Shown: positions 1 to 64,000 of the stretch, one piece after another
Layout: the number at the start of each line of letters is the position of its first letter
Numbering within the stretch: position 1 is the stretch's first letter
NCBI GenBank assembly: GCA_965197905.1
Contig: CBDAOB010000003.1
Coordinates: forward strand, 257,937 to 321,936
DNA length: 64,000 bases
Direction: 5' to 3'
Origin: Candidatus Latescibacterota bacterium
Lineage (GTDB): Bacteria; Latescibacterota; UBA2968; UBA8231
The notes under the pieces: model-generated
Database searches by the model: none
What the model was told of the DNA's origin: nothing
Seen by the model: the letters and a program-made list of their open reading frames with translations, nothing else
Position numbers and translations under genes: made by a program

Positions 1-91
1 TGACAGGGGTTCGGTAAGGGCATTCCGATCAAGGACGAGCTCCAAACAGGCAGCTCGCGCCTTACCGGAAAGCAATTAGGCTGGATGGGTA

Positions 92-349
92 CTAAGCTAC
101 CACGCGCCCCATCATCTGATCGATTCTATGGGACACCTTTTCTATCGAGAGCCCTGCCGACACCCGCATTTCTCGGATCAGGTATTTCAACAGGACAACT
201 TCCGCCATATCGAACACCTCTTTGGTGCCGGCGGAGTCAGTAGCCTTTAAAAGTCCCTTGGACTTGTATTCAAGGATCTTATGAGTGGAGGTGCCGAACA
301 AGCTTGCGGCCTCGTCGATGCCGATGAACTTTGTCTTTTGCCTTGCCAT
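92..349 (-). CDS. small putative DNA-binding protein (HTH, excisionase/MerR-like); hypothetical
   Basis: 85-aa ORF with an N-terminal HTH-like segment (IGIDEAASLFGTSTHKILEY); no other support. Confidence 0.35.
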   Translation of the reverse strand: MARQKTKFIGIDEAASLFGTSTHKILEYKSKGLLKATDSAGTKEVFDMAEVVLLKYLIREMRVSAGLSIEKVSHRIDQMMGRVVA

Positions 350-644
350 AAGATAGACCTCCCTGTCTAGTGTCGCAGGCGATATATATGATACTATTTA
401 ATACTAAGTATATCGGGACCTGAGGCGAAAACTCCAGGGGTGGAAGGCAGATTGTTGGAAAAAGCGAAATCGGAGGGGTCGTGACTCGCGTCGCGGCCTC
501 GGAGACGAATCTCTAATCCACTGACCCGCCAGGTCAAAAGGTTGCAGAGATGAACAGCGGGCAAGGTAATTTCGATCTGAAACTATGCTTATCAGCTGCA
601 ATCACGGAACGAGATCGCCAAAGTGCAGCTGGGTCCTGCGCCGA

Positions 645-2975
645 TCATTTTGGCTTCTTCGCTCGGGTACTTTGAAATAGCCCGTTGACCAGATCCACAA
701 TTGTGTCCTTGAGCAAGAGCGTTACCGCCACGAGCCGTTCCGCGGGTAGCTCATATCGCTCTTCGAGCGCCAGCAATTCCGGATTTTGGTCGCCCCGCGC
801 ATCCATGAACGTCTGAGACTCCTGCTCGCTAGTTTCGAGCGCCGTTGCGACCAACGCTTCTATACTTGCAGGCGTATACTCACCCGTCTCGCGCTCCTTC
901 TGGGATACGGAGACCTGCTCGCTATTTTTTTCAAATGCATCTGTCATCTGCTGGAAGAGTCTCGGTAAAGGGTTGCTGAGGAGTTCCTCGGCCACAATCG
1001 GTTTGAGGTGGGTTTCCCGATACTGAAATGGAATGTTGATCATGCGGGGGAAAGGACTGAACCCCTTCGTCAAGCAGTTGGCCAGAGCGATCAATGCCGT
1101 TTCACCTTCGGCTTCCGAGTCGATATGGTGATGATTGCGAATCGGTTCGATGAGTTCCGGGAAGATCTCCCACTGTGCCAGTAACGCACCCCCGGTGACC
1201 GGATGCTGGAAATCACCGACTACCGCTTGCTCACTGGCAAGCAAACCACCTTGCCATTTTGTTCGTTCGATCTCGTACAACACAAGTGGGAATATGTCCT
1301 GGTATATGATCGTATTGAGCAGCTTTCCTACATCGTGCAATACACCGCAGGTGAAGCTGTTAAACTCTACCGGCACTGCCGTCACGTTCCACAACTTAAA
1401 ATGCTTTAAAATCTCTAGTATAAACGGCGGCAATTTAAGACTCTGGATAATCTCCTGCTCCTTGGGAGAGGGTTCCTCTACATTCAGGTTCAATATCTGC
1501 GCCATGTAGCCAACACTTGCACTGTGGAGAAAAAAATGTCGAACGTCGAATCCTGCCTGTTGGACCTTTTGTGTGAGCTCACTCATGGCCGTGCCCATGA
1601 TTATCTTTCGTGTTTCTTCCATTCCGATCATGGAAAGGGCACTTTCCAGCGTCTCGACACGCTGTCTGGCCGAATAACGTGCCAGATTTGAGGTGCGGAT
1701 GATGGAGCTCTGCAAGCCGCCATCGGGTTGAATTATTTTTGCCAGCTCGGTGTATCGCGCGCCCTGATCGATCGCCTGCAAGACCTGTTGGCACACGTGC
1801 GGAAAGCCCGGCAGAAGCTCCATGGCGATATGATCCTTTTCTAGCTTCTGGCGGATCTCATCTGGAGACAACATCTCGTTCTTAGCTGGCTGACCGTTGC
1901 TCAGCTTGGACTTGGTAGCAATGACCTCCTTCAAGTCTTGAGTAAAGAACTGGGACCAGAATTTTCTAGTCTCTTTGACATCCGCCGTAGCCTCACAACC
2001 CTTGACGCTAATCCTTTCTGAAAGCTGCATCAGATGGTCCCAGGAGAAATTCGTTTGGTCCGAATTGTGACATACAACTACATGGCGGTCTTCTCCCGAA
2101 TTCGCCATCATCCGTACTGTTGCTTCGCTTAAACCGGGTACGTTGGGACCGAAGATGATACTGCAAATCTGCCGAGAGAATCGCCGAGCATGTCTTGGAA
2201 TGTCAGCACTGTTGTTGGCCAGAGCGATTTCTATCCGGACGGGAGCCGACGAATCTTCCCCCAGTTGGCTATTCAATACCTTTTGAGCCGCATAAATGGT
2301 CCGAAAGTGGCGATAGGACTCAGCCGTCTTCAACAGATTTGGATCCTTGGGTATGGCCTCGCATACAATGACTATGAAGGGTTTTCCCTGAAGCTGATCG
2401 GCAGAGACACTTTTCTTGGGCCCCTTGGCATCTTTCGTATCGGATTCTGTTCGCGGTGAAGCAGCATGGTCGGCGTCGAGCGCAGACTCTGGAGGTTCTA
2501 GCAAACCGTCGATCGCGGTTCGCAAGTCGAAAGAGGTGCCGAGCTCCTCTTCCATCCGCAATATGGAATCCGCAAACGTTCGCTGAGCGCGTTCTGTTTC
2601 CTTTGCGTGCTCCGCTAGGGCGTATTCGACCGACTTTTTCAAGTCGTTTATCCTGAACGGTTTTGTCAGGAATTCTCCAACCCCTTTGTGGACCGCATCA
2701 ATGGCCAATTCCATGGTCGGAAATCCGGTCATGATTACAAACGCCATATCCGGCTGAATCTTCTTGATACGATCAATCAACAGATCTCCTGATATTCCCG
2801 GCATTCTGATGTCCGTGATCACCAGATCGAATCTTTGGCCCTGGACCATCTCAAGAGCCTGTTCCCCATCTTCAGCAGATTGAACGCGGAAGCCAGCGTT
2901 CTCGAGAACACTCGTACACATGGTGCGAATCTTCTCCTGATCTTCCACTATGAGGATGTCGTTTCGGGCAGTCAT
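645..2975 (-). CDS. response regulator: N-terminal CheY-like receiver plus C-terminal HDOD domain
   Basis: N-terminus ILIVEDQ...DLVITDIRMPGISG...TKPF is a receiver with the phospho-Asp motif; C-terminus LLPGFPHVCQQVL...ANSARY...LHDVGKLL...NHHHIDSE matches the HDOD pattern; 776 aa. Confidence 0.7.
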   Translation of the reverse strand: MTARNDILIVEDQEKIRTMCTSVLENAGFRVQSAEDGEQALEMVQGQRFDLVITDIRMPGISGDLLIDRIKKIQPDMAFVIMTGFPTMELAIDAVHKGVGEFLTKPFRINDLKKSVEYALAEHAKETERAQRTFADSILRMEEELGTSFDLRTAIDGLLEPPESALDADHAASPRTESDTKDAKGPKKSVSADQLQGKPFIVIVCEAIPKDPNLLKTAESYRHFRTIYAAQKVLNSQLGEDSSAPVRIEIALANNSADIPRHARRFSRQICSIIFGPNVPGLSEATVRMMANSGEDRHVVVCHNSDQTNFSWDHLMQLSERISVKGCEATADVKETRKFWSQFFTQDLKEVIATKSKLSNGQPAKNEMLSPDEIRQKLEKDHIAMELLPGFPHVCQQVLQAIDQGARYTELAKIIQPDGGLQSSIIRTSNLARYSARQRVETLESALSMIGMEETRKIIMGTAMSELTQKVQQAGFDVRHFFLHSASVGYMAQILNLNVEEPSPKEQEIIQSLKLPPFILEILKHFKLWNVTAVPVEFNSFTCGVLHDVGKLLNTIIYQDIFPLVLYEIERTKWQGGLLASEQAVVGDFQHPVTGGALLAQWEIFPELIEPIRNHHHIDSEAEGETALIALANCLTKGFSPFPRMINIPFQYRETHLKPIVAEELLSNPLPRLFQQMTDAFEKNSEQVSVSQKERETGEYTPASIEALVATALETSEQESQTFMDARGDQNPELLALEERYELPAERLVAVTLLLKDTIVDLVNGLFQSTRAKKPK

Positions 2976-3121
2976 TTTTTCATCGCAGAGGTGTGTGGAA
3001 AGTTCGGCGGCAAGATATAGCTTGGGCCGATGACGTTCGCCGAGCTTTACATGCTGTCGCTGGGCGATGAACAGTCACCATTGTACTATGACAAAATGTC
3101 GATCACATTCCTACTAGTAAA

Positions 3122-3139
3122 ATTACTAGTATTTCGCTC
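3122..3139. promoter_or_regulatory. perfect-arm palindrome ACTAGTAaaatTACTAGT in an AT-rich region upstream of the response-regulator gene
   Basis: 7-bp inverted arms with a 4-bp spacer, about 150 bp upstream of the start at 2975; candidate operator. Confidence 0.3.
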
Positions 3140-3619
3140 ACCATTTGTCTATTCGAGAGATTTTGTGTCTGTTTTTGATAAAGGAGGGTTTTGTTCTATA
3201 GTATTTTTCATGCGGCAAAACACCGCCAGCGATCTAGAGCCGGCCGGCGGGAGATCAGAAAGCTGCTTTCGAAATCGATGGGATATGTGAAAGAAGCGAT
3301 GTCTCGGAATTAGGCCGCATATCGCACTGCCTTGGGATCACACTAGTCGCAGCGGAACAGTCCTCCAGGTCACGCTCTATATTCGTTGGTCTTCAATTTC
3401 GGCTCATATCTTTTGGAAAATAGTAGGCTGCAATAACTGCTGCACCCCAATGGCCTCGTTGTGACCCGCTTCGTGCGCCCGACTCAGTCCTATGAGTCCT
3501 TTCTCCAAATATTCTTCGGTCAGCATCGTATGCCACTCCTCGATCCCCACGACCCCGGCGCAGCCAGGGCGCCATCAGTACACTTGCATAAAACTCCCGA
3601 TTTAAATTCTGGACAGACC

Positions 3620-4951
3620 CTAAGTCTCATTGAGGATGCTCATCAGAGATTGATTCTGATGTTCTGACATCCACAATGAGGTCAAATAGGCGGCTCCCGC
3701 CAAATACAAGTGTGCTTTCTGTGGATTCATCCAGCATCCATCGATACAGGCGCGAACGTATTTTACTAAATGGGCATCCCTTCGAATCGAGGCTTGGGTG
3801 GCAATCTCTGTAACCATGTCCAATCTGTGCTCAGGTGCCGTATGCCAAGCAACAGAGGCTGCATCAGAAGGTGAAGAATGCAGGGCTTCTGAAAAGGAGC
3901 CTGATACTTTAGGCGGTTCGAAATGGTAAGAGAAATCGGCTTGAGACAAAGCAGCTCTAAATCCTAACACCCAGCTCAAAGTAACCAAAGGCATTTGGAT
4001 ATCTTCGGGAATTATCGGACTCAAGGACCATGCGGCTTGGGGCAAATTGAGGCAATGTGTCCATCCATATTTTGAAAATTCGGTATTCTCTTGGAGCATC
4101 GATTGCACAGCTGTATTGAGAGTTAAGTTTAACAACACCTGGTTGAGTTGCTCCTTTGACATTGGAGGGATTCTAGGCAGGAAATCTTTGAGTAATTGGG
4201 CCTCTTCACCTACTTGAACGACGTTTCTAATGGCTAGGCTCTCCAGTTTTTGGCGTAATCTGGGCAGATGGTCAATGGCATCCCCCAGTTCTGATTCGAT
4301 GGATAGAATATCGACCTCTGGATTTGATCCCCCCGTTTCAAGCTCTACCAAATCGAAGAACTCATCTTGAATCATCACGTCGGTGTCTTGTGCAAATCCC
4401 CGAATCATCTCCCTTATCAATTTGAGCGAAGAATCGCCACCCTCTGCCCCCATAGCGGTCAAATTATGTACCCCGATATGGGCATGGGCAGCGCAGGCCA
4501 AGGTTCGGATGCTCTTTCCTACAATAGCTTCCAAAAGAACCTGATAGTCGAATTGTCTACACATCGAGACACAGAGGCAGTCAGCCCGCTCGACATCGCC
4601 TTCAGTAATAGCGCTTTGGAGCTGGTCGATTGCATTCCATCGATTTGGAAGATCTATGAGTTGTTGAGGCGGAGCTATAGTAGGGCCTTGGGCTTGGTAC
4701 CTGGCGCATAGACTGACCATTTGCATACGCGCCATTCTTCGTTCATCAGGTTTTACGAACGGCAGTAGTCTCTTTCGCGCCAATAACTGAAGTGGAGCGT
4801 GCATCGTAAAAGAGCTGCCATTTTCTGTCGGTTCCGAGACGTTTTCTGCGATCAGGCCAAACAGCTGATGGTCCGTCAATTGGTCCAGGTCTCGACTCTT
4901 GTACTCGGTCTCGACTTTTTTGGGGTCTATGCCACTGAGAACGTTGTACAT
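3620..4951 (-). CDS. hypothetical protein
   Basis: long ORF; the listed start (5110) overlaps the upstream VOC gene; internal ATG at 4951 preceded by AAGGGAG; no family recognised. Confidence 0.4.
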   Translation of the reverse strand: MYNVLSGIDPKKVETEYKSRDLDQLTDHQLFGLIAENVSEPTENGSSFTMHAPLQLLARKRLLPFVKPDERRMARMQMVSLCARYQAQGPTIAPPQQLIDLPNRWNAIDQLQSAITEGDVERADCLCVSMCRQFDYQVLLEAIVGKSIRTLACAAHAHIGVHNLTAMGAEGGDSSLKLIREMIRGFAQDTDVMIQDEFFDLVELETGGSNPEVDILSIESELGDAIDHLPRLRQKLESLAIRNVVQVGEEAQLLKDFLPRIPPMSKEQLNQVLLNLTLNTAVQSMLQENTEFSKYGWTHCLNLPQAAWSLSPIIPEDIQMPLVTLSWVLGFRAALSQADFSYHFEPPKVSGSFSEALHSSPSDAASVAWHTAPEHRLDMVTEIATQASIRRDAHLVKYVRACIDGCWMNPQKAHLYLAGAAYLTSLWMSEHQNQSLMSILNET

Positions 4952-4964
4952 GGCTCCCTTTGCA

Positions 4965-5387
4965 TCACTCATAGGAGTTTCGTTCTTCGGGCTTATCCGA
5001 AAGATATTGGACAATTTCCCATTCAAACCCAGCCGCGTCATAATAATAGACTCGTTTTCTGTAGGGTTCGGGTTGAACGGGATTCCCCTTTTTGTACCCG
5101 CCTTCTTCAAGACGTTTGATCACGGATGCAAGATCATCAACCACCCAGGATAGATGGTTCACCCCATAACTCTTGTAAGTTGGTAGTGCGCTTTGTGGAG
5201 TCGCATCCAAATGAGGTTCTTGTAACGCGATATAGTGTTGCTCCGTGCCGATATGTACCCATCGAATACTTCCTTCTCTGGCTTTGTCGCATCTCACTTT
5301 GAAGGAAGGATCAACGACCATGAGGAAAGAAATCTGCGCATCGATGTCAGGTACGGTAATATTTGCATGTTCTAAATAAGTTGCCAT
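4965..5387 (-). CDS. VOC/glyoxalase-family protein
   Basis: 140 aa, betaalphabetabetabeta-type sequence (HLSWVVDDLASVIKRLEEGGY). Confidence 0.65.
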   Translation of the reverse strand: MATYLEHANITVPDIDAQISFLMVVDPSFKVRCDKAREGSIRWVHIGTEQHYIALQEPHLDATPQSALPTYKSYGVNHLSWVVDDLASVIKRLEEGGYKKGNPVQPEPYRKRVYYYDAAGFEWEIVQYLSDKPEERNSYE

Positions 5388-5426
5388 GAGTTCCTCCTTT
5401 CGTGACGTCCTGCAAAGACTTCCTTT

Positions 5427-5840
5427 TCACTCAGGCTTTGGCGACCAGAACTCCAACAGGTTCCCATCTGGATCATAGAAATAGTAGGCGGCCGCTTTCA
5501 TCCACTTAAGATTGTGTGGACCGTATACTTCTGTCCCCTGATCACGGACGTGGGCAACAGCGGAATCCAGCTGCTCGCGTGGCACGTTAAAGGCGTAGTG
5601 GATCGGCCCCAAGCGTTCGCCCCTGGGCAGGGGCGATTGATCCTCAAACAACAGCGAACCCTTGTGTAGCGCTATCCGTTCCGCCAGATCGGGAGCGCCC
5701 GCCCAAAACCATGCCCACGTGTCATCGGCCTCCGTCGCGGGCGTCAAACCTACTACGTCACGGTAAAACTCGGCGGACGCCTGTACATCTTTCACGACCA
5801 AGACAATTTCAGCCAGACCGATACTGAACATGGTGATCAC
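5427..5840 (-). CDS. VOC/glyoxalase-family protein
   Basis: 137 aa; IGLAEIVLVVKDVQASAEFYRDVVGL...YFYDPDGNLLEF is typical of glyoxalase/bleomycin-resistance proteins. Confidence 0.7.
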   Translation of the reverse strand: MITMFSIGLAEIVLVVKDVQASAEFYRDVVGLTPATEADDTWAWFWAGAPDLAERIALHKGSLLFEDQSPLPRGERLGPIHYAFNVPREQLDSAVAHVRDQGTEVYGPHNLKWMKAAAYYFYDPDGNLLEFWSPKPE

Positions 5841-5879
5841 CTCCTTATGGAAGCAGGGAGTAATCCTTGATTTGTGGGC

Positions 5880-6515
5880 TCACTCGCCTCCACCTGGATT
5901 CATGGGAGCGCCTTCCCACGCTCTGAGAAATTCCTGCGCCTTGTCTGAGGTATGCAGGTAGGCAAAGCGGGCCACCTGGCGTCCGACCTCCTTCACCCGT
6001 TCCTCTAATTCCCCAGCTTTCAGCTTCCCGGCCTCGTCAAATGCGTTGCTCGCCGAGGGAATGGACGCCTGCTCCGGGATCACCCAAGCGTGAAGCGCTC
6101 GAAAAATGGCTCGTAGACTGTGCAACGCATTAGCTGCTCCGCCGGAACCACCAGAAACCCCAACCAGACCGATCATCTTGCCTTCAATCTCGTCAAAACC
6201 CATGAGATCTAAGGCATTCTTCAGCACACCACTGAAGCCCCCATGATATTCTGGTGTTCCCAGAATGATCCCTCGAGCTTGCTGCACGTCCCTCCGTAGT
6301 TTTGCTACATCCTCTGGGTAAGAGCTTTCGCTCTCCCCGCCATCGCAGAAGACGAGGTTGTAATCCCGCAAGTCGATCAAGTGGGTCTGGACTCCAACCT
6401 CCTGGGCGCCTTTCAAAGCAACGTTTAGGGCCAGGCGGGTGTAACTGCGCGATCTCAAACTCCCGCAGATACCTACGACGAGGATGTGATTTTCAGTCTG
6501 TTCTTTTTGACTCAT
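5880..6515 (-). CDS. NAD(P)H-dependent FMN reductase
   Basis: ILVVGICGSLRSRSYTRLAL...GTPEYHGGFSGVLKNALD is the flavodoxin-like NADPH-dependent FMN reductase signature. Confidence 0.75.
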   Translation of the reverse strand: MSQKEQTENHILVVGICGSLRSRSYTRLALNVALKGAQEVGVQTHLIDLRDYNLVFCDGGESESSYPEDVAKLRRDVQQARGIILGTPEYHGGFSGVLKNALDLMGFDEIEGKMIGLVGVSGGSGGAANALHSLRAIFRALHAWVIPEQASIPSASNAFDEAGKLKAGELEERVKEVGRQVARFAYLHTSDKAQEFLRAWEGAPMNPGGGE

Positions 6516-6833
6516 GGCAACATCCCTCCTTTGCCTGTTTCCTAGAAGATACGATTCGGAGGCAGGCTATTTCTATCGGTAATAGTGATGACTTTTGGAG
6601 AGGCGGTAGGTAAGCCACGTATCGGGAAGAACCCTTACCCGATCGATCGCCGAGGTCAGTTCAGAGTGGGTAGGGTGGCATCTGGATGTGGAGGTATCTG
6701 GAGGCCTCGGTAAAAACCCTTAGTTGCTCTTTTGGGTGGGGTAGTCGCCGATTGCGGACGGTAGGGGAGAATACGTATGCTCCCCGATCCGTGTGCCGTA
6801 GAATGTGCGACGCCGCCGGTCAGGCGTGGTTTG

Positions 6834-7802
6834 CTACTCGTTGATCAAGCCGTGCCGGTGGGCGTAGGAAGCTGCTTCGGTCCGATTATTGGCCCCGATC
6901 TTTGCTAGGATGTTTCTGACGTGCGTCTGGACCGTCTTGATGGAGATAAACAGCTGATCGGCGATCTGTTGGTCGGTCTTGCCGCCGGCAAGGAGCCGCA
7001 GCAGCTCCACTTCGCGTTCCGTCAATCCGTGGGGATACTCCTCGTGGAGATCTTCGCCATGATGGAGTCGCCGGGCAAACGAGTAGGTCTGCGCCTGTGC
7101 CCGGGCGGTCGGCGCGTGGGCGGCCAGATAACGGGCAGCGGCAACCAACACGTGGACGCCAGCGTTGGTCTCAGCGAATGCGCCGTACTCGCGAAACGCT
7201 GCTTCGACGGCTTGGATAGTATGGAAGTCGCGGTCTTCACGCAGCAGTACGCCACCGAGCACAGCGAGTAGGCGTTTGGGAGTTCCGCCACTGAACAGGT
7301 ATCGCGCTACCAATCGCCCGGCTTCATCCACCCGCCGCTGCCGGTCAAGGAGGACCGGCAGCTCCTCCAAGAGCTCCTCCGGCCTATCGACTTTGTCGTC
7401 GGACGGTGGAAGACGCGCCGCTGGCACGTTGAGAAAGCGGTCGAGGTAGACGCTCATGGCAGCGTCGAAAACGCCGCGCAGAAGCTCTCGCGAAGGCGCG
7501 CGCCGGAGACCTTCATGAACGGCATGAGCAAAGGAGAAGGTGTGGAGCGCTGTATTCCAATCCGCGTACTCGTTACTGGTGTGAAACTGCGCTATCCGCA
7601 GTGCCGCGGCGTAGGTAACTGCGCTGGCCAACTGCTGCTCGGTAGCTCCGTCGCGAAGAGCCGCCAGCAGTGCCGCAACGATCGTGCGCGCATCCTCCCC
7701 TAAGAGTACCGGACGTAATTTCTCCTCTCCCGACCATTGGCCGCGGTGGCGCCTTCCTGCATCAACCGCATCCGGCAGCTCGTCGAACGCCTCCTCCAAC
7801 AA
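6834..7802 (-). CDS. LuxR-family transcriptional regulator (C-terminal HTH)
   Basis: C-terminus LTEREVELLRLLAGGKTDQQIADQLFISIKTVQTHVRNILAKIG; TTG start in the ORF track. Confidence 0.65.
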   Translation of the reverse strand: MLEEAFDELPDAVDAGRRHRGQWSGEEKLRPVLLGEDARTIVAALLAALRDGATEQQLASAVTYAAALRIAQFHTSNEYADWNTALHTFSFAHAVHEGLRRAPSRELLRGVFDAAMSVYLDRFLNVPAARLPPSDDKVDRPEELLEELPVLLDRQRRVDEAGRLVARYLFSGGTPKRLLAVLGGVLLREDRDFHTIQAVEAAFREYGAFAETNAGVHVLVAAARYLAAHAPTARAQAQTYSFARRLHHGEDLHEEYPHGLTEREVELLRLLAGGKTDQQIADQLFISIKTVQTHVRNILAKIGANNRTEAASYAHRHGLINE

Positions 7803-7821
7803 CGCGATGAGATCGACGGGC

Positions 7822-8412
7822 CTACGCCAATTCTTGGCCTCTTCCTTTCGATCTGCAGAAGCATAACCTTTTGCAAGGCTCGGTCAATACTGCTTCAGCG
7901 TGCTCCCACCCGGCCACATCGAGGGCCTCAAGAGCTTTGTTGGTGAAATCGAGGCAATGGCCGGAGGCGATATAGCGGTGGTCTGTGACAGCAGAGAAGA
8001 GCATGTCGGCCATGTGACGGTGGTCGGCACCGATGCGCACCGCCGTGGCGATGCAGCGTTCTGCCCCCTCAGCATCGCGCACCTCCACAAACTGGCGAAA
8101 CCAACGCTTGATGGTCTCTAGGTCAATGGTGGGATTTGGAAGCGGGCGAATCGGAAATCGTTTGGGCGACCAACACGTATCCTCCGCTATGGCACATAAA
8201 CCCTGATAGAGCGCCAAAGGTTGGTTGTCGGTGTGCAGGTGAGGTAGCTGGTTGACCATGCAGGTAGCGATAGTCAACCCGGCGTCCCATCCAGCGCGTC
8301 GATGCCGAACACCGAAGTCGAGACCAATACGAAACGGCTCGACAGGATCAGCAGTCCCATCGAGGAGGGCAATTACAGACTTGCCGATGACCAGGTTGAT
8401 TTCCCGTTGCAA
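7822..8412 (-). CDS. hypothetical; possibly a frameshifted N-terminal part of the LuxR regulator
   Basis: ORF ends 20 bp before the LuxR start in a different frame; further start-less coding-like sequence upstream (8505-8790, minus). Confidence 0.3.
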   Translation of the reverse strand: MQREINLVIGKSVIALLDGTADPVEPFRIGLDFGVRHRRAGWDAGLTIATCMVNQLPHLHTDNQPLALYQGLCAIAEDTCWSPKRFPIRPLPNPTIDLETIKRWFRQFVEVRDAEGAERCIATAVRIGADHRHMADMLFSAVTDHRYIASGHCLDFTNKALEALDVAGWEHAEAVLTEPCKRLCFCRSKGRGQELA

Positions 8413-8906
8413 ACCTTCGCGAAGGCGCTCGTGATGGTGACCGACCTTGTCAGTAGCTGGTATTGGCCTTGACCGACACCTCCCTCAAGCTCTGGTGAGT
8501 TCGAACGCCGGGATATGTCTCGTGACTGTCGTCAACAAAGGAGGCGTTGGCGGAAACGCTCCAAAGCCAGTTGGGCATTCATTGGTTTCTGAGCGTGCTC
8601 CTGGTCTGCGAACGAATATTCCGAGCCGGCATTTTGTGCTTCGTCAGAATACAACTCTAAGCAGTGAAGTAGATCAGGACGAGACAGGTCAAAAGGAACC
8701 CAGTCTGTCGTTGCAAGTACGCCGCCATACCTGAAGCCGACGACGTCGGTTGTCAGACCCTCGATCCTCTCCGGTCCGTACTGGTAGGAGAGGCAGGACT
8801 GAATCCCCTTGTCTGATATTCTCGGTCTTGAGCCAAGCGGTTACGCGCGCGATTAGTGCGTGGCCCCTTCGGTTTCGGAAACGCTGAGTTTTCTTATGTG
8901 CACAAG

Positions 8907-9935
8907 CTAGAAGCTGCCCTCACGCTGGTCGTAGTGCGTTGGCTTGCCATACGACTCTCCACCTCTCTGGACCCAGTGGGCGTTCCAGCGGATCATGGTA
9001 TCAAGATCAACTACGGGAGAACCAAACAGTTCGATGGCTTCTGCATTATCGCTGTGCCAGGCCTTATCGGCCTCTTCGCCCTTAAAGATGGGCTCGATTC
9101 GAAACATTTCTCCGAAGCGCCGGGCGACATACCTGATTTCTGCCGGCACTTCGGCACCGATATTGATAGCGGTTGCAGGAACTGTACCGTGGTGTAGACA
9201 ACGCAGGATCTGAGCAGTGGAATCCGCCTGCCAGATTACGTTGGCCACGCCCGTGCGGATGTCAATGGGTTGCCTATTTAGAACCTTCAAGGCGACATCG
9301 TGAAGAACCCCGTAACGCAAATCGATGGCATAGTTCAAGCGCACCAACCTCCCGGGGCTGTCGCTATGCCTAGAGAAATATTGAAAAATTCGTTCACGAG
9401 CCACGCACGAATTAGGATATTCCCCAAGGGGTTCCGGGGGGTGGGTTTCCGGTGCACTGCCGCTCCCATTAACCTCGACAAAGGGATATACACACAAGGT
9501 GGAAAAGGCCACAAATCGCGTTCTTCCTAGAATTTCACCGACGTGTGCAGGGACCATGGCGTTCATCGCCCAGGTATCGGGTTCGGATCCGGCGGTGCCA
9601 AATTTCTTCCCCGCCATGTAAACGATATTTTCCATGCGTGGAAGCGTCTGTACAGCGCTGCGGTCCAGGAGATCCATAGCAATGGTCTCTATTCCGTATG
9701 CTTCCAACTGTTGCTTTGTCTTAGGTGCGGAGAAGCGCGCCACACCAATCACCCGTTTCTCAGGAGCGGCGCGTTTGGCCATCCTGGCGAGGGTCGGACC
9801 CACTTTTCCACCGACACCCAAAATCAGTATATCACCTTCCAAGCGGGCAAAATCCTCCACTAGATCCGTCGTAGGGGTGGATTGAAGGTCTTCTAACTCG
9901 ACAACACTTTCGATCACCTCGGGCAGAATGTGCAT
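8907..9935 (-). CDS. NAD-dependent epimerase/dehydratase-family protein
   Basis: ILILGVGGKVGPTLARMA Rossmann motif; 342 aa. Confidence 0.6.
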   Translation of the reverse strand: MHILPEVIESVVELEDLQSTPTTDLVEDFARLEGDILILGVGGKVGPTLARMAKRAAPEKRVIGVARFSAPKTKQQLEAYGIETIAMDLLDRSAVQTLPRMENIVYMAGKKFGTAGSEPDTWAMNAMVPAHVGEILGRTRFVAFSTLCVYPFVEVNGSGSAPETHPPEPLGEYPNSCVARERIFQYFSRHSDSPGRLVRLNYAIDLRYGVLHDVALKVLNRQPIDIRTGVANVIWQADSTAQILRCLHHGTVPATAINIGAEVPAEIRYVARRFGEMFRIEPIFKGEEADKAWHSDNAEAIELFGSPVVDLDTMIRWNAHWVQRGGESYGKPTHYDQREGSF

Positions 9936-9942
9936 TACAGGC

Positions 9943-10656
9943 CTATCCTTCAGTCAGCGCGCAGCGAAACCCGAAGTCGCTGAACTGTTTCTCGGGGGCC
10001 AGACTCGAGCGTGCGGCACAGCGCGAGAAGCGGATCTGGTGGCGCCAGGAGCCGCCGCGGCCGACACACCGGTTGCCCGACGTCGGTCCCAGTGGGTTGC
10101 GGTCTGGAGAGTAGCTGTAGTAGGCTTTGTCGTAGTAGTCGGAGCACCACTCGTGCACGCCGGCCGACATGTCGTAGAGGCCGTAGCCATTGGGACCGTC
10201 GAGGCCAACAGAGTGCAGCGGCGCATCGCGCCCGCCCCGGTGGTCGCAAGGCAGTTGAGCGCCCCACGGGTAGGTGGTTCCTTCCAGACCGCCTCGAGCC
10301 GCTTTTTCGCGTTCGGCTTCGGTAGGTAACCGGTAGCTCCTGACGGTCATCGCAGACAACCATTCGCAGTAGGCTACGGCGTCAAACCAGTTGGCGCCGA
10401 CAACGGGTTGGTCAGGGTGTTGAAATTGCGGCTCGTGCCAAAAGATCGGAGGCTCACGGCCGCTAGCTGCCGTGAACAGGGCGTACTCGCCCCGAGTGAC
10501 GGGGAATTTGGCCAGCGCGAACAGGTCGATCCAGACGCGGTGGACAGGCCTTTCGTTGGGACTGTAACCGTCGCTGCCCATCAGGAAATCGCCGGCGGGT
10601 ATGGCGATGGTTGCGGGTTCGATGAAGTCAGGCGTCGACATGGGAACGTTCAACAC
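9943..10656 (-). CDS. formylglycine-generating enzyme (FGE/SUMF1) family protein
   Basis: GDFLMGSD...RPVHRV...FAL.KFPVT..EY..F...GANWFDAVAYCEWLS...RLPTEAEREKAARGG...YPWG...GLYDMSAGVHEWCSD are FGE hallmarks. Confidence 0.85.
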   Translation of the reverse strand: MLNVPMSTPDFIEPATIAIPAGDFLMGSDGYSPNERPVHRVWIDLFALAKFPVTRGEYALFTAASGREPPIFWHEPQFQHPDQPVVGANWFDAVAYCEWLSAMTVRSYRLPTEAEREKAARGGLEGTTYPWGAQLPCDHRGGRDAPLHSVGLDGPNGYGLYDMSAGVHEWCSDYYDKAYYSYSPDRNPLGPTSGNRCVGRGGSWRHQIRFSRCAARSSLAPEKQFSDFGFRCALTEG

Positions 10657-10801
10657 GGACAGTATTACCGGTAACGAACTTAATGATAATAGCAGTCGGT
10701 TGGAATCTTTTAACGGAATTGCGGCAGCGCGCGTTATGGAACCCTACTATTGGGAACTAGTGGGAACGCTCAAGAGAAGGATGTACTTGGCGTAAGCTAA
10801 G

Positions 10802-12388
<1,587 letters not shown>

Positions 12389-12438
12389 ACATCCACCATA
12401 TCGACGCCTTCACTGTTGCCGGCACACCATGATTGGCG

Positions 12439-13044
12439 CTATGAAGATTTGTTTGCGCGCGCGCGTGTCAATATCTCCCGGACGACTTCGGACTTGGCAT
12501 CGGCATAGTTCTGCGTGTACTTCCAGGTACGAGCCGCAAGTTCGCGTTTGGTCTCTTCGTAGAGCAACCTATCCTCAGCATGCTGCCGCAGCCAATCGCG
12601 GAACAACAGCATCTGCTCAATTTCTTCACATCCATCAGAGAACACGTGTAAATTTCCTAGCACGTCCGGTGGATTCAACAGCCGGTGCTCATACCAATCC
12701 GGTTCTCGGACCCGTAGTGTATATCCTATTTTCTCCAATGGTCTGACGTACGACGACTCATCGCTTGAATCCGCCACGGCCAGTAGCATGTCGATAACCG
12801 GCTTTGCCGACAATCTGGGTACCGATGTCGATCCTACATGCTCCAGAAGCCGTATCTTATCTCCGAGTGCTTCACGTATCTGCTGCTCTAATCGAAGGAA
12901 CAGCGACGGCCACACTGGGTCATACGGAGCCAGGTGAATCGTGCTGTTCGAGGGGAGCCTTTCCCCGACCGTGGCAGCAATGATCTGTTCCTCGGTCATC
13001 GGTGTGTTCGCCTTGGGCGGGCTTGTCGATCCATTTTCTGTCAT
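12439..13044 (-). CDS. GrpB-family protein (UPF0157, nucleotidyltransferase-like)
   Basis: LAPYDPVWP..F..E...I..ALGD....IEHVGSTSVP...AKPVIDML pattern. Confidence 0.7.
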   Translation of the reverse strand: MTENGSTSPPKANTPMTEEQIIAATVGERLPSNSTIHLAPYDPVWPSLFLRLEQQIREALGDKIRLLEHVGSTSVPRLSAKPVIDMLLAVADSSDESSYVRPLEKIGYTLRVREPDWYEHRLLNPPDVLGNLHVFSDGCEEIEQMLLFRDWLRQHAEDRLLYEETKRELAARTWKYTQNYADAKSEVVREILTRARANKSS

Positions 13045-13319
13045 CTACGCTACCACGGCTACTCGGCTGTGTGACCACGCGCCTTACTGGCCTCATCCGG
13101 CTTGTAAAAAGACTCCGACGAGGCCGTCAGCTTCAGTCCCATTCCCTTGATAGCAGTGTCGGGGACTTTTTCTAGCGGCGTATATGGCTCATGACCGGAT
13201 CGGCTTCGGAAGCGCCTGGCAAAAGACCCGTTTCAACACGGTCGAAGAGTTCCGTCTACTTTCGCGCCAACTAGGCTTAGCCGAGCCTGGATGACCTGCG
13301 GTTCCAGCCGCGCTTCAAA

Positions 13320-13811
13320 TTACCACGTAGTGGGTATAGGAAGCAAAAGATCTCCTTGAATAGGCACAAAGCGCGTCGCGGATTCGATTAGGCGACTAGC
13401 GGTTAGCTCTGGGACGCCGTACACTTCAACGGATACGGAGAATTCCTTGGCTAGTTTGTCAATTGCAAGAGCGTAGTCTCCGTCACCCGACACGAGGACA
13501 GCGATATCCACGCGATCCGCGTATGCCAGCATATCGACCGCAATCCCTACGTCCCAGTCGCCCTTGGCCGAGCCATCAGCCCTCTGAATATAGGGCGTGA
13601 GCTTTACCTCAAAACCGAGCCGTTTCAGAATCTGCTGAAACTGGGCTTGCTTTCTGTCGCCTTTGTCGACAGCGTACGCTATAGCTTTCACCAAATTCCG
13701 GCCGGCTGTCACTTCCCTGAGGAAAGTACCATAGTCGAAGTGGCAGTTATGCTGTTCCTTAACTGTGTAATAGACATTCTGCACATCTGCGAATACGGCG
13801 ACGCGGCTCAT
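13320..13811 (-). CDS. NYN-domain (LabA-like) protein
   Basis: VAVFADVQNV...DWDVGIAVDML...DIAVLVSGDGDYALAI. Confidence 0.7.
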   Translation of the reverse strand: MSRVAVFADVQNVYYTVKEQHNCHFDYGTFLREVTAGRNLVKAIAYAVDKGDRKQAQFQQILKRLGFEVKLTPYIQRADGSAKGDWDVGIAVDMLAYADRVDIAVLVSGDGDYALAIDKLAKEFSVSVEVYGVPELTASRLIESATRFVPIQGDLLLPIPTTW

Positions 13812-13847
13812 TGATTCTCAGTCGAAATCAGTAGGTAAATGGGGTGA

Positions 13848-14054
13848 CTAAGCCAGCAGCTTCAGTGCCACGGTTTGGTAGCCCGATTCCTCGCGAACCT
13901 CCCTGACTACAGACTCACTTGGCGACTCGTTGACATCGACCCATCCCCCTGGAAGTGTCCACCTACCGTCCGAACGCTCTTTGACCAACAGAACGGAATC
14001 CCCGTCGAAGACGACACCTCGCACGTTGACTTTGGGCATTACATCCCGTACCAT
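13848..14054 (-). CDS. NUDIX hydrolase (short)
   Basis: Nudix box GGWVDVNESPSESVVREVREESG; start trimmed to the internal Met to avoid overlap with the upstream gene. Confidence 0.55.
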   Translation of the reverse strand: MVRDVMPKVNVRGVVFDGDSVLLVKERSDGRWTLPGGWVDVNESPSESVVREVREESGYQTVALKLLA

Positions 14055-16141
14055 CGGCGCATCGTCTGCTCCGCTGGCTTGTTCTGTGGCGTAAAATCCC
14101 GGTTCCGAACGCCTCCCGCATCGCGGTAGTACGGATGCCATTTCCAGAAATAGACGCCGGCAAAAAGGTCCTTTTCCCAAAAGGTCTCGAAAAACGCCTC
14201 GTAGCAGTTCGCTTGTGTCTGCAGCCCCTCCTCGATGGACGCTCTCACGTCACTGATCTCCCATTCCCAAGGTCGTTCAGCGGCATCGATCATACTGTGG
14301 TAACCGATCTCGGTGATGATGACCGGTTTTTGAAATTTGTCATGGATGCGCTCGATCGAGAGCATGTGTTTCTCCCACCCACGCCTCAAGTCCGCAACCG
14401 TTGGGACGGACTCTTTACCCGACTCCTTAACATATCTGTCTTCCTCCATCAAAGGGAAATAGGCCTGAATACCTATGTAGTCCAGGTCGTCCCAAAAAGA
14501 CACCTCCTCAAACTCCTTGTACCAGTTGGCCGCGTAGATGAGCTTGCCATGGTAGATGGCGCGGATCTCGGCGATGAGCCGGCGCCAGTCCGCCTCCCGC
14601 TCGACCGCCGTGCGATGGAGTTCGGTGCCGATGCAGAGGACGTCGATCCTTTCATCATCGGCCAGCTTTGCGTAGTGGAGGATAAAGGTCCGGTACTGGT
14701 CAAACCATGCTTGCCAATCCTCTTCGCTGTCCATGGCAATATCACTGCGCCATTTGTCGCCACTCCGCGTTAGCCAGATGTGAGGTTTAAGCATAGTCCG
14801 AATGCCGAATTTCTTCGCCAATCGGCTCGTCTCCGCAAGGCCGCGATCACTCTCGCCTTCACCGCTATTGGGTCTAAACCGAATCTTGGTGGAGTTGTGC
14901 CTGGTCTGCCAGCCGAAGGTGGTTTGCGAAATCCACTCGACCCCACATCGAACCAGCGGCAACATATGGTGCTCTGTAAGATCGTCCCCTCCCGCGACCC
15001 AGCATACGCCGCGATGGATGCGGGCCATATCTACGGGCGCGGCAAAATAATCCGACGGCTGAACACGTTTGACTGCCTGGGGGCCCAGGGACACAGCCGC
15101 ATCCGCCATGACGCGCACCGAGACAGGGTTTCCACTTTCTACCCTGAAATCATCGGCGTCCACTCGATAGGTCGAAGGAGGCAATCGGGCCACAAATCTA
15201 CCGTGATCATCCGTGTTGAGCCGGATGTGAAACGACGAGTCGGACTCAGGTTCGATGCTCACCTGGCGAGGGGGAGCTTCATCCGTCTCATCCAGCCAGG
15301 TCATCTTTCCCCTTAATTCACCGACCGGGTCGATATCCGGCACCAAAAGCAGGTCGCCGATCAAGTTGTCCGCATGGCCCCAGGGTTGCTCGCCCCAGCC
15401 AATTACTGAAAATCTGCGGGCCTCTTGTCCATCTACATCGCACAGAGCAACAGCAAGGGACCACGCCTCGCCCGGTTTAATCCGAGCTACACCAATACCG
15501 GCTACATCTAACTTCCATTCGTAGGTGTGGTGACCATCTATTCTCCGAACCGCGAACTCCACAAACCGTTTCTCAACTGTTTTGGCGCGAAAGGCAAAAA
15601 ACGGCGGACTTCCTGCGATTCCAAACTGCTCGGCGCGTCCCGGTGTGTGCAGGGGTGACAAGGCGAAGCCCCCGTTGTCCCTGATGGGCGAACCGGGCAG
15701 TTCTAGGGTTGTAGTATCATCCTCAACTTCAAGGCCTACAAAGACGGCATTTTCAGCGATATTGTAGCCAACGCGGAAGCGGCCTCGGAAGTCCGTGCTG
15801 TCCCGGGGCGAATTGTGTGCAAATGCCTCGAGTGGATAGAGGGGTGAAACGGGCCAGTCGGAGAGGTCTCCGTCGATATGGATAGAGGGCATTGGATAAG
15901 CTAGGGCAAGCGTGCCATTGTGAGCCTGGACGGGTACGGCGGCGAGCAGGAGGAGCAAGACGACCGGAAAGTACAGGACAGCTGCCCTAACGCACTTTCG
16001 ATATCGCCTAGACGGACAATTCGATGTGGTCGGCTCGGGAGCTATTAGGCGATGCACCCGGTTACAGAATCTTGCGAAAGAAGATTTCGCCAACGCACCA
16101 TCGTTCATTTCGTTGATTATTCCGCAATCGCGAAAGCCCAT
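14039..16141 (-). CDS. secreted glycoside hydrolase, clan GH-A TIM barrel (GH113/GH26/GH5-like)
   Basis: signal-like hydrophobic N-terminus; CIGTELH (acid/base Glu) and VIITEIGY (nucleophile Glu) motifs; true start uncertain. Confidence 0.55.
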   Translation of the reverse strand: MGFRDCGIINEMNDGALAKSSFARFCNRVHRLIAPEPTTSNCPSRRYRKCVRAAVLYFPVVLLLLLAAVPVQAHNGTLALAYPMPSIHIDGDLSDWPVSPLYPLEAFAHNSPRDSTDFRGRFRVGYNIAENAVFVGLEVEDDTTTLELPGSPIRDNGGFALSPLHTPGRAEQFGIAGSPPFFAFRAKTVEKRFVEFAVRRIDGHHTYEWKLDVAGIGVARIKPGEAWSLAVALCDVDGQEARRFSVIGWGEQPWGHADNLIGDLLLVPDIDPVGELRGKMTWLDETDEAPPRQVSIEPESDSSFHIRLNTDDHGRFVARLPPSTYRVDADDFRVESGNPVSVRVMADAAVSLGPQAVKRVQPSDYFAAPVDMARIHRGVCWVAGGDDLTEHHMLPLVRCGVEWISQTTFGWQTRHNSTKIRFRPNSGEGESDRGLAETSRLAKKFGIRTMLKPHIWLTRSGDKWRSDIAMDSEEDWQAWFDQYRTFILHYAKLADDERIDVLCIGTELHRTAVEREADWRRLIAEIRAIYHGKLIYAANWYKEFEEVSFWDDLDYIGIQAYFPLMEEDRYVKESGKESVPTVADLRRGWEKHMLSIERIHDKFQKPVIITEIGYHSMIDAAERPWEWEISDVRASIEEGLQTQANCYEAFFETFWEKDLFAGVYFWKWHPYYRDAGGVRNRDFTPQNKPAEQTMRRWYGM

Positions 16142-16166
16142 GTGCCGACGACCAACGCTCGGATGG

Positions 16167-16997
16167 TTAACGATCTATGAGCATTCTAGCGACGAATGCC
16201 CAAGGAATCTCCCTGAAGTTTGATTGGCCTAACTCCCTTTCCTCCTGTGGCCCAAATACGGGCTCGGCGATTCCGTTCATGACCAGACCGGCCTCGAAGA
16301 GGGCCGAGAGCAGCACGGACAAGGGTCGATGGAAGTAGTGCTGTGGATCTCTACCGCAGATACCTTTGCCGACGCCAGCGACAGGTGTGATATAGGAGCT
16401 CACCTTGATCGTGTGAATCTGCTGTCTTCCATGCTCGCCATAGAGTTCTTCAACTAACCGTGACGTGCCAGCCACGTTGTTGAAGCACGGGTGCACAAGC
16501 GAGAAAACAAATCTCCCTTCCGTTTTCAAGATTCTAGGGATGGTTCGAGCCAGGGGACGGATCTCCGCCAAATCCATGAGTGCCATGTTGCACACAACGG
16601 CGTCGTAGGTGTCATCACTGAGCGAGGCAAGCTGCTCCTTTGACGTGGCATCCATCACCGAGTATCTAATCTGCCCGTCACCTTCACTGGTTCGCCGACT
16701 AGCCATGTCGATCATTGCCTGGCTCACGTCAATCGCTGTAACCCGCGCACCCAACCGCGCTAGATGGCGAGAATAGATGCCATTCCCGCAACCGACATCC
16801 AGCACGACATCTCCGTCAACGGGAGAGAGCATTTCATCGACCGAGGGCCTGACCAGCTCCAGGTGGAAGTCGTTCCCGTCGTCTCCCATCCGATGGTCCC
16901 ACACGTCGGCCTGATTGTCCCACTCGACGTTGGAAATACCAGAATATTCAGGCCACTCGGCCGGAGGCTGATCCATAGATCTCATATCACAACGCAA
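16167..16997 (-). CDS. class I SAM-dependent methyltransferase
   Basis: VLDVGCGNGIYSRHLARLGARVTAIDVS motif I. Confidence 0.7.
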   Translation of the reverse strand: MRCDMRSMDQPPAEWPEYSGISNVEWDNQADVWDHRMGDDGNDFHLELVRPSVDEMLSPVDGDVVLDVGCGNGIYSRHLARLGARVTAIDVSQAMIDMASRRTSEGDGQIRYSVMDATSKEQLASLSDDTYDAVVCNMALMDLAEIRPLARTIPRILKTEGRFVFSLVHPCFNNVAGTSRLVEELYGEHGRQQIHTIKVSSYITPVAGVGKGICGRDPQHYFHRPLSVLLSALFEAGLVMNGIAEPVFGPQEERELGQSNFREIPWAFVARMLIDR

Positions 16998-17025
16998 GCC
17001 CGAACCTCCTTAGGTGATCTTGGCA

Positions 17026-17616
17026 CTAGCTTGAGCCACCGAAATCGATCTTTAATCCGACTCCTCCACCGATTCCAATGGGAATGTCATCACCAAAAAT
17101 GACATCCATGCGAAATTCGATAGGGATAGTGAACGCTGCAGAAAAGGGGACCTCGCGACCAATGGCCAGCGGTATTCCGACGGTTGATCCAGACCCGTTG
17201 AAAAAGACATGCAGGTTGGCCCCAGTCAAAAGGTAGTAGTGAGGGGGGATACGCAGCCTTACAAGGCCGCCTAGATGTCCGGTCCAAATAGTTCCCCAGC
17301 GCCATCTAGGACTCAGGCCGCGAGGAATATGTTTTTCTTCCCAATAATACAATCTGTTAAAACCAACCTCTGGACCGAGCGAAACCTTTTCGGATTTGCT
17401 AAACAGTATCTGAATTAGCCCGTTGTAATTAAACTGATTCGACTCTACCAACCCCTCGTCGGTAACGCGAGAATATTCAGGAATTCCCATAGCTTCGGAG
17501 ACATCGACGATGGTGTATCCGAAATTGTTTTGAAGGTTTACATCGAATCTACGGGGTTGAGATTGGGCATCGGAGGATACAACAACAGCTAAAATTAGGA
17601 GGTATATCGTTTTCAT
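17026..17616 (-). CDS. secreted Gly-rich protein, possible outer-membrane beta-barrel
   Basis: start moved to MKTIYLLILAVVVSS (signal peptide) with AAGGAAGG RBS; C-terminal Gly-rich alternating pattern. Confidence 0.4.
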   Translation of the reverse strand: MKTIYLLILAVVVSSDAQSQPRRFDVNLQNNFGYTIVDVSEAMGIPEYSRVTDEGLVESNQFNYNGLIQILFSKSEKVSLGPEVGFNRLYYWEEKHIPRGLSPRWRWGTIWTGHLGGLVRLRIPPHYYLLTGANLHVFFNGSGSTVGIPLAIGREVPFSAAFTIPIEFRMDVIFGDDIPIGIGGGVGLKIDFGGSS

Positions 17617-17660
17617 TTGGTCCTTCCTTGTCGGACACCTGGTTTTCCGCCAGGGCAAGA

Positions 17661-18365
17661 TCAGGAGCGGGATTTCACGAACTCCAACACGATGAGGAAA
17701 GGGACCTGAACCCAACCGCTCCGCCGCTCTTCGGGTTCATTTGGACCGGGGGCAGGTTCCAACAGAGTGCGGAGCAGGAAACCACACTCCGAAAATGCTT
17801 TGATGTACTCGCCCATTGTTCGGTGATAATGATAGACCTCGATGCCTACCGTGGCCATGCCTTTATAGATTCGTGTGGTTCCAGAATCGAAATAGGTGTC
17901 CGCCTTCTCTCTCAACACGGCTGAATACGGATTGTTTAGCAATAGGACGGCTCGCCCTCCGGGTTTCGTTACCGATCCCAACGTTGAGATGTACCCTTCA
18001 TGGTCTGGCACGTCATTCAATACGAAGTAGCTTGCCACCAGATCGAACTGTTCACGGAATTGTGGAAGAGGGTCGCTGAGATTGGCCACGAAGTACTCGA
18101 TAGATCCCTCGTTTCTTCGCTTGGCCTTTTCCACCAATTTCGGCGAAACGTCGACACCAGTAACTATGGCTCCCTTTGAGTCGAGTACGCGCGCGACAAA
18201 GCCTTCGCCGCAGCCAGCGTCTAACACCCGTTGCCCATCGACCTCACCGATCACAGTGAAGAAGTCGGCCGCTACGAGATCTTTGCCGAGATCCTTCTCG
18301 TCGCGACTACCTACCCAGCAGTCATATTCCTCAGCGCATTGATCGTATGTATTGACATCATTCAT
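17661..18365 (-). CDS. class I SAM-dependent methyltransferase
   Basis: VLDAGCGEGFVARVLDSKGAIVTGVDVS motif I. Confidence 0.7.
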   Translation of the reverse strand: MNDVNTYDQCAEEYDCWVGSRDEKDLGKDLVAADFFTVIGEVDGQRVLDAGCGEGFVARVLDSKGAIVTGVDVSPKLVEKAKRRNEGSIEYFVANLSDPLPQFREQFDLVASYFVLNDVPDHEGYISTLGSVTKPGGRAVLLLNNPYSAVLREKADTYFDSGTTRIYKGMATVGIEVYHYHRTMGEYIKAFSECGFLLRTLLEPAPGPNEPEERRSGWVQVPFLIVLEFVKSRS

Positions 18366-18482
18366 AGTCTATTCGAGCTATAATCAAAAGGTGTGGAAAT
18401 ACACAGAAGGCGATCCTACCCTTCCTTTGTAATTAGACATTACACGCGCCGGGGCTGTCCCGGCAGGAAGAGGAGAATCGCC

Positions 18483-19004
18483 ATGCCACAACCTAAGCTG
18501 AGCACCGCGGAAATGTCCATGCCCACGTTCGAAACGTTGGAAGCGTGGACGCGGTCGCAGATTCAGTCTTTGATGCAGTCGGTTTTGGATGAAGAAGTGA
18601 CGCAGGTGCTGGGGCGGTCGCGCTACCAGCGTCAGGCCCCGTTGGACGCACCCGGCGGCTATCGAAATGGCTACGGGAAGCGGCGGCGACTGTCCTGTAC
18701 CTCGGGCACGATCGAGGTAAAACGTCCACGCGTGCGAGGTCTGGAAGAGCGCTTCGAGAGCGCCATTCTGCCGCTGTTTGCGCGGCGTACGAAGGAGGTG
18801 GGTCAGCTGTTGCCGGAACTGTATCTGCACGGTCTGTCCCAAGGCGACTTCGAGCTGGCGCTGCGCGGCCTGCTGGGAGCGGGAGCGCCGCTGTCGCCGT
18901 CCTCAATCGCGCGTTTGCGGGATAAGTGGATCGTCGAATACCACGCCTGGCGCAGCCGACGGCTGGATGACCGCGAGCTGGTGTACGCCTGGGCCGACGG
19001 GATC
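18483..19004 (+). CDS. IS256-family (Mutator-like) transposase, exon 1
   Basis: MPQPKLS...LVYAWADGI ends in the first DDE-region motif; RBS GGAAGAGGAG; interrupted by the intron at 19005. Confidence 0.75.
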
Positions 19005-21145
19005 GTGCGCCACGAGGCGCCAGAGAACCGGGTGGGATGCAAGGACCCACCAACGGGCTGTCGCAGCAGCCCGTTGAAGCTGGAGGCAGCCTGACCCTGG
19101 GAGCGCAGGGGAAGGTGGAAGCAGCCTCGACAACGACAGAGTGGAGTGGCACCTCCAGACACTCCACGTCTGGCAAGCAAGACGGAATGGTGTAACCCGA
19201 AGTGAACCAGTGATGGAACCCCCTTTAGCGGCCCGCCAACCCAAACCTGGTGGATAAGGGTTGGTACGCAACGCACGTGGTCGGATATATGACCGACTGC
19301 GACTCTGGGGAGGTGTGATACCCACCGAAGCAGAGGCCTTGGAGAATGCCTGCGGCGTACCCAAGGCGAAGTTGCAGGGGAAAAGCTGGGCACCTCCCCC
19401 GTCAAACGGTTCATGGTGAACGTGGGAACCGAGCCGAGTCCGACCGTTATCGGGGCAGCGCGCTGTCCGCTGTGGGGCTTGGCAAGGGACGGAGCCTCTG
19501 TAGTAGTCCGCGAGCGGGAAAGCCGCTTACATGGCGAAGGGAGGCAGCAAGTTGCGCAGTGGGGTACTGGAAAAACAGGAGGACGCCGGTGAATGCCAGC
19601 GCTTCGTGGCCCGAGGCAGAACAAGCCCGTAATCGAGTACTGGAAATCCAGACCAAACTGCACCGTTGGGCTGTAGAGGATCGAAGCAAGTGCTTCGACG
19701 ACCTGTTCAACCTGGTGTGTGACCCGGCGTTTTTGAGTGTAGCCTGGCGTCGGGTGCGCAGCAACAAGGGTGCTCGTTCGGCCGGAGTGGACGGACAAAC
19801 GGCCTACTCTGTGGAGACGGAACGCGGCGAGGAGGCCTTTCTCGCCGAGGTGCGGGTTGATCTGAAGACCCGCAGTTTCCGGCCTCTGCCCGTACGCGAG
19901 CGGTTGATTCCGAAACCTGGCACAACGAAGAAGCGCCGGCTCGGCATCCCAACCGCTCGGGACCGAGTGGTCCAAGCCGCACTCAAGCTGGTGCTCGAAC
20001 CGATCTTCGAAGCGGACTTCAAGCCGTGCTCCTACGGCTTCCGCCCGAATCGGCGGGCTCAGGACGCCATCGCCGAGATTCATCAATTCTGCTCCCGCTC
20101 TTATGAGTGGGTGGTGGAGGGCGATATCCGTGCTTGTTTCGATGAGATTGATCACGCAGCCCTCTTGGACCGCGTGCGTCGACGTATCGGTGATAAGCAT
20201 GTTCTGAGGCTTGTAAAAGCGTTCTGCAAGGCCGGTGTCCTCACGGAACAATCGGTGTTGCAAGAAAGCACTTCGGGCACTCCGCAAGGCGGTATTCTCT
20301 CACCGCTGGTGGCAAATATCGCCTTATCCGTCCTCGACGATTATTTCACTGAGGTCTGGAGAAAGGTGGGCGCTACCTCCAGTGCGCGACAAGCGCATCG
20401 GCGAAAGGGGCTACCGACTTGTCGGCTTGTCCGTTACGCTGACGATTTCGTGCTGCTGGTGGCGGGCACCGAAGCTGCAGCGTATGACCTGCGCGACCAA
20501 GCGGGGGTGACTCTCACCCCCATGGGTCTGCACCTGTCGGAGACGAAGACCGCCATCACGCACATCAGCCGTGGCTTCGATTTCCTGGGTTTTCGCATTC
20601 AGAAGCGACGGAAACCGGGCCCGGTTGGCGCACGCATCTATACGTGGCCAAGAAAGGAATCTCTGGCCCGGTTGAAGAGCACGGTGCGCGCAGTCACGAG
20701 AACGGGTCGGCAGAGGCCGTTGAAGAGCCTTCTGCGCCAACTCAATCCGGTGTTGCGGGGGTGGGCCAACTACTTTCAGTACGGGGTGTCGAAGGCCACT
20801 TTCAACTACGTGCGGGGCTTCACTTGGCGCCGCGTAGTGCATTGGCTGCGCCGCAAGCACCCGCGCTTTAATTGGAGGAAGCTGAAACGCCGCTACCTGC
20901 CAGGATGGTGGCCCACCGAGGACGGGATTGCTCTTTACAACGTCGGCGAAGTAGCAGTGACTCGTTACCGCTATCGATCGGCGCGGATCCCTTCTCCCTG
21001 GCCTGCGACAACCGGATGAGACTCTGCGGTCACACGGCACCTTGTGGAGAGCCGGATGCGTGGTAACGCGCACGTCCGGTTCGGAGGGCGGGCCGGAGAA
21101 ACCCACATCACGCGTGTGGCGCAGGGCGCTCCGGTCCGACCCTAC
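19005..21145 (+). mobile_element. group II intron, RT-encoding
   Basis: 5' GUGCGCC immediately after the exon codon ATC; domain V GAGCCGGAUGCGUGGUAACGCGCACGUCCGGUUC at 21049-21082; 3' end ...CGACCCUAC; removal restores the in-frame ...WADGI|YVKAGLEK... of IS256 transposases. Confidence 0.85.
19583..21019 (+). CDS. group II intron reverse transcriptase/maturase (no endonuclease domain)
   Basis: RT motifs 0-7 including FRPNRRAQDA, QGGILSPLVANI and YADDFVLL; X/maturase domain RGWANYFQYGV; GTG start after AGGAGG; the ORF-track start at 19346 is probably too far upstream. Confidence 0.8.
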   Translation, partial: TPVNASASWPEAEQARNRVLEIQTKLHRWAVEDRSKCFDDLFNLVCDPAFLSVAWRRVRSNKGARSAGVDGQTAYSVETERGEEAFLAEVRVDLKTRSFRPLPVRERLIPKPGTTKKRRLGIPTARDRVVQAALKLVLEPIFEADFKPCSYGFRPNRRAQDAIAEIHQFCSRSYEWVVEGDIRACFDEIDHAALLDRVRRRIGDKHVLRLVKAFCKAGVLTEQSVLQESTSGTPQGGILSPLVANIALSVLDDYFTEVWRKVGATSSARQAHRRKGLPTCRLVRYADDFVLLVAGTEAAAYDLRDQAGVTLTPMGLHLSETKTAITHISRGFDFLGFRIQKRRKPGPVGARIYTWPRKESLARLKSTVRAVTRTGRQRPLKSLLRQLNPVLRGWANYFQYGVSKATFNYVRGFTWRRVVHWLRRKHPRFNWRKLKRRYLPGWWPTEDGIALYNVGEVAVTRYRYRSARIPSPWPATTG

Positions 21146-21862
21146 TACGTCAAAGCCGGGCTCGAGAAAGAAAAGGCCGCTCTCCTGGTGGTCATCGGCG
21201 CCATGAGCGATGGGCGCAAGGAAGTCTTGACGATTGTCCCAGGCTATCGCGAATCGAAGGAGTCGTGGACGAGCGTGCTGCGCGATTTGCGTGACCGCGG
21301 ACTGAGCGCGGCGAAGTTGTTGGTGGCGGATGGGCACCTGGGTATTTGGGCCGCCCTGGCGCAGGTCTGGCCGGAGACGGCGGAACAGCGGTGCTGGAAT
21401 CACCGCCTCCTGAACGTGTTGGATAAGCTGCCTAAACGCGTGCAGGCCGAAGCGCGGCAACTGCTGACACAGATCCCCTACGCGCCGACCCGTCAAGACG
21501 CGACCAAACGCCGCGATCAATTCGCCAAACGATTCCACCGCGAATGCCCAGACGCCGTAGATATCCTCGAGCGCGATTGGGACCGTATGGTGGCATTCTA
21601 CGACTTTCCCGAGGCCCACTGGCAACACCTGCGCACTACCAACGTCGTTGAAAGTCCCTTCGCTTCGGTACGGCTGCGAACCAATGCGGCCAAGCGCTAC
21701 AAGAAGGTGGCCAATGCCACCGCCCTCATATGGCGGGTACTGATGGTGGCCGAGAAACGATTTCGCCGACTCCGTGCACCGCATCTTATGGCTGACGTGT
21801 ACGCCAATGTGCGCTACGAAAATGGATCACACATCGCGCAAAGGAAGAAGATTGCCGCCTGA
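21146..21862 (+). CDS. IS256-family transposase, exon 2
   Basis: YVKAGLEKEKAALLVVIGAMSDGRKEVL...VADGHLG...CWNHRLLN...TTNVVESPF are conserved IS256 Tnp motifs. Confidence 0.75.
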   Translation, partial: YVKAGLEKEKAALLVVIGAMSDGRKEVLTIVPGYRESKESWTSVLRDLRDRGLSAAKLLVADGHLGIWAALAQVWPETAEQRCWNHRLLNVLDKLPKRVQAEARQLLTQIPYAPTRQDATKRRDQFAKRFHRECPDAVDILERDWDRMVAFYDFPEAHWQHLRTTNVVESPFASVRLRTNAAKRYKKVANATALIWRVLMVAEKRFRRLRAPHLMADVYANVRYENGSHIAQRKKIAA

Positions 21863-21918
21863 GTCGTTTACACACCATTTGACCCAAGCTCGTCTATTCC
21901 TTAGTAGAGCTTACCTGC

Positions 21919-22725
21919 CTAGCGGATCTCTTGCAGCCCATTGAAGAGGCAGTAGTGCTGCTCAACGCCCATCGCCTCCATCCAGCCGCGCACCTCTAGA
22001 GTCTGCCATGTTCCAGATCCCTTCCCCTTGCCGCTGTCGTTGTCCCACAGCCACAGCGGTGTAGGCCAGATGCAGCGGCGGGCCGCGACGGCTTCGTAGA
22101 ACGCTCTCTCGACCCCTTCCTGGCCGTGATGGGCCATCTGGACGCAATCGGACGCGAGACGGTTCCCGTACGGCCCTGCCAGGAGCTTGCGTCCGGCTTC
22201 CGCCCCCAGATCCGCGGGGAACAGGACCGACCGGGCCTCGTCCCGCACTCGCATCACCACACTGGAATTGTTGATCGCGTTAACGATGATCTCCGGGTTC
22301 TTTATGCCCAGCACCTCGAAGTGCACCCCATCGAAAGCCAGCTCCTGGCCTAGTTCGAGCTCTGTCGCTTCCTGCCCCGTGGCGGCCAAGGCCGCATTGA
22401 GCTGCACGGTGGTCTCCACTTCCTCCTTCTCATGGGTTTCGACCCAAGCCGTCGTGTTCAGCGAGCAATAGATCTGGTCTATTTGCAGATCTCCAGACGT
22501 TCTGAGGATCTCAGTCAGCGCATCGACGTGGTCGAGGTGTTGGTGTGTGATGAACCAGGCGGTGACTCGGTTGCCAAGGGCGGCGAGAAAGCCCTTCAGA
22601 TACGCCGCATCCTCGGTATAGCCTCCATCGATGGCGATGACATCGCCGTGCACTGTTCGCAGGACGTAGCTGTTCATCTGATTGGGCGTCTGCGAGGGCA
22701 GCTGCCAGAGCGTGAAGGACTCCAC
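21919..22725 (-). CDS. MBL-fold metallo-hydrolase
   Basis: ITHQHLDHVD (HxHxDH) motif. Confidence 0.7.
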   Translation of the reverse strand: MESFTLWQLPSQTPNQMNSYVLRTVHGDVIAIDGGYTEDAAYLKGFLAALGNRVTAWFITHQHLDHVDALTEILRTSGDLQIDQIYCSLNTTAWVETHEKEEVETTVQLNAALAATGQEATELELGQELAFDGVHFEVLGIKNPEIIVNAINNSSVVMRVRDEARSVLFPADLGAEAGRKLLAGPYGNRLASDCVQMAHHGQEGVERAFYEAVAARRCIWPTPLWLWDNDSGKGKGSGTWQTLEVRGWMEAMGVEQHYCLFNGLQEIR

Positions 22726-22760
22726 GTCAAAGCTCCTTATCGATCGACTCTACACGATGG

Positions 22761-24355
22761 TCACCCCAGAAACTGAAAGCTCTCCGCCGAAGCCTCCGAA
22801 AAACTGGTGCGCATGCCCTTCGGCGGCTCGCCCCGCAACAGACAGCCCTTCTCCGGATACGGATAGATCTCGTCATAGCGCAGGACCTGACTCTGGCTGC
22901 AGCGACGGAAGATATGACGGCGCCTCAGTTCCCTCGTGTTGCGCAAGCCCGCCGCAGCCATCAGCCCAGCGACAGCTTCCACCGTGTGCCGGTGAAAGTG
23001 GGCAACGCGGTCGCGCTTGTCGGCGACCACAAGACCGGCGACGAGATTGGGATCCTGAGTCGTAATCCCTGTTGGGCAGGTGTTGTTGTTGCACTCCAGG
23101 GCCTGGATGCAGCCAAGGGCCAGCATCATCCCACGGGCGGAGCTGGCCATGTCCGCACCCAACGCAATGGCGCGGGCGATGTGGAATCCGGTAATGATCT
23201 TGCCGCTGGCCACGATGCGGATGTCGTTGCGCAAGTCGAAACCGATGAGACTATCACTCACAAACGCCAGTCCGTCGCGCAGTGGGGAACCCAAAGAGTT
23301 CGTGTGTTCTACTGGTGCCGCTCCCGTGCCGCCTTCGCCGCCGTCGACGGTAATGAAATCGGGGCGCGGATACCGGTGCGAACCATTGCTTGGCAGAGAC
23401 CGAGAAACTCACTGTGCACACCGACACAAAGCTTGAAGCCGATCGGTTTTCCTCCCGAGAGCTCGCGCAGCCGGGCAATGAATTCCATCAACCCAAGCGG
23501 GGTCGTGAAAGCCGTGTGCGTGGGCGGTGAGATCACGTCGGTGCCAGGTCTGACGCCGCGAATGGCGGCGATCTCCGGAACGTTCTTGCGCGCCGGCAGG
23601 ATGCCCCCATGTCCCGGCTTGGCTCCTTGTGAGAGTTTGATTTCGATCATCTTGACGCTGTCCAGAGCGGCTCGTTCGGCGAACGGCGCCGGGCAGAAGG
23701 TTCCGTCCTGCTCGCGGCAACCGAAGTAGCCGGTGCCGATCTGCCAGACGATGTCACCGCCGGGTTCCAGGTGGTAAGGGCTTAGACCGCCTTCTCCGGT
23801 GTTGTGTGCGAATCCACCGCGGCGAGCGCCACCGTTGAGGGCGAGTACGGCGTGTTTGCTGAGCGACCCGTAACTCATAGCGGAGATGTTGAAGATGCTT
23901 GCCTCGTAGGGCTGGGTGCATTCGTTGCTGCCCACGACAACGCGCTGGTCGGATGCGACGGCATCGTAAGGGAGGGCGCTCAGTGAATGCTCCATCCACT
24001 CGTAACCCATCCGGTTCACGTCGAACTGGGTGCCGAAGGGAATCGTATCCATCTGCTGCTTGGCGCGCTGATAGACGACGTTACGGAAGACCCGGTTGAT
24101 AGGGGAGCCGTCGGTATCGGACTCGACAAAGTACTGGTAGATCTTGGGCCGCAGAGATTCCATCAAATAACGGCCCCGACCGAATAGAGGGAAGTTGCGG
24201 ACGATGGTATGCTCGGTCTGGAAGAAATCGTAGAACCCCAAAAGGATCGCCGGGCCCACTAGGACCATAACCCACCATGCGGGGGCCCAGAAATAGCCGG
24301 AGGTGGCAACCAAGGCCGCCGTGAGAACGGAAACAATAACAAACTGCCTGCGCAT
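22761..24355 (-). pseudogene. membrane-anchored glutamate-synthase-domain-2 (FMN-binding GltS-like) protein, frameshifted
   Basis: two consecutive ORFs (348 + 177 aa) of one family. The expected ...GIRPDFITVDGGEGGTGAAPVEH... reads through in a -1 frame near 23320-23345 (extra G in a CGCGCCCC run). Downstream part has ASGKIITGFHIARAIALGAD...CPTGITTQDP. Confidence 0.6.
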
Positions 24356-24562
24356 GGTAATGATCTCCTAGCGATAGGTTTGACGCCGGGGCCCATAGTG
24401 ACTGTGTTAGGTGAATACCAATTTACATTCGGGTGGCGGTCTCCCCATTTGATGCTCCCGCTTCAGCCAGCCACGCCGCCAGAAACTGGATCAGAAGCTC
24501 CGTGCCCTTCCGCATCAAGGCCGACAGCATTGCGATAGCCGTGCCACTTCAGCAGATACGCC

Positions 24563-25225
24563 TTACTCCGTGAAAGGAAAGTAGTCGAGGACGTCGTACT
24601 CCCACACATTTGTGGGGAAAATAACGACTAGTTCAGCCAAGTCTTCGCCCAAGTTTTTGAATGAGTGCGGAACCATAGGCGGAATATTAACGATATAAGG
24701 GGCTTCCAACGTGAACACCGAATCGCCCAGCGCGTAAAGAATTGTTCCTTCCAACAGGACGTGAGCTTCTTCGCCTACGTGCGTGTGCATCGGGGGTGCG
24801 CCTCCGGGGGCCGTATATGTGATGCCCACCGTTAGGTTCTGGTAGCCGTGTCGCTGCCCTTCCATGACGTGCACAAATTCGCCCGGTCCGGGGTTGATGA
24901 CGACGAGATCCTTCTTTTGGAGAGCAAAGTCCCTCACCAACGTCATAGCGGGGGGTTGGAAATCGCCCGGTATACTGCGGGTCTCTATAATGCCATGAGG
25001 GTGATGCTGGGCATGTAACTGTCTTCTCGCATCATCAATTGAGCTGATCAGTTCGCCGTGTGCGATCGTCTGCTCTGCCTTGGCATCATCGGGCGAATAC
25101 GAAACTGTTGGCTCAGGCGGCAAAGTCGAGGTCTCATCTTCGGCTTCAGACGACCGTAGGCCGGAAAAGATCAGGACCCCTACGAGAGTGAATCCCAGTA
25201 AGATGTGTGCTATAGGTCTACGCAT
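24563..25225 (-). CDS. secreted cupin-domain protein
   Basis: signal-like MRRPIAHILLGFTLVGVLIF; C-terminal cupin HTHVGEEAHVLLEGT...MVPHSFKN. Confidence 0.55.
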   Translation of the reverse strand: MRRPIAHILLGFTLVGVLIFSGLRSSEAEDETSTLPPEPTVSYSPDDAKAEQTIAHGELISSIDDARRQLHAQHHPHGIIETRSIPGDFQPPAMTLVRDFALQKKDLVVINPGPGEFVHVMEGQRHGYQNLTVGITYTAPGGAPPMHTHVGEEAHVLLEGTILYALGDSVFTLEAPYIVNIPPMVPHSFKNLGEDLAELVVIFPTNVWEYDVLDYFPFTE

Positions 25226-25284
25226 GAAAATCCTCCCCTTTTGGTGTGGTGTGATATTCCATTGACGTCTCTTACGACATTCCT

Positions 25285-26772
25285 TCACACCAGTGGCAAT
25301 GGAACAACATCTTCCATCCGCTTTTGCCAATCCCCAAGGCGTGCGGCCATATCGCGGACTCGCGTCTGCTGCTCGGGATAGTTAAACAGATTCTTTAGCT
25401 CGTGCGGATCGACACTTAAATCGTAGAGTTCGCACTGGTCTACCGGGCTCAGGTTCAGTTTCCATCCATCTTGTGCAACCAATGTCCGCCAGGGCTTTCC
25501 CGCCACCCTGTTGATCTCCTCCACCGGCAGGTTGATGGCATAACGGCTGTAATCTATGCCATCAGGTTCATTCCACTCGATGATCACATCGATCCCCTCC
25601 AGGGTGGACTCCCCCCGCAGAACAGACGCGCGACTTTCGCCTTCAAGATGCCCGGACTTGAACTCTCCCAGCAGTTCGAGGAGCGTGGGCACCAGATCGA
25701 TATGGCCGATAGCCCCCGACACCTTCCGGCTATCCCTACCCATCCACGGCACACGCATGAGCAGCGGCACCCTGACCGATTCTTCGTACATCACGGTCTT
25801 GCCGCGCATGCCGTGGTCTCCTGCCATTTCGCCATGGTCGCTGGTAAAAACCACAATGGTATTGCCGGCCTGACCGCTCTCCTCCAGGGCATTGAGGATG
25901 ATCCCCACAGACCGATCCACCAGTGTGACATTGCCCCAGTAGCGAGCCCGCAACTCCCGCCACCCGGCCTCGTCTCTCATATCCATCCCATTGAACGTTA
26001 TGCCGCCACTCAGATAGTAATCGGCCGTGGCGCGATTCCGCAGGGCGGCATCGTCCGAAGGCATTCGAAAAAACTGCGGCCCGGTGGCCAAATTGGTCCG
26101 GGAATACAGGTCGTTGAGCGGTCCGTCATAGGGCTGGTGTGGTTCCAGATAACTGACGTAGAGTATGAAGGGACGATCGCCTTGCTCTTTGATGAAGCGC
26201 GCAGCTTCCCTGCCCTGAAACATGGCCTTGGTGTACTGTACCGGCAATCGCGCCGCCGTACCGCGGTCAAACACCTTACGCCCCTGCCGCTCGACGTCCG
26301 GCTCAAAGCCGTTTTCCGTCAAAAAGTGGTGGTAGCTACTCAGCTGCTCGAGGTGCTCCTCCTTGCTGTACAAACTGCGATAGAGATCCTCGGTGCTAAC
26401 CCACTCGTCAAAGCCGTGTTGCGCTATGACTTCGTCGCTCAGATCCCACTTGCCGTTGTAGCAGCAGCAATACTCCTCGGACACCATCTCGGCAAGGGTC
26501 CGAGCTGTGGGCGGCAGCGGTGCTTTCTCATCCCCCATGGCGAGAGTGTGAGGGTAGAGACCGGTCAAAATGGTAGTGCGGGCGGCCACGCAAACCGGCT
26601 GACTCACATAGGCGCTATCGAATACAAAGCTCTCCCGGGCAAGGGCATTGAGATGGGGTGTCTGGATAATCTCATTGCCGTAACACGCCATCGTGTCGAA
26701 ACGCTGCTGGTCCGAAAAAATAAACAGGAGATTGGGTCTATTCTTCACTGCCGCACTGCCCTCTAGTCCCAA
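25285..26772 (-). CDS. sulfatase (arylsulfatase family)
   Basis: LLFIFSDQQRFD...SQPVCVAARTTILTGLYPHT...FTSDHG; active-site motif is C-V-A-A-R (Ala at the usual Pro position). Confidence 0.8.
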   Translation of the reverse strand: MGLEGSAAVKNRPNLLFIFSDQQRFDTMACYGNEIIQTPHLNALARESFVFDSAYVSQPVCVAARTTILTGLYPHTLAMGDEKAPLPPTARTLAEMVSEEYCCCYNGKWDLSDEVIAQHGFDEWVSTEDLYRSLYSKEEHLEQLSSYHHFLTENGFEPDVERQGRKVFDRGTAARLPVQYTKAMFQGREAARFIKEQGDRPFILYVSYLEPHQPYDGPLNDLYSRTNLATGPQFFRMPSDDAALRNRATADYYLSGGITFNGMDMRDEAGWRELRARYWGNVTLVDRSVGIILNALEESGQAGNTIVVFTSDHGEMAGDHGMRGKTVMYEESVRVPLLMRVPWMGRDSRKVSGAIGHIDLVPTLLELLGEFKSGHLEGESRASVLRGESTLEGIDVIIEWNEPDGIDYSRYAINLPVEEINRVAGKPWRTLVAQDGWKLNLSPVDQCELYDLSVDPHELKNLFNYPEQQTRVRDMAARLGDWQKRMEDVVPLPLV

Positions 26773-27716
26773 CTGGCGACGAAGTCGGCGAGGTCGAAGT
26801 TTTCTGGCATCTCGTAGAAACGGTACAGCGTCGGGCCGGACTTGAACAGAGACTCGTACTGCTCGGTGTCCGCCTTGAGTTTCTCGTCCAAGGTTTTGAA
26901 TCGATCCCGAAGCTGATCCAGTTCGTCTCGGGTGAAACGCTCGGCCAGGCTCTGAGTCGCACTGTGATTGCGATGGTCGTCTGATTCCGAGTCCTTGTAC
27001 CTGCGTATCATGGCGGCGATTCTGGCCAACACGATCAACGTGGTCATGCGCCCGTACTCGCCTGGGTGCAAGGTTTCGAAAGCCCGTGCAAACGCCTCAC
27101 CGTTCCTCTCTACGATGGCCTGGAAAATCAAAGAGATCTCGTCGTTTCTTTGGGCATGCAGCTTCGCGAACTGCCTGCACTGGTCGGCACCCCTCGAAGA
27201 AAGATGGCTCACGAAATCGACGCCAATCGGTTCCGAGAAGTAGTGGATGAATCCACTATTGCCGAAGGCCATGTACCCCATATGGATAGTTCGACGTTTG
27301 GTGCCGCCGTTGGCCGTCGCACCGTGAAGGAAGGTATTGATGTAGACAACTCCATCCCCTGCCTTCAAATCGACGGTCATTGCTCCGGGCAACGGCACGC
27401 TATCGCGATGCCAACCGGTACCTGAGGCACAAAGTACCCACATTCCCAACGGTGCCGCGGACGGTGCATTCATCAGTTGACGACTGAGATCCAGCGTGCG
27501 GGCGTCAAAGCAGAATTCCACAACGTCGGCGGTCTCGCCGTCGACCCATTCGGTGAGAGTTACCCGACTGGACCGACTCGACGCCGGCGCTCGGTCGGCG
27601 ATGAGATCCACGCTCTTGCGCAGCCGTTGCAGTTCATCGGGAGGAATCATGTCGCGTAAAATGACGTATCCCGACTCCATCAGTTGTCTTTTCTGCTCTT
27701 CGATGGTTGCTTTCAT
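26763..27716 (-). CDS. phytanoyl-CoA dioxygenase (PhyH)-like Fe(II)/2OG oxygenase
   Basis: GYVILRDMIPPDEL...WHRDS...GDGVVYINTFLHGATAN pattern. Confidence 0.55.
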   Translation of the reverse strand: MKATIEEQKRQLMESGYVILRDMIPPDELQRLRKSVDLIADRAPASSRSSRVTLTEWVDGETADVVEFCFDARTLDLSRQLMNAPSAAPLGMWVLCASGTGWHRDSVPLPGAMTVDLKAGDGVVYINTFLHGATANGGTKRRTIHMGYMAFGNSGFIHYFSEPIGVDFVSHLSSRGADQCRQFAKLHAQRNDEISLIFQAIVERNGEAFARAFETLHPGEYGRMTTLIVLARIAAMIRRYKDSESDDHRNHSATQSLAERFTRDELDQLRDRFKTLDEKLKADTEQYESLFKSGPTLYRFYEMPENFDLADFVASWD

Positions 27717-27784
27717 GGTCTAGAGGATGAGGACGTTCCGTATGTAGATCCAGAGCTCCTCCGCGGTGGGGCGGTATGGAGCCG

Positions 27785-28312
27785 CTACTGGCGGCCCGTC
27801 CGGAAGCGGTACTCCGCCATCACCATGTCGGCGATCTCCATCGTGGGAAGCATGCCGTCGACAACCATGTCGGCACATTCGCGATAGACTGGATCTCTCT
27901 CCGACAGTAGCTCCACTACCTCCTGCAGACCGCCGCCTGCCAGATTGGGACGCGTGTCCGCGCTGTTCGGGTCGGCCTGCATGCGACGCCACAGATCTTC
28001 AGACTTCATCTCGAGATAAACGACGAGCGCGTCACGGCAGGCGTTGACGCGATTCTGTGGCTTTCCCAGGGTGCCGCCGCCGAACGAGATAACGTGCTGA
28101 TCGTTGGCGCACATCTCGGCCACCACCTCCGCCTCGATCTCCCTGAAGCGGTCGTCCCCTATGCGTAGCCACAGATTCGTCAGGGTTTCCCCCGGACACC
28201 GCTTCTCGATGCCGCGATCGATGTCGAGCAGCGCCCACCCCAGCCGTGCCGCTAGCTCGCGGCCCAGCGTCGATTTCCCCGAGGCTCGGCAACCGATCAG
28301 TACTATTTTCAA
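27785..28312 (-). CDS. shikimate kinase-like P-loop kinase
   Basis: IVLIGCRASGKSTLGRELAARLGWALLDID. Confidence 0.65.
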   Translation of the reverse strand: MKIVLIGCRASGKSTLGRELAARLGWALLDIDRGIEKRCPGETLTNLWLRIGDDRFREIEAEVVAEMCANDQHVISFGGGTLGKPQNRVNACRDALVVYLEMKSEDLWRRMQADPNSADTRPNLAGGGLQEVVELLSERDPVYRECADMVVDGMLPTMEIADMVMAEYRFRTGRQ

Positions 28313-28366
28313 GAATCCTGTATCTCCAGATGCGTCGTGATTTCGATGCGGAGAAACTGCGCGGAG

Positions 28367-29302
28367 TCAGCCAGCTGCCTCCGGAGTCCCGTCGACATAT
28401 GGTTTCAACGCAGCGTAACAAAACCGGTTCAACGGCGTGGGAACACCGAGCTCCTCGCCAAGTCGAACCGCTGCGCCGCTTAAAGCTTCAAGCTCCAACC
28501 GCCGGCCGTTGAGGATGTCGGTGAGTTGCGAGCTGCGCATGGACGGCGCCGCATTTTTTCTGAGGTATTCGAACTGGCGCTGGGCGAAGCCATCCTCCAA
28601 AGCTACACCTTTGGCGACGGCCAGCGTTTGCACCTCCAGCATGACCCCCAGCAGCATCTCGCTACACTCGGGAACGGCGAACGCATTGCCGAGCGGCAGT
28701 CGCATCAGGGCGAGTACGGAGGAGGTTGCGCAAACGGCTATGAACTTTTCCCATAGCACCATCGGCATGTCCGCCCGCACCTCCGCTTGCAACTCGGCCT
28801 GGTCGAATATCTCCTGGATTTGTCTCGTGCGTTCGCTAACTCCGCCCTTGAGCTCCCCGAACAACAGCGGAGCCTTTGAACGGCCGAAGGTAATCATCCC
28901 AGGTTCAACAACGCTGCCGTCCGCGTAGGTCGAGCCGCCTATCACCGCTTTCTCGCCCAGTATTCGTGCAAGCTGCTCACAGCTTGTGACCCCGTTCTGA
29001 ATCGGCAGCACGATCGTATCGCTGCCCACTAGCGGATCGGCTTGTTGAGCGGCCGTTTCCAGATCGTAGGTTTTGACGCAAAACAGGACGAGGTCGACGG
29101 GACCCACGTCTCCTGGATCGGTTGTGGCCATAACGTCTACCGTGGCCACCTCGTCGTCGAAATGTTTCAGTGTGAGTCCCTTTTTCTGGATAGCATCCAG
29201 ATGGGCGCCACGGGCGATCACCGATACGTCTTCACCGGCCAGCGCTAGGAGAACAGCATAGCGACCTCCGAGGCCGCCTGGTCCTACAACCGCAATTCGC
29301 AT
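28367..29302 (-). CDS. 2-dehydropantoate 2-reductase (ketopantoate reductase, PanE/ApbA family)
   Basis: MRIAVVGPGGLGGRYAVLLALAGEDVSVIARG...LFCVKTYD. Confidence 0.75.
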   Translation of the reverse strand: MRIAVVGPGGLGGRYAVLLALAGEDVSVIARGAHLDAIQKKGLTLKHFDDEVATVDVMATTDPGDVGPVDLVLFCVKTYDLETAAQQADPLVGSDTIVLPIQNGVTSCEQLARILGEKAVIGGSTYADGSVVEPGMITFGRSKAPLLFGELKGGVSERTRQIQEIFDQAELQAEVRADMPMVLWEKFIAVCATSSVLALMRLPLGNAFAVPECSEMLLGVMLEVQTLAVAKGVALEDGFAQRQFEYLRKNAAPSMRSSQLTDILNGRRLELEALSGAAVRLGEELGVPTPLNRFCYAALKPYVDGTPEAAG

Positions 29303-29676
29303 CTGCTTCTCCTGTCCGTAGCGGACTGTACTGCTGGGCTAAAGCTGATCAAGATTGGCTCGCAGGTGGTCAGGCACAATAGATATACCACGTTTCAGAT
29401 GGCCGCGGTGCGATAGATCAGACGTTAGTTGCCGAGATCTTGGCCCGAATCAAGCGCTTATGTTATTGTTCTGTCTAGAACATCACTTTCCAAGGTAAGC
29501 ATTGAAATGTACACGTGCAGATCGTGTTAATTCGGACGTTCTTGATGCAAAAACATGTGCGTGGAGCAAAGTGGAAGGCCATTCCATGCTCAATAAGAGT
29601 CACGTTCAATCTAAACCCCAACCGATTTTGATATGGGGAATAACAGTTCAATGCACAGGGCAAACACTGGAGATCG

Positions 29677-30609
29677 ATGATGCTGGAAATGAGTGAGCGC
29701 GAGAAGTTTCTCATGGACTTGCAGGGTTTTCTGCATGTAAAGGACTTTCTGTCTACCGAAGAAGTACGGATCCTCAACGAGGCCGTCGATGCCAATGTAG
29801 ACGAGGAAGCGGAGAATTTCTTTCCCAAGGGTGCCAAGTACGGCGGCGGCATGGACGGGCAGTCCAACAAAGGCACTGCAGAAGGAATGCTGACTTGGGA
29901 GCAGCCGTGGTGCCAGCCCTTTCGCGACATGATGGCTCATCCGAAACTCATCCCATATCTCAATACGCTCTTTGGGCGCGGTTGGAGATTGGACGAACTG
30001 CCATGGGTCAGCTTTGCCAAGAAAGGCACGGGCGGTCACGGATTGCACGGTACCACCAGTCGCTTGTTTGACGGCGCCTTCTTCTACCACTACGCCAACG
30101 GCCAGATACGAACGGGCGTGGCTATTTTCCAGTTTCAACTGGCTGACATCAATCCCGGAGACGGGGGGATAGCCGTAATTCCGGGAAGTCACAAAGCAAA
30201 TTTCGAATGCCCGGAAGATATAATGCTCTACAGCGCCAACCGGGAAGTGGTGCGCAATGTGGCTGGCAAGGCAGGGGATATGGTGATTTTTCTCGAGGCT
30301 ACCATCCACGGGGCTCTGCCCTGGACGGCAGAGCACAATCGGCGTTCCCTCTTCTACACCTACGGCCCCAAGTACCTCAGTTTTCAATCATACTATGTCG
30401 AGACCAGCCAGCCCGAGTGGGTGAGCGAACTGACAGATGTGCAACGCGCCGTTCTGGAACCGGCCTATAACTATAACCGCCCTCTGCTGGAGGACGACGG
30501 AGCGACTCTGGTGCATCCCGGGCAAGAGCCGACACCTCACCGTCCCCGGAATAAGGACGAGATGGCGAAAGCTGAACCAATGGACAAAGCTGAAAGGATT
30601 GAGAGTTAA
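29677..30609 (+). CDS. PhyH-like Fe(II)/2OG dioxygenase
   Basis: GFLHVKDFLS.EEV...HGTTS...IPGSHKAN...IHGALPW. Confidence 0.65.
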   Translation: MMLEMSEREKFLMDLQGFLHVKDFLSTEEVRILNEAVDANVDEEAENFFPKGAKYGGGMDGQSNKGTAEGMLTWEQPWCQPFRDMMAHPKLIPYLNTLFGRGWRLDELPWVSFAKKGTGGHGLHGTTSRLFDGAFFYHYANGQIRTGVAIFQFQLADINPGDGGIAVIPGSHKANFECPEDIMLYSANREVVRNVAGKAGDMVIFLEATIHGALPWTAEHNRRSLFYTYGPKYLSFQSYYVETSQPEWVSELTDVQRAVLEPAYNYNRPLLEDDGATLVHPGQEPTPHRPRNKDEMAKAEPMDKAERIES

Positions 30610-30628
30610 ATGAAGTCGCGCCCCAATA

Positions 30629-31450
30629 TCAGCCTGAGCCTTCAGTCGAGTGTAAATATTGCAGCTGGTCTTCAATCCAATCTCGACCGAGGCCATGGCG
30701 AATCCCACGAAAATGACCAATTATCCAATCTCGAGCCGGATGATTAACCTGGTGCAACTGGTCGACAACCGCTTCTTGATCGTAGTCCACTTGCCTGAAT
30801 TCGATCGTATGCTTGGCGGGGTCTGACTGGATTACGACGTAGCTGGCTCGGAGATCGGGTGTCATTGGATTGCTGATGGCACCAACATTTATTGCTCGCA
30901 TACCGGTGACCGAGACGTCAAGAGTCCGATGGTGGTGCCCGCCGAGGACAACGTCGGCTTTGCACCCCGCCAGGACAAAGGCAATTTCATCTTCGCTCAT
31001 CCCAACTTTGATACCAAGCCCGTCGTCACGGCCAGGAGCAGCATGGACGCCCTATACGGTGGTCTCATCAGGGAGTTGCGTCTCAATCTGGAGGGGCAAT
31101 TTGGTTAACCAGTCAAGCCAACCAGCGCTCGTCACAGCCCCTTGCGTCCAGGCGAAGGTTCCAGCGCAATCCACCAAAGCAGTTAACTTTGATGAATCCT
31201 GAGCTGCTTCCTCCATCGTAGGCGGCGGTCGATCTCCGGAGAATACATAACGATCGGTGTTTCCACGGATTATTCGCACGTTTGGCAACTCGGTCACTCG
31301 CTCAAGAACACCAACTGGATCGGGACCGAGAGCCACAAGATCGCCGAGGATCCAATACTCGTCGAAGTGACCCAAGCCATTGATGTCCTCCAGAACTGCA
31401 TCTAGGGCTACTGTGTTACCGTGAATATCAGAAAACACTGCTAACTTCAT
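30629..31450 (-). pseudogene. metallophosphoesterase (YfcE-like) with in-frame TAG stop
   Basis: MKLAVFSDIHGN...ILGDLV...GNTD... then TAG at 31049-31051 in frame, followed by GVHAAPGRDD...GGHHHR; 822 nt = 274 codons in a single frame. Confidence 0.6.
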
Positions 31451-31470
31451 AGTTCACTCACTTCGCGATT

Positions 31471-31555
31471 TCATTTAACGTTCTCGCCGTGCCCGAACCG
31501 CGAAGCGGTTGCTCGAAGTGCGAAGAAGCCGGTCACTGTGTGTTAACCGCCCAAT
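31471..31555. repeat. attC-like palindromic element, family A
   Basis: tcATTTAACgttctcgccgtgcccgaaccgcgaagcggtt...gtGTTAACcg; 21 bp upstream of the MPP gene start, just downstream of the SPFH gene end. Confidence 0.55.
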
Positions 31556-31556
31556 T

Positions 31557-32444
31557 CTATTTTGATTCACCAAGATGCATCAACGGCAGAGGCATGGGGC
31601 TGTCACCGTCAATGAAGTACACCTTGGCCGCAGGGTCTTTGGAGATGGCTTTAAGGGCTTCCAGCGCCTGGAGTTTGACGTAGTTGGGATTCTTGCCAAT
31701 GGCGGCGTTAATTTTTTCAATTTCATAGGCTTGCACATCTGCAAGTACGCGGCGCTGAGCGGCCTGTTCTTCGGCGGCAGCGCGTTCCGCCTGAGCCGCC
31801 GCTACCTTCTGTTGCTGTTCTGTACGAAATCGCTCCAGCTCTGCTTTCTGCTTCTCAACCTCCTGCTCGCGCTCCTTCTTCGCCTCAATCGCTTTTGTAA
31901 TAAATGGGGGCAGGGCAATATCGCGAAGAAGCACAGCGCCTACCTCGATGCCCTTCGGACCCAGGTAATCGCGCAAACCCTCCAACAGAGCCGTCTGCAA
32001 GGTGACCTGAGATTCCTCAAGAAAGAAGTCCTCGGCTCGTTTGACTGCCTTGCCTTGCTCACGTATTAGTGATCGCAGCTTTGGCACGATGTGCACCTTG
32101 AGGACATCCTGTGCAGTGCCGGTCTCCTTCAGGGTGCGCGGGGCATCTTTGCGGGTGAGACGGTACTGCACGCTGACATCAATCTTGGTCTGTAGCTGGT
32201 CCTGGCTGGGGACGCTAGCCTGCTCCAAATGGGTCTTTTGACGCACATCGTAGAGATGCCAGGCGTAGAGCGGATTTACGGGAATATGTAGCCCTGCCTC
32301 ATAAGGCTCCGGTTTCACACTGCCGAACAGTGTGGCGACCGCTACATGCCCAGCTGGTACGCTCTTGTAAAAGTTACTGCCAATCGCCCAGACAATGATC
32401 ACTATCACGACTGTAATAATGAGAGGCCTTGGAATCTGATTCAT
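31557..32444 (-). CDS. SPFH/band-7 (prohibitin/HflK-like) membrane protein
   Basis: N-terminal TM plus SPFH core and an E/A/Q-rich coiled coil. Confidence 0.7.
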   Translation of the reverse strand: MNQIPRPLIITVVIVIIVWAIGSNFYKSVPAGHVAVATLFGSVKPEPYEAGLHIPVNPLYAWHLYDVRQKTHLEQASVPSQDQLQTKIDVSVQYRLTRKDAPRTLKETGTAQDVLKVHIVPKLRSLIREQGKAVKRAEDFFLEESQVTLQTALLEGLRDYLGPKGIEVGAVLLRDIALPPFITKAIEAKKEREQEVEKQKAELERFRTEQQQKVAAAQAERAAAEEQAAQRRVLADVQAYEIEKINAAIGKNPNYVKLQALEALKAISKDPAAKVYFIDGDSPMPLPLMHLGESK

Positions 32445-32649
32445 TATCGCTTCCTCCTGTATGATCTAGCATGAATACCGACTCGAATCTTACCTCTAAT
32501 ACATTACTGCTATATCAGATCTATGCCACCGATTGTGACTTCGCCGGTTTGCGAAGCATATCAATACTGAGCGTACACGACTGGTGCGTCAACGAGCGGT
32601 GTATCCACCTCAGAGTTTTACGGCCCATGCTCTTGCGCTGCAATCCGAA

Positions 32650-33609
32650 TCATTCCGCCGGCCACGCGTCGAGCCCAAGAAGCCGTCGGCCGAGCGGGCT
32701 GAGCGGGCACGACGGCACATCGTCCTGGCCGGCGACCCGCTCCGGCACCGGACGCCCATAGTCGGTCTGCAGCCCCTCCCGCCACTGTGTTATCCGACTG
32801 CGGCGCTCGGCCTCGAGCCCGCCGCACTTCTCACCCAGCGCACTGCCGTCATTGCTTGGAGGTGAGCTCGGCCAGAATATCCGGAGGCCGGTTTCGTGGC
32901 CCTGCTCTGTCGCCGGCCACATCGTCATGAATTGAGCAAGTCGCGGTTTCGACGAAGTGTTGTAACAATGGCCGTGCGGGTTGAATGAATCCCAAATTAA
33001 AAAATCACCGGCCTTGCCCGCAATGGGCGTTGGGCTCTCCAGTCCCTGCTCCATCGGCACACCGTTGCTAAACCCAAACTCGAAATCGCCGTTCCTTGAG
33101 GCGTGCCAGGTCTCGTAGCGGTCCTGGAACCCGGGGACACACTGAAAGGTGCCTTGATCTGCGGCCGTGTCCTCCAAATAGACTACCGCCTGGAACAGCC
33201 TGAAGCGCTTCGGGGTAGTGGCCGCCGGAAAGTCCCAGTGCAGCAAACCGCGCGGGTCGTCGGTCACGCCCCACCCCGGCCTGTCAGCCCGGAGCGGCGG
33301 CTTGAGGATGCAGCGGTCGAGGTTGACCCACAGGTTGTCCGTCCCCCACAGATCGGCGAAGGCGCGGTGGATTTTGGGGCTCTGGCGCACGCGCCACATC
33401 GCCGGCGTGTGCATCTGTCGCATAAATCCGTACTTCTGCAGATTGTCGCCGTTCGGATCCTCATACCAGGAGTCCGGGTTGTTGCGGTCCATCCGCATGT
33501 GGCTCCAGATGCCGTCTACCACGGCGGCCAAGTCCTCGTAGGGGACGGAGTCGGGGATGACCACGTATCCTTCCTCCTCCATGTGCTGATGGTCCGCCGC
33601 GGTCAGCAT
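32650..33609 (-). CDS. PhyH-like Fe(II)/2OG dioxygenase
   Basis: GYVVIPDSVPYEDL...HWDF...NPHGH pattern. Confidence 0.6.
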   Translation of the reverse strand: MLTAADHQHMEEEGYVVIPDSVPYEDLAAVVDGIWSHMRMDRNNPDSWYEDPNGDNLQKYGFMRQMHTPAMWRVRQSPKIHRAFADLWGTDNLWVNLDRCILKPPLRADRPGWGVTDDPRGLLHWDFPAATTPKRFRLFQAVVYLEDTAADQGTFQCVPGFQDRYETWHASRNGDFEFGFSNGVPMEQGLESPTPIAGKAGDFLIWDSFNPHGHCYNTSSKPRLAQFMTMWPATEQGHETGLRIFWPSSPPSNDGSALGEKCGGLEAERRSRITQWREGLQTDYGRPVPERVAGQDDVPSCPLSPLGRRLLGLDAWPAE

Positions 33610-33643
33610 GCGTGCGCTCCTGTGGTTACGTGAGACATTCTGA

Positions 33644-34234
33644 CTAATCTCTCAAAGCACAGCATCTGATCCATGTTCCACTGGACCAAAGATCCAGAGT
33701 CCGGAAGCCATTGCTCGTCAGACCACACTCCAGATCTTTAGCTTTCCAATAAGTAAACCATCGCGGCAGTGATTTGTCATAAGGACCATATTCCCATCCC
33801 TCTCCAGAGCCTTCCTTCACACTCATAAAAATGACTCCCTTTGGCCTTAGGACACAACAAAATTCCCGTAGTGTTTGAGCTACAACGTCTCGTTCGACAT
33901 GAAGAAAGGAGGCATTTACCCACAAGCCATCAGCAATGGGCTTAAAGGGAAGGTGTTCCATATCCGTCTGCACGAATAATCCAGGGAAGTGGCGTTTTCC
34001 AACTTTGATCATCTGGCTTGATAATTCAACACCAACAACGCGAAATCCTCGATCTCGTAGCTGTTGGGCGTCGAAACCTGGACCACATCCAATGTCTAAA
34101 ACTAGACTACCCTGCGTCAGATGTTGCGTGAAACGGTCCAGATTCTCCTTAATCCGGCCTCTGTCCCTGTTTCGTTCGAGAAAGCGCTCAGCAATCTGGT
34201 TATAAGTTTGAGTCGTGCGAGTTTTAGCTGGCAT
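33644..34234 (-). CDS. class I SAM-dependent methyltransferase
   Basis: VLDIGCGPGFDAQQLRDRGFRVVGVELS. Confidence 0.7.
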   Translation of the reverse strand: MPAKTRTTQTYNQIAERFLERNRDRGRIKENLDRFTQHLTQGSLVLDIGCGPGFDAQQLRDRGFRVVGVELSSQMIKVGKRHFPGLFVQTDMEHLPFKPIADGLWVNASFLHVERDVVAQTLREFCCVLRPKGVIFMSVKEGSGEGWEYGPYDKSLPRWFTYWKAKDLECGLTSNGFRTLDLWSSGTWIRCCALRD

Positions 34235-34255
34235 GCGCTTTCTGACAGTGAATTG

Positions 34256-34273
34256 CTGTCATATATGACGTGG
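34256..34273. repeat. collapsed attC-like remnant (termini only: tgtcat|atatgacgtggg)
   Basis: 22 bp upstream of the methyltransferase start; resembles fused left and right ends of the element. Confidence 0.3.
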
Positions 34274-34543
34274 GATTCCTCTCTCCGGTGCCCACTCGAT
34301 CAATCACTGAATCGACAGTTGATTCTTGTGGAACTCGATGGCCTCCTGCACGTGGATATCCCAATACTCAAACTCGATGACCTCCTGGGTACTCTTCGTA
34401 CTCATGTGGCATTCCGAGAGGCTTGAGATGGGCAGCGAACTCCCGATTCTCCTCGAGGAGGTAGTCCTCCGTACCAGCGGAGCCGTCGGTTTGATGTTAT
34501 GGGATGTGCCCCTCCGAATTCAAGATAATGTGATCAGCGCTTC

Positions 34544-35149
34544 TCATCGAAGCAGAGTAAACAGGTCGTCCTGATGGTGACGCGCAGCCCAATGAAGGGG
34601 CTTCTGGCCAGCACGATCGAGTACGTTCTTATCTGCGCCGTGTGCCAAAAGCAGGTCTACAAACTCTTTGTGGCCATAAGCCGCCGCTAGGTGAAGCGGT
34701 GATTCGCCGACTACAGGTGGGGAAGTGTTGAACATGTCGGTTGTGCCCTGCGTGGTTTGACAGTTCACTTCAGCCCCTTTATCGATGAGAAGTTGACCAA
34801 TAGATAACAAGCCCTTATACGCCGCGGCCATTAACGGGGTCTCGCCGCTGCCCGAGGTGGCATTGGGATCCATACCCTGATCGAGAACGAACTGAACGAT
34901 CTCTTCCTGGTCCTCCCATACGGCCAGATGCAATGCGGTGCCATCCTGGCCCACTGTGTTCAGGTCTGCACCATGCTCCAAAAGCAACTTGATGATATCT
35001 ATGTGGCCAAAGGTCGCCATCATCAGTGGGGTACCGCCCTCGGAGTTTTTTGCGTTAATAAGCTCAGGATCTTTCCTCAGTAGGTTCCGTACCGTCTCAA
35101 TATCGCCCTTAAACGATGCGTTAAGGATATCTTGTTGATCCTGTTCCAT
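34544..35149 (-). CDS. ankyrin-repeat protein
   Basis: repeated G.TPLH.A......IV..LL..GAD.N motifs. Confidence 0.8.
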   Translation of the reverse strand: MEQDQQDILNASFKGDIETVRNLLRKDPELINAKNSEGGTPLMMATFGHIDIIKLLLEHGADLNTVGQDGTALHLAVWEDQEEIVQFVLDQGMDPNATSGSGETPLMAAAYKGLLSIGQLLIDKGAEVNCQTTQGTTDMFNTSPPVVGESPLHLAAAYGHKEFVDLLLAHGADKNVLDRAGQKPLHWAARHHQDDLFTLLR

Positions 35150-35181
35150 GCGATTCGCTCCTGTGATTCATAGGTGGCATT

Positions 35182-35275
35182 TCCCATAACGTTCTCGCCG
35201 TGACCGAACCGCGAATGCGGTTGCGCGAAGGGCGCGAGCCCGAGCCGGGCCACGGAGGTGTTACAGGACGTGGGG
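35182..35275. repeat. attC-like element, family A
   Basis: ccATAACgttctcgccgtgaccgaaccgcgaatgcggttgcgcgaagggcg...GTTACAGgacgtgg. Confidence 0.55.
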
Positions 35276-35300
35276 CACTCAAGCGACCGAACAGTTCCCG

Positions 35301-35395
35301 TACGAGTTTCGCCGGTTTAGCGAACCCGGGCAGCTGGTTGCCAAAGGCCAACGCGCGAGCGCCGCAGCGCAAAACCTGCTGTTAAGCGAAGGTGC
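35301..35395. repeat. attC-like element, family B (adjacent to the previous one; empty cassette?)
   Basis: ccggtttagcgaaccc...ggttgccaaaggccaa...gcgccgcagcgc...ctgctGTTAAGcg. Confidence 0.5.
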
Positions 35396-35403
35396 GATCT
35401 ACA

Positions 35404-36018
35404 CTATCTGAGCACTTCGAGAATCTGCTCAGGACGTTGCCGTTTTTCAGCGTAATCAAAAGGCGTCTCTCCCTTTGAGGACACCAGTTCCTTGTCGGCA
35501 CCAGCCGCTAGCAGAAGCTCGATGACCTCTTTGTCTGCGAACGCTGCCGCGAGGTGAAGGGGTGCCTCGCCATAGGTTCGTGGAGGATCGTCACTGGAAG
35601 TCGGAGCGTCATCGTGGCTCCTGTTCACATCAGCGCCCGCCTCAATAAAGAACTCGACCACCTCAGGCTTGTTCAGCTTGGCACCAATATGGAGACCGGT
35701 TAGGCCGTTGACTGCTGAAGGCAGGTTGATATCCGCGCCTGAATCCAGATAGAGCTGCAGGTACTCCAATTGGCCACGGCCGGCTGAGAACATCAACAAC
35801 GTTCCTTCGTCGAATGTATTGTGATTGACATCTGTCCCATTGAGGAAGAGATAGCGCATGATTGCGCCATGCTCAGAGGTTTCAACCATAGGGGGGATTA
35901 CAGCCGCAGTGATACAAGAAGCATCCACACCACCCTCTATCAGTTGACTCACACGCTTGTAGTCGCCTTCTCTGACGGCCAGTTTCAGTAAATCGTTTTG
36001 GCCCGTCTGTTCAGACAT
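35404..36018 (-). CDS. ankyrin-repeat protein
   Basis: start moved to MSEQTGQNDLLKLAV (GGAGG RBS); ANK repeats follow; the upstream extension is Arg/Gly-rich junk. Confidence 0.75.
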   Translation of the reverse strand: MSEQTGQNDLLKLAVREGDYKRVSQLIEGGVDASCITAAVIPPMVETSEHGAIMRYLFLNGTDVNHNTFDEGTLLMFSAGRGQLEYLQLYLDSGADINLPSAVNGLTGLHIGAKLNKPEVVEFFIEAGADVNRSHDDAPTSSDDPPRTYGEAPLHLAAAFADKEVIELLLAAGADKELVSSKGETPFDYAEKRQRPEQILEVLR

Positions 36019-36122
36019 GTACCCTCCTTGCTGATATATGATGTGGGCTTTACTCCGACAAATAGAAATTGACCTACCTTCAGCCGCGCCGGCTTCCGGA
36101 GCTTCAGGGCTTCGTTCTGCCG

Positions 36123-37115
36123 TTAATAGTCTACACCACGCACGCCGTCGACCACTCTGCCCAGCGCATCCAGTCGGGAATGGACGTCCGGTGAAAGACG
36201 GCCCAAAGCTGCGCAGCCGACGTTTTCCTCCAGTTGTTCCACTGTCGCTGCACCAGGGATCACGGTGGCTACATCCTTGTCTGCCAGCAGAAATCGCATT
36301 GCAAGCGCGGCCAGACTGATCCCGATCTCTTGATGGATCGCATAGAGCTCTGCAAAGCGAGCCCGAAGGTCGTCGTCCATCCAATCGGGAGGATGTTCTA
36401 TCCACTCTTCACGAGGAAAGGCCAGTTCCCCCTGCTGCAGAGGCGCCCCGAGTACCACACCTTGGCCCAATTCCTTGGCCAGTGGCAGAAGGTACTGTCT
36501 CGCGTTGCGCCAGATCAGGCTGTACTGAAATCCGACCAGCACGACTTCCACGGGGAGAGTGATCTCCTGCAGTATCTTTGCCAGGAGGTGAGCATTGTTG
36601 CCGGAAATGCCGAGATGCTTCGCCATTCCCTTCTCCTTGGCCCACAACAGGAACTGCGTCACCGGCGCGTTACCGTAGTCGTAAACGCCGTCTGCGCAGA
36701 TGTGCCGTGTCTTGCGCGGCGTGACCTCGTCCTGCCAATATACCCTCCAATCGGCCTCGTGGATGTAGAGGATGTCCACGCAATCGCGCCGCAGAGCCCG
36801 CAGCGTCTGCTCGAACTGCACCTTGAAGGCGTTCAACTCGCGGTACGGACCGGTCCGCCAGTCCCATCGTCCGCACTTCGTCCCCAATATATATGGTTCC
36901 TTTCGCCCCTGGAGAGCTTCCCCTAGGACCTCCTGAGAATTTCCGTAGAGGGGAGCGGTGTCGAAATAGTTCACTCCCAGTCCCAAAGCGCGATGGACAA
37001 CACGAGTAGCTTCATCGCGCGCCGTCGCTCCCTCACTGATGAAGGCCCCGCCCAAGCCAACCTCGGTAACCTCCAGACCTGTCTTTCCCAACGGCCGTTT
37101 GCTGATTCCGGTCAT
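36123..37115 (-). CDS. aldo/keto reductase
   Basis: LGKTGLEVTEVGLG...FDTAPLYGNSQEVLGEAL...YILGTKCG. Confidence 0.8.
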   Translation of the reverse strand: MTGISKRPLGKTGLEVTEVGLGGAFISEGATARDEATRVVHRALGLGVNYFDTAPLYGNSQEVLGEALQGRKEPYILGTKCGRWDWRTGPYRELNAFKVQFEQTLRALRRDCVDILYIHEADWRVYWQDEVTPRKTRHICADGVYDYGNAPVTQFLLWAKEKGMAKHLGISGNNAHLLAKILQEITLPVEVVLVGFQYSLIWRNARQYLLPLAKELGQGVVLGAPLQQGELAFPREEWIEHPPDWMDDDLRARFAELYAIHQEIGISLAALAMRFLLADKDVATVIPGAATVEQLEENVGCAALGRLSPDVHSRLDALGRVVDGVRGVDY

Positions 37116-37127
37116 ACGCCAAGTCTC

Positions 37128-37245
37128 CTTCGAATGAAATTCCGGCTTGCCCTTGCACACGCCAAAGGCGTCTTACTGCCCGAAGGGCCAAGGCGCCATC
37201 GGCGCCGTAGCGTAAACTGCGCTGTTAACTGACGTTTCCACAACC
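37128..37245. repeat. attC-like element, family B
   Basis: ...cccgaagggccaaggcgccatcggcgccgtagcgtaaactgcgctGTTAACtgacg; 13 bp upstream of the AKR start. Confidence 0.55.
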
Positions 37246-37279
37246 GAGCTTGAAACTCTCATGAGCCGCCAACACTTCG

Positions 37280-37630
37280 CTAGCTGTCCGAGGTGCGCGG
37301 CTCACCTCCAAAACGGAGTACATTGCCATCCAAATCGGCGACATGCATCTCGCAAGCCCATGGATTATCGATCAAATCGCCTTTGACGTGCGCACCCGAC
37401 GAACCGAACTCGGCATGAAGTGCTTCAATGTCCTCAACGCCCACCCAGATTCTCCCGCTTGCTTCTCCGGATAAACTGGCATTCAGGAATATCTTCCAGC
37501 CAGCTCGACTCACAGAGGCAAACGAATCCTCGTATGTCCAATCCACATCGAAGCCCAAGGCCTTCTGATAGTACTCCAGGCTACTGTGAAAGTCGGAACA
37601 ACTCAGAATGGGAATTATGTTTTCTACCAT
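37280..37630 (-). CDS. VOC/glyoxalase-family protein
   Basis: 116 aa; ILSCSDFHSSLEYYQKALGF...DLDGNVLRFG. Confidence 0.6.
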   Translation of the reverse strand: MVENIIPILSCSDFHSSLEYYQKALGFDVDWTYEDSFASVSRAGWKIFLNASLSGEASGRIWVGVEDIEALHAEFGSSGAHVKGDLIDNPWACEMHVADLDGNVLRFGGEPRTSDS

Positions 37631-37794
37631 CTCCGTTTCTCCCTAATCATTTGCCCTCCCAGGTTTCGCTCTGAAGTCGATCAAATCCTCTTAGACTATC
37701 CTCTGGTTTCAGTATCTCTCTGGTGCCCATATTGTATCGGTCACCGGACCTAAGAAAGTAAAACCGCCCCGCTCGTCCGAAAGTCCGCTGGTTG

Positions 37795-38463
37795 TCATAG
37801 ATCGCCACATAGCTTCTCCCAAAGAACCTCGAACTCATCGCCGTGAACGATAATTGCCGTGCCCTCATCTATCCCTATGCCAAGTAGCTCAGGATGGGCG
37901 TCTACTACCTCTAGCATATCATATTGGCGGTTGCGGGCCAGATGATGTTGGTCAATTGACACATTCCGGAGAAACCCAAAACCTTTAACGTGGTCACCAA
38001 TGATGATCTCATGGCCACTCGTATCGCCTCTTATCATGAATGTGCCCTGCAAAGTAGCACCGGCAGAAGAGCCGCCGATTACGCCGCCGCGATCAAGTAG
38101 AGCGAATAGTGCCTCGTGGGTGCGCGTGTTCAGATATGCATCAGTGACCCGCCAATGTCTCCCACCCGTGAACCATACACCTTGAGCGTCTCGAAGCTTG
38201 GACAAGAATTCCTCTGAGTCCGCAACCTCCCTGTCCCGAGTATGCAAGACGCCGAGATTGTGCGCTCCAGCCTGCATGAACGCCTCCATATATGGAGCGT
38301 ATAGGCCAGAGTAGTCCTTTTCGGCCGCGGTGGGCACAAGGACTATGGGTGCACTGCGCCCTCCGGCCAAGGCGATGAATTTGTGATAGATCTCACCGAG
38401 CTCTTCGCCGCCGGCAAGTACCAGTGAGCCATTTTGCGGACCTATATGTGTTTGACCTGGCAA
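37795..38463 (-). CDS. peptidase S51/cyanophycinase-like protein
   Basis: LVLAGGEE...IVLVPTAAE...VWFTGGRHWRV...GGSSAGATL. Confidence 0.65.
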   Translation of the reverse strand: MPGQTHIGPQNGSLVLAGGEELGEIYHKFIALAGGRSAPIVLVPTAAEKDYSGLYAPYMEAFMQAGAHNLGVLHTRDREVADSEEFLSKLRDAQGVWFTGGRHWRVTDAYLNTRTHEALFALLDRGGVIGGSSAGATLQGTFMIRGDTSGHEIIIGDHVKGFGFLRNVSIDQHHLARNRQYDMLEVVDAHPELLGIGIDEGTAIIVHGDEFEVLWEKLCGDL

Positions 38464-38538
38464 GATGACCTCCTACAGACAAATCTCTAGAATCGCGTGT
38501 CGCTAACGTTGTCAGCCGGCGTTTATGTCGATGCGATT

Positions 38539-38603
38539 TTCCGCTAACGGCCTGCCGGTTTGCGAACCCCCAAGCGAGGTATGTAGGGCTGCGTGAACCG
38601 AGA
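38539..38603. repeat. attC-like element, family B (partial)
   Basis: ctaacggcctgccggtttgcgaacccccaagcgagg... Confidence 0.4.
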
Positions 38604-38663
38604 TGATATCTGATGTGGTTTTTTAAGTTCCCTTTACAAATGAAGGCCAAATAACGTTCCGGA

Positions 38664-39446
38664 TTATCCTATCTCATTAATCACGTCTGCTGCCCGTCCC
38701 TTCTTGATCCACACCCTTCCTTCGGCTTTGGAGTGGGCTTTGGGCTCCACATCACCAAAGGACAGCATTATGTCGGTGCATGGATTGCCGCGATTACTGT
38801 GGAGGAAGTATGCCCGATCGGCCTGAATTCCAGTGCAGACCTCTTCGTGCCCATTCTCGCTTATCATAAACGGCTTATCGAGACGGCGTCTGTTGAAACC
38901 CCAGAATTCCCGATAGAACACATGGTCGTAGGATTGGTCGCCAATCAAGTACGCCTGAAATGCGTTGGACTGACCGGCATTTCTTTCCAAGCTTGCAAGA
39001 GATGTTATGCTGCCTGAGGACAGCACATAGGTGTCCTCATCGGACCACCATGGCGCATCGAGGAACCGAAGGCAGATTGCTCCCCCAGCTTTGTGGAGGG
39101 TTTGCTCACCGAGATTGGTCAGTCTGATGCAGAAATCCACAGCGCATTCGTGTGCTACAATGGTTGCAGTCCACTCAACAGGACCGTCAGCCGGCATGCG
39201 GATACCGACACATTCAAAGGTGCCTTCATCAACCTTCAGGAAATTGCCAGGGCCTATGGTGCTTTCTCCAGAAACGTGCTGCCTTAGTCGCGCGTCATTC
39301 CACTCCCATGTGCCGATTGGGTAAATACTTGAAATGCCCGTGTTGCTGGTGATGGCTTCAGGGACCCAAAGTAGAAGACGGCCTACCGCCGGAATGCCCG
39401 TATCAATCCGAATCCGTGACGTGTTCTCTATAGGTTCGAGTTCCAT
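38664..39446 (-). CDS. hypothetical protein
   Basis: 260-aa ORF with coding-like composition; no family recognised. Confidence 0.4.
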   Translation of the reverse strand: MELEPIENTSRIRIDTGIPAVGRLLLWVPEAITSNTGISSIYPIGTWEWNDARLRQHVSGESTIGPGNFLKVDEGTFECVGIRMPADGPVEWTATIVAHECAVDFCIRLTNLGEQTLHKAGGAICLRFLDAPWWSDEDTYVLSSGSITSLASLERNAGQSNAFQAYLIGDQSYDHVFYREFWGFNRRRLDKPFMISENGHEEVCTGIQADRAYFLHSNRGNPCTDIMLSFGDVEPKAHSKAEGRVWIKKGRAADVINEIG

Positions 39447-39517
39447 TTTTCCGTTTCACATATCTTCCAGAATGCGGCCGCCCAATGTCTGCTTTCGATC
39501 AGAATCGGGCGGCATCG

Positions 39518-40546
39518 CTACGGGACGATGATGACTTTACCAATTCCCTGTTTTTCGCCCACACGCCGGAGAGCTTCCCCCGCATCACAGAGTGGGTAAC
39601 AGCGATCGACAACCGGTATGACTTTACCCTCCTCAAACAGCTCTCCGATATCAACTAAGTCTTCACGCCGCGACTCGGCCAAAAGGAATGCTATCCTGCG
39701 ACTGCCGAACGTTGAGATTACGGGTCCGAGTAACGCGGACTGCCAGGTCGCCGTACCAGACCCGCCACCCATCAGATAGATTCCGGACGCAGTCAAAGAC
39801 CGACGAGACCGAAATACATTTCTGTACGCCGCCATGTCGAGGATGACGTCGTACCGTTTCCCGTTTCGATTGAAATCTACCTGCATGTAGTCAATTACGT
39901 GATCCGCACCAATTGATCTCAGCATCTCGAGCTTCGTAGGCCCGTCAACCCCGGCAACATCGGCGCCGTACATTTTGGCTAGCTGCACAGCCAGAGTCCC
40001 CGCACCACCACCGGCACCATTGATCAGGACTGTTTGGCCGGGCTGAACCTGTGCCTTGTCACGGATTGCTTGTAGGGCGATGTGTGTTGCCTGCGGTAGG
40101 GCCGCCGCTTGCTCAAAGGACATACTCGCGGGTTTGTTGACCATCGGAGCCGTCTCCGAGACGCACACATATTCAGCAAAGGCACCGAATCCCTCTGCCA
40201 TCCCAAAGACCTCGTCGTTCACTTGAAACTGAGTGACGCTCTTACCCACGGCTTCAACACGCCCTGCAATGTCCGTCCCAAGGATCTTGGCTTTGGGTGG
40301 GAATATGCCGCCCTTTTCCGCCGTCACGCTTGTAGGCGGGAATTCGTACTGCTGTTCGCGAGAAAACAAGTGCGCCAATACGCTGATGAAAAGAGGACGT
40401 CCGGTTAGTAGCTCCCAGTCTCCCAGGTTGATCGACGCGGCACAGACGCGTATCAAGATCTCGTTATCCGAGGGCGAGGGAGTAGCGACATCTTCGAGCT
40501 TCAAGACTTCTGGAAGCCCGTACACTTGTCGAACAGCAGCTTTCAC
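39518..40546 (-). CDS. zinc-type/MDR alcohol dehydrogenase or quinone oxidoreductase
   Basis: MKAAV...ILIRVCAASINLGDW...VLINGAGGGAGTLAVQLAKMYGA. Confidence 0.75.
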   Translation of the reverse strand: MKAAVRQVYGLPEVLKLEDVATPSPSDNEILIRVCAASINLGDWELLTGRPLFISVLAHLFSREQQYEFPPTSVTAEKGGIFPPKAKILGTDIAGRVEAVGKSVTQFQVNDEVFGMAEGFGAFAEYVCVSETAPMVNKPASMSFEQAAALPQATHIALQAIRDKAQVQPGQTVLINGAGGGAGTLAVQLAKMYGADVAGVDGPTKLEMLRSIGADHVIDYMQVDFNRNGKRYDVILDMAAYRNVFRSRRSLTASGIYLMGGGSGTATWQSALLGPVISTFGSRRIAFLLAESRREDLVDIGELFEEGKVIPVVDRCYPLCDAGEALRRVGEKQGIGKVIIVP

Positions 40547-40614
40547 AGCAACACCCTTGGGAACCGGATCGGAGATATACGCTTAGATTCTAGTTCTTCT
40601 TTTCCCATTTCGGA

Positions 40615-40710
40615 TATCGTTTCTCGTGTTTGCGAACCCGAAGCGCAGCGGAGGGTTGCCGCAACGCGGCGCAGGCCGCGCAGTGCAAAAACGATGTTAT
40701 CAGAAGTGAG
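40615..40710. repeat. attC-like element, family B
   Basis: gtttgcgaacccgaagcgcagcggagggttgccgcaacgcggcgcaggccgcgcag... Confidence 0.5.
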
Positions 40711-40787
40711 TCTCTCCTTGCCAATCTGCAAGAGATCTCCCTGAGGCACCCCAATGGACACTTCAGAGCGGAGACCGTCGACCCCTT

Positions 40788-41552
40788 TCAAAGTCTCAGG
40801 CACGCTTCCACAGCGAGCCAGAAGAGCTCTTCTCTGGCTGATATCTTCTGTCCGAATTCTCTGGGATCCCACTCAATTCCGCCAACATCGTCGCCTCCGT
40901 ATAACAGTTGCCCAATCTGCACGCCCCGGAACTGCGCTACAGCAAAAAACGCGGCGGCCTCCATCTCAACTGTTATGCAGCCCTCGGACTTGCGTTTGGC
41001 CACCTTTGCCTTTGTTTCTCGGTAGAATGCATCCGTCGTCCAGGTCATTCCCTGGGTGTAACTGCATCCATGCAAGTCGAGTGTTTGGATGATTGCTTCG
41101 ACTGCGAGTGGGGATGGATGTACCTCGCGACTGGGAGCCAGGTAGTGATAGGACGTGCCCTCGTCCCTTATGGCGGAAGTCGGCACAACAATATCTCCAC
41201 TACCGATCGACTGGTCTAGGACTCCTGCGCCGCCAGATACGATGAATTTCCGCCCTCCACGAGCGATGATCTCCTCTCGGCATCCAGCAGCCAACGGCGC
41301 ACCAACGGGTGATGGAACTATCGCCAGAGTTTGCCCTTCATACCTTCCAGAGAAAACCTGGATCTCGCCCATCTCAGTTTTGAAGGGCGGCAACGCTTCG
41401 CATTCAAGTTGGTCCTTCACACTCTCTATGATCTCTTTGAAGAAGCAAATCACACAGTATTCTGGCACGTCACGATGCTTGATCACCTTTGCCGGCTCAA
41501 TGACCGCGTCTCGCTGCGGGTCGAACTCCAGGATCGGGAAGGAGTGCGACAT
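40788..41552 (-). CDS. nucleoside phosphorylase (PNP/UDP phosphorylase family 1)
   Basis: VSGGAGVL...GDIVVPTSAIRDEGTS...TVEMEAAAFF. Confidence 0.7.
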   Translation of the reverse strand: MSHSFPILEFDPQRDAVIEPAKVIKHRDVPEYCVICFFKEIIESVKDQLECEALPPFKTEMGEIQVFSGRYEGQTLAIVPSPVGAPLAAGCREEIIARGGRKFIVSGGAGVLDQSIGSGDIVVPTSAIRDEGTSYHYLAPSREVHPSPLAVEAIIQTLDLHGCSYTQGMTWTTDAFYRETKAKVAKRKSEGCITVEMEAAAFFAVAQFRGVQIGQLLYGGDDVGGIEWDPREFGQKISAREELFWLAVEACLRL

Positions 41553-41587
41553 CGTCTAACGCCATTCCGTCGAACGAATCGTTTTAG

Positions 41588-41680
41588 TCATTTCTGATAA
41601 TGATTTCGCCGTGCCCGAACCGCGAAGCGGTTGGGCGAAGGGCGTAGCCCGAGGCCGGGACACGGACGTGTTATAGGTCG
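41588..41680. repeat. attC-like element, family A
   Basis: ...tttcgccgtgcccgaaccgcgaagcggttgggcgaagggcgtagcccgaggccgggacacggacgtGTTATAGg. Confidence 0.55.
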
Positions 41681-41702
41681 TTGTGTTTCTATTTGATTCA
41701 TG

Positions 41703-42008
41703 CTATTTAGTTGCAGAGCGCGGTCGGACTTCTCGACTTAGGCGTTCTGCAAGCGCATCCTCCGCTTGATCGAGCTCATAGTCCATTTGAAGACCAAGCC
41801 AGAACTGGGGTGACATGTCGAAGTAACGGGCTAAACGCAATGCCGTATCGGCCGTAACACCTCTCTTGCCCAAGGCAATCTCGTTGATTCGGCGCGGTGG
41901 TACGCCAAGGGCCAGTGCCAACCGGTTCTGACTGAGTTCCATTGGCTTGAGAAATTCTTCCAACAGGACTTCGCCGGGATGTAATGGGGTTATTTTCTTC
42001 TTTGCCAC
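41703..42008 (-). CDS. higA: HigA-family antitoxin (XRE HTH)
   Basis: HPGEVLLEEFLKPMELSQNRLALALGVPPRRINEIALGKRGVTADTALRLARYF; directly downstream of higB. Confidence 0.75.
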   Translation of the reverse strand: MAKKKITPLHPGEVLLEEFLKPMELSQNRLALALGVPPRRINEIALGKRGVTADTALRLARYFDMSPQFWLGLQMDYELDQAEDALAERLSREVRPRSATK

Positions 42009-42017
42009 GGTAGCCTC

Positions 42018-42299
42018 CTAGTGATAATCTGCAATTTTCACGTTGTAGGCGTCACCGCCTTGCCAATCAAAGCAGATGCGCCATTGGTCATTGATTCGAA
42101 TACTGTATTGTCCAATTCTGCCGCCCCGCAGCTTCTTTAAGCGATTTGCCGGCGGCACCCTCGGATCGTTCAATGTCATCGACCGGTTTAGCATACGGAG
42201 TTTGCGAAACGCAACGGATTGAATGGCGCGCGGCAATTTTCGTGAGCCTTGGCGCGAAAAGATGCGTTCAGTCTCCCGATCGCGAAATGACCTGATCAT
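42018..42299 (-). CDS. higB: HigB-family toxin (RelE/ParE superfamily)
   Basis: MIRSFRDRETERIF...QYSIRINDQWRICFDWQGGDAYNVKIADYH; 10-bp gap to higA. Confidence 0.7.
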   Translation of the reverse strand: MIRSFRDRETERIFSRQGSRKLPRAIQSVAFRKLRMLNRSMTLNDPRVPPANRLKKLRGGRIGQYSIRINDQWRICFDWQGGDAYNVKIADYH

Positions 42300-42394
42300 A
42301 CCACAATTATATAACGCACTACGTTTAACGCAACCCGTTATGACGATGACATGCCTTAAAGTTGCGAACCAGTGTTTTCGCAATGACCTATGAC

Positions 42395-42470
42395 GTTATG
42401 CCGGTTTGCGAACCTGGACGAGTAACAGAAGGCAGGTTGCCCGAAGGGTCGAGGCGCCGCAGGCGCCGAT
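42395..42470. repeat. attC-like element, family B, left part (interrupted by the ORF-less intron; right part at 43221-43262)
   Basis: ccggtttgcgaacctggacgagtaacagaaggcaggttgcccgaagggtcgaggcgccgcaggcgccgatg | intron | cgtaaactgcgctGTTACCcgatg. Confidence 0.55.
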
Positions 42471-43220
42471 GGTAGGGTCGAGAACTGGCGCGCCAGCCTT
42501 AGGGTTCGGTGGGTTCCCCATGGCTTTCGCCATAGCCCTCAGTCCGACTCCCATCGCTACGTTTCCAGTTCCCGCCGCCTCAAACCGGACGTGCGGATCT
42601 CCCGCATCCGGCTTCCCGACGAACGTCACATCCAGGCACACGCCACAAGGACTTCACCTGGTAGTCAAGCTGCTTCCGATGCATACTAGTCTTACTGCTG
42701 GAGGCAATAGGCTCACGCCACTCTCCAACCCTCTGCACTTCCGCAGCATGTCCGAAGTCAGGCCCCTTCCCTCCACCGGAGTTACCCGGCTTCCTCGGTA
42801 CTACGCGCCTGTCCGCCACCTCATCCAGCCCAGTCTGGCCCTCGCGGGTTACCGGTTGGAGGCACTCGCTGCTTCCACCGGATGAGGCTTCCCGTGTTGC
42901 GCCACATCTCCTCTTACACACATGCTGTCGCCACTACCCCGGCGGAACAGCTGGGTGCGCTTGTCGCTCGACTTCCCCAGCTGCAGCGGCCTTCCCTGGT
43001 TTACGGGCAGGTCGGCTTCCGCATTACACTTTTCGAGGCCTGCTCAGCGTTTACTCACGTTACGGCCTGTGTGCTCGCCAAGTCGCCCAAGGCGACCCTC
43101 TACACCGGAGGCTTCAGCGGCTTCGTCGCCTCCACCACTGCTCCGATTGCTACCGGCTGGAGCGACCCTTGCCGGGTGGGATTCGCACCCACTGAAGATG
43201 TGCGCCTTAGCACGGCGCAC
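42471..43220 (-). mobile_element. ORF-less group II intron (about 750 nt) inserted into an attC-like repeat element
   Basis: on the minus strand: 5' GUGCGCC (rc of 43214-43220), domain V GAAGCCGGAUGCGGGAGAUCCGCACGUCCGGUUUG (rc of about 42591-42635), 3' end ...CGACCCUAC, the same terminus as the IS-borne intron. No ORF over 115 aa. Splits a family-B repeat into 42395-42470 and 43221-43262. Confidence 0.75.
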
Positions 43221-43269
43221 CGTAAACTGCGCTGTTACCCGATGTGTCAAACCACCCGACGCACCGGCA

Positions 43270-43857
43270 CTACTTCGTTCGCTCTCGAGGAACGACACGA
43301 ATTGCATCATCTAGCCGGCGCGACAATGGTGATGATTTGGCACCAGACCTCGGATCAATAACCGCGATCCTGTAGTCAGCTGTGGTATCCGGGTAGAGAT
43401 TCTTCCTTCCAGAGTCATTGTGCTGCATCGTTCTTGGCAACGATTCAAGAACCCTAAGAAATACCTCTCGTTCCGCCCAAGTTCGCGAGTAACACTTTCC
43501 GACCTCAGGCGTCCATCCCCGCTGCATGAGCTCATGCTCGTGCCAGGCTGCATCGAAATCGTCCCAGACAAAGGCATTGGGAATCCTGGAAGCCCGCTGT
43601 CGCAACATATCGGTTAGTAGCCATTCCCAGTCTGGGAGAGAGCGGTCGGTTAGATATTGGCCGTTGAATCGAGCTAAATGACTAGCGACAAGCTCGTAAT
43701 GATCGAGTGGCCATGAAGAGTTTGGTTTCTCGGCCACATCCTCGAGCCACAACCAATATCCGTTCTCTCGTTCCTCGGCGTGGTAACACTGGGGCGCCGA
43801 AAAGCAAGAATGGCGACTCACAGTTAGCACCGTAGGCAGTAACGGATGTGCATCCAA
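43270..43857 (-). CDS. phosphotransferase (APH/CotS/HSK-II-like) family protein, possibly N-terminally truncated
   Basis: Brenner-like motif QHNDSGRKNL; only 195 aa; begins at the edge of the duplicated segment. Confidence 0.35.
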   Translation of the reverse strand: MDAHPLLPTVLTVSRHSCFSAPQCYHAEERENGYWLWLEDVAEKPNSSWPLDHYELVASHLARFNGQYLTDRSLPDWEWLLTDMLRQRASRIPNAFVWDDFDAAWHEHELMQRGWTPEVGKCYSRTWAEREVFLRVLESLPRTMQHNDSGRKNLYPDTTADYRIAVIDPRSGAKSSPLSRRLDDAIRVVPRERTK

Positions 43858-43944
43858 GTGATTGCAAGTGGTTCCTAATAAAAAGGCGTTTTATAATTCC
43901 TGCTATACTTCGCAAGAGGGTCGGGCAGATTTGAGCCAGGGACC

Positions 43945-44382
43945 TTGAACGCTCGGGCGATTCACATTAGCTTAAGCTACGGAATCGAGAATACGGACCG
44001 AGGCACTGCCGTGCATCTTAAGCAAGAGTGGAACGCCTGCCTGGAAGCGCTCAAGCGGGGAGAATTGACCCCCGAACGATTGCAAGCCGTGATCGACTCC
44101 GTGCCCGACGACAGTCCTGAGAAACGACAGAGTCTGCTCTTCGTTCAGACGTCTCACAACGGAGTCAATTCCAAACTGGTTGGGTACCTCCTGGTGATCA
44201 ACGGCGAAGCCCAACCGGGTTCTCGCAACCGCGAGGAATGGCCCTATCGCACCGTCGCCGATGCGATCCAGGACGGCTGGCGGATCATTTCCTTCCCCAA
44301 CACGGCTCTGCTGATGGATCCTGACAGCACCTACGGAATCGGCCCCGAGTTCATTCTCGAGAAGATGGAGCCAATAAAATGA
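43945..44382 (+). CDS. small conserved hypothetical protein (copy A), translationally coupled to the downstream dioxygenase
   Basis: ATG at 43945 lies outside the duplicated segment; conserved GTG at 44002 (equivalent to 47839 in copy B) is an alternative start; stop overlaps the next start (ATGA). Confidence 0.45.
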   Translation: MNARAIHISLSYGIENTDRGTAVHLKQEWNACLEALKRGELTPERLQAVIDSVPDDSPEKRQSLLFVQTSHNGVNSKLVGYLLVINGEAQPGSRNREEWPYRTVADAIQDGWRIISFPNTALLMDPDSTYGIGPEFILEKMEPIK

Positions 44383-45330
44383 AGCAGTGGACGCACGATT
44401 GCCCGCCCACACTCACCGACACACAGGTCATCGATTTCTGTCAGAAGGGATTTGTGTTGCTCGAGGCGGTCGTCCCAGACGAGATCAATCGCCGCGTGTT
44501 TGAGTTTCTCGATGAGCATCCGGAAATGGAGCCTTCCTGCATTTTAAGCGAAGAATGGTTCGTGAAGCAGGTGCTCTGCAATCCCGAGGCCGCCGGGGCC
44601 GTTCGCTCGCTGCTGGGCAGTGACTTTCACCTTCCCGTGCTGATGAGCAACCACCGCGAGCGAGGACCCTACTGGGAACCGACGGGCTGGCACATCGACG
44701 GAAACTATAAACACGGATATGAATTGCCGTCCCTGCAGGTGTTCTATTATCCGCAGGACACCACGCCGGAGATGGGGCCCACGGAACTGGTGCCCGGATC
44801 TCATCAGCTCCGTATGAAGCGCCGGTACATGTCCAACTTCGAAAACATCGCTACCGCCTTCAGCACGACCGCTCCCGCCGGCTCGATCTTCATCACCATC
44901 TACCACATCTGGCATCGCCGAGGCTTCGCTACCAGCACCCGACTGCGCAACATGCTGAAGTATGTCTACTGGCGCACGACCGAGCCCACGCGGGACTGGA
45001 TCATCGAGCCAGATTTCGACTTTGCCACCGCCAACTATGGTTCGCAAGAATATGGAGAGAAGATGAAGGTCGCCATCGACACCGCGGAGATGTTCTACTG
45101 GCTATGCGGAATGCATGACCGGTTTCAGGTCATCGGCGGGCAGAGTTGGCCTAGTTTCAACCCCAGCCGCATCGACGTGCCCTATGGATTTCCCGGTCCG
45201 GTCGCCCCGGTCTCCGAAGCGCCGGGCAAACGACGGCCGGTCCAGGATGGCGCGGCTGAATCCTGACCGCAAATGGCTACCACTGAATGCAATCGTCTGC
45301 GAGTTGTCGCTTCGTAAGTCGCGCTGACTC
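43968..45330 (+). repeat. segmental duplication, copy A (about 1.36 kb)
   Basis: near-identical to 47805-49165 with a few SNPs; a 2-bp indel near the 3' end changes the C-terminus of the PhyH ORF. Confidence 0.85.
44379..45266 (+). CDS. PhyH-like Fe(II)/2OG dioxygenase (copy A)
   Basis: GFVLLEAVVPDEI...WHIDG...VPGSHQL...IWHRRG. Confidence 0.65.
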   Translation: MKQWTHDCPPTLTDTQVIDFCQKGFVLLEAVVPDEINRRVFEFLDEHPEMEPSCILSEEWFVKQVLCNPEAAGAVRSLLGSDFHLPVLMSNHRERGPYWEPTGWHIDGNYKHGYELPSLQVFYYPQDTTPEMGPTELVPGSHQLRMKRRYMSNFENIATAFSTTAPAGSIFITIYHIWHRRGFATSTRLRNMLKYVYWRTTEPTRDWIIEPDFDFATANYGSQEYGEKMKVAIDTAEMFYWLCGMHDRFQVIGGQSWPSFNPSRIDVPYGFPGPVAPVSEAPGKRRPVQDGAAES

Positions 45331-45809
45331 TTATTCTGGCGCCATCATGCCTCGGTGCGCTGCTGGAGGTGAAGCCCAACCGGGTCTCGCCTGAATTAGA
45401 AAACATTTTTCTCAACCGTCAAAAAACAAAGAGCATTACTTGACCACGTCCTCTTCAGTATAGGGGATTGCTATTGATGCAATAGCCAGTATATCCCTCC
45501 ACTCAGGATGGCCGCTATGGGCAAAGTCAGTGCCCACGACAACAGTATTTCCAACAAAACTCTAATGTTGGCTTTCTTTGTAATTAGACCCATACCAAAG
45601 AGGGAACCAACAGATACATGCGTGGTTGATACGGGCATACCCAGTCGGAGAGAATCGATGCGTATACGGATAGGCCATTGCCGTTAGATGCGTAGGACGT
45701 AAGGGTAAGACGGGTGTCCGGCCCTCACCCGGTTTGACGGTCCGGCTGTCAAACCACCCTCTCCCGCTCGCGGGAGAGGGTCTAGCTAAGTGATGAATGC
45801 GAAGGGAGT

Positions 45810-47096
45810 GTGATGAAGCCGAACATTATTCTTCTGATGACGGACCAGCAGAGGTGGGACAGTCTCGGGTGCAACGGGAATCGATTTGTGTCGACGCCCA
45901 ACGTGGACAGGCTGGCCGAAGGAGGGGCGAACTGCGCGAACAGTTATACGCCTTGGCCGGTCTGTACGCCTGCACGGGCAACGATGTGGACCGGGGTTTA
46001 CCCCCACCAGCACCAGGTGATCTACAATGCGTACAAGATGGACAACGTTCTGAAGGAGACCTCGCACGAGCAGCGGACCGTGTTCGAGCCTCTGAGGGAG
46101 AGTGGATATACGACGGCGTACTTCGGGAAGTGGCACCTCGGCGAGACCGACCCGGGGATGTTTGATGTGTGGAGCGGTTTCAACAGCTCGGGCGGTCACT
46201 GGGTGGATGATGTTCGCGATGGTGTCTACAAGCCCGATCAGCAGACGGATCAGATGATCGCGTTTATCAAGGCGCAGACAGATGGCGACAAGCCGTTCTT
46301 TGCGGTGAACGGATACTATCCTCCTCACGATCCGTATACCGCGCCTGAGCGATTCTACGAACCGTATCGTGGTCAGGGTGTTCCGTATGCCGGATACTAC
46401 GCGGCAGTCAGCGCGATCGACGACAACGTGGGTCGATTGGTGGCGGCGATTGAAGAAGCTGGCCTGACCGAGGATACGATCATCGTCTACTACTCGGATC
46501 ACGGCGATCACTTCAGCTACCGGGGGAGCGACCACAAGTTTACGTGCCACGACGATTCGATCAAGGTACCGATGGTGATCAGCTGGCCTGGAACGATCAC
46601 TGCAGGTCAAGTTGTTGAGGAATTCGTTGGTCTTCAGGATCTGATGCCGACGATTCTCGAGTGGGCGGGTCTGGACATTCCCGGCTATCTGCACGGTACC
46701 AGCATCGTGCCGCTGCTCGGAGAGGAGTCTGTTCCGTGGCGAGACTCGCATTACACGGAGAATGTGATTCGCGGTCCCTTTATCGAACAGCGATCGATAC
46801 GAACGAACGAGTGGAAGCTGATTCTAACGCGTTCCGTAAGGTTTCTCCAGGGCTACACGGCTTTGAACGAACTCTACGACCTGGTGAATGATCCGGAGGA
46901 AGAGCTCAACATCTACAGGACACCGCGCGAGGATACACACAACAGATTCCGAAATACACCGCCTCAGACCGAGGTGATCGAAGGACTCGTTCACGAACTG
47001 AGGAAGCAGGCTGTCGAGATAAACGATCAGTTGGGGATCGATATGGCCGATTTTACGTTGGTCGAGATCGGAAAGCGCAAGGCGACTGGTTCGTAG
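45810..47096 (+). CDS. sulfatase
   Basis: NIILLMTDQQRWD...PVCTPARATMWTGVYPH (canonical C-x-P-x-R)...YYSDHGDH; preceded by two strong hairpins at about 45715-45775. Confidence 0.85.
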   Translation: MMKPNIILLMTDQQRWDSLGCNGNRFVSTPNVDRLAEGGANCANSYTPWPVCTPARATMWTGVYPHQHQVIYNAYKMDNVLKETSHEQRTVFEPLRESGYTTAYFGKWHLGETDPGMFDVWSGFNSSGGHWVDDVRDGVYKPDQQTDQMIAFIKAQTDGDKPFFAVNGYYPPHDPYTAPERFYEPYRGQGVPYAGYYAAVSAIDDNVGRLVAAIEEAGLTEDTIIVYYSDHGDHFSYRGSDHKFTCHDDSIKVPMVISWPGTITAGQVVEEFVGLQDLMPTILEWAGLDIPGYLHGTSIVPLLGEESVPWRDSHYTENVIRGPFIEQRSIRTNEWKLILTRSVRFLQGYTALNELYDLVNDPEEELNIYRTPREDTHNRFRNTPPQTEVIEGLVHELRKQAVEINDQLGIDMADFTLVEIGKRKATGS

Positions 47097-47245
47097 CCAA
47101 CCATCATTAGAGGTTTCCATAGCCGAGCGCGTGCTCAGAAACGTGGGTGCTCGGCAATGTACTTTGCGCCAATGCCTTCCGGGTCCAATCCGTTAAGCGC
47201 GTGATTATAGCGCTTGACGATATCTTCCAGATAGTAGATGGCGAA

Positions 47246-47473
47246 TCACTCCTCGATGTAGTGTCGGCTCGTCGCATCATCGAGAATCTTTACGAAGATG
47301 GCACGATTCTCTGGTGGGAGGTTGCGCCAATCGATCTGTGTAACCAGTCCTCCTGCGACACAAACGACCTTGCCCTCCTCAGTCTCCCGCAGCGCAATCA
47401 CCCGGTCAACCATTTCCAACGTTGCCCGTCTGATCAGTCCATCGTAGATCACGGGTCCATATGCAAGATCCAA
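47246..47473 (-). CDS. possible gene fragment (unknown function)
   Basis: coding-like ...GKVVCVAGGLVTQIDW...; TTG start; continues without a start codon upstream and in another frame downstream; likely a remnant. Confidence 0.2.
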   Translation of the reverse strand: MDLAYGPVIYDGLIRRATLEMVDRVIALRETEEGKVVCVAGGLVTQIDWRNLPPENRAIFVKILDDATSRHYIEE

Positions 47474-47838
47474 TGTATAGGAATTATAAAGGGGCTTTTG
47501 GACATCGAAAAACAGTCTGAAACGCTAAATAAATCGGCCAATATTCCGGAGGTAGGTGTTATAGTCGCGCAGCAGCTCCTTGGCAATTCCTCTCGCGATC
47601 TTCATCCGAATGCCCGTGACCCTAGCGTCTATATCCCGTTCAGGAACCGAAATCCATCCCGCACGGCGCCGCCTCGACGCGTTTCCTGAGTCGCCGCCCG
47701 CCTAAGGCCAAATTAGTCGCCCGCCACAAACTCGCCTACCTTGCCGCTATTAGCGATAACGCGTTTTGTTTATCTTATACTTATTATCTTATACTTAACG
47801 TAACCTACGGAATCGAGAATACGGACCGAGGCACTGCC

Positions 47839-48210
47839 GTGCATCTTAAGCAAGAGTGGAACGCCTGCCTGGAAGCGCTCAAGCGGGGAGAATTGACCCC
47901 CGAACGATTGCAAGCCGTGATCGACTCCGTGCCCGACGACAGTCCTGAGAAACGACAGAGTCTGCTCTACGTTCAGACGTCTCACAACGGAGTCAATTCC
48001 AAACTGGTTGGGTACCTCCTGGTGATCAACGGCGAAGCCCAACCGGGTTCTCGCAACCGCGAGGAATGGCCCTATCGCACCGTCGCCGATGCGATCCAGG
48101 ACGGCTGGCGGATCATTTCCTTCCCCAACACGGCTCTGCTGATGGATCCTGACAACACCTACGGAATCGGCCCCGAGTTCATTCTCGAGAAGATGGAGCC
48201 AATAAAATGA
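47839..48210 (+). CDS. small conserved hypothetical protein (copy B)
   Basis: GTG start preceded by GAGG; 123 aa; ATGA overlap with the next gene. Confidence 0.45.
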   Translation: MHLKQEWNACLEALKRGELTPERLQAVIDSVPDDSPEKRQSLLYVQTSHNGVNSKLVGYLLVINGEAQPGSRNREEWPYRTVADAIQDGWRIISFPNTALLMDPDNTYGIGPEFILEKMEPIK

Positions 48211-49157
48211 AGCAGTGGACGCACGATTGCCCGCCCACACTCACCGACACACAGGTCATCGATTTCTGTCAGAAGGGATTTGTGTTGCTCGAGGCGGTCG
48301 TCCCAGACGAGATCAATCGCCGCGTGTTTGAGTTTCTCGATGAGCATCCGGAAATGGAGCCTTCCTGCATTTTAAGCGAAGAATGGTTCGTGAAGCAGGT
48401 GCTCTGCAATCCCGAGGCCGCCGGGGCCGTTCGCTCGCTGCTGGGCAGTGACTTTCACCTTCCCGTGCTGATGAGCAACCACCGCGAGCGAGGACCCTAC
48501 TGGGAACCGACGGGCTGGCACATCGACGGAAACTATAAACACGGATATGAATTGCCGTCCCTGCAGGTGTTCTATTATCCGCAGGACACCACGCCGGAGA
48601 TGGGGCCCACGGAACTGGTGCCCGGATCTCATCAGCTCCGTATGAAGCGCCGGTACATGTCCAACTTCGAAAACATCGCTACCGCCTTCAGCACGACCGC
48701 TCCCGCCGGCTCGATCTTCATCACCATCTACCACATCTGGCATCGCCGAGGCTTCGCTACCAGCACCCGACTGCGCAACATGCTGAAGTATGTCTACTGG
48801 CGCACGACCGAGCCCACGCGGGACTGGATCATCGAGCCAGATTTCGACTTTGCCACCGCCAACTATGGTTCGCAAGAATATGGAGAGAAGATGAAGGTCG
48901 CCATCGACACCGCGGAGATGTTCTACTGGCTATGCGGAATGCATGACCGGTTTCAGGTCATCGGCGGGCAGAGTTGGCCTAGTTTCAACCCCAGCCGCAT
49001 CGACGCGCCCCATGGATTTCCCGGTCCGGTCGCCCCCCCGTCTCCGAAGCGCCGGGCAAACGACGGCCGGTCCAGGGTGGCACGGCCGAATCCTGACCGC
49101 AAACGGCCACCACTGAATACAATCGTCTGCGAGTTGTCGCTTCGTACGTCGCGCTGA
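48207..49157 (+). CDS. PhyH-like Fe(II)/2OG dioxygenase (copy B)
   Basis: identical to copy A up to the C-terminal indel. Confidence 0.65.
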   Translation: MKQWTHDCPPTLTDTQVIDFCQKGFVLLEAVVPDEINRRVFEFLDEHPEMEPSCILSEEWFVKQVLCNPEAAGAVRSLLGSDFHLPVLMSNHRERGPYWEPTGWHIDGNYKHGYELPSLQVFYYPQDTTPEMGPTELVPGSHQLRMKRRYMSNFENIATAFSTTAPAGSIFITIYHIWHRRGFATSTRLRNMLKYVYWRTTEPTRDWIIEPDFDFATANYGSQEYGEKMKVAIDTAEMFYWLCGMHDRFQVIGGQSWPSFNPSRIDAPHGFPGPVAPPSPKRRANDGRSRVARPNPDRKRPPLNTIVCELSLRTSR

Positions 49158-49408
49158 CTCTTAACTAAGTAGCTTCGCCTTTTTGCCCCAATTCCGTGTA
49201 GGTCACCCTCGATGAGGGAGCCGTTCCTATGGGGAGTTTCTCCTTGCAATCGAAGATCCAGAGAGAATTCCCACAAGTGCGCAGACAACCCGTCAAAACT
49301 AGCTCTAACTATCCCTAGTAGCTCTGCGCTTTCAAAGGCGGCGATCACCTCCTGAATGATGTTGCGGCCTGTGGAGGTGGGCACGGGATATAGATAGGTC
49401 CATTCTCT

Positions 49409-50140
49409 TCATTTGGTGGTAAACCCTCCATCGACAGGTATTGCTTGGCCAGTAAGGAATGACGAATCCTCCGAGCAAGGCCACACAACCGCATTCGCTA
49501 CCTCCCGTGGCTGACCACCTCGGCCTATAGGATGAAGAGCAACGACTTCCTCCGGAATCAGCTGGTCAGCCGATGTTTGTATCTCTCCGGGACATACCGC
49601 ATTGACTCGAATACCTTGTTTTGAGTATTCCAAAGCAGCTGCCTTCGTAAGGCCAACGACCCCATGTCGGGTAGCTGTCTCTGAGGCTCGGTCCGAACCA
49701 ACCAAGCCAAAAATGGAGGACATATTGACAATCGCTCCACCGCCACGTCCTAGCATTGTGGGAATCTCATATTTCATACAAAGCCAAATTCCGGTCAGAT
49801 TAACGCTCAAGACAAAGTCCCAGTCTTCCTTTGTACAGTCAGTCACTGTGGCTGGCCTAAAGACGCCAGCATTGTTGAAGACACAGTCCAGACCCCCAAA
49901 CGTGTCGACGACCTTGTGAACAATGTTTTCGACCTGTTCTGGGTCAGCGACGTCTGTTCGCACGAAAATTCCTTCGCCGCCGACACGCTCGATTGACCGG
50001 ATGGTCTCCTCTCCTTCATAGATACGGCGGGCCGCTACGGCCACTTTGGCCCCGGCACGCGCAAAGGCGACAGCTGTGGCCTTGCCGATCCCCGAATTTC
50101 CACCAGTCACCAACGCGATTTTGTTCGTCAAATTTGCCAT
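49409..50140 (-). CDS. SDR-family oxidoreductase
   Basis: IALVTGGNSGIGKATAVAFARAGAKV...NNAG...; the Y-x3-K region is present. Confidence 0.8.
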   Translation of the reverse strand: MANLTNKIALVTGGNSGIGKATAVAFARAGAKVAVAARRIYEGEETIRSIERVGGEGIFVRTDVADPEQVENIVHKVVDTFGGLDCVFNNAGVFRPATVTDCTKEDWDFVLSVNLTGIWLCMKYEIPTMLGRGGGAIVNMSSIFGLVGSDRASETATRHGVVGLTKAAALEYSKQGIRVNAVCPGEIQTSADQLIPEEVVALHPIGRGGQPREVANAVVWPCSEDSSFLTGQAIPVDGGFTTK

Positions 50141-50203
50141 ATGCGGATGCGCCTATCAAGGGTATACTATCCCGTAAGTGCATAAAGACCATCGGACACA
50201 ATT

Positions 50204-50300
50204 TCATTTAACGTATTCACGGTTTGCGAACGCCGAATGGCGTTGCCGAAGGCCAAGGAGCTCACCGACGCAACGTAAACCGCGCGGTTAAATGAAGTGG
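50204..50300. repeat. attC-like element, family B
   Basis: tcATTTAACgtattcacggtttgcgaacgccgaatggcgttgccgaaggccaagg...cgtaaaccgcgcgGTTAAATgaagtgg. Confidence 0.55.
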
Positions 50301-50452
50301 GCCCAAATTCACTCCGAACTTGACCCTTTGATAATGGTCGGCTCGAGATCGGCTTCGAGGGCGAGAGCGCGATCCCGAGCCAGGGTGATAATGCGGTGAG
50401 CAACAGGCGGCGTTCTGCGCGCCGCCTACGACTATTGTGGTGGCCAGGCGCC

Positions 50453-50761
50453 TCAGACGCTGTCGGCCCGCGGCTTGTAGAACGCCTCCAGCATGTGCTC
50501 GACGACCCGGGGGTTGTCTCCCTGCTGGAGGGAGGCGATGCCGCCGATGATCATCCGGCACCGAGTCTCGTAGTTGCTCATCAGGGCCTGCATCTGTGTC
50601 TCGAGCAGCGACGTAACTTTTTCCTGCTCCATGCCGTCGACGGCTAGCATCAGACCTTCCTTCAACAATCCTTCCAGTCTGGCTGATTCACCGGTGAAGC
50701 TCTCCAGCGCCTGAAGCCCTTGCATTGAGCAGGTGAAGGTGATGCTTAGCCAGGAACTCAA
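50453..50761 (-). pseudogene. motA/tolQ/exbB-family proton-channel gene remnant
   Basis: EGLMLAVDGMEQEKVTSLLETQMQALM matches the MotA cytoplasmic loop (NGLSMAVDGQSAEFIRDVLEEEIEAMEERHQ) and RMIIGGIASLQQGDNPRVVEHML matches the MotA C-terminal (IMIEGVLSLSEGQNPRVIEQKLL). The roughly 95 residues containing TM3-TM4 between them are absent, the N-terminal TMs are absent, and there is no ATG. Confidence 0.5.
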
Positions 50762-51350
50762 CTGTCGTCACGCTTATCAATTCCGTGCTGCTGTGGCAAA
50801 GTGGGTGCTCCAAGACATCGAGGTAAACATCCGGCATCTAAGACAGGCAACAAACATCTGCGCCGGGGGTCGATTCTGAGATTATGCACTCTCTTTCGGC
50901 AGCCACCTCGCACGAAAAGACAGAGTCATCGACTGCATCTCGAAGAGGGCATTCCCCCCAACTGGCGACCTCATCCGGAGTCGCATTGCTGACAATGCCG
51001 ATTGTCCAACCGCCAAGAGATACTCACGCTTTCGTCGAAGCCTATCCTCGCACATTTCCTCCAACGTCATGTCGTCGATCGAAGACCCGAGCGAACTGCA
51101 CAACGCTGACAACATCGCGCCGTAGGTGGGGTGTACTTTCCAGTCATGCGGTCCGGATGTTTTTCCGCCACCAGGCACGTACCTCATTTAGCTCCAGTCC
51201 AAGTTTTTCTGCGAACAACTCCGCCGATGGGCGATCTGGATGCTTCTGCGTCACGAGAGTTTCGAACAGATCAAACAGAACTATCTTCACCCTTTTGTTG
51301 GCTCTACCTACGGTCTAAACCTGGAAAGACATGGGGACCTTGTCTTCAAT

Positions 51351-51437
51351 GTCGGCTAACGGTTCTCCTGGCCCTGAACCGCGAATGCGGTTGGGCGGAG
51401 GCGCGCATGCGCCGTAGCCAGGGCCAGGGTGTTACCG
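51351..51437. repeat. attC-like element, family A (left end divergent)
   Basis: taacggttctcctggccctgaaccgcgaatgcggttgggcggaggcgcgcatgcgccgtagccagggccagggtGTTACCg. Confidence 0.45.
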
Positions 51438-51502
51438 ACGAATCAATCCTTCGATAATTCTTTGATGTCGCCCAAAGAATTGGATTTGCGACTGTCCCGG
51501 CT

Positions 51503-52510
51503 TTACGGCTCTGAGGTAGAACTCGAAGGTAAGACTTCGGTATTTAGAGCAGGGTCCCAATATTTCCAGAGATCTCGCGGCACGTCGTATCGCTTGAGCC
51601 TCCGGCCTGGGTGACCCGGCGGTAGAAAGCCTGTCGCCGATTGCCCGTCTGGCTCCACCGGGGTGGTGCCAGCGTGCTTGGGGTTACCCTTGGGCTGTGA
51701 TGGTAGCGGCGGGGGCGACCATGGCGTGCCATCCTTGTCAGGAAACATGACCATTGGTGCCTGCTGGCGCATTTCTCTGTGAGCGTACCGTGCAAACTGC
51801 GCCACCCGCGGTTGCCGCGACCCCGCCGCGTTAGCCGACCCGATGTGCGTAGTGAGGCCGTGGAACAGCATGGCGTCGCCCGCTCGCCCCGTCATGCATA
51901 CTACCTCGCCCACACTGGTGTCCCCCTCTAGGAGCGCCCGGTGCCCGCCGCTCCGCACGGGCTCTGTAAAGAGGTACGAGCCATCGAATTGCTCGGGGTG
52001 CTCGAGGAAGTACCGGTGGTTCGCCAGGTGCGATCTTGGCCAGTAGGCCGTGCCTCCGCCCGTAGGGCTGCTCACGTCCCAGAGCAACACGGCGAAAAAC
52101 GCCATGAACCCACCGCCCCAGCCTTTCGCGTACCCATCGAGGTGACCGTCGACCGGGGGAGTCCACTCCGTGCCCGGGGCGTTAGGCAGGATCACCCGCG
52201 TCATCGGCACCTGCGACGTCCACGGCTGCCCCGCTGGGTGGGAGGGGGCAAAGGCGCCGCCACCGATCTGCTCCACGATGGACTGCAGGCTCGGTAAATC
52301 ATACAGGTTGGGGCTGAGCTCGGGCCAGCCACCCGCGGGTGCGTACCGCCCGGCGGGCCAGGTGTTGGGGTCGTCGAGGTCGATGCTGTCGGAGCAAGCG
52401 AGGCGTATATGGGCCTGCCACCCCACAATCACATTAGGAGGCACCAATCCCGGAATCGCGAGCGCCCCCTCTGATTTGAACTCATCCAGCTGCGCCGGCG
52501 ACAGCAGCAT
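51503..52510 (-). CDS. PhyH-like Fe(II)/2OG dioxygenase
   Basis: LSPAQLDEFKSEGALAIPGLVPP...HLDGY...TTHIGSAN. Confidence 0.55.
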   Translation of the reverse strand: MLLSPAQLDEFKSEGALAIPGLVPPNVIVGWQAHIRLACSDSIDLDDPNTWPAGRYAPAGGWPELSPNLYDLPSLQSIVEQIGGGAFAPSHPAGQPWTSQVPMTRVILPNAPGTEWTPPVDGHLDGYAKGWGGGFMAFFAVLLWDVSSPTGGGTAYWPRSHLANHRYFLEHPEQFDGSYLFTEPVRSGGHRALLEGDTSVGEVVCMTGRAGDAMLFHGLTTHIGSANAAGSRQPRVAQFARYAHREMRQQAPMVMFPDKDGTPWSPPPLPSQPKGNPKHAGTTPVEPDGQSATGFLPPGHPGRRLKRYDVPRDLWKYWDPALNTEVLPSSSTSEP

Positions 52511-52565
52511 GCTCGTCCCTGAGCCGGGACCGCAACTTTTTTTGATTGACTCATTATACCCTTAC

Positions 52566-52655
52566 TTGTCGTCTAACGTTCTCGCCGTGCCCGAACCGCG
52601 AAAGCGGTTCCGCGAAGGGCGAACGCCCGAAGCCGGGCACGGACGTGTCGTATGT
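52566..52655. repeat. attC-like element, family A
   Basis: tgtcgtcTAACgttctcgccgtgcccgaaccgcgaaagcggttccgcgaagggcgaacgcccgaagccgggcacggacgtgtcg. Confidence 0.55.
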
Positions 52656-52694
52656 TGTTACCTGAAGTTGTGGCCGGGGAGGCTGGGAGGGATC

Positions 52695-53033
52695 TTAGCT
52701 ATCGACTCCCAGACTGAGCTTGCAGGGTTCAATGGCGTCCAGTTCCTGCGCTTCAGACTGAGTGGCGTGATACAGATCCCATCTAAGTTGTAGATTAAGC
52801 CAAAACGCGGGCGAGACATCGAAATACTTCGACAAGCGCAGTGCCGTGCTTGGCGTGATTCCCCGCTTACCATTCACCAGTTCATTCACGCGTTGGTATG
52901 GTACTCGAATGGCGGTGGCCAACTCACGTTGAGTCAGTTCTAACGGATCCAGAAACTCACGTACGAGCATCTCACCAGGATGGGTCGGAACACGATGGGT
53001 AGGAATACGTACCATAGCAGCCTCCTTTACCAC
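52695..53033 (-). CDS. higA: HigA-family antitoxin (XRE HTH), second copy
   Basis: HPGEMLVREFLDPLELTQRELATAIRVPYQRVNELVNGKRGITPSTALRLSKYF. Confidence 0.7.
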   Translation of the reverse strand: MVKEAAMVRIPTHRVPTHPGEMLVREFLDPLELTQRELATAIRVPYQRVNELVNGKRGITPSTALRLSKYFDVSPAFWLNLQLRWDLYHATQSEAQELDAIEPCKLSLGVDS

Positions 53034-53044
53034 AAACTAGTGGT

Positions 53045-53290
53045 AATCGACAATCTCGACGTTTTTGGGACCTAGGTCGGACCAAACAAAGCAGATCCGG
53101 TACTGGTCATTGATGCGAATGCTGCACTGGCCAGCCCGCTTTCCATGCAGAACCTCGAAATGGTTCCCTGGAGGGCTGCGAAGGTCTCCAGGATGCCGAT
53201 CGGATGACGCGGCTCGTTCGCTGAATCGGTCAAACAGAACCTCGAAGTCTGCAGTTACGACAATTTGGATACAATTAAACGGGAATCTCT
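53045..53290 (-). pseudogene. higB: higB-family toxin remnant (N-terminally truncated, no start codon)
   Basis: ...QCSIRINDQYRICFVWSDLGPKNVEIVDYH* aligns to the C-terminal 80 aa of the HigB at 42018-42299; an in-frame TAA lies immediately upstream and abuts the stop of the preceding gene. Confidence 0.5.
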
Positions 53291-53291
53291 T

Positions 53292-53612
53292 TTAGATCTC
53301 ACGCAATCTAGGCCCATCGATGCTGGGCACGAAAGCGGTCTCGACAACTACCGAAACACCGGACGCTAGCTGCACCTCGAAGAGTCGGTACATCACTTCA
53401 AAGGAAGTACCGCCGACCTTTTTGGACCATTCCCGATCAGACCAACCAAGACCGTCGAAAACAACGTCCTTGATATCATCCTTGACCAACAGCGGCAGTG
53501 ATAGAGCCTTTGAGATCTTCCTCGCAAGTGTGGTTTTTCCAGCTCCCGGTGGACCTGTTATGACAATAACATTTGGAATCAATTTATCATCGCCTGAGTG
53601 TATCTTGTGCAT
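53292..53612 (-). CDS. P-loop NTPase/kinase-like protein (AAA_33-like), probably C-terminally truncated
   Basis: VIVITGPPGAGKTTLARKI Walker A; only 106 aa; stop abuts the higB remnant. Confidence 0.5.
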   Translation of the reverse strand: MHKIHSGDDKLIPNVIVITGPPGAGKTTLARKISKALSLPLLVKDDIKDVVFDGLGWSDREWSKKVGGTSFEVMYRLFEVQLASGVSVVVETAFVPSIDGPRLREI

Positions 53613-53717
53613 TTCCTATAACGTTTCACCGATTGCCGAACTCGCCGATAGGCGAGTTGCCGACAGGCCAAGGCGGCGAAGCCGCCGTAGCGGCAAACGA
53701 GTTGTTAAATGACGTGG
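53600..53717. repeat. attC-like element, family B
   Basis: catttccTATAACgtttcaccgattgccgaactcgccgataggcgagttgccgacaggccaaggcggcgaagccgccgtagcggcaaacgagttGTTAAATgacgtgg. Confidence 0.55.
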
Positions 53718-53806
53718 GACATTGCGCCCCATGACACTCAACATCAGCTCTTTGTCTCTCAAGTGCATGAAGAGAGTCGATAAAATTCCGGAATGCAAGC
53801 GCCTCT

Positions 53807-54322
53807 TCAGTGCGCAGCGTCCTGCATGGATTTAAGGGTACGTCGAATGAAGGTCCGAGCTGTTCGGTATTGCCGAGCCGTGTTTAGAGCAATCAACTGA
53901 CATGCCGGACATTTTACTGTCCGGCTAAGGACGCCTGGTTTGCACAGCTCCCGGTCCGACAACTCGGCAATTAGCACCAGCACATTACGAAAGGCTTTGT
54001 CGAGTCGCCTTTTGACGCTAAGATATGACTCTCGCTTGGCCCGGCGCGCGATGCCGGCATTCAGTCTGGGCGTTTCGTTCCACTTGAAACCTGGAGCAGG
54101 AAGATCCAACTCTCCTCCGTCTCGTGCGGTGCGAATCCATGACACGACGGCCTCGCTCCACCAACAACGCAGGGCAAGCACCTCCCTAACAGTCCAGTCG
54201 TCGACGCAAACAACATTTCCCAGTCTCGGGCCACCTTCGGCGAGTTCGGACTGCAATTCTCCGTATCCGGTTTTTACAACATCCAGGAGCTGCTTTCGTG
54301 TGCGCGGCACCGTTGACGGCAT
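53807..54322 (-). CDS. ClbS/DfsB-family (DUF1706) four-helix-bundle protein
   Basis: TRKQLLDVVKTGYGELQSEL...WTVREVLALRCWW...GFKWNETPRLN...LSDRELCKPGV fits the DUF1706 pattern; start set at the Met downstream of the repeat element. Confidence 0.55.
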   Translation of the reverse strand: MPSTVPRTRKQLLDVVKTGYGELQSELAEGGPRLGNVVCVDDWTVREVLALRCWWSEAVVSWIRTARDGGELDLPAPGFKWNETPRLNAGIARRAKRESYLSVKRRLDKAFRNVLVLIAELSDRELCKPGVLSRTVKCPACQLIALNTARQYRTARTFIRRTLKSMQDAAH

Positions 54323-54342
54323 AGAGCAATCTCCACAACCCA

Positions 54343-54450
54343 TGTCATTTAACGTTCTACCGATTCCCGAACCTGCGAAGCAGGTTGCCAAAGGCCAAGC
54401 CGCGGAGGCGGCGCAGCGGCAAACGCGTTGTTAAATGACGTGAACATCAA
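54343..54450. repeat. attC-like element, family B (best-preserved copy)
   Basis: tgtcATTTAACgttctaccgattcccgaacctgcgaagcaggttgccaaaggccaagccgcggaggcggcgcagcggcaaacgcgttGTTAAATgacgtg: complementary 7-bp cores, internal aacctgc-gaa-gcaggtt hairpin. Confidence 0.6.
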
Positions 54451-54465
54451 AAACCGTTCGCCCCG

Positions 54466-55038
54466 TTAGCGACCTAGTTCTCCAAGTAGCTTTTTGTGAA
54501 CTGCCTGAACTATGTAGCGCATGGTGATCAACGCCACTATGATGCCGAGTACCTTGCTCACGTTGGCAGCAATGCCTGTCCAGAATTGCTTTTGAGCATA
54601 CTCTTGGACGGTGCGTAAGTTCAACGTGCGTCCGGCTGCGTCTATTATTGTTATGCTTCCTGCTTCAAGGCCCTCGACGCCGGATGCGACTTGGTCGGCA
54701 ATCGCTGCAACCTGCACCTCCGAGAGTGGCGAAGCGGAGGTAACGGTGACCGAGGCTTCACGATGGCCCCCAGAGCTCGTTATTGGCGTTGAGAGCTGGA
54801 CTTTGGCCGCCGAGACTCCGTCAATGGCAACGACGCTCGCAGCCAATTTTGCTTCGAGTTGCTGTTGCGCCGCTACAACAGCTCGAAGTTCCTCTGCCGA
54901 TAACGGCGCGTCTGCCTTCGGCATTATCTCTGGGAGTACGTCATAGCCAAGGTACATGCCGACCAGCGCACCTGCGACTACGTACATAATCGCAGGATAT
55001 TTCGTGAGTGCCTCTTTCGGTTTCATGTTTCCCTCCAT
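54466..55038 (-). CDS. FliF/YscJ-type ring-building-motif membrane protein (miniature FliF-like)
   Basis: N-terminal TM; SAAKVQLSTPITSSGGHREASVTVTSASPLSEVQVAAIADQVASGVEGLEAGSITIIDAAGRTL aligns with FliF RBM2 (SARVHLAMPKPS...ASVTVTLEP...VVHLVSSAVAGLPPGNVTLVDQSGHLL); C-terminal TM; 190 aa against about 550 for FliF. Confidence 0.5.
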   Translation of the reverse strand: MEGNMKPKEALTKYPAIMYVVAGALVGMYLGYDVLPEIMPKADAPLSAEELRAVVAAQQQLEAKLAASVVAIDGVSAAKVQLSTPITSSGGHREASVTVTSASPLSEVQVAAIADQVASGVEGLEAGSITIIDAAGRTLNLRTVQEYAQKQFWTGIAANVSKVLGIIVALITMRYIVQAVHKKLLGELGR

Positions 55039-55069
55039 GTGACCGAATCTGGGCGTACCATCCGATTCA

Positions 55070-55172
55070 TGTCATTTAACGTTCTCGCCGTGCCCGAACC
55101 GCGAATGCGGTTGCGCGAAGGGCGAATGCCCGAAGCCGGGCCACGGGCATGTTAAGTGACGTGGGACCTACT
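55070..55172. repeat. attC-like element, family A (best-preserved copy)
   Basis: tgtcATTTAACgttctcgccgtgcccgaaccgcgaatgcggttgcgcgaagggcgaatgcccgaagccgggccacgggcatGTTAAGTgacgtggg: two internal GAAT-loop hairpins. Confidence 0.6.
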
Positions 55173-55191
55173 TCTTGCTTGGTTTCTCGTC

Positions 55192-56061
55192 TTACGAAAT
55201 CCCTACTTTTGATAAGAGGTTCGTCGCTTTGTCAGTCAGCACATTGATGTCATATCGCAGTGCAGTTGGGTCCTTGAGTTCGTTTGTTTGTCTCAACGTG
55301 TCAATTTGGACAAGTCGCTTGGCTTGCAAAATCGAATTCGGTTCATCCCGAATGAATTCACAAACGAACCTAGGCAAAAAGTCGACGTCGCCGTTGGTTT
55401 CAAGAACGCTATCGACACAGCCAAATTCGTCTATGAGACGTTTCGCCCGCTTTGGTCCGACCCCAGGAATGCCTCTGATGTTGTCAGTAGGATCGCCCTT
55501 CAGCGCGAGATAATCGGCATAGCAGTATGGTGCAACACCAATCTGCTGAAATATGCGATTGGAATCATACACTTCCATGAGGCCGTTAACGTAGCGGGCA
55601 ACAGCCACTCTATCCTCCACAAGTTGCAGGAAATCATTGTCATTCGAACAGATAAATACGAAAAGGCCACGCTCAACGAGTGATTTGGCAGCGCTGCCGA
55701 TTTGATCATCAGCCTCGCAGTCTGGAGGTTCCACGTACGCGACGTTCGCGAGGTCCAGAATCTGTTTGATCACAGGCAGTTGAAGAAACATCCCTGTGTC
55801 CTCATTCACTCGATTGGCCTTGTAATCAGAGGATATTGCCAATCTACCGTCACATCCGGTTTCGGAGTCGAAGACAACCATCATGTGCGTCGGCTCCAAG
55901 TCTCTGCACACGGAGCGGAGTATTGCCAAAAAACCGTACACCGCATTGACTTGGACGCCTCCCTTTGTGCGGGCGGCCGCAGGGACACCGAAATACGACC
56001 GATAAAGGAAATTGTGACCATCTATTAGAACAACTCTATCGTGAGTACCCACGCTTACCAC
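55192..56061 (-). CDS. 5'-3' exonuclease (FEN/Pol I N-terminal-domain-like, PIN fold)
   Basis: VVLIDGHNFLYRSYF...DSETG...CEADDQIG...LALKGDPTDNIRGIPGVGPKRA (H3TH). Confidence 0.7.
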   Translation of the reverse strand: MVSVGTHDRVVLIDGHNFLYRSYFGVPAAARTKGGVQVNAVYGFLAILRSVCRDLEPTHMMVVFDSETGCDGRLAISSDYKANRVNEDTGMFLQLPVIKQILDLANVAYVEPPDCEADDQIGSAAKSLVERGLFVFICSNDNDFLQLVEDRVAVARYVNGLMEVYDSNRIFQQIGVAPYCYADYLALKGDPTDNIRGIPGVGPKRAKRLIDEFGCVDSVLETNGDVDFLPRFVCEFIRDEPNSILQAKRLVQIDTLRQTNELKDPTALRYDINVLTDKATNLLSKVGIS

Positions 56062-56076
56062 GCCGTTATATTTCTT

Positions 56077-56109
56077 CCCATGTCACTTAACGTTCTTCGT
56101 GTCCCCGAA
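56077..56109. repeat. attC-like element, family A, truncated by IS256 copy 2
   Basis: catgtcACTTAACgttcttcgtgtccccgaa followed directly by the IS left IR; 16 bp upstream of the exonuclease start. Confidence 0.5.
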
Positions 56110-56217
56110 GAGCTATAATCAAAAGGTGTGGAAATACACAGAAGGCGATCCTACCCTTCCTTTGTAATTAGACATTACACGCGCCGGGGCTGTCCCGGCA
56201 GGAAGAGGAGAATCGCC

Positions 56218-56739
56218 ATGCCACAACCTAAGCTGAGCACCGCGGAAATGTCCATGCCCACGTTCGAAACGTTGGAAGCGTGGACGCGGTCGCAGATTCA
56301 GTCTTTGATGCAGTCGGTTTTGGATGAAGAAGTGACGCAGGTGCTGGGGCGGTCGCGCTACCAGCGTCAGGCCCCGTTGGACGCACCCGGCGGCTATCGA
56401 AATGGCTACGGGAAGCGGCGGCGACTGTCCTGTACCTCGGGCACGATCGAGGTAAAACGTCCACGCGTGCGAGGTCTGGAAGAGCGCTTCGAGAGCGCCA
56501 TTCTGCCGCTGTTTGCGCGGCGTACGAAGGAGGTGGGTCAGCTGTTGCCGGAACTGTATCTGCACGGTCTGTCCCAAGGCGACTTCGAGCTGGCGCTGCG
56601 CGGCCTGCTGGGAGCGGGAGCGCCGCTGTCGCCGTCCTCAATCGCGCGTTTGCGGGATAAGTGGATCGTCGAATACCACGCCTGGCGCAGCCGACGGCTG
56701 GATGACCGCGAGCTGGTGTACGCCTGGGCCGACGGGATC
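56218..56739 (+). CDS. IS256-family transposase, exon 1 (copy 2)
   Basis: identical to 18483-19004. Confidence 0.75.
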
Positions 56740-58880
56740 GTGCGCCACGAGGCGCCAGAGAACCGGGTGGGATGCAAGGACCCACCAACGGGCTGTCGCA
56801 GCAGCCCGTTGAAGCTGGAGGCAGCCTGACCCTGGGAGCGCAGGGGAAGGTGGAAGCAGCCTCGACAACGACAGAGTGGAGTGGCACCTCCAGACACTCC
56901 ACGTCTGGCAAGCAAGACGGAATGGTGTAACCCGAAGTGAACCAGTGATGGAACCCCCTTTAGCGGCCCGCCAACCCAAACCTGGTGGATAAGGGTTGGT
57001 ACGCAACGCACGTGGTCGGATATATGACCGACTGCGACTCTGGGGAGGTGTGATACCCACCGAAGCAGAGGCCTTGGAGAATGCCTGCGGCGTACCCAAG
57101 GCGAAGTTGCAGGGGAAAAGCTGGGCACCTCCCCCGTCAAACGGTTCATGGTGAACGTGGGAACCGAGCCGAGTCCGACCGTTATCGGGGCAGCGCGCTG
57201 TCCGCTGTGGGGCTTGGCAAGGGACGGAGCCTCTGTAGTAGTCCGCGAGCGGGAAAGCCGCTTACATGGCGAAGGGAGGCAGCAAGTTGCGCAGTGGGGT
57301 ACTGGAAAAACAGGAGGACGCCGGTGAATGCCAGCGCTTCGTGGCCCGAGGCAGAACAAGCCCGTAATCGAGTACTGGAAATCCAGACCAAACTGCACCG
57401 TTGGGCTGTAGAGGATCGAAGCAAGTGCTTCGACGACCTGTTCAACCTGGTGTGTGACCCGGCGTTTTTGAGTGTAGCCTGGCGTCGGGTGCGCAGCAAC
57501 AAGGGTGCTCGTTCGGCCGGAGTGGACGGACAAACGGCCTACTCTGTGGAGACGGAACGCGGCGAGGAGGCCTTTCTCGCCGAGGTGCGGGTTGATCTGA
57601 AGACCCGCAGTTTCCGGCCTCTGCCCGTACGCGAGCGGTTGATTCCGAAACCTGGCACAACGAAGAAGCGCCGGCTCGGCATCCCAACCGCTCGGGACCG
57701 AGTGGTCCAAGCCGCACTCAAGCTGGTGCTCGAACCGATCTTCGAAGCGGACTTCAAGCCGTGCTCCTACGGCTTCCGCCCGAATCGGCGGGCTCAGGAC
57801 GCCATCGCCGAGATTCATCAATTCTGCTCCCGCTCTTATGAGTGGGTGGTGGAGGGCGATATCCGTGCTTGTTTCGATGAGATTGATCACGCAGCCCTCT
57901 TGGACCGCGTGCGTCGACGTATCGGTGATAAGCATGTTCTGAGGCTTGTAAAAGCGTTCTGCAAGGCCGGTGTCCTCACGGAACAATCGGTGTTGCAAGA
58001 AAGCACTTCGGGCACTCCGCAAGGCGGTATTCTCTCACCGCTGGTGGCAAATATCGCCTTATCCGTCCTCGACGATTATTTCACTGAGGTCTGGAGAAAG
58101 GTGGGCGCTACCTCCAGTGCGCGACAAGCGCATCGGCGAAAGGGGCTACCGACTTGTCGGCTTGTCCGTTACGCTGACGATTTCGTGCTGCTGGTGGCGG
58201 GCACCGAAGCTGCAGCGTATGACCTGCGCGACCAAGCGGGGGTGACTCTCACCCCCATGGGTCTGCACCTGTCGGAGACGAAGACCGCCATCACGCACAT
58301 CAGCCGTGGCTTCGATTTCCTGGGTTTTCGCATTCAGAAGCGACGGAAACCGGGCCCGGTTGGCGCACGCATCTATACGTGGCCAAGAAAGGAATCTCTG
58401 GCCCGGTTGAAGAGCACGGTGCGCGCAGTCACGAGAACGGGTCGGCAGAGGCCGTTGAAGAGCCTTCTGCGCCAACTCAATCCGGTGTTGCGGGGGTGGG
58501 CCAACTACTTTCAGTACGGGGTGTCGAAGGCCACTTTCAACTACGTGCGGGGCTTCACTTGGCGCCGCGTAGTGCATTGGCTGCGCCGCAAGCACCCGCG
58601 CTTTAATTGGAGGAAGCTGAAACGCCGCTACCTGCCAGGATGGTGGCCCACCGAGGACGGGATTGCTCTTTACAACGTCGGCGAAGTAGCAGTGACTCGT
58701 TACCGCTATCGATCGGCGCGGATCCCTTCTCCCTGGCCTGCGACAACCGGATGAGACTCTGCGGTCACACGGCACCTTGTGGAGAGCCGGATGCGTGGTA
58801 ACGCGCACGTCCGGTTCGGAGGGCGGGCCGGAGAAACCCACATCACGCGTGTGGCGCAGGGCGCTCCGGTCCGACCCTAC
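56740..58880 (+). mobile_element. group II intron, RT-encoding (copy 2)
   Basis: identical to 19005-21145. Confidence 0.85.
57318..58754 (+). CDS. group II intron RT/maturase (copy 2)
   Basis: identical to 19583-21019. Confidence 0.8.
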   Translation, partial: TPVNASASWPEAEQARNRVLEIQTKLHRWAVEDRSKCFDDLFNLVCDPAFLSVAWRRVRSNKGARSAGVDGQTAYSVETERGEEAFLAEVRVDLKTRSFRPLPVRERLIPKPGTTKKRRLGIPTARDRVVQAALKLVLEPIFEADFKPCSYGFRPNRRAQDAIAEIHQFCSRSYEWVVEGDIRACFDEIDHAALLDRVRRRIGDKHVLRLVKAFCKAGVLTEQSVLQESTSGTPQGGILSPLVANIALSVLDDYFTEVWRKVGATSSARQAHRRKGLPTCRLVRYADDFVLLVAGTEAAAYDLRDQAGVTLTPMGLHLSETKTAITHISRGFDFLGFRIQKRRKPGPVGARIYTWPRKESLARLKSTVRAVTRTGRQRPLKSLLRQLNPVLRGWANYFQYGVSKATFNYVRGFTWRRVVHWLRRKHPRFNWRKLKRRYLPGWWPTEDGIALYNVGEVAVTRYRYRSARIPSPWPATTG

Positions 58881-59597
58881 TACGTCAAAGCCGGGCTCGA
58901 GAAAGAAAAGGCCGCTCTCCTGGTGGTCATCGGCGCCATGAGCGATGGGCGCAAGGAAGTCTTGACGATTGTCCCAGGCTATCGCGAATCGAAGGAGTCG
59001 TGGACGAGCGTGCTGCGCGATTTGCGTGACCGCGGACTGAGCGCGGCGAAGTTGTTGGTGGCGGATGGGCACCTGGGTATTTGGGCCGCCCTGGCGCAGG
59101 TCTGGCCGGAGACGGCGGAACAGCGGTGCTGGAATCACCGCCTCCTGAACGTGTTGGATAAGCTGCCTAAACGCGTGCAGGCCGAAGCGCGGCAACTGCT
59201 GACACAGATCCCCTACGCGCCGACCCGTCAAGACGCGACCAAACGCCGCGATCAATTCGCCAAACGATTCCACCGCGAATGCCCAGACGCCGTAGATATC
59301 CTCGAGCGCGATTGGGACCGTATGGTGGCATTCTACGACTTTCCCGAGGCCCACTGGCAACACCTGCGCACTACCAACGTCGTTGAAAGTCCCTTCGCTT
59401 CGGTACGGCTGCGAACCAATGCGGCCAAGCGCTACAAGAAGGTGGCCAATGCCACCGCCCTCATATGGCGGGTACTGATGGTGGCCGAGAAACGATTTCG
59501 CCGACTCCGTGCACCGCATCTTATGGCTGACGTGTACGCCAATGTGCGCTACGAAAATGGATCACACATCGCGCAAAGGAAGAAGATTGCCGCCTGA
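58881..59597 (+). CDS. IS256-family transposase, exon 2 (copy 2)
   Basis: identical to 21146-21862. Confidence 0.75.
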   Translation, partial: YVKAGLEKEKAALLVVIGAMSDGRKEVLTIVPGYRESKESWTSVLRDLRDRGLSAAKLLVADGHLGIWAALAQVWPETAEQRCWNHRLLNVLDKLPKRVQAEARQLLTQIPYAPTRQDATKRRDQFAKRFHRECPDAVDILERDWDRMVAFYDFPEAHWQHLRTTNVVESPFASVRLRTNAAKRYKKVANATALIWRVLMVAEKRFRRLRAPHLMADVYANVRYENGSHIAQRKKIAA

Positions 59598-59626
59598 GTC
59601 GTTTACACACCATTTGACCCAAGCTC

Positions 59627-59761
59627 GATGCTCTTGTTCAGAAGGACGTAGTGCCTGATATCGCGCCTTGCAGAATCGTCGTACGAATCGAAAGCCGCCA
59701 CCTGTCCGTCCGAAAGCGCGTCGTGTTCACCTTGGCCGCAGAGTACTGTTATCCTGTCCAT
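59627..59761 (-). pseudogene. 5' fragment (45 codons) of a gene truncated by IS copy 2
   Basis: ATG at 59761, 9 bp downstream of an attC-like element; MDRITVLCGQGEHDALSDG... runs straight into the IS right end. Confidence 0.35.
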
Positions 59762-59769
59762 TTTCTTCT

Positions 59770-59855
59770 GTTGGTCAACGTTTTACCGTACCCGAACCCC
59801 GAAACGGCTGCGCAAAGGGGCCCGAAGTCGGGCACCGGACGTGCCATGATAGCTG
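59770..59855. repeat. attC-like element, family A-like (rightmost of the array)
   Basis: tggtcAACGTTttaccgtacccgaaccccgaaacggctgcgcaaaggggcccgaagtcgggcaccggacgtgccatg. Confidence 0.45.
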
Positions 59856-60000
59856 GCGCGGCTGCTTTCACGGCGAAGCTTCAGAGGGCCACATACAGCA
59901 CGCACCTTTTCCGCACAGCGATTCTTACTCAATCCAAATTACCCAAAACAATACGTCAATGGGTAGGAGAATTCTAGCAGAGACCTTGGACAAGAGAGTC

Positions 60001-60040
60001 TTGACAAATGAATTCCATCTGTTATAGTCAGATATAACAG
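60001..60040 (+). promoter_or_regulatory. sigma70-like promoter (TTGACA, 17 bp, TATAGT) overlapping the palindrome CTGTTATAgtcagaTATAACAG upstream of the GntR gene
   Basis: -35 at 60001-60006, -10 at 60024-60029; 8-bp perfect inverted arms at 60019-60040; likely autoregulatory operator. Confidence 0.45.
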
Positions 60041-60062
60041 TGTGTCAGTTTGATTAAGTGGA

Positions 60063-61001
60063 ATGATGCGATTTACAGTCGATCAAGATTCCGGAACCTC
60101 GATTTATCTTCAGCTCAAAGACCAGATCCTGTATGCCATTTCTGTAGGGGAACTCCGCCCAGGCGATGCCTTGCCGTCCATTCGTAAACTGGAAGCAGAG
60201 CTCGGTGTGAACCGGAATACCGTTCGCCGAGCCTACCAGGAGCTTCAGAGCGAAGGGACACTGACCATCCGGCAAGGAAGGAAGGCCGAGGTCGCCGCAA
60301 AGCCTCCTCGATCCCGGCAGCGTACGTCCGGGTCGCGGGCGGAGCTGCTTGCCCACCGAATGGTTCGGGACGCCGAGGCGGAGGGATGTGACGGTATCGG
60401 GTTTATCTCGGTCTTCGAGCAGGCTGCCGCCGATCACGATACACGTTATCCCAAGTGCGTCTTCATCGAATGTAGTCAATACCAGGCGGACGACTTCGCG
60501 GGCGTAACGGGTACGGTCTGGGGCCGCCGCGTAGTTGGGATTGATCTTAATCGGCTGCACGAGGATGTGGAGTTGCTCCCACCTTCAACCCGATATGTGC
60601 TGACCACTCATTGGCACCTCGCGCAAGTTCAGCGGCTTTTAAGGCGACGGGTCAAAGGCGTTCAAGACGTGAAGGTGCAACTTTCCCAGACTTTCTACGA
60701 GGGCGTTCGCCGGGTGAGGGGACTGAAGACGGGTCTGATCCTGCGGGACGCCGAGTCCATTGCAGGGTACAGGGAGCTGGTCCGGCAACATGGAAAGGTC
60801 AAGGGTGACGTACCGGTGGCTCTGATGGGTGAACCGGTTGCCCGGACACTGATGGATACCCTTGAAGGGGTGATTTACACCACGCCCTGCAGAGGCTTTG
60901 TAGCCGAGAATGCGCCGTCACATCTCGTCATGCAGGAATTGCTGTACGAGCCTATTCCCGACGATCTCGTTCGCGTAAAAGAAGACATATTTCACGTATG
61001 A
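60063..61001 (+). CDS. GntR-family transcriptional regulator with a C-terminal ligand-binding domain
   Basis: SIYLQLKDQILYAISVGELRPGDALPSIRKLEAELGVNRNTVRRAYQEL (GntR winged helix). Confidence 0.75.
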   Translation: MMRFTVDQDSGTSIYLQLKDQILYAISVGELRPGDALPSIRKLEAELGVNRNTVRRAYQELQSEGTLTIRQGRKAEVAAKPPRSRQRTSGSRAELLAHRMVRDAEAEGCDGIGFISVFEQAAADHDTRYPKCVFIECSQYQADDFAGVTGTVWGRRVVGIDLNRLHEDVELLPPSTRYVLTTHWHLAQVQRLLRRRVKGVQDVKVQLSQTFYEGVRRVRGLKTGLILRDAESIAGYRELVRQHGKVKGDVPVALMGEPVARTLMDTLEGVIYTTPCRGFVAENAPSHLVMQELLYEPIPDDLVRVKEDIFHV

Positions 61002-61016
61002 CAGAGGGAGCTTGGG

Positions 61017-62837
61017 ATGGATCATCTTTATCATCATGCCATTCGGGCAGCATGCGGATTTATTATAACTGTTTCGCTTGGTCTTTCGGTTTGGGCAGAG
61101 GCAGATGCGAAGCAAAGTCCAAAGTCAAAGAGCCAAAGGCACGCAGAGCACCTCAGGACCCTTGTCATCATTGACCGCCCATATGAATTGGGGGAAGAGA
61201 TCGAGCTAGCATTTGCGAAGGGCGAGTCTGCCCAGCTGCGATGTGTTGATAATCCCTTCGGGTTGCAGGAAATTCTGATAGGCTGGATTTCTGGTGATCA
61301 ATTCGGCGTGCCAGGCGACCTTCTCGACACACGTTTTATCTCGGCCGAAGGAAAGGTCTCCGGTGGAGGTTCGCCTCTCCCCAGGAGTAAAGGCTTCCTT
61401 CGGCAATACCGCGAAACGCCTTGTCTGGCGGTGGCCAGATTTGATCTCGTCGACGGCAAACTCGCCATGCGCTTCCGTGTGCAAACCGATCCGGTCGAGA
61501 ACAGGCGAGCTTACGAAGAGCATTTGAAGATCGGCGCAATATCCCTTCAGCAAAGGGGTCACTGGCAAACGCTGACGGGTACAGATCGGATACCGATTCC
61601 GAAACTTGCCGTGCACGAACGTGTAGCGGGATTTACCCGTCTCTGGAGCGAAGTGAAATACAACTTCGCGTTCTTTGACCAGGTTCCGGACCTCGAGTGG
61701 GATCGAGTGCTAGATGAATATATCCCGAAAGTGATGGAAGAGCAGCGATACGAGGAGTACTACCGATTGCTGCAGCAATGCATCGCCCGGCTGCAAGATG
61801 GTCATACCGGGGTATGGCCCGTCATCGGGCCAGCAACAGACGGTCCATCCCTGCTGATACGCGCAGTGGAAGGTAAGGCTATCGTTGCTGATCTTGGCAC
61901 AAGCGAGGAAATCAAGAAGTCAGAATTGAAACGGGGAGACGAGATCACTCACGTTGATGGCCAGTCAGTGCTGGAGTTGCTGGAGCGGGAAGTTTATCCC
62001 TACACATTTGCATCGACACCGCAGGGCCGAGACCAGAAGGCATACGCGGAACTACTCGAAGGGCCACGAGACAGTCCTGTCAATATTCGCACGCGGAGTC
62101 TCCATGGTGCCACCCGGGACTTGGCCTTAACCCGGCGTTCCGAGTGGAAACAGAAACCGTGGACCCAGACTCCAAGTTTCGAGTTCAAGGATCTACCGGA
62201 TGGGATCGTCTATGTCGCGATTCGCACCTTTGGATCGGAAAGCGTTGTCAAGCAGTTTGACGAGATTTTCGAGCAGGTGTTAAAGGCAAAGGGACTTATC
62301 ATCGATGTAAGGGAGAACGGAGGTGGAAGTACGGACAATGCAAACAGCATCATCCGCTATCTAACCGATAGACCTCTCAAGGGATCTCATTGGAGAACAC
62401 GGCAGTACATGCCGAGCTTTCGAGCGTGGGGCCAGGAAGAGAAATGGTATAAGGGCGAGCACGATCACGTCCAGCCAAGAGAAGAAGACCCCTTTCTCGG
62501 TCCAGTCGTGGTGTTGATCGGCCCCGGCACCGTAAGTGCCTCGGAGGACTTCCTGATCCCGTTGCATCATAGCGGACGTGCGACACTGGTGGGAGAGCGT
62601 ACGGCAGGAACGACAGGTCAACCCCTTGTCGTCCACCTTCCAGCGGGCACGGCCAGAATTTGCACCAAGCGCGACACCTATCCTGACGGGACGGAGTTCG
62701 TCGGAATCGGCGCTATCCCAGATGTGGAGGTACATCCCACTCGGGAGGACATTGCCGCCGGTCGCGACGCAATTCTTGAAATCCTCCGAACTGGCTCATC
62801 TCCCGGATGGCTACCTGAGAAAAGCGCCGATTTCTGA
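61017..62837 (+). CDS. S41-family peptidase (C-terminal processing/tail-specific protease-like), secreted
   Basis: signal-like N-terminus; GLIIDVRENGGGS and GPVVVLIGPGTVSASEDF motifs. Confidence 0.7.
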   Translation: MDHLYHHAIRAACGFIITVSLGLSVWAEADAKQSPKSKSQRHAEHLRTLVIIDRPYELGEEIELAFAKGESAQLRCVDNPFGLQEILIGWISGDQFGVPGDLLDTRFISAEGKVSGGGSPLPRSKGFLRQYRETPCLAVARFDLVDGKLAMRFRVQTDPVENRRAYEEHLKIGAISLQQRGHWQTLTGTDRIPIPKLAVHERVAGFTRLWSEVKYNFAFFDQVPDLEWDRVLDEYIPKVMEEQRYEEYYRLLQQCIARLQDGHTGVWPVIGPATDGPSLLIRAVEGKAIVADLGTSEEIKKSELKRGDEITHVDGQSVLELLEREVYPYTFASTPQGRDQKAYAELLEGPRDSPVNIRTRSLHGATRDLALTRRSEWKQKPWTQTPSFEFKDLPDGIVYVAIRTFGSESVVKQFDEIFEQVLKAKGLIIDVRENGGGSTDNANSIIRYLTDRPLKGSHWRTRQYMPSFRAWGQEEKWYKGEHDHVQPREEDPFLGPVVVLIGPGTVSASEDFLIPLHHSGRATLVGERTAGTTGQPLVVHLPAGTARICTKRDTYPDGTEFVGIGAIPDVEVHPTREDIAAGRDAILEILRTGSSPGWLPEKSADF

Positions 62838-63524
62838 TACACGCCGGCATCCGAACGCCTCAGCCCAGCGACAGGGCCAATGGGACGTGTTATATCTTCG
62901 GCGAGATCCCTAGTATACTACGAGAGTATGTGAGCGCCTCACAGGGTAGCCCAACTTCCTGGCGGGGGAATGGCACATGATCAGGGGCGCAACTCATTTT
63001 GGATGACTCTTGGGATCTGGGCCCGCCTGATCACTTGATCAGCATTGGCAGTATTTTCTGGGGAGGCCGTTTTCCGACTGAGGCTATGACCTCGTACGTT
63101 AGGTAGGCCCTCCGTGGTTGATACCGGGGAAGACGCTGGTCAAAAAGAGACCCCAAGAGCAGTCACCCTTGAGGTCCCCATGTCCAACGTAACGCCCTAG
63201 CCAATTAAACGTTACGAAGACAATTCTATGCTACATGAACATTCTTCCAAATTCAAGAGTTATTACATCCTCATCGAGTGCCTGTGAGTTCATCATTCTA
63301 CCTACCTGCGGTACCATTTCGTCGCTCGCGCTGCCACCGAACATAGGGCGTTTCAATGCCGTTCTCGCGACAGATTTTGGCGAAAGTAGGCGGACTGATT
63401 CCAAGCGCAGCGGCGGCTTCCTTATTCGTGACCTACATCCTGGCAGCACGACGCACAGACTCCACAGATTTGGGTTGTATCATAGGCGAAAAAAGTGCCA
63501 AGTATGTGAGATAGTTTCAATTAG

Positions 63525-63610
63525 GGAATTGCCGTCCCAGCAAGGCGTTGCCAAAGGCCCAGCGCCGATCGGCGCGCAGGTCATCTTAAACTGCGCGTCC
63601 GATTAGAATC
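63525..63610. repeat. attC-like element, family B (solo, outside the array)
   Basis: ccgtcccagcaaggcgttgccaaaggcccagcgccgatcggcgcgcaggtcatcttaaactgcgcgtccgat; lies between the S41 peptidase and GDH genes. Confidence 0.45.
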
Positions 63611-63646
63611 CTACAGTCGGGGTATCGGACTTGCTACATTTCGCCC

Positions 63647-64000
63647 CTACATTCCCATTTCCAAATAGGCCTTAGCGATCTTCTCGATAGCAACCACATA
63701 GGCTGCCATGCGCAAATCTGGCACTGCGTCCCGAGAGAGATAAAGCTCGCGAATTTGGTTGTATGCCTCCCGCATGGTATCGTCCAGCCCCGAGCGGACC
63801 AGATCTAATTCGCTCGCGCCGTGGTCCAAATGTGAACGTAGCGATTGGGGGATGGGTTTACCAATCATCTTTTCGATAATTTCCAAAATCATGTGGCCGC
63901 GGAACTCGTCCAGACGGCGATGGAGACGACCAAAGCGAATGTGGGAGATATTTTTTATCCATTCGAAGTACGAAACTGTCACGCCTCCGGCATTCAAGTA
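63647..64000 (-). CDS. Glu/Leu/Phe/Val dehydrogenase (glutamate dehydrogenase), C-terminal part; gene continues past the window end
   Basis: NAGGVTVSYFEWIKNISH is the conserved GDH C-terminal motif. Confidence 0.7.
   Translation of the reverse strand, partial: YLNAGGVTVSYFEWIKNISHIRFGRLHRRLDEFRGHMILEIIEKMIGKPIPQSLRSHLDHGASELDLVRSGLDDTMREAYNQIRELYLSRDAVPDLRMAAYVVAIEKIAKAYLEMGM

Follow-up and report, generated by a model that had tools for sequence, protein, structure and literature searches.

The window, by which we mean the whole 64,000-nucleotide stretch of DNA analysed, carries two identical copies of an IS256-family insertion sequence (IS) whose transposase gene is interrupted by a group II intron within its first catalytic motif. 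At least four different IS256-family elements have this intron at one and the same position, with 0–1 mismatches in 2141 nt, and the comparison of these hosts demonstrates that it moves into the site independently of the IS. That the IS transposed, leaving 8-bp target-site duplications (TSDs), and that the intron homed into its copies is, in our assessment, the probable and best account of the window pair together with at least four further sites in related assemblies. The features on which this account is built are collected in Table 1.

Table 1 Features of the intron-bearing IS in the window (EBS and IBS, exon- and intron-binding sites; exon positions are counted backwards from the 5′ splice site)
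Feature	Position	Strand	Description
Composite copy 1	18375..21891	+	IS256-family IS (1376 bp) + group II intron (2141 nt); 100% identical to copy 2; inverted repeats terminal
Composite copy 2	56110..59626	+	Same composite as copy 1; no TSD; flanks exchanged via recombination among IS copies
Left TSD of copy 1	18367..18374		8 bp, GTCTATTC
Right TSD of copy 1	21892..21899		8 bp, GTCTATTC
IRL, left inverted repeat	18375..18399	+	GAGCTATAATCAAAAGGTGTGGAAA; identical in intronless relatives
IRR, right inverted repeat	21867..21891	-	Reverse complement GAGCTTGGGTCAAATGGTGTGTAAA
Transposase exon 1 (aa 1–174)	18483..19004	+	522 nt; N-terminal DNA-binding and dimerisation region, first catalytic Asp D172 (WADGI)
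5′ part of homing site	18990..19004	+	IBS2 UGGGCCG (−15..−9), IBS1 GGGAUC (−6..−1)
Group II intron, IIB-like	19005..21145	+	2141 nt, ORF in domain IV; GUGCG 5′ end; RF00029 D5–D6 match; precisely absent from L008
EBS2	19229..19235	+	CGGCCCG, intron nt 225–231; homologous position pairs with exon −15..−9 in at least 25 relatives of differing sequence
EBS1	19317..19322	+	GAUACC, intron nt 313–318, small hairpin loop; homologous loop pairs 6/6 with IBS1 in 19/59 relatives with mapped 5′ end
Intron-encoded protein (IEP)	19592..21019	+	476 aa, GTG start, AGGAGG ribosome-binding site upstream; reverse transcriptase (YADD) + maturase X; no endonuclease domain
Domain V	21049..21082	+	34 nt, AGC triad; RF00029 alignment
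Domain VI + 3′ splice site	21083..21145	+	Ends in CCGACCCUAC; RF00029 alignment; 3′ end conserved over 80 related introns
Transposase exon 2 (aa 175–412)	21146..21862	+	717 nt; D236 (VADGH), C257/H260 (CWNH), E344 (NVVES)

Joining the two exons restores an in-frame transposase of 412 aa, in which the junction reads LVYAWADGI/YVKAGLEKEK and the intron, inserted in sense orientation, falls two codons past the catalytic D172. The spliced protein matches the NCBIfam IS256 model NF033543 with 299.6 bits (cut-off 150) in one stretch spanning profile positions 1–336 of 338, and the Pfam Transposase_mut match to the transposase reaches 199 bits. It is collinear with intronless 412-aa relatives. By homology to ISCth4 TnpA the residues D172, D236, C257/H260 and E344 correspond to D175, D241, C262/H265 and E348 (PMC7780238), D172 being assigned by the motif F/W-x-D-A/G-I/T with the HMMER ungapped alignment lying two residues off at this first aspartate. 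Judged by the family model, the DDE triad with a C/DxxH motif, imperfect inverted repeats with TSDs of 8–9 bp and a single ORF within about 1.2–1.5 kb, the IS is an IS256-family element. Reading through into the intron meets a stop at 19092–19094; the predicted 203-aa product, found in the protein collection as P0121, would keep the DNA-binding N-terminus and D172, with D236 and E344 missing.

The Rfam RF00029 model for D5–D6 matches at 21047–21145 with 57.3 bits (gathering score 40), and the intron termini follow the GUGYG and AY consensus, the 3′ end reading CUAC. The intronless relative L008 aligns to IS coordinates 1–630 and 2771–3517 with no indel, marking a precise insertion. The IEP contains only the Pfam domains RVT_1 and GIIM and scores 371 bits against TIGR04416 (cut-off 300); its closest solved structure is the T.el4h reverse transcriptase (6me0), and the same gene, again of 476 aa, is also called in loci L001–L005. 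No Pfam HNH match was found in the IEP, which extends only about 40 aa beyond the X domain. These results agree with the earlier note on this DNA, which had delimited the intron at 19005–21145, described an endonuclease-less reverse transcriptase, assigned the host to IS256 and placed an in-frame junction within the first DDE motif. The Rfam subfamily models D1–D4 gave no match to the intron even at E ≤ 1; we propose that it works like RmInt1, a likeness of behaviour that carries no assignment to class D. IIC-type recognition, with a short IBS1 and an upstream hairpin, was rejected in view of the 34-nt domain V, the ribozyme of about 710 nt and the clear EBS2 pairing. A third, ORF-less intron at 42472–43220 does not resemble the IS intron in nucleotide sequence.

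Covariation over 60 related introns gave the positions of the target-recognition elements EBS1 and EBS2. Searching domain I for the complement of the final six exon nucleotides did not reveal EBS1, and the minimum free energy fold of domain I was uninformative for it. The EBS2–IBS2 pairing covers 7/7 positions, one of them G·U, and the EBS1–IBS1 pairing 5/6, with an internal mismatch of G(−4) against A316 that should lower homing efficiency. The intron would find its target by RNA–DNA base pairing, EBS2 with positions −15 to −9 and EBS1 with positions −6 to −1 of the DNA encoding W-A-D-G-I. This stretch is conserved across IS256-family elements because it encodes the catalytic motif.

The independence of the intron becomes apparent from its other hosts, in which exon divergence ranges from about 7% to over 28% and identity ends within about 10–15 nt of the intron ends. 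Compared with the window, exon 1 of loci L006 and L007 shows differences at 40/581 and 46/630 nt (about 7%), whereas the intron parts present show 0/522, 1/499, 0/671 and 0/125 differences; the exon differences nearest to the intron lie at −10 and +12. On L191, a circular contig of 52 kb that encodes ParA and RepA_C, the intron has one mismatch and lies in an element whose exon 1 is just 72% identical to that of the window IS. On another circular contig of 60.6 kb (L193), the intron is identical at 2141/2141 positions and interrupts a different IS256-family gene (YVYLWADGI/YFNVRLQKDRPC); here the likeness of the exons is visible at the protein level only, and the homing-site stretch 18990–19004 is the only exon sequence common to both hosts. 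A near-identical intron within divergent exons is the signature expected of retrohoming. Among 80 relatives with IEPs 56–69% identical, about 11 occupy the same codon of IS256-family genes merely 21–44% identical to that of the window, and others reside in transposase genes of IS4/5, IS110, ISL3, IS30, IS3 and IS630 elements and in the gene of a phage integrase; an annotated Streptomyces relative lies inside an IS3 transposase gene.

As the earlier note had reported, the copies in the window agree at every one of their 3517 bp (BLAST; the alignment runs on by one chance base) and copy 1 bears its 8-bp TSD on either side. This duplication is perfect, against a chance expectation of about 1/65,536. 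The identity of the copies ends exactly at the inverted repeats, which are imperfect and about 25 bp long, and the flanking DNA is not common to both; being identical, the two copies hold no phylogenetic signal either way. Subtracting the intron from the composite (3517 − 2141) leaves an IS of 1376 bp with a single transposase ORF, the length also found in intronless relatives. Perfect 8-bp TSDs likewise surround the intron-bearing composites L001 and L003, and TSDs of 8–9 bp were found in 17/22 intronless relatives (copies of the P0123, P0124, P0126 and P0134 types, the copies in metagenome-assembled genomes (MAGs) standing outside these 22). Comparing the flanks of copy 2, ending in GTCCCCGAA on the left and starting with GATGCTCT on the right, revealed no TSD, a feature implied and left unexplained in the earlier note. 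The 9-mer GTCCCCGAA equals the right flank of L004, and the right flank of L005 is identical to that of L003; such sharing shows recombination between IS copies. The copy 2 site recurs in L002, assembled independently from another sample, where 12.6 kb align with 6 mismatches and 1 gap. Within this orthologous pair, the intron shows 3 differences and the 9.1 kb of flank 3 as well as 1 gap, which hints at a faster turnover of the intron, the contrast not being significant.

All known window-type copies hold the intron, at six distinct left junctions (copy 1, copy 2 with its counterpart L002, L001, L003, L004 and L005). The exact spliced 412-aa protein has no match in a collection of 15 billion proteins, so that an identical copy lacking the intron is not on record. 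The search for intronless copies that the earlier note had suggested succeeded for relatives, namely L008, P0123 at 10 sites, P0124 at 8 and a Latescibacterota MAG with 19 copies, and yielded none of the window type itself. The closest relatives of the IS are found in Candidatus Latescibacterota MAGs, and a scan of species-representative genomes returned intronless relatives only. Occupancy follows the quality of the target at position −10. A C here (Ala codon GCC) pairs with G226 of EBS2, and each copy that has it is occupied, namely the window-type copies and the independent hosts L191 and L193; it is found in 0/41 empty copies checked in the lineage, which carry A or G instead. Copies with GCA or GCG were empty in 41 cases and occupied in 2, both with decayed introns, and it is these GCA/GCG subfamilies that have multiplied to 8–19 copies per genome or sample.

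The anatomy, the precise insertion, the pairings and the independent mobility of the intron are shown here; how events followed one another in this genome and how much splicing takes place are inferred. Under homing, the intron would spread by retrohoming into any IS copy with a suitable site, with priming at the replication fork as the presumable mode by analogy with RmInt1. Once a copy is occupied, full-length transposase would be made only from spliced mRNA, and unspliced mRNA would yield the 203-aa protein; the intron would thus probably dampen this IS subfamily rather than help it. Some observations speak against homing. No empty window-type copy is known, and homing alone requires complete saturation whereas transposition of the composite predicts exactly such occupancy. 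Among all 30 IS loci, compared over 400-bp flanks, no orthologous pair was found in which one insertion has the intron and the other lacks it, so that the event order is not directly seen. The internal EBS1–IBS1 mismatch is a further point.

The alternative that the 3517-bp composite moves whole, one founder copy having gained the intron and transposase being supplied by rare spliced mRNA or in trans by an intronless relative, we consider possible though rather doubtful. IS256 elements transpose by a copy-out/paste-in mechanism, which should accommodate DNA carried inside the element. Both inverted repeats are intact, the perfect TSDs at copy 1, L001 and L003 surround the entire composite, and every recorded window-type copy contains the intron. 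Mobilisation in trans is feasible, as the first 27 nt or so of both repeats are identical in intronless relatives with 97–99% identical transposases, and splicing is plausible given that the intron, domains V and VI and the IEP all appear intact; repeated homing would moreover be made less efficient by the EBS1 mismatch. The earlier note had concluded from the TSD that the composite transposed after acquiring the intron, which does not hold as stated: a TSD proves only that the IS arrived by transposition and gives no date for the intron, and the same intron is found in other hosts with divergent exons. Its entry alone into the site in at least four different hosts makes transposition of the composite unnecessary, if still conceivable. 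Half of the intron-bearing copies lack a TSD and have exchanged flanks, compared with 5/22 TSD-less intronless copies, which fits older or immobile copies, and it is intronless subfamilies that have become prolific, with 10, 8 and 19 copies. Single-base differences between copies (1–5 per copy) are too few to separate the two explanations. In the one precedent studied, exon ligation amounts to less than 1% (PMC3035460).

Considerably less probable is an origin of the second copy by segmental duplication of, or homologous recombination with, an earlier intron-bearing copy, leaving one or few true insertions. The missing TSD of copy 2 and the flanks shared with L004, as between L003 and L005, point in this direction, but the identity of copies 1 and 2 breaks off precisely at the inverted repeats, perfect TSDs are present independently at three sites, and flank exchange rearranges copies without making new ones. 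That repeat collapse or consensus polishing produced the copy identity or the intron in both copies is hardly credible: perfect identity over 3.5 kb in a probably metagenome-derived assembly could raise the suspicion, but L002 repeats the junctions and flanks of copy 2 in an independent assembly, and the same structure recurs at five further loci from two samples.

An arms race between two selfish elements, visible in natural populations, may be envisaged, in which the intron brakes IS256-family elements by sitting in the DNA for the catalytic aspartate motif and subfamilies escape by a synonymous change of the Ala codon at −10 that breaks the EBS2–IBS2 pairing. We put this forward tentatively and hold it to be unlikely; it is suggested by the full occupancy of GCC copies and by the mostly empty state and multiplication of the GCA/GCG subfamilies. 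In a weaker variant, the occupied subfamily would still spread as a 3.5-kb composite, with transposase production gated by splicing.

The nested selfish element is real, but of an already known sort. The splicing-dependent transposase, which the earlier note had put forward as an RNA-level switch, was proposed and tested before for RmInt1 in ISRm2011-2, where the splicing efficiency is 0.07% (PMC3035460, PMC4238363). The idea is more than 25 years old and current understanding is not overturned. The window offers a clean natural case in which one selfish element lives at the expense of another, in a lineage that has been little studied, and it carries the RmInt1/ISRm2011-2 paradigm over to the IS256 family. 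More broadly, the endonuclease-less introns of an entire clade home to codons for catalytic or other conserved motifs across many families of recombinases, and the host element cannot readily alter such sites. In annotation, split Transposase_mut fragments around a reverse transcriptase/maturase gene should be taken for one intron-interrupted gene rather than pseudogenes.

A group II intron in a mobility gene is also known from Ll.LtrB, which resides in the ltrB relaxase gene of a Lactococcus conjugative element whose transfer depends on splicing. Ll.LtrB differs from the window intron in its endonuclease domain, its class (IIA), its efficient splicing and its host, a conjugative element rather than an IS. 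A comparison of splicing efficiencies is available (PMC3035460). With ISCth4 and other canonical IS256 elements, the window IS shares the DDE + CxxH transposase, imperfect inverted repeats, 8–9 bp TSDs and a length of about 1.4 kb with a single ORF (PMC7780238), whereas their transposase gene is uninterrupted.

The likeness to RmInt1 of Sinorhizobium meliloti comprises an endonuclease-less IEP with a IIB-type RNA, a natural homing site within the transposase ORF of an IS, the occupation of many IS copies via efficient retrohoming, which for the window intron is read from sequence, and intron stops that truncate the transposase, so that IS mobility needs splicing and the intron has been proposed to limit IS spread (PMC3035460, PMC4238363, PMC4615759). 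The window intron, known from sequence alone, differs in that it sits in the first catalytic-Asp motif of an IS256 rather than an IS630 element, in a host that is probably a member of the Latescibacterota. Class D introns other than RmInt1, such as Sr.md.I1 in an IS66 transposase gene and RmInt2 in the inverted repeats of ISRm17, have each specialised on a mobile-element gene or terminus of their own (PMC4615759, PMC4238363). The relatives of the window intron similarly specialise over IS256, IS3, IS4/5, IS30, IS110, IS630, ISL3 and phage-integrase genes; they differ in hosts and target sites, and here several of them reuse one homologous codon in very divergent IS256-family genes.

The composite element, an IS256-family IS carrying a group II intron, is present twice in direct orientation, and BLAST comparison within the window showed the two 3517-bp copies to be 100% identical. 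Imperfect inverted repeats of ~25 bp are found at both element ends (GAGCTATAATCAAAAGGTGTGGAAA and the reverse complement of the other end, GAGCTTGGGTCAAATGGTGTGTAAA). Copy 1, located between two convergently read genes, has the perfect 8-bp direct repeat GTCTATTC on both sides; a flanking 8-bp repeat is absent from copy 2. Domain searches of the 476-aa intron-encoded protein (IEP) returned RVT_1 and GIIM together with a TIGR04416 match of 371 bits and no endonuclease domain, in agreement with the earlier note. The spliced transposase aligns to the NCBIfam IS256 model in one unbroken stretch (profile positions 1–336 of 338, 299.6 bits) and is collinear with, and of the same length (412 aa) as, many intronless relatives, including the database proteins P0001 (97% identical) and P0134 (about 99%). 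Likewise, the DNA of the intronless locus L008 aligns to element coordinates 1–630 and 2771–3517 with no indel. Re-analysis thereby reproduced all the facts reported before, namely the identical copies, the target-site duplication (TSD), the intron boundaries and the in-frame transposase, with an exon junction giving a full-length IS256 alignment.

Features of the composite element and of its surroundings in the window
Feature	Position	Strand	Remarks
Composite element, copy 1	18375–21891		3517 bp
Composite element, copy 2	56110–59626		3517 bp
Transposase exons	18483–19004 + 21146–21862		Joined, an open 412-aa frame
Group II intron	19005–21145		2141 nt; 5' GUGCG, 3' ..CCGACCCUAC
IEP	19592–21019		476 aa; GTG start; AGGAGG ribosome-binding site upstream
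Group II intron domains V–VI	21047–21145		Rfam, 57.3 bits (gathering score 40); in each copy
Putative HigB/HigA-type toxin-antitoxin pair	41703–42383	-	Two small adjacent ORFs; translations read
Third group II intron, ORF-less	42472–43220	-	749 nt; starts GUGCGCCGUG, ends ..CUCGACCCUAC
Short dispersed repeats	about 35187–35274, 52567–52642, 55070–55146		About 77–90 bp, 88–92% alike; secondary BLAST hits of L002 flanks

Catalytic residues were assigned by comparison with the solved IS256-family transposase ISCth4 TnpA (D175, D241 and E348 along with C262/H265; PMC7780238), yielding D172 (WADGI), D236 (VADGH), C257/H260 (CWNH) and E344 (NVVES) for the window transposase. The intron is inserted two codons past D172, which bears out its proposed location inside the first DDE motif, and both D236 and E344 are present after joining. 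Unspliced mRNA would encode a 203-aa product, comprising 174 residues of exon 1 and 29 intron-encoded ones, that would keep the N-terminal region and D172 without the remaining catalytic residues; exactly this product is recorded in public assemblies (P0121).

For an intron merely riding along with its IS, intron and exons are expected to diverge together. Comparison of exon 1 with the window gives 40 differences in 581 positions for the occupied locus L006 and 46 in 630 for L007 (about 7%), whereas the intron parts present show 0/522, 1/499, 0/671 and 0/125 differences; the exon differences nearest to the intron lie at −10 and +12. An exact IEP look-up located L193, a 60.6-kb circular contig (ENA ERZ25067264), where the intron is identical over 2141 of 2141 positions within a clearly different IS256-family gene (..KRYVYLWADGI|YFNVRLQKDRPCVLVVVGATEDGHKELL..), with nucleotide identity to the window exons confined to about −15 to +3. 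A second circular contig from the same ENA record, L191 (52 kb; ParA and RepA_C genes present), carries the intron with a single mismatch, next to an exon 1 sharing only 72% identity with that of the window. The divergence of intron and exons is thus uncoupled, with sharp limits of identity at either end of the intron in no fewer than four different hosts, indicating that the intron enters the WADGI site independently. Judged from these alignments, such boundaries are the signature expected of retrohoming, unlike co-inheritance or ordinary homologous recombination, and retrohoming of the intron into IS copies probably explains the composites. Both circular contigs are plasmid-like, with about 30x coverage, and are a plausible vehicle for intron spread between genomes.

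Scanning public metagenomes with the IEP yielded 80 related introns (IEPs 56–69% identical) sharing conserved ends (5' GUGCGCCACGAGGCGC, 3' ..CCGACCCUAC). Where the 5' end of a relative is defined, covariation with the upstream exon picks out two segments of the intron: EBS1, a hairpin loop at about nt 305–320, pairs with −6 to −1 (6/6 pairs in 19 relatives), and EBS2, at about nt 224–231, pairs with −15 to −9 in at least 25 relatives. The window intron forms 7/7 pairs through EBS2 (CGGCCCG × UGGGCCG) and 5/6 through EBS1 (GAUACC × GGGAUC), with an internal G × A mismatch at −4; GGUAUC, which likewise encodes Gly-Ile, would give perfect EBS1 pairing. All hosts of this intron have just TGGGCCGACGGGATC|TAC of exon sequence in common, and this stretch covers exactly the EBS-pairing elements. 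Position −10 (window 18995), the synonymous third base of an Ala codon, pairs with EBS2 G226. Window-type copies have C here, as do L191, L193 and L194, and all C copies are occupied; each of the 41 empty copies in the lineage of this IS has A or G (the comparison covered loci L008, L009–L035 and L170–L190). Only two occupied copies lack the C, the A-type L006 and L007, and their introns are decayed with internal deletions. This suggestive pattern would fit target-quality-dependent homing, read with the caveat that the copies are not independent and empty ones may never have met the intron; the IS could possibly escape through a synonymous change at −10. L006 and L007, loci of a diverged IS variant, contain forms of the window intron shortened by internal deletions (L006: IS coordinates 1153–1361 missing, ending at 1860; L007: 1302–2646 missing); one of the two has no ORF, and the deletions look like signs of decay following invasion.

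The earlier note held that the composite transposed after acquiring the intron. Since the intron moves independently, finding it in both of the identical IS copies, of which one has a TSD, is no proof of such transposition, and with the identical intron in at least four different IS256-family hosts the claim stands unproven. On balance, we consider transposition of the composite as one unit less likely than retrohoming, and rather doubtful. It would agree with the occupation of every known window-type copy by the intron, with the lack of any match to the exact spliced 412-aa protein in a collection of 15 billion proteins and with inverted repeats identical to those of intronless relatives; the EBS1 mismatch, moreover, should leave homing short of perfect. 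P0121 led to five further loci (L001–L005, two ENA metagenome samples) with the same composite at 99.83–99.97% identity, and L001 and L003 have perfect 8-bp TSDs of their own (AATGGACA and ACACAACA). However, a TSD is absent in half of the occupied copies compared to 5 of 22 empty ones, and the subfamilies that multiplied are the empty ones: P0123, P0124 and P0126 occur at 10, 8 and 3 sites, respectively, and a Candidatus Latescibacterota MAG contains 19 copies of an IS 87–92% identical to that of the window. With 8–9 bp TSDs in 17 of 22 intronless copies (P0123-, P0124-, P0126- and P0134-type with flanks checked), these relatives behave like an active IS256-type element.

The 9-mer GTCCCCGAA ending the left flank of copy 2 (56101–56109) recurs in the right flank of L004 (7876–7884), and L005 and L003 have the same right flank. 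Recombination between IS copies therefore gave rise to those lacking a TSD, homologous recombination between the 3.5-kb copies having reshuffled their flanks. An assembly artefact is ruled out for copy 2 because L002 reproduces the same site over 12.6 kb of alignment (6 mismatches, 1 gap). L194 (ENA ERZ25072670 ctg253495) contains the same intron at 2417–4557 with 1 mismatch. Its 5' exon is a window-type exon 1 cut short at IS coordinate 153 and its 3' exon an unrelated membrane-protein ORF (FRPIAEWSYALQF..), which implies that an ectopic copy of the intron recombined with one borne by an IS, or that some other rearrangement took place.

The ORF-less third intron of the window matches RF02003 (D1-D4-4; 106.8 bits at 43055–43194) and, slightly below the gathering score of 40, RF00029 (39.2 bits at 42504–42616). 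At the nucleotide level it does not resemble the intron of the IS, no obvious ORF is found in its flanking sequence, and it might depend on an IEP in trans. The putative HigB/HigA-type pair adjoining it consists of a 101-aa HTH antitoxin-like ORF and a 121-aa ORF ending ..RINDQWRICFDW. The short dispersed repeats may constitute a miniature repeat family.

About 11 of the 80 related introns occupy the homologous codon of IS256-family genes just 21–44% identical to the window transposase, with junctions of the form W/F-x-D-A/G-x | Y/F-x-K-V. Reconstruction and Pfam scanning of the exons of other relatives identified IS4/5-type (DDE_Tnp_1), IS110, ISL3, IS30, IS3 (rve) and IS630 (DDE_3) host genes, besides one phage-integrase and one ssb gene. 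The relative with the best annotation, 59.7% identical and carried by a Streptomyces plasmid, is inserted in an IS3 transposase gene. In L160, L154 and L118 the translations place the intron near the third catalytic motif (E) and not the first D, for example ..HWRKIWSTNP| in an IS256-like and ..YFADP|.SPWQR.TNEN in an IS30-like gene.

The window intron matched none of the Rfam D1–D4 subfamilies, and the solved reverse transcriptase closest to its IEP is T.el4h. RmInt1 likewise combines an endonuclease-less IEP with insertion inside an IS transposase gene, its natural homing site lying in that of ISRm2011-2; its authors concluded that IS mobility requires splicing, owing to intron stop codons, measured exon ligation at 0.07% and suggested that IS spread is limited by the intron (PMC3035460, PMC4238363). 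An IS66 transposase gene and the inverted repeats of ISRm17 harbour relatives of RmInt1, and further class D introns are inserted in transposase or integrase genes (PMC4615759, PMC4238363). The likeness to RmInt1 would be one of manner of life, with no class D membership claimed for the window intron. Given this precedent, the RNA-level switch proposed in the earlier note is an existing hypothesis; the feature is real and was accurately observed, and it belongs to a known kind.

Follow-up and report, generated by a model that had tools for sequence, protein, structure and literature searches.

Composition of the array

The window, that is, the whole stretch of 64,000 nucleotides of Candidatus Latescibacterota DNA that was analyzed, contains from about 30.6 to 59.85 kb a series of functionally unrelated minus-strand genes (ORF list, Pfam) lying between imperfect palindromes. 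We searched the whole window on both strands, filters off, with an nhmmer profile made from 10 seed copies and with a covariance model (CM R1); together they gave 15 element matches at E<=0.005, all 15 on the plus strand, spanning 31,470-59,850. CM R1 matched nothing on the minus strand, and positions 1-31,000 and 60,500-64,000 proved element-free on both strands, so that about 35 kb outside the array are without matches; the only weak extra match is at 60312-60402 (E=0.14). The tally is 16 recognizable elements plus 3-4 remnants, and the "at least 17" of the earlier note was about right; its two sequence subfamilies (L stems of the CCGTGCCCG type and the CGGTTTGCG type) and GAA/GAAT-loop mini-hairpins are likewise real. 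The window copies are 76-105 nt long, and the repeat array is confirmed as a real feature. The elements are:

30604..30620, plus: left-most remnant GTTAAATGAAGT, an element 3′ end (by direct reading)
31470..31551, plus: attC-like, subfamily A, 3′ arm degraded (CM R1 57.2 bits, E=2e-12; nhmmer)
~32536, ~34265, ~34520: short remnants (sequence reading/nhmmer)
35181..35269, plus: attC-like, subfamily A (CM 66.7 bits)
35295..35390, plus: attC-like, subfamily B, left core degraded (CM 32.8 bits, E=5e-6)
37129..37233, plus: attC-like (CM 23.6 bits, E=0.0013; nhmmer 37177-37236)
38539..38614, plus: attC-like, 5′ half conserved, 3′ half degenerate (CM 25.5 bits, E=4e-4)
40609..40705, plus: attC-like, subfamily B variant (CM 38.4 bits, E=2e-7)
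41592..41679, plus: attC-like, subfamily A (CM 73.2 bits)
42385..42470, plus: split attC-like element, 5′ part (nhmmer 42382-42468; CM 22.4 bits, match 42385-42484)
43213..43247, plus: split attC-like element, 3′ part (repeat family D6; nhmmer)
50203..50296, plus: attC-like, subfamily B (CM 60.8 bits)
51351..51439, plus: attC-like, own L-stem sequence CTGGCCCTG/CAGGGCCAG (CM 57.6 bits)
52568..52656, plus: attC-like, subfamily A (CM 65.9 bits)
53613..53713, plus: attC-like, subfamily B (CM 62.1 bits; fold z=-5.1)
54344..54439, plus: attC-like, subfamily B (CM 80.2 bits)
55071..55160, plus: attC-like, subfamily A (CM 78.6 bits)
56079..56109, plus: 5′ element fragment, severed by an IS (nhmmer; sequence)
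59774..59850, plus: right-most element, degraded, right core lost (CM 21.3 bits, E=0.005)

The left-most remnant, at which the array has its left edge, lies next to where the first cassette gene stops and is similar to the right ends of copies 50203, 53613, and 54344. The elements at 35181 and 35295 are only 25 nt apart, so the unit between them is ORF-less, and conservation of the 37129 element is limited to its 3′ half (about 37177-37236). To the right of the last element there is a GntR gene (60063-61001, plus strand), and neither an attI-like sequence nor a recombinase is found there within the window.

Sixty window ORFs were scanned with Pfam, some 35 with a length of at least 140 aa. The cassette genes form a left part (30629..43857) and a right part (49409..56061), both on the minus strand; in the list below, left-hand genes come from the ORF list and Pfam (hypotheticals from the ORF list) and the named right-hand genes from Pfam:

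30629-31000 and 31052-31450, minus: metallophosphatase, split in two
31557-32444, minus: SPFH
32650-33609, minus: PhyH
33644-34234, minus: methyltransferase
34544-35149, minus: ankyrin
35404-36405, minus: ankyrin
36123-37160, minus: aldo-keto reductase
37280-37630, minus: glyoxalase
37795-38463, minus: S51 peptidase
38664-39446, minus: hypothetical
39518-40546, minus: Zn-ADH
40788-41552, minus: PNP
41703-42008, minus: HigA
42018-42383, minus: HigB
43270-43857, minus: hypothetical
49409-50140, minus: SDR
50453-50761 and 50882-51187, minus: small hypotheticals
51503-52510, minus: PhyH-like
52695-53033, minus: HTH (HigA-like)
53292-53612, minus: zeta-toxin fragment
53807-54391, minus: DUF1706
54466-55038, minus: YscJ-like
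55192-56061, minus: 5′-3′ exonuclease

Such genes are what sedentary integrons typically carry, as had been claimed from the sequence alone. The claimed cassette layout holds insofar as unrelated minus-strand genes are separated by elements, but not every gene is bounded by them: four genes follow one another without a CM-matched element between 31551 and 35181.

Insertions and rearrangements

The co-oriented array described in the earlier note is broken by a plus-strand block. This block and two inserted elements are:

43945..49160, plus: element-free block with 1.2-kb direct repeats at both bounds, containing (Pfam) PhyH (44379-45266, plus), sulfatase (45810-47096, plus) and PhyH (48207-49157, plus), and orf180 (47147-47689, plus)
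42471..43212, minus: ORF-less group II intron remnant inside the split element (Rfam: RF02003, 106.8 bits, 43055-43194, minus; RF00029, 39.2 bits, 42504-42616, minus)
56110..59632, plus: IS256-family IS, target-site duplication absent

An uninterrupted homologue of the split element is present in another locus (L007, 4268-4364), and L010 and L017 carry the group II intron as a full copy, RT ORF included. A group II intron (56740-58880, RT ORF 57081-58754) also interrupts the transposase gene of the IS, and an identical IS copy at 18375-21892 is flanked by an 8-bp duplication, GTCTATTC. The truncation of a cassette site by an IS that had been described is thus seen, but the IS is an IS256 element carrying an intron, and another degraded element lies to its right. 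At the promoter-proximal end, this IS without target duplication is the mark of a deletion or rearrangement.

Recombinases at the heads of related arrays

The window itself encodes no tyrosine recombinase, according to Pfam on the 60 ORFs and tblastn with IntI1 and with the recombinase of relatives, in agreement with the earlier note. Arrays of the same repeat family occur in Candidatus Latescibacterota genomes, and a tyrosine recombinase gene adjoins the array start in 9 of the 11 loci sampled, either divergently (L005, L006, L016, L017/18, and L019) or co-directionally (L021, L025, L031, and L032). In five genomes, unrelated cassette DNA switches to conserved sequence exactly at YTAAC|TG, which is followed by TATGCGAAC-N5-GTTCGCATA and then by the recombinase gene; in these relatives a conserved attI-like site, immediately next to that gene, is where the array starts.

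The best PDB match of this recombinase is VchIntIA (2a3v, E=2.5e-45), and the top NCBIfam match is the integron integrase family TIGR02249 (230.7 bits, in two stretches), which lies under the curated cut-off of 265. Nothing in it corresponds to VchIntIA residues 179-237. The catalytic residues (R, K, H-x-x-R, H, and Y) are all kept, and long forms have a further domain, about 80 aa in length, at the N terminus. A recombinase at the right-hand end of such arrays, as had been expected, therefore exists in relatives, but judged by its sequence it is not a canonical IntI, as the IntI-specific additional (I2) domain is missing. The I2 helix of canonical integrases docks extrahelical bases. The predicted enzyme is otherwise most similar to integron integrases, as compared below. 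According to a passage in Escudero (2020, PMC7790495), which cites Messier and Roy (2001), the additional domain is thought necessary for integron integrase activity, so that action of an I2-less enzyme on folded sites stays a putative activity.

The array could instead be an ordinary CALIN of a canonical integron, with its cassettes moved by a normal, I2-containing IntI encoded elsewhere in these genomes and the I2-less recombinase a bystander or an Xer-type enzyme with another role. The work of Cury et al. (2016, PMC4889954) on CALIN, attC clusters in which an integron integrase is missing, speaks for this reading, and the recombinase copy next to the L006 array is a pseudogene with an in-frame stop. 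From the sampled loci we nevertheless consider it unlikely: five genomes have the array start at a conserved junction, within about 250 bp of the I2-less gene; the adjacency persists in both orientations although the recombinases share only 55-60% identity, and extends to a Clostridial locus with the same recombinase type and matching sites; the 10-mer ATAACGTTCT is common to sites across phyla, together with this recombinase type; and a CM made from these sites did not detect class 1 attC sites as relatives. Rfam release 15 returned no attC family, even at E<=10.

Cassettes as units

Variation cassette by cassette, as predicted in the earlier note, was found among related genomes. For example, L006 and L014 have one cassette and its own site in common; on one side of the common stretch the DNA is unrelated, on the other the site differs, and both ends fall at TAAC cores, those of the sites that flank it. 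Two window cassettes (51503-52510 and 52695-53033) recur among other neighbors in L016 (73% aa) and L011 (81% aa). At the level of sequence comparison, cassettes appear as discrete units bounded at the TAAC core, and the same cassettes appear in different contexts in different genomes; we infer that they are probably mobile.

These results also bear on whether the palindromes are a REP/MITE-like or terminator-like family that piles up between genes without any cassette biology, which we regard as very improbable. They are indeed intergenic GC-rich hairpins 3′ of genes, and a genome scan found just 1-2 copies per 8 kb at L002, L009, and L010; against this, they keep a single orientation to genes, the TAAC core is exactly where homology breaks off, different contexts share gene-plus-site units, and a dedicated recombinase with an attI-like site stands at the array end. 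There is no RAYT/Y1 transposase and no T-run after the hairpins. In addition to the element-free window flanks, about 70 kb of non-array flank beside seven related arrays (L016, L017, L019, L021, L025, L031, and L032) contain zero elements.

Site structure and folding

The strand choice of the earlier note was right, with the genes on the top strand and the plus strand as the bottom strand. On the latter, a site reads 5′-(N)TAACG, a 4-nt bulge (TTCT), 2 bp, and a 9-bp L stem; a central three-way junction of GAA/GAAT-loop mini-hairpins; and then the L stem again, one extrahelical base (A, T, or C), 2 bp, and TGTTA(N)-3′. The attC cores that had been claimed are present as AAC...GTT, but only about half of the sites match the full RYYYAAC/GTTRRRY heptamers; an extrahelical base is present too, but it is a single A, T, or C rather than the usual G/T, accompanied by the one-sided bulge. 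Across 86 copies, 81.6% of cells pair, compared to 70.7% in shuffles (0/500), and pairing falls to 27-42% when the partner arm is slid. Double-sided changes are seen in 19 of 25 pairs, and compensatory changes in every L-stem pair; in the R stem (TAACG/TGTTA) the sequence itself is conserved. Intra-strand pairing of the sites is under selection. Folded as ssDNA, window elements have z-scores from -1.2 to -5.7 (the best being 51351..51439); several window copies are degraded, and some fold no better than shuffled sequence.

A Xer/dif-like reaction on duplex DNA has been proposed for pdif modules, and the I2-less recombinase might likewise build the arrays on double-stranded sites and not on folded single strands. 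Its Xer-type architecture without I2 and the short inverted repeat of the attI-like site, which resembles a duplex core site, favor such a reaction. The two conserved cores of an element, however, are 70-95 nt apart and meet only on folding of the strand, strong covariation in the L stem, whose sequence is otherwise free, implies selection for a hairpin or cruciform, and the asymmetries between the arms (4-nt bulge versus single extra base) are conserved with a polarity fixed relative to the genes. We consider a duplex reaction improbable, even more so than an ordinary CALIN.

Interpretation

Arrays adjoining a recombinase, the TAAC junction, recurring cassettes, and stem covariation together indicate an integron-type array that lacks its integrase (CALIN-like). 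The window from 30.6 to 59.85 kb is in our estimate, with a probability of roughly 0.8, a segment, partly decayed and without integrase, of the kind of chromosomal integron-like cassette array found in Candidatus Latescibacterota. A cassette unit consists of one or more minus-strand genes followed by an imperfect palindrome of 80-105 nt. The recombinase of relatives would excise and insert cassettes in the manner of integron integrases, the bottom strand of a hairpin site being folded and recombined at its AAC/GTT core, and would do so without an I2 helix. Since the recombinase and attI are absent and several sites and genes are degraded, the window array is expected to be static, unless a recombinase elsewhere acts in trans. 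The interpretation of the earlier note is thus supported in part: the label "integron-like/CALIN-like" stands, but not canonical integron sites and integrase, so that canonical integron membership is only putative.

Comparison with known systems

Similar to sedentary integrons and CALIN, the array has co-oriented, promoterless-looking small genes of unrelated function, with an imperfect palindrome (AAC...GTT cores) after each, as well as toxin-antitoxin cassettes, pseudogenes, and IS and group II intron insertions, and no integrase in the window. A recombinase and an attI-type junction at one end, as in relatives, are integron-like, and both the divergent and co-directional layouts are known from integrons. 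The array differs in its host, the candidate phylum Latescibacterota (our literature search found no report linking it to integrons), in the spacer and extrahelical-base geometry of its sites, and in the cognate recombinase of relatives, which is without the IntI-specific domain.

We compared the sites with canonical attC sites (Bouvier et al., 2009, PMC2727003; aacA4, blaVIM-2, arr-3, and dfrA5, read from plasmid records). Shared features are R″/R′ cores that end in AAC and start with GTT, a G after the AAC of the bottom-strand R′ box, crossover at the R′ core, an extra base on the R″-L″ arm of the bottom strand, a conserved structure with variable sequence, and a variable terminal structure. 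Canonical sites have 4-6-nt spacers in both arms and 1-3 extrahelical G, C, or T in the L box, whereas the sites here have a 4-nt bulge on the R′-L′ arm only, 2 bp, a single extrahelical A/T/C, a 9-bp stem, and a conserved three-way junction.

The recombinase of relatives finds its best structural-database and family matches in IntI (VchIntIA 2a3v, IntI1, TIGR02249), is 37-40% identical to IntI1 over aligned columns, and shares the N-terminal SAM-like domain (PF13495), the catalytic residues, and the C-terminal SPLD motif, but about 41-59 residues (additional domain, I2 helix) are missing. In lacking I2 it is like the Xer recombinases (XerC/D and archaeal XerA), and action of a Xer-type enzyme on a folded hairpin has a precedent in the CTX phage, which integrates as a folded single strand whose hairpin mimics a duplex site (Escudero, 2020, PMC7790495). 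Unlike Xer, it scores higher with IntI4 (158 bits) than with XerA (130 bits) or XerD (92 bits), it heads gene-cassette arrays rather than a chromosome dimer resolution site, and its sites are hairpins of 80-105 nt instead of 28-bp dif sites.

Element array in the window

Repeat finding over the window returned several families of 30-72-nt direct repeats, limited to about 31-56 kb. A profile made from ten seed copies (nhmmer) recovered 16 copies of the attC-like element, on the + strand in every case. We also scanned the whole window, on both strands and with filters off, with R1, a covariance model of the element family (96 positions and 25 pairs, built on 64 copies from the window and related genomes); it gave 15 matches at E<=0.005, all on the + strand and between 31,470 and 59,850. 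R1 had no match on the minus strand, and the remaining 35 kb were empty except for a weak match at 60,312 (E=0.14). The element count, the uniform strand, the size range and the two subfamilies (A and B) agree with what the earlier note had described, and its reading of a cassette layout was right: the array is real. The incomplete elements, and the insertions that interrupt or bound the array, are as follows.

about 30,604, 32,536, 34,265 and 34,520: short element remnants, read from the sequence
42,385 copy, resuming at 43,213-43,247, + strand: element split by a group II intron remnant
42471-43212, minus strand: group II intron remnant without an ORF, inside the split element (RF02003, 106.8 bits) and different from the intron borne by the insertion sequence (IS)
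43945-49160, + strand: block of PhyH, sulfatase, a 180-aa ORF and a second PhyH, interrupting the minus-strand array
56,079-56,109, + strand: 5' fragment of an element, the remainder cut off by the IS
56,110-59,632: IS256-family element of 3.5 kb at the right end of the array
59,774-59,850: degraded element to the right of the IS256-family element

Two elements, at 35181-35269 and 35295-35390, lie only 25 nt apart, leaving a unit free of any ORF between two sites (35269-35295). A strict scan for RYYYAAC...GTTRRRY with a folding filter recovered 3 elements only, so the strict heptamer consensus is too narrow for this family. Rfam 15 gave no attC family for the window, whether with gathering thresholds or with E<=10, and its matches were all to group II introns. 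We also considered whether the elements are a REP/BIME or MITE family, which would be dispersed, in both orientations and independent of gene units. They have a single orientation, their boundaries coincide with mobile gene units, and about 105 kb of non-array DNA contained no copies; we consider this explanation improbable.

Genes and insertions in and around the array

Between the elements lie minus-strand genes with unrelated functions. Damage is evident in two of these, a metallophosphatase in two pieces and a zeta-toxin fragment of 106 aa. The plus-strand block at 43945-49160 contains no elements and is flanked by 1.2-kb direct repeats (43967-45200 and 47795-49160), which are 99% identical over their first 300 nt and 94% identical over a 129-nt stretch near the right end. 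These repeats had been taken for “IS3-like” copies at 43967 and 47795, and are instead duplicated PhyH genes flanking the sulfatase. Nor is the block the conserved chromosomal flank found to the right of the recombinase gene at the related locus L017, since the sulfatases share 27% identity and there is no PhyH match.

The transposase gene of the IS256-family element at the right end of the array is split by a group II intron of about 2.1 kb (5' GTGCG at 56,740, domain 5/6 at 58,782-58,880), which encodes a 557-aa RT/maturase ORF; the exon junction restores ...WADGI|YVKAGLEKEK.... The window has a second, identical copy of this element at 18,375-21,892, flanked by an 8-bp target duplication (GTCTATTC). 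Such a duplication is missing from the array copy (56,110-59,632), suggesting a deletion or rearrangement next to it. Beyond the degraded element at 59,774-59,850 are a GntR regulator and then an S41 peptidase, both on the + strand. The 312-aa ORF at 60063-61001, a candidate integrase by size and position, is this GntR regulator and was rejected; just upstream of it, at about 60010-60031, is a perfect palindrome, CTGTTATAGTCAGATATAACAG, which is likely an operator unrelated to the array.

Full-length relatives of the intron remnant at 42471-43212, with an RT ORF, are also inserted inside elements, at about 1235-3239 in L010 and about 2808-4879 in L017 (both related loci), and these element-borne introns share the strand of the cassette genes. 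attC is a known target of group IIC introns, and the positions of the remnant and its relatives suggest that this lineage targets the hairpin sites described here in the same way.

Outside the array, the genes at positions 1-30000 are for the most part also on the minus strand and diverse in function (methyltransferases, GrpB, FMN reductase, sulfatase, PhyH, FGE-sulfatase), with short intergenic gaps and no elements found. A glutamate synthase domain in this region is spread over two ORFs, at 22761-23294 and 23309-24355.

Integrase and class of the window array

Pfam scans of 60 window ORFs (about 35 of at least 140 aa) gave no tyrosine recombinase, and neither did tblastn over the window with IntI1 (a query 100% identical to the annotated intI1 of thousands of plasmids), which bears out the earlier note's claim that the window has no integrase. 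The near-identical metagenome contig L001 has no recombinase in the 7.7 kb beyond the window's right side. A complete integron has an intI encoding the IntI-specific additional domain (intI_Cterm/I2 helix), which the window lacks, an attI, and a Pc promoter that drives the cassettes; no window sequence is similar to the attI-like region of the relatives, and the end nearest the promoter is missing from the window. For a CALIN, a cluster of attC sites with no integron integrase nearby, the 64-kb window and the further 7.7 kb on L001 are free of such a gene. IntegronFinder calls a CALIN from at least 2 attC sites detected by its covariance model within 4 kb of each other; the 15 clustered copies here were found by the family's own model R1.

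In summary, the recombinase and attI are absent, the promoter-proximal end has been remodelled by an IS, a group II intron has invaded one site, and sites and genes are decaying; thus the window array is a CALIN-like relic or a detached portion of a larger array, and it is not a canonical integron by the criteria tested. On its own it is the more modest finding of a decaying, integrase-less cassette array in an uncultivated phylum.

Arrays next to a recombinase gene in related genomes

An exact-pattern scan with a degenerate 24-mer taken from the elements (one genome per species) found 14 loci, 13 of them in Candidatus Latescibacterota MAGs or chromosomes and one in a Gemmatimonadetes MAG. The 8-kb pieces of these loci contain up to nine elements each, in uniform orientation. 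On this distribution the window itself very probably derives from Latescibacterota. In L005 (OZ244619.1) and L006 (OZ242318.1) a 312-aa gene, whose product shares 36% identity with IntI1 (tblastn, E about 1e-39), is located on the + strand immediately to the right of the array, the position expected of an integron integrase for minus-strand cassettes; the copy in L006 has an in-frame stop.

Using the L005 recombinase as reference, we scanned the contigs of its homologues with the element models. L016, L017/L018 and L019 contain short recombinases in a divergent layout, and L021, L031 and L032 contain long recombinases (with an N-terminal extension of about 80 aa) in a co-directional layout; all have arrays on one side only. 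Elements of the co-directional loci lie on the other strand and thus keep the same polarity with respect to their cassette genes. No clear array was seen at L020, which has a housekeeping context, or at L023/L024, where the contig ends after one hairpin. The two layouts can occupy the same chromosomal site, as in L016 (10001-10891) and L032 (10001-11107), which share a neighbourhood of Ldh_2, PfkB, peptidase M19, DHDPS, PALP and glyoxalase genes: the short recombinase of L016 is divergent from its array, and the long recombinase of L032, 58% identical to the L005 reference and bearing the N-terminal extension, is co-directional.

IS91-family elements (Y2 transposase) are located within or at the end of two arrays (L032 12252-14193, and L031 20733-21128), one of them preceded by its own tyrosine recombinase gene (242 aa). 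Part of the very large recombinase family may be associated with IS91 elements and not with arrays.

Cassette mobility and an attI-like junction

We aligned the regions upstream of the recombinase gene from five genomes. On the cassette side the sequences are unrelated, and conservation sets in precisely at YTAAC|TG; next come an inverted repeat, TATGCGAAC-N5-GTTCGCATA, and the start of the recombinase gene. Read on the cassette (minus) strand, the junction is ...CAG|TTA..., matching the integron crossover position in G|TTRRRY.

Individual cassettes are shared between genomes with different neighbours, the cassette-wise variation that the earlier note had proposed as a check. L006 and L014 have in common a cassette, about 82-86% identical, that comprises a gene and its downstream element; it ends at the TAAC of the upstream element, and its neighbours differ on both sides. 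Likewise, the PhyH-like cassette at 51,503-52,510 in the window recurs in L016 (73% aa identity) and the HTH cassette at 52,695-53,033 recurs in L011 (81%), each among different neighbours. As for attC, the boundary lies in the R' core and each gene has its own downstream site, judging from the L006/L014 cassette and the attI-like junction. Together the junction and the shared cassettes fix the polarity: the minus strand is the “top” and the + strand the “bottom” strand, and a gene owns the site that follows it. These comparisons of sequences show discrete gene-plus-site units with boundaries at the TAAC core, inserted beside a conserved site adjoining the recombinase gene.

Structure of the sites

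On the bottom strand, (N)TAACG pairs with TGTTA(N), and the pairing often continues outward (67-86 copies). The 5' arm alone has a 4-nt bulge, mostly TTCT or TTCC, followed by two base pairs. The 3' arm has one unpaired base (mostly A or T, C in some copies, and none in a few), and then comes a 9-bp stem, closed by a three-way junction of short hairpins with GAA, GAAT or GCA loops. The R stem is conserved at the sequence level, and the 9-bp L stem occurs in at least eight unrelated sequence versions that keep complementarity.

In the alignment of 86 copies, 81.6% of the pairing cells are paired, versus 70.7 +/- 0.6% with the partners shuffled (0/500 shuffles reach the observed value), and pairing drops to 27-42% of cells when the partners are slid by 1-3 columns. 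Changes on both sides are seen in 19 of the 25 pairs, with a covariation score of 0.282 versus 0.117 in shuffles. Fitting the alignment to the model biases it towards the structure, yet the slid controls and the many compensatory pair types remain clear. The covariation and the L-stem versions thus give the conserved hairpin structure with variable sequence that characterizes attC, and the comparisons show selection for intra-strand pairing with a fixed polarity. When folded as single-stranded DNA, the window copies have z-scores from -1.2 to -5.7; the degradation of several of them is consistent with the loss of the recombinase from this array.

One chimeric element (L012 3674-3773, identical at about 5828 in L013) joins a subfamily-A 5' arm, CGCCGTGCCCG, to a subfamily-B 3' arm, TGCAAACACGG, so its arms no longer pair; it is not the expected product of a crossover in the R' core.

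The recombinase lacks the I2 helix

Among solved structures the recombinase matches the Vibrio cholerae integron integrase best (2a3v, E=2.5e-45), with archaeal XerA and XerD behind it. This match is in two stretches, with VchIntIA residues 179-237 opposite 17 query residues only. Similarly, the best NCBIfam model is TIGR02249, “integron integrase”, with 230.7 bits in two stretches against a curated cut-off of 265. We then aligned seven family members with IntI1. All catalytic residues are kept in the seven, and identity to IntI1 over aligned columns is 37-40% (34% for P0088, the Clostridial member); the shared gap, of about 41 columns, falls exactly at the IntI-specific additional domain. A search with IntI1 as query returned only IntI1-like proteins (at least 74% identity). 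By every comparison made, the array-adjacent recombinase is the nearest relative of IntI.

Extrahelical bases dock on the I2 helix, which also prevents the second strand exchange; gaining it is regarded as the step that created integron integrases, allowing a Xer-like enzyme to recombine folded single-stranded attC safely (Escudero 2020, PMC7790495). Cury et al. (2016) defined IntI by the additional domain, and their large survey judged recombinases without it near attC not to be integron integrases (PMC4889954). Because the gap covers this domain, the array-adjacent recombinase does not have the defining feature of IntI.

If the neighbouring recombinase does act on these sites, it would recombine attI with attC, and attC with attC, using the bottom strand in its folded form. 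Its two binding sites would be the R stem and the L stem, with the bulged region as the central spacer, and the choice of strand and orientation would come from the one-sided bulge and the single extra base, in place of the bases docked by I2.

Arrays beyond Latescibacterota

The Clostridial contig L025 (10001-20177, Marinisporobacter) contains a long-type I2-less recombinase gene after a leu operon. Next come seven unrelated genes in a single orientation, and each has a hairpin of about 75 nt and low GC ending ...AAGAACGTTAT. The bottom strand of these sites starts with ATAACGTTCTT, a 10-mer of the Latescibacterota sites. In the R1 search five of the sites are the top five matches and the other two are within the first eleven; E lies between 1e-4 and 1.5, and the orientation is as expected for every site. 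The locus resembles an integron-like array, in a phylum with hardly any known integrons: across all Firmicutes, IntegronFinder 2.0 reported a single complete integron and a few CALINs (PMC9024848). A family member from Dehalococcoidia has one such hairpin just after the gene, where the contig ends.

The most interesting part of these results is in the relatives and not in the window: the clade closest to IntI, without I2, consistently heads arrays of non-canonical hairpins. I2-less, IntI-like enzymes head arrays that show all the comparative hallmarks of cassette mobility, and they do so in several genomes, with both layouts, across at least two phyla. A literature search, incomplete in coverage and giving absence of evidence only, returned no report linking Latescibacterota to integrons and no description of integrons headed by I2-less integrases. 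One possible reading, with a probability of about 0.45, is that the window belongs to an unrecognised integron class that spans Latescibacterota, a Clostridial genome and perhaps also Gemmatimonadota and Dehalococcoidia. Its integrase would be I2-less and the closest known relative of IntI, and its hairpin sites, with the bottom-strand motif ATAACGTTCT in common, would use a one-sided bulge and a single non-G extra base. Such a class would represent either a stage of integron evolution before I2 or a second, independent way of recombining folded single-stranded sites. If so, current software would score the platforms only as CALINs or miss them. If the I2-less enzymes are active, the origin of integrons would be directly testable with natural intermediates, integron-like gene capture would extend to phyla thought to be without it, and a cognate integrase may have gone unrecognised for many elements now called CALIN.

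Comparison with canonical attC sites

In attC, the extrahelical bases are unpartnered bases on the R''-L'' arm (Bouvier 2009, PMC2727003), and conservation is especially high for a G in L'' and a T located 6-8 nt downstream (PMC2727003). From plasmid records of class 1 integrons we read canonical attC sites (aacA4, blaVIM-2, arr-3, dfrA5 and aac(6')-29b) and compared the architectures directly, with four sites cleanly delimited from four plasmid loci. These canonical sites have spacers of 4-6 nt on both arms, and 1-3 extra bases (G, C or T) in the L box of the R''-L'' arm. R1 detected none of the class 1 attC sites; the best, dfrA5, had E=0.74 in the correct orientation, which is not significant. 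The Latescibacterota sites are unlike canonical attC in having the spacer on the R'-L' arm only, where attC has one on both arms, and in having a single extra base that is mostly A or T and not G. That base is on the correct arm in most copies (A, T or C, and none in some), and in some of the canonical sites the extra base is likewise C or T. Only about half of the window copies have full RYYYAAC/GTTRRRY heptamers, such as ATTTAAC/GTTAAAT; others deviate, as in CCATAAC/GTTACAG. Some of the canonical sites depart from the heptamer as well (GCATAAC), and TAAC...GTTA is near-invariant in the 86 copies. Like canonical attC, the Latescibacterota sites have AAC/GTT cores, a G after AAC, the extra base, where present, mostly on the same arm and a variable terminal structure. 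They have in common with attC its design principle, in which the cores are conserved and elsewhere only the structure is.

Follow-up and report, generated by a model that had tools for sequence, protein, structure and literature searches.

An ORF-less group II intron of probable class F type inside an integron attC-like element of a Latescibacterota genome

To our knowledge, specific targeting of the attC sites of integron cassettes has been shown for a single group II lineage, the IIC-attC introns, which have been proposed to act in cassette formation and to alter cassette expression. In the 64-kb window analysed here (64,000 nucleotides of one contig from a Candidatus Latescibacterota bacterium) an attC-like element is split by an intron that carries no ORF, and two introns that do encode a reverse transcriptase (RT) lie elsewhere on the same DNA. 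The locus raises the questions of which class of intron this is, how it came to occupy its site, and whose protein it might use. An earlier note on this DNA had proposed a class C intron mobilised in trans by the resident RT.

The intron and the element that it splits

The intron occupies 43220-42472 of the minus strand and reads GUGCGCC...CUCGACCCUAC, with GTGCGCC at 43220 and CTCGACCCTAC at 42472, so that the start given in the earlier note holds and its length of 750 nt becomes 749 nt. The terminal GUGCG and ...CUAC follow the group II rule of 5' GUGYG and 3' AY, and all six group II domains are present. That this is a genuine ORF-less group II intron, as the note maintained, is borne out by two Rfam matches, by junctions defined on intact attC copies, by homologues and by a consensus fold. 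RF02003, a curated covariance model that covers domains I-IV of one type of group II intron, recognises a segment of domain I (Table 1), while the D5/D6 model RF00029, a search that the note had recommended, scores 39.2 bits, just below the gathering score of 40, with a local E = 6e-6. The domain V quoted in the note is present, with its AGC triad and 2-nt bulge, and domain VI contains a bulged branch-point A at 42478 (position -7), 7 nt from the 3' end of the intron where 7-8 nt is the rule. The 3' boundary at 42504 returned by Rfam is wrong, the intact attC copies and the homologues both giving 42472; the splice site predicted by RF00029 is 32 nt off because of the unusually long domain VI of the D1D4-4 intron family. 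The relatives L001, L002 and L119 terminate ...CTCGACTCTAC at the homologous position, and homologous introns terminate ...CUCGACUCUAC at the corresponding place.

A six-domain secondary structure can be built with support from covariation: the RNAalifold consensus fold for 13 ORF-less members of the family (this intron and 12 others) contains 194 pairs, 59 of them with compensatory changes. Compared with 98 relatives, the intron deviates at none of the 112 columns that are conserved at 95% or more, the same count ranging from 0 to 59 in other family sequences. The basal pair of domain V has changed from G-C to A-U, which is compensatory with respect to the family, and the base of domain VI has one clean pair fewer than the family consensus. 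Judged by these features, the ribozyme looks intact. The open reading frames on the plus strand over the intron, dismissed as spurious in the note, indeed have no Pfam match, and similar antisense open stretches are not conserved in the homologues. A promoter and terminator scan of 42250-43950 found nothing.

The interrupted element belongs to a repeat family (family B) of which five intact copies were compared. On the minus strand these have the layout R'' (CATTTAAC), L'' (..GTTTACG or GTTTGCCG), a spacer of exactly 4 nt (CTAC, CTGC or TTGC), central hairpins beginning with one of GGCGCC type, L' (TTCGCAAACC..) and R' (GTTAAAT). The split copy reads ..GGGTAACAGCGCAGTTTACG[749 nt]CATCGGCGCC.., with GTTTACG directly before the intron. 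Since the intact copies align on both sides of the split, the insertion is exactly 43220-42472, and the exact splitting described in the note is thereby fixed at both junctions to a single base.

Several features suggest that the family-B elements are the attC sites of an integron cassette array. The intact copies read CATTTAAC...GTTAAATG, in agreement with the attC motifs RYYYAAC for R'' and GTTRRRY for R'. Their predicted single-strand fold consists of an R-box stem on the outside, an L stem with mismatches, and three small hairpins in the centre, with z-scores of -3.5 and -3.7 for two intact copies and weaker values for two others. Each lies 3' of a minus-strand ORF, and the functions of these ORFs are unrelated to each other, the array including Band 7, PhyH, ankyrin, aldo-keto reductase, ADH, phosphorylase, HigB/HigA, SDR and 5'-3' exonuclease proteins; the higBA cassette (42018-42383 and 41703-42008) is the one downstream of the split attC. 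No integron integrase domain was found in the ~30 ORFs scanned within the window, and the array within it is a CALIN, an attC cluster without integrase. The intron shares the minus strand with the cassette ORFs and with the attC top strand, and so has the sense orientation.

Table 1. Positions of the intron's functional elements, its exons and neighbouring features (window coordinates)
Feature	Position	Strand	Basis or remark
Domain I segment	43055-43194	minus	Rfam RF02003 (group-II-D1D4-4), 106.8 bits against a gathering score of 49, E = 7e-23
EBS1, CGUAAAC (intron nt 216-222)	42999-43005	minus	loop of hairpin 43011-42995; 7 Watson-Crick pairs with IBS1
IBS1, GUUUACG, last 7 exon bases	43227-43221	minus	complementarity to EBS1
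EBS2, GUGU (intron nt 192-195)	43026-43029	minus	family covariation; right after conserved CUCGAAAA
IBS2 candidate, ACAG (exon -15 to -12)	43235-43232	minus	complementarity to EBS2
EBS3, G287	42934	minus	GGGGUAGUGGCG coordination-loop region; pairs with first 3'-exon base
IBS3, C, first 3'-exon base	42471	minus	pairs with EBS3 G
Domain IVa (D4a) hairpin	42700-42726	minus	conserved with L119 and all ORF-less relatives
RT/maturase ORF remnant, start region ATGCATCGGAAGCAGC	42684-42669	minus	alignment with L001 and L119
RT/maturase ORF remnant, last codons and stop GCCTGGATGTGA	42637-42626	minus	alignment with L001 and L119
Domain V, AGC triad	42614-42582	minus	RF00029 alignment; stretch quoted in the earlier note, 42616-42582
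Domain VI, ~105 nt, with internal GAAA-capped hairpin	42472-42576	minus	family alignment and covariation
5' exon, R''-L'' arm (..GGGTAACAGCGCAGTTTACG)	43221-43246	minus	alignment with intact copies; complementarity
3' exon, remaining attC (CATC, central hairpins, L' TTCGCAAACC, R' region)	42384-42471	minus	alignment with intact copies; reconstituted element
Empty potential homing site, family-B element	37203-37238	minus	identical 16-nt AACAGCGCAGTTTACG, then C
Unrelated full-length group II intron with RT/maturase ORF	19005-21145	plus	RF00029; Pfam RVT_1 and GIIM

Exon recognition and intron class

The complementarity to the flanking exons that the earlier note had called for is present at both junctions, as a 7-bp EBS1-IBS1 pairing together with EBS2 and EBS3 pairings (Table 1), and covariation within the family supports each assignment. 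Across 98 distinct relatives the EBS1 loop covaries with exon positions -1 to -6, with all six pair types represented. EBS2 consists in the family of the 4-5 nt directly after a conserved CUCGAAA(A) and covaries with exon positions -10 to -15, as in the intron/exon combinations GGAC/GTCC, GGTC/GACC, TGCC/GGCA, GACGT/ACGTC and CGGGT/ACCCG; early EBS2 candidates, GCUGUU at nt 270-275 and GCGC, were dropped when this covariation placed the site at nt 192-195. The GUGU of the present intron pairs with ACAG at three of four positions and the CUGU of L119 at all four, the EBS2 spacing being 1 nt longer here than in L119. At the EBS3 position, 84% of 31 relatives carry a base complementary to the one that opens the 3' exon, and three pair types occur. 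The presence of EBS1, EBS2 and EBS3 together corresponds to exon recognition of the IIB type, and all three target motifs are found in the R''-L'' arm or at the base immediately following it.

The wider family points to the same class. A search with intron nt 1-467 (domains I-III) gave 102 plasmid records at 68-75% identity, and wherever these are annotated an ltrA gene of ~430-465 codons directly follows the match; a conserved 26-nt pattern of the family occurs at 116 loci in species-representative genomes, mostly from Acidobacteriota, Planctomycetaceae and Proteobacteria MAGs. In the relatives the encoded proteins contain RVT_1 and GIIM domains and no endonuclease (En) domain, that of L119 (P0001) having 441 aa and the LtrA of L001 429 aa. 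One of the homologues (H11, 71.5% identical over nt 1-467) is the intron at position 393425 of the Paraburkholderia fungorum plasmid pBIL, which is listed as canonical with an intron-encoded protein of type F(g2-g5) (Miura et al. 2022 supplement, PMC8919778), and class F introns have a typical IIB structure and En-less proteins (PMC3552965). The intron described here thus appears to be IIB-like and of class F (g2-g5) type, a label that comes by way of one published table row for this 71.5%-identical ribozyme homologue; a published mapping of Rfam D1D4 numbers to intron classes was not found in the literature. Its likeness to the class F (g2-g5) introns (Toro and Martinez-Abarca 2013, PMC3552965; PMC8919778) extends to the ribozyme, in which domains I-III are 68-82% identical to those of introns with an En-less protein assigned to this class, and to the long domain VI, while those relatives encode an RT/maturase of ~430-441 aa without an En domain and the copy at 43220-42472 has no ORF.

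The assignment to class C made in the earlier note, according to which the intron would recognise the attC hairpin, has in its favour that the intron lies within an attC-like palindromic element and that the introns classically associated with integrons are those of the IIC-attC group (S.ma.I2; Leon and Roy, PMC3001079), likewise a lineage found specifically inside attC sites, where it parts the attC from a cassette or splits it within one. The details of the intron and of its site contradict it. Class C introns have a CGC triad in domain V (PMC7923331), an EBS1 of 3-4 bp, no EBS2 and a hairpin as target, whereas the intron at 43220-42472 has AGC, a 7-bp EBS1, an EBS2 and a coordination-loop EBS3. 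IIC-attC introns insert in the bottom strand at TTGT/T within R'' (PMC3001079, PMC7923331), lie antisense to the cassette genes and encode their own RT, whereas this ORF-less intron occupies the top strand, with L'' on one side and the central loops on the other, is in sense orientation and follows the 5' arm inside the element rather than a stem-loop upstream of the insertion. The ribozyme family, moreover, is typed F(g2-g5) through pBIL, and its other members do not adjoin hairpins: the joined exons of ~25 of them show no consistent inverted repeat or strong fold, and the idea that the whole D1D4-4 family targets attC-like hairpins was rejected. We regard the class C reading as refuted by triad, EBS pairings, strand and site, and class typing, and accord it virtually no probability. 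The sense orientation, which the note had found odd, is what one would expect of a non-IIC intron whose target is recognised through base pairing.

ORF loss and the question of a helper

The closest full-length relative, L119, provides a measure of what the intron has lost. The counterparts in L119 of intron nt 1-521 and ~580-749 are nt 1-513 and ~1786-1978, and the gap between the two blocks implies that ~1.27 kb of domain IV is missing. What remains of domain IV is ~130 nt, with remnants of the start and the stop of the ORF only, and no overlapping ORF has a Pfam match. The D4a hairpin, by analogy the presumed protein-binding site, has been retained. Such loss is not confined to this copy, as 14 of the 38 complete family members from genomes are also ORF-less (722-740 nt). 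In these, a mutated start codon is followed almost at once by the closure of domain IV, and the different deletion endpoints indicate that the ORF was lost independently at 43220-42472. ORF-less bacterial group II introns are known and have been considered rare (PMC4424553); in the D1D4-4 family they are much commoner than the literature suggests.

In bacteria, ORF-less introns are usually accompanied by introns that have an ORF (PMC4424553), and it was not unreasonable to propose, as the earlier note did, that the resident RT splices and mobilises this intron in trans. Two intact RT/maturase genes are present on the same replicon, at 19583-21019 and 57318-58754, within the full-length intron of Table 1 and an identical copy of it at 56740-58880; that intron interrupts an IS256-family transposase gene in frame, the joined exons forming one open frame of 442 aa. 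The note had also pointed to a common 3' terminus. Both introns do end CCGACCCTAC (both types ...CGACCCUAC), but this is merely the generic 3' strand of domain VI, and in a BLAST comparison the ORF-less intron matches the RT-encoding ones over only 36 nt of domain V, which also disposes of the idea that it is a deletion derivative of the resident full-length intron. The window RT is 34% identical to the L001 protein and 35% to that of L119, as against 58% between the two latter, and relatives of the resident RT intron are found on plasmids of the Actinobacteria Streptomyces, Rhodococcus and Mycobacterium. Where a helper of an ORF-less bacterial intron has been documented, it is an intron closely related to the one that it helps (PMC4424553), and an identical target in the array stands empty. 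On these grounds we consider the resident RT unlikely as a helper, and splicing together with mobilisation by it very improbable. A cognate RT/maturase gene was not found within the 64-kb window, the only RT genes there being those of the unrelated lineage. The intron resembles the ORF-less bacterial introns described previously (Simon et al. 2008; Mohr et al. 2010, T. elongatus; in PMC4424553) in its complete ribozyme, the absent domain IV ORF and the presumed dependence in trans, but in those cases the genome also contains a close relative that has its ORF, whereas the window holds an RT of another lineage only.

Relatives at the same attC position and a proposed history

The EBS1-hairpin pattern of the intron had no match in 185,579 species genomes, and in metagenome contigs it matched only L119, from groundwater. 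L119 is full-length (1978 nt), 81.5% identical over nt 1-521 and identical in EBS1. Its 5' exon reads ..GTTCAACAGCAGGTTTACG| and its 3' exon begins CATCG; ~180 nt downstream the flank contains TTCGCAAAC...GTTAGGC, in which TTCGCAAACGGCGGAGCCGTTAGGC represents an L'-R' arm with the canonical GTTAGGC core. L120, a full-length intron on a Logan contig whose protein is 94% identical to that of L119, constitutes a third insertion, with the 5' exon CTAACAGCGGTTTTACG|, and L119 and L120 are both preceded by the R''-L'' arm seen here (AACAG..TTTACG|). Outside the IBS positions the three flanks are not alike and must therefore represent different attC variants rather than one inherited locus, and recurrence at the same position in different variants argues for site-specific homing rather than accident. 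An EBS1/EBS2 specificity matching the attC arm is common to these three introns only, and the members of the family whose EBS sequences differ do not lie in attC-like hairpins. Together the three insertions, a small sample, suggest that a small class F sub-lineage homes to the top strand of attC sites of the family-B type.

Two accounts of the present copy were weighed. It is very probable, in our judgement, that it is a non-autonomous, ORF-deleted intron of class F (g2-g5) type, in sense orientation in the attC top strand, which arrived by retrohoming, later lost its ORF and needs a cognate protein in trans. Alternatively, it could be an inert fossil of a single, possibly ectopic insertion, which lost its ORF, neither splices nor moves, and lies in an attC by coincidence. 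Consistent with a fossil are the absence of a cognate protein gene from the window, the EBS2 mismatch and the weakened base of domain VI, the empty site at 37238-37203 that has not been colonised, and the lack of an identical copy in the collections searched. However, a fossil would not be expected to match the family at all 112 conserved columns, to carry a compensatory change in domain V and to keep D4a, and a coincidental location is at odds with the two independent full-length relatives at the same position in different attC variants. We consider the fossil account unlikely; still, given that the empty site looks perfect, the 43220-42472 copy may itself be immobile or a relic.

In the history that we favour, that of an ORF-deleted intron which arrived by retrohoming, the intron or its full-length parent would have reverse-spliced as RNA into the DNA, and an En-less RT/maturase would then have reverse-transcribed it. 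The target would have been set by the pairings of EBS1 CGUAAAC with GUUUACG, of EBS2 (ancestrally CUGU, now GUGU) with ACAG, and of EBS3 G with C. Later the ~1.27 kb of domain IV was deleted, leaving D4a and an otherwise intact ribozyme, and a cognate class F protein in trans would since have been needed for movement and probably for efficient splicing. The intron would be co-transcribed with the upstream cassette, and splicing from the read-through transcript would restore the attC sequence in the RNA. In the DNA, however, the attC arms now lie 749 bp further apart, which would impair recombination by an integrase at this site, and the upstream cassette and the downstream higBA cassette would then be tied together as one unit.

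Beyond this copy, it is a real possibility, which we put forward tentatively, that a class F (IIB-like, En-less) sub-lineage has specialised on attC independently of the IIC-attC introns, reading AACAG..TTTACG|C by EBS1, EBS2 and EBS3 and inserting in sense, and that its ORF-less derivative, capable of splicing only, splits an attC and locks together two cassettes, one of them the higBA addiction module. Our literature search returned no report of a class F-type intron inside an attC, nor of a non-IIC lineage recurring at one attC position. Non-IIC introns (CL1 and class E) have been reported once in cassette arrays, as UHB.I2 and H.ha.F1/F2 in arrays and CALINs of halophiles (Sonbol and Siam 2021, PMC7923331). 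UHB.I2 resembles the present intron in its orientation, sense to the cassettes, in adjoining an attC and in having TA cassettes nearby, but it is of CL1/IIB1 type, full-length and located immediately after the attC; the H. halochloris copies are class E fragments (PMC7923331), whereas the 43220-42472 intron is of class F type, ORF-less, otherwise complete and inside the attC. Unlike the halophile IIB cases, it has two related full-length introns at the same attC position, which suggest a homing specificity.

If a second, unrelated lineage does target attC sites, these would be a recurrent safe harbour for retroelements, and the association of introns with attC would not be tied to hairpin recognition, the opposite strand being read by base pairing. 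The split attC offers a natural test of integrase recombination with arms separated by a spliceable insert, and the full-length L119 is a candidate helper or donor for mobility of introns of the 43220-42472 type.

ORF-less members and the long domain VI

Fourteen of the 38 complete members of the intron family, that is, the group II introns related to the ORF-less intron that splits a family-B attC-like element in the window, proved to be ORF-less themselves (L006, L019, L024, L037, L038, L039, L049, L051, L072, L092, L093, L104, L110 and L116). Species genomes, predominantly Acidobacteriota MAGs, were the source of the members, and the ORF-less ones measure 722-740 nt. This frequency is far above the status of "rare" that reviews give to ORF-less bacterial group II introns (PMC4424553). 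In these loci domain IV closes right behind a start codon that has changed from ATG to ACG, with the domain IVa hairpin retained. EBS1, the intron loop that pairs with the last bases of the 5' exon, exhibits several distinct specificities among them. Active spread of the ORF-less members in trans is suggested.

Domain VI in the family is approximately 105-115 nt long and carries an internal GAAA-capped hairpin, a region shared by the split-attC intron and all of its relatives. Because of this length and the internal hairpin, Rfam model RF00029 places the 3' splice site of the split-attC intron 32 nt off, and the score falls just under the gathering threshold.

Insertion targets elsewhere in the family

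One member, with the EBS1 sequence AAAGGG, is present in 13 or more full-length copies that are nearly identical: L007, L020, L029, L031, L064, L070 and L076 in the Planctomycetaceae MAG CAWBOY01, together with L087, L090, L094, L099, L111 and L114. They are inserted after the 5' flank ..ACC(C/T)GACCCCTTT, and in most the 3' flank is TTCGGATAGGCTCT; the pattern is that of a burst of this intron into a target that recurs. Acidobacterial members (L019, L024, L037, L047, L049, L033 and others) occupy two insertion points in a single motif that is repeated, ..TAGTTGGCGAAAAA|TCGCCATTGCAC|... These points are approximately 13 nt apart, and a short GGCGA/TCGCC hairpin holds the first of them in its loop.

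Surroundings of the cassettes

Directly downstream, the split attC is followed by a cassette that encodes a toxin-antitoxin pair; PMC7923331 likewise notes toxin-antitoxin cassettes beside the introns that it describes in integrons. In one family-B element R'', L'' and the central portion are normal, but the L'-R' arm is missing from the 3' half, which leads directly into the beginning of the ORF that follows (aldo-keto reductase, ATG near 37114); the element resembles a truncated attC or a fused cassette. The duplicated PhyH segments (99% and 94% identity in two reported stretches) and the sulfatase gene are oriented opposite to the neighbouring cassettes.

In both IS256-family copies a group II intron of full length splits the transposase gene. 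Approximately 34 kb, including the whole cassette array, lies between the two, a layout like that of a composite transposon.

Coordinates of features in the window
Feature	Position	Strand	Remarks
Domain VI, split-attC intron	42472-42576		
IS256-family copy 1	18375-21862		~3.5 kb; identical to copy 2, direct orientation
IS256-family copy 2	56110-59597		~3.5 kb; identical to copy 1, direct orientation
Transposase exons	18393-19004, 21146-21862		In-frame join gives 442 aa
Family-B element	37128-37245		
HigB-like toxin/HTH antitoxin	41703-42383		
Duplicated segment	43967-45333, 47795-49163		~1.4 kb
PhyH-domain ORF		plus	One per duplicated segment
Sulfatase gene	45810-47096	plus	Between duplicated segments
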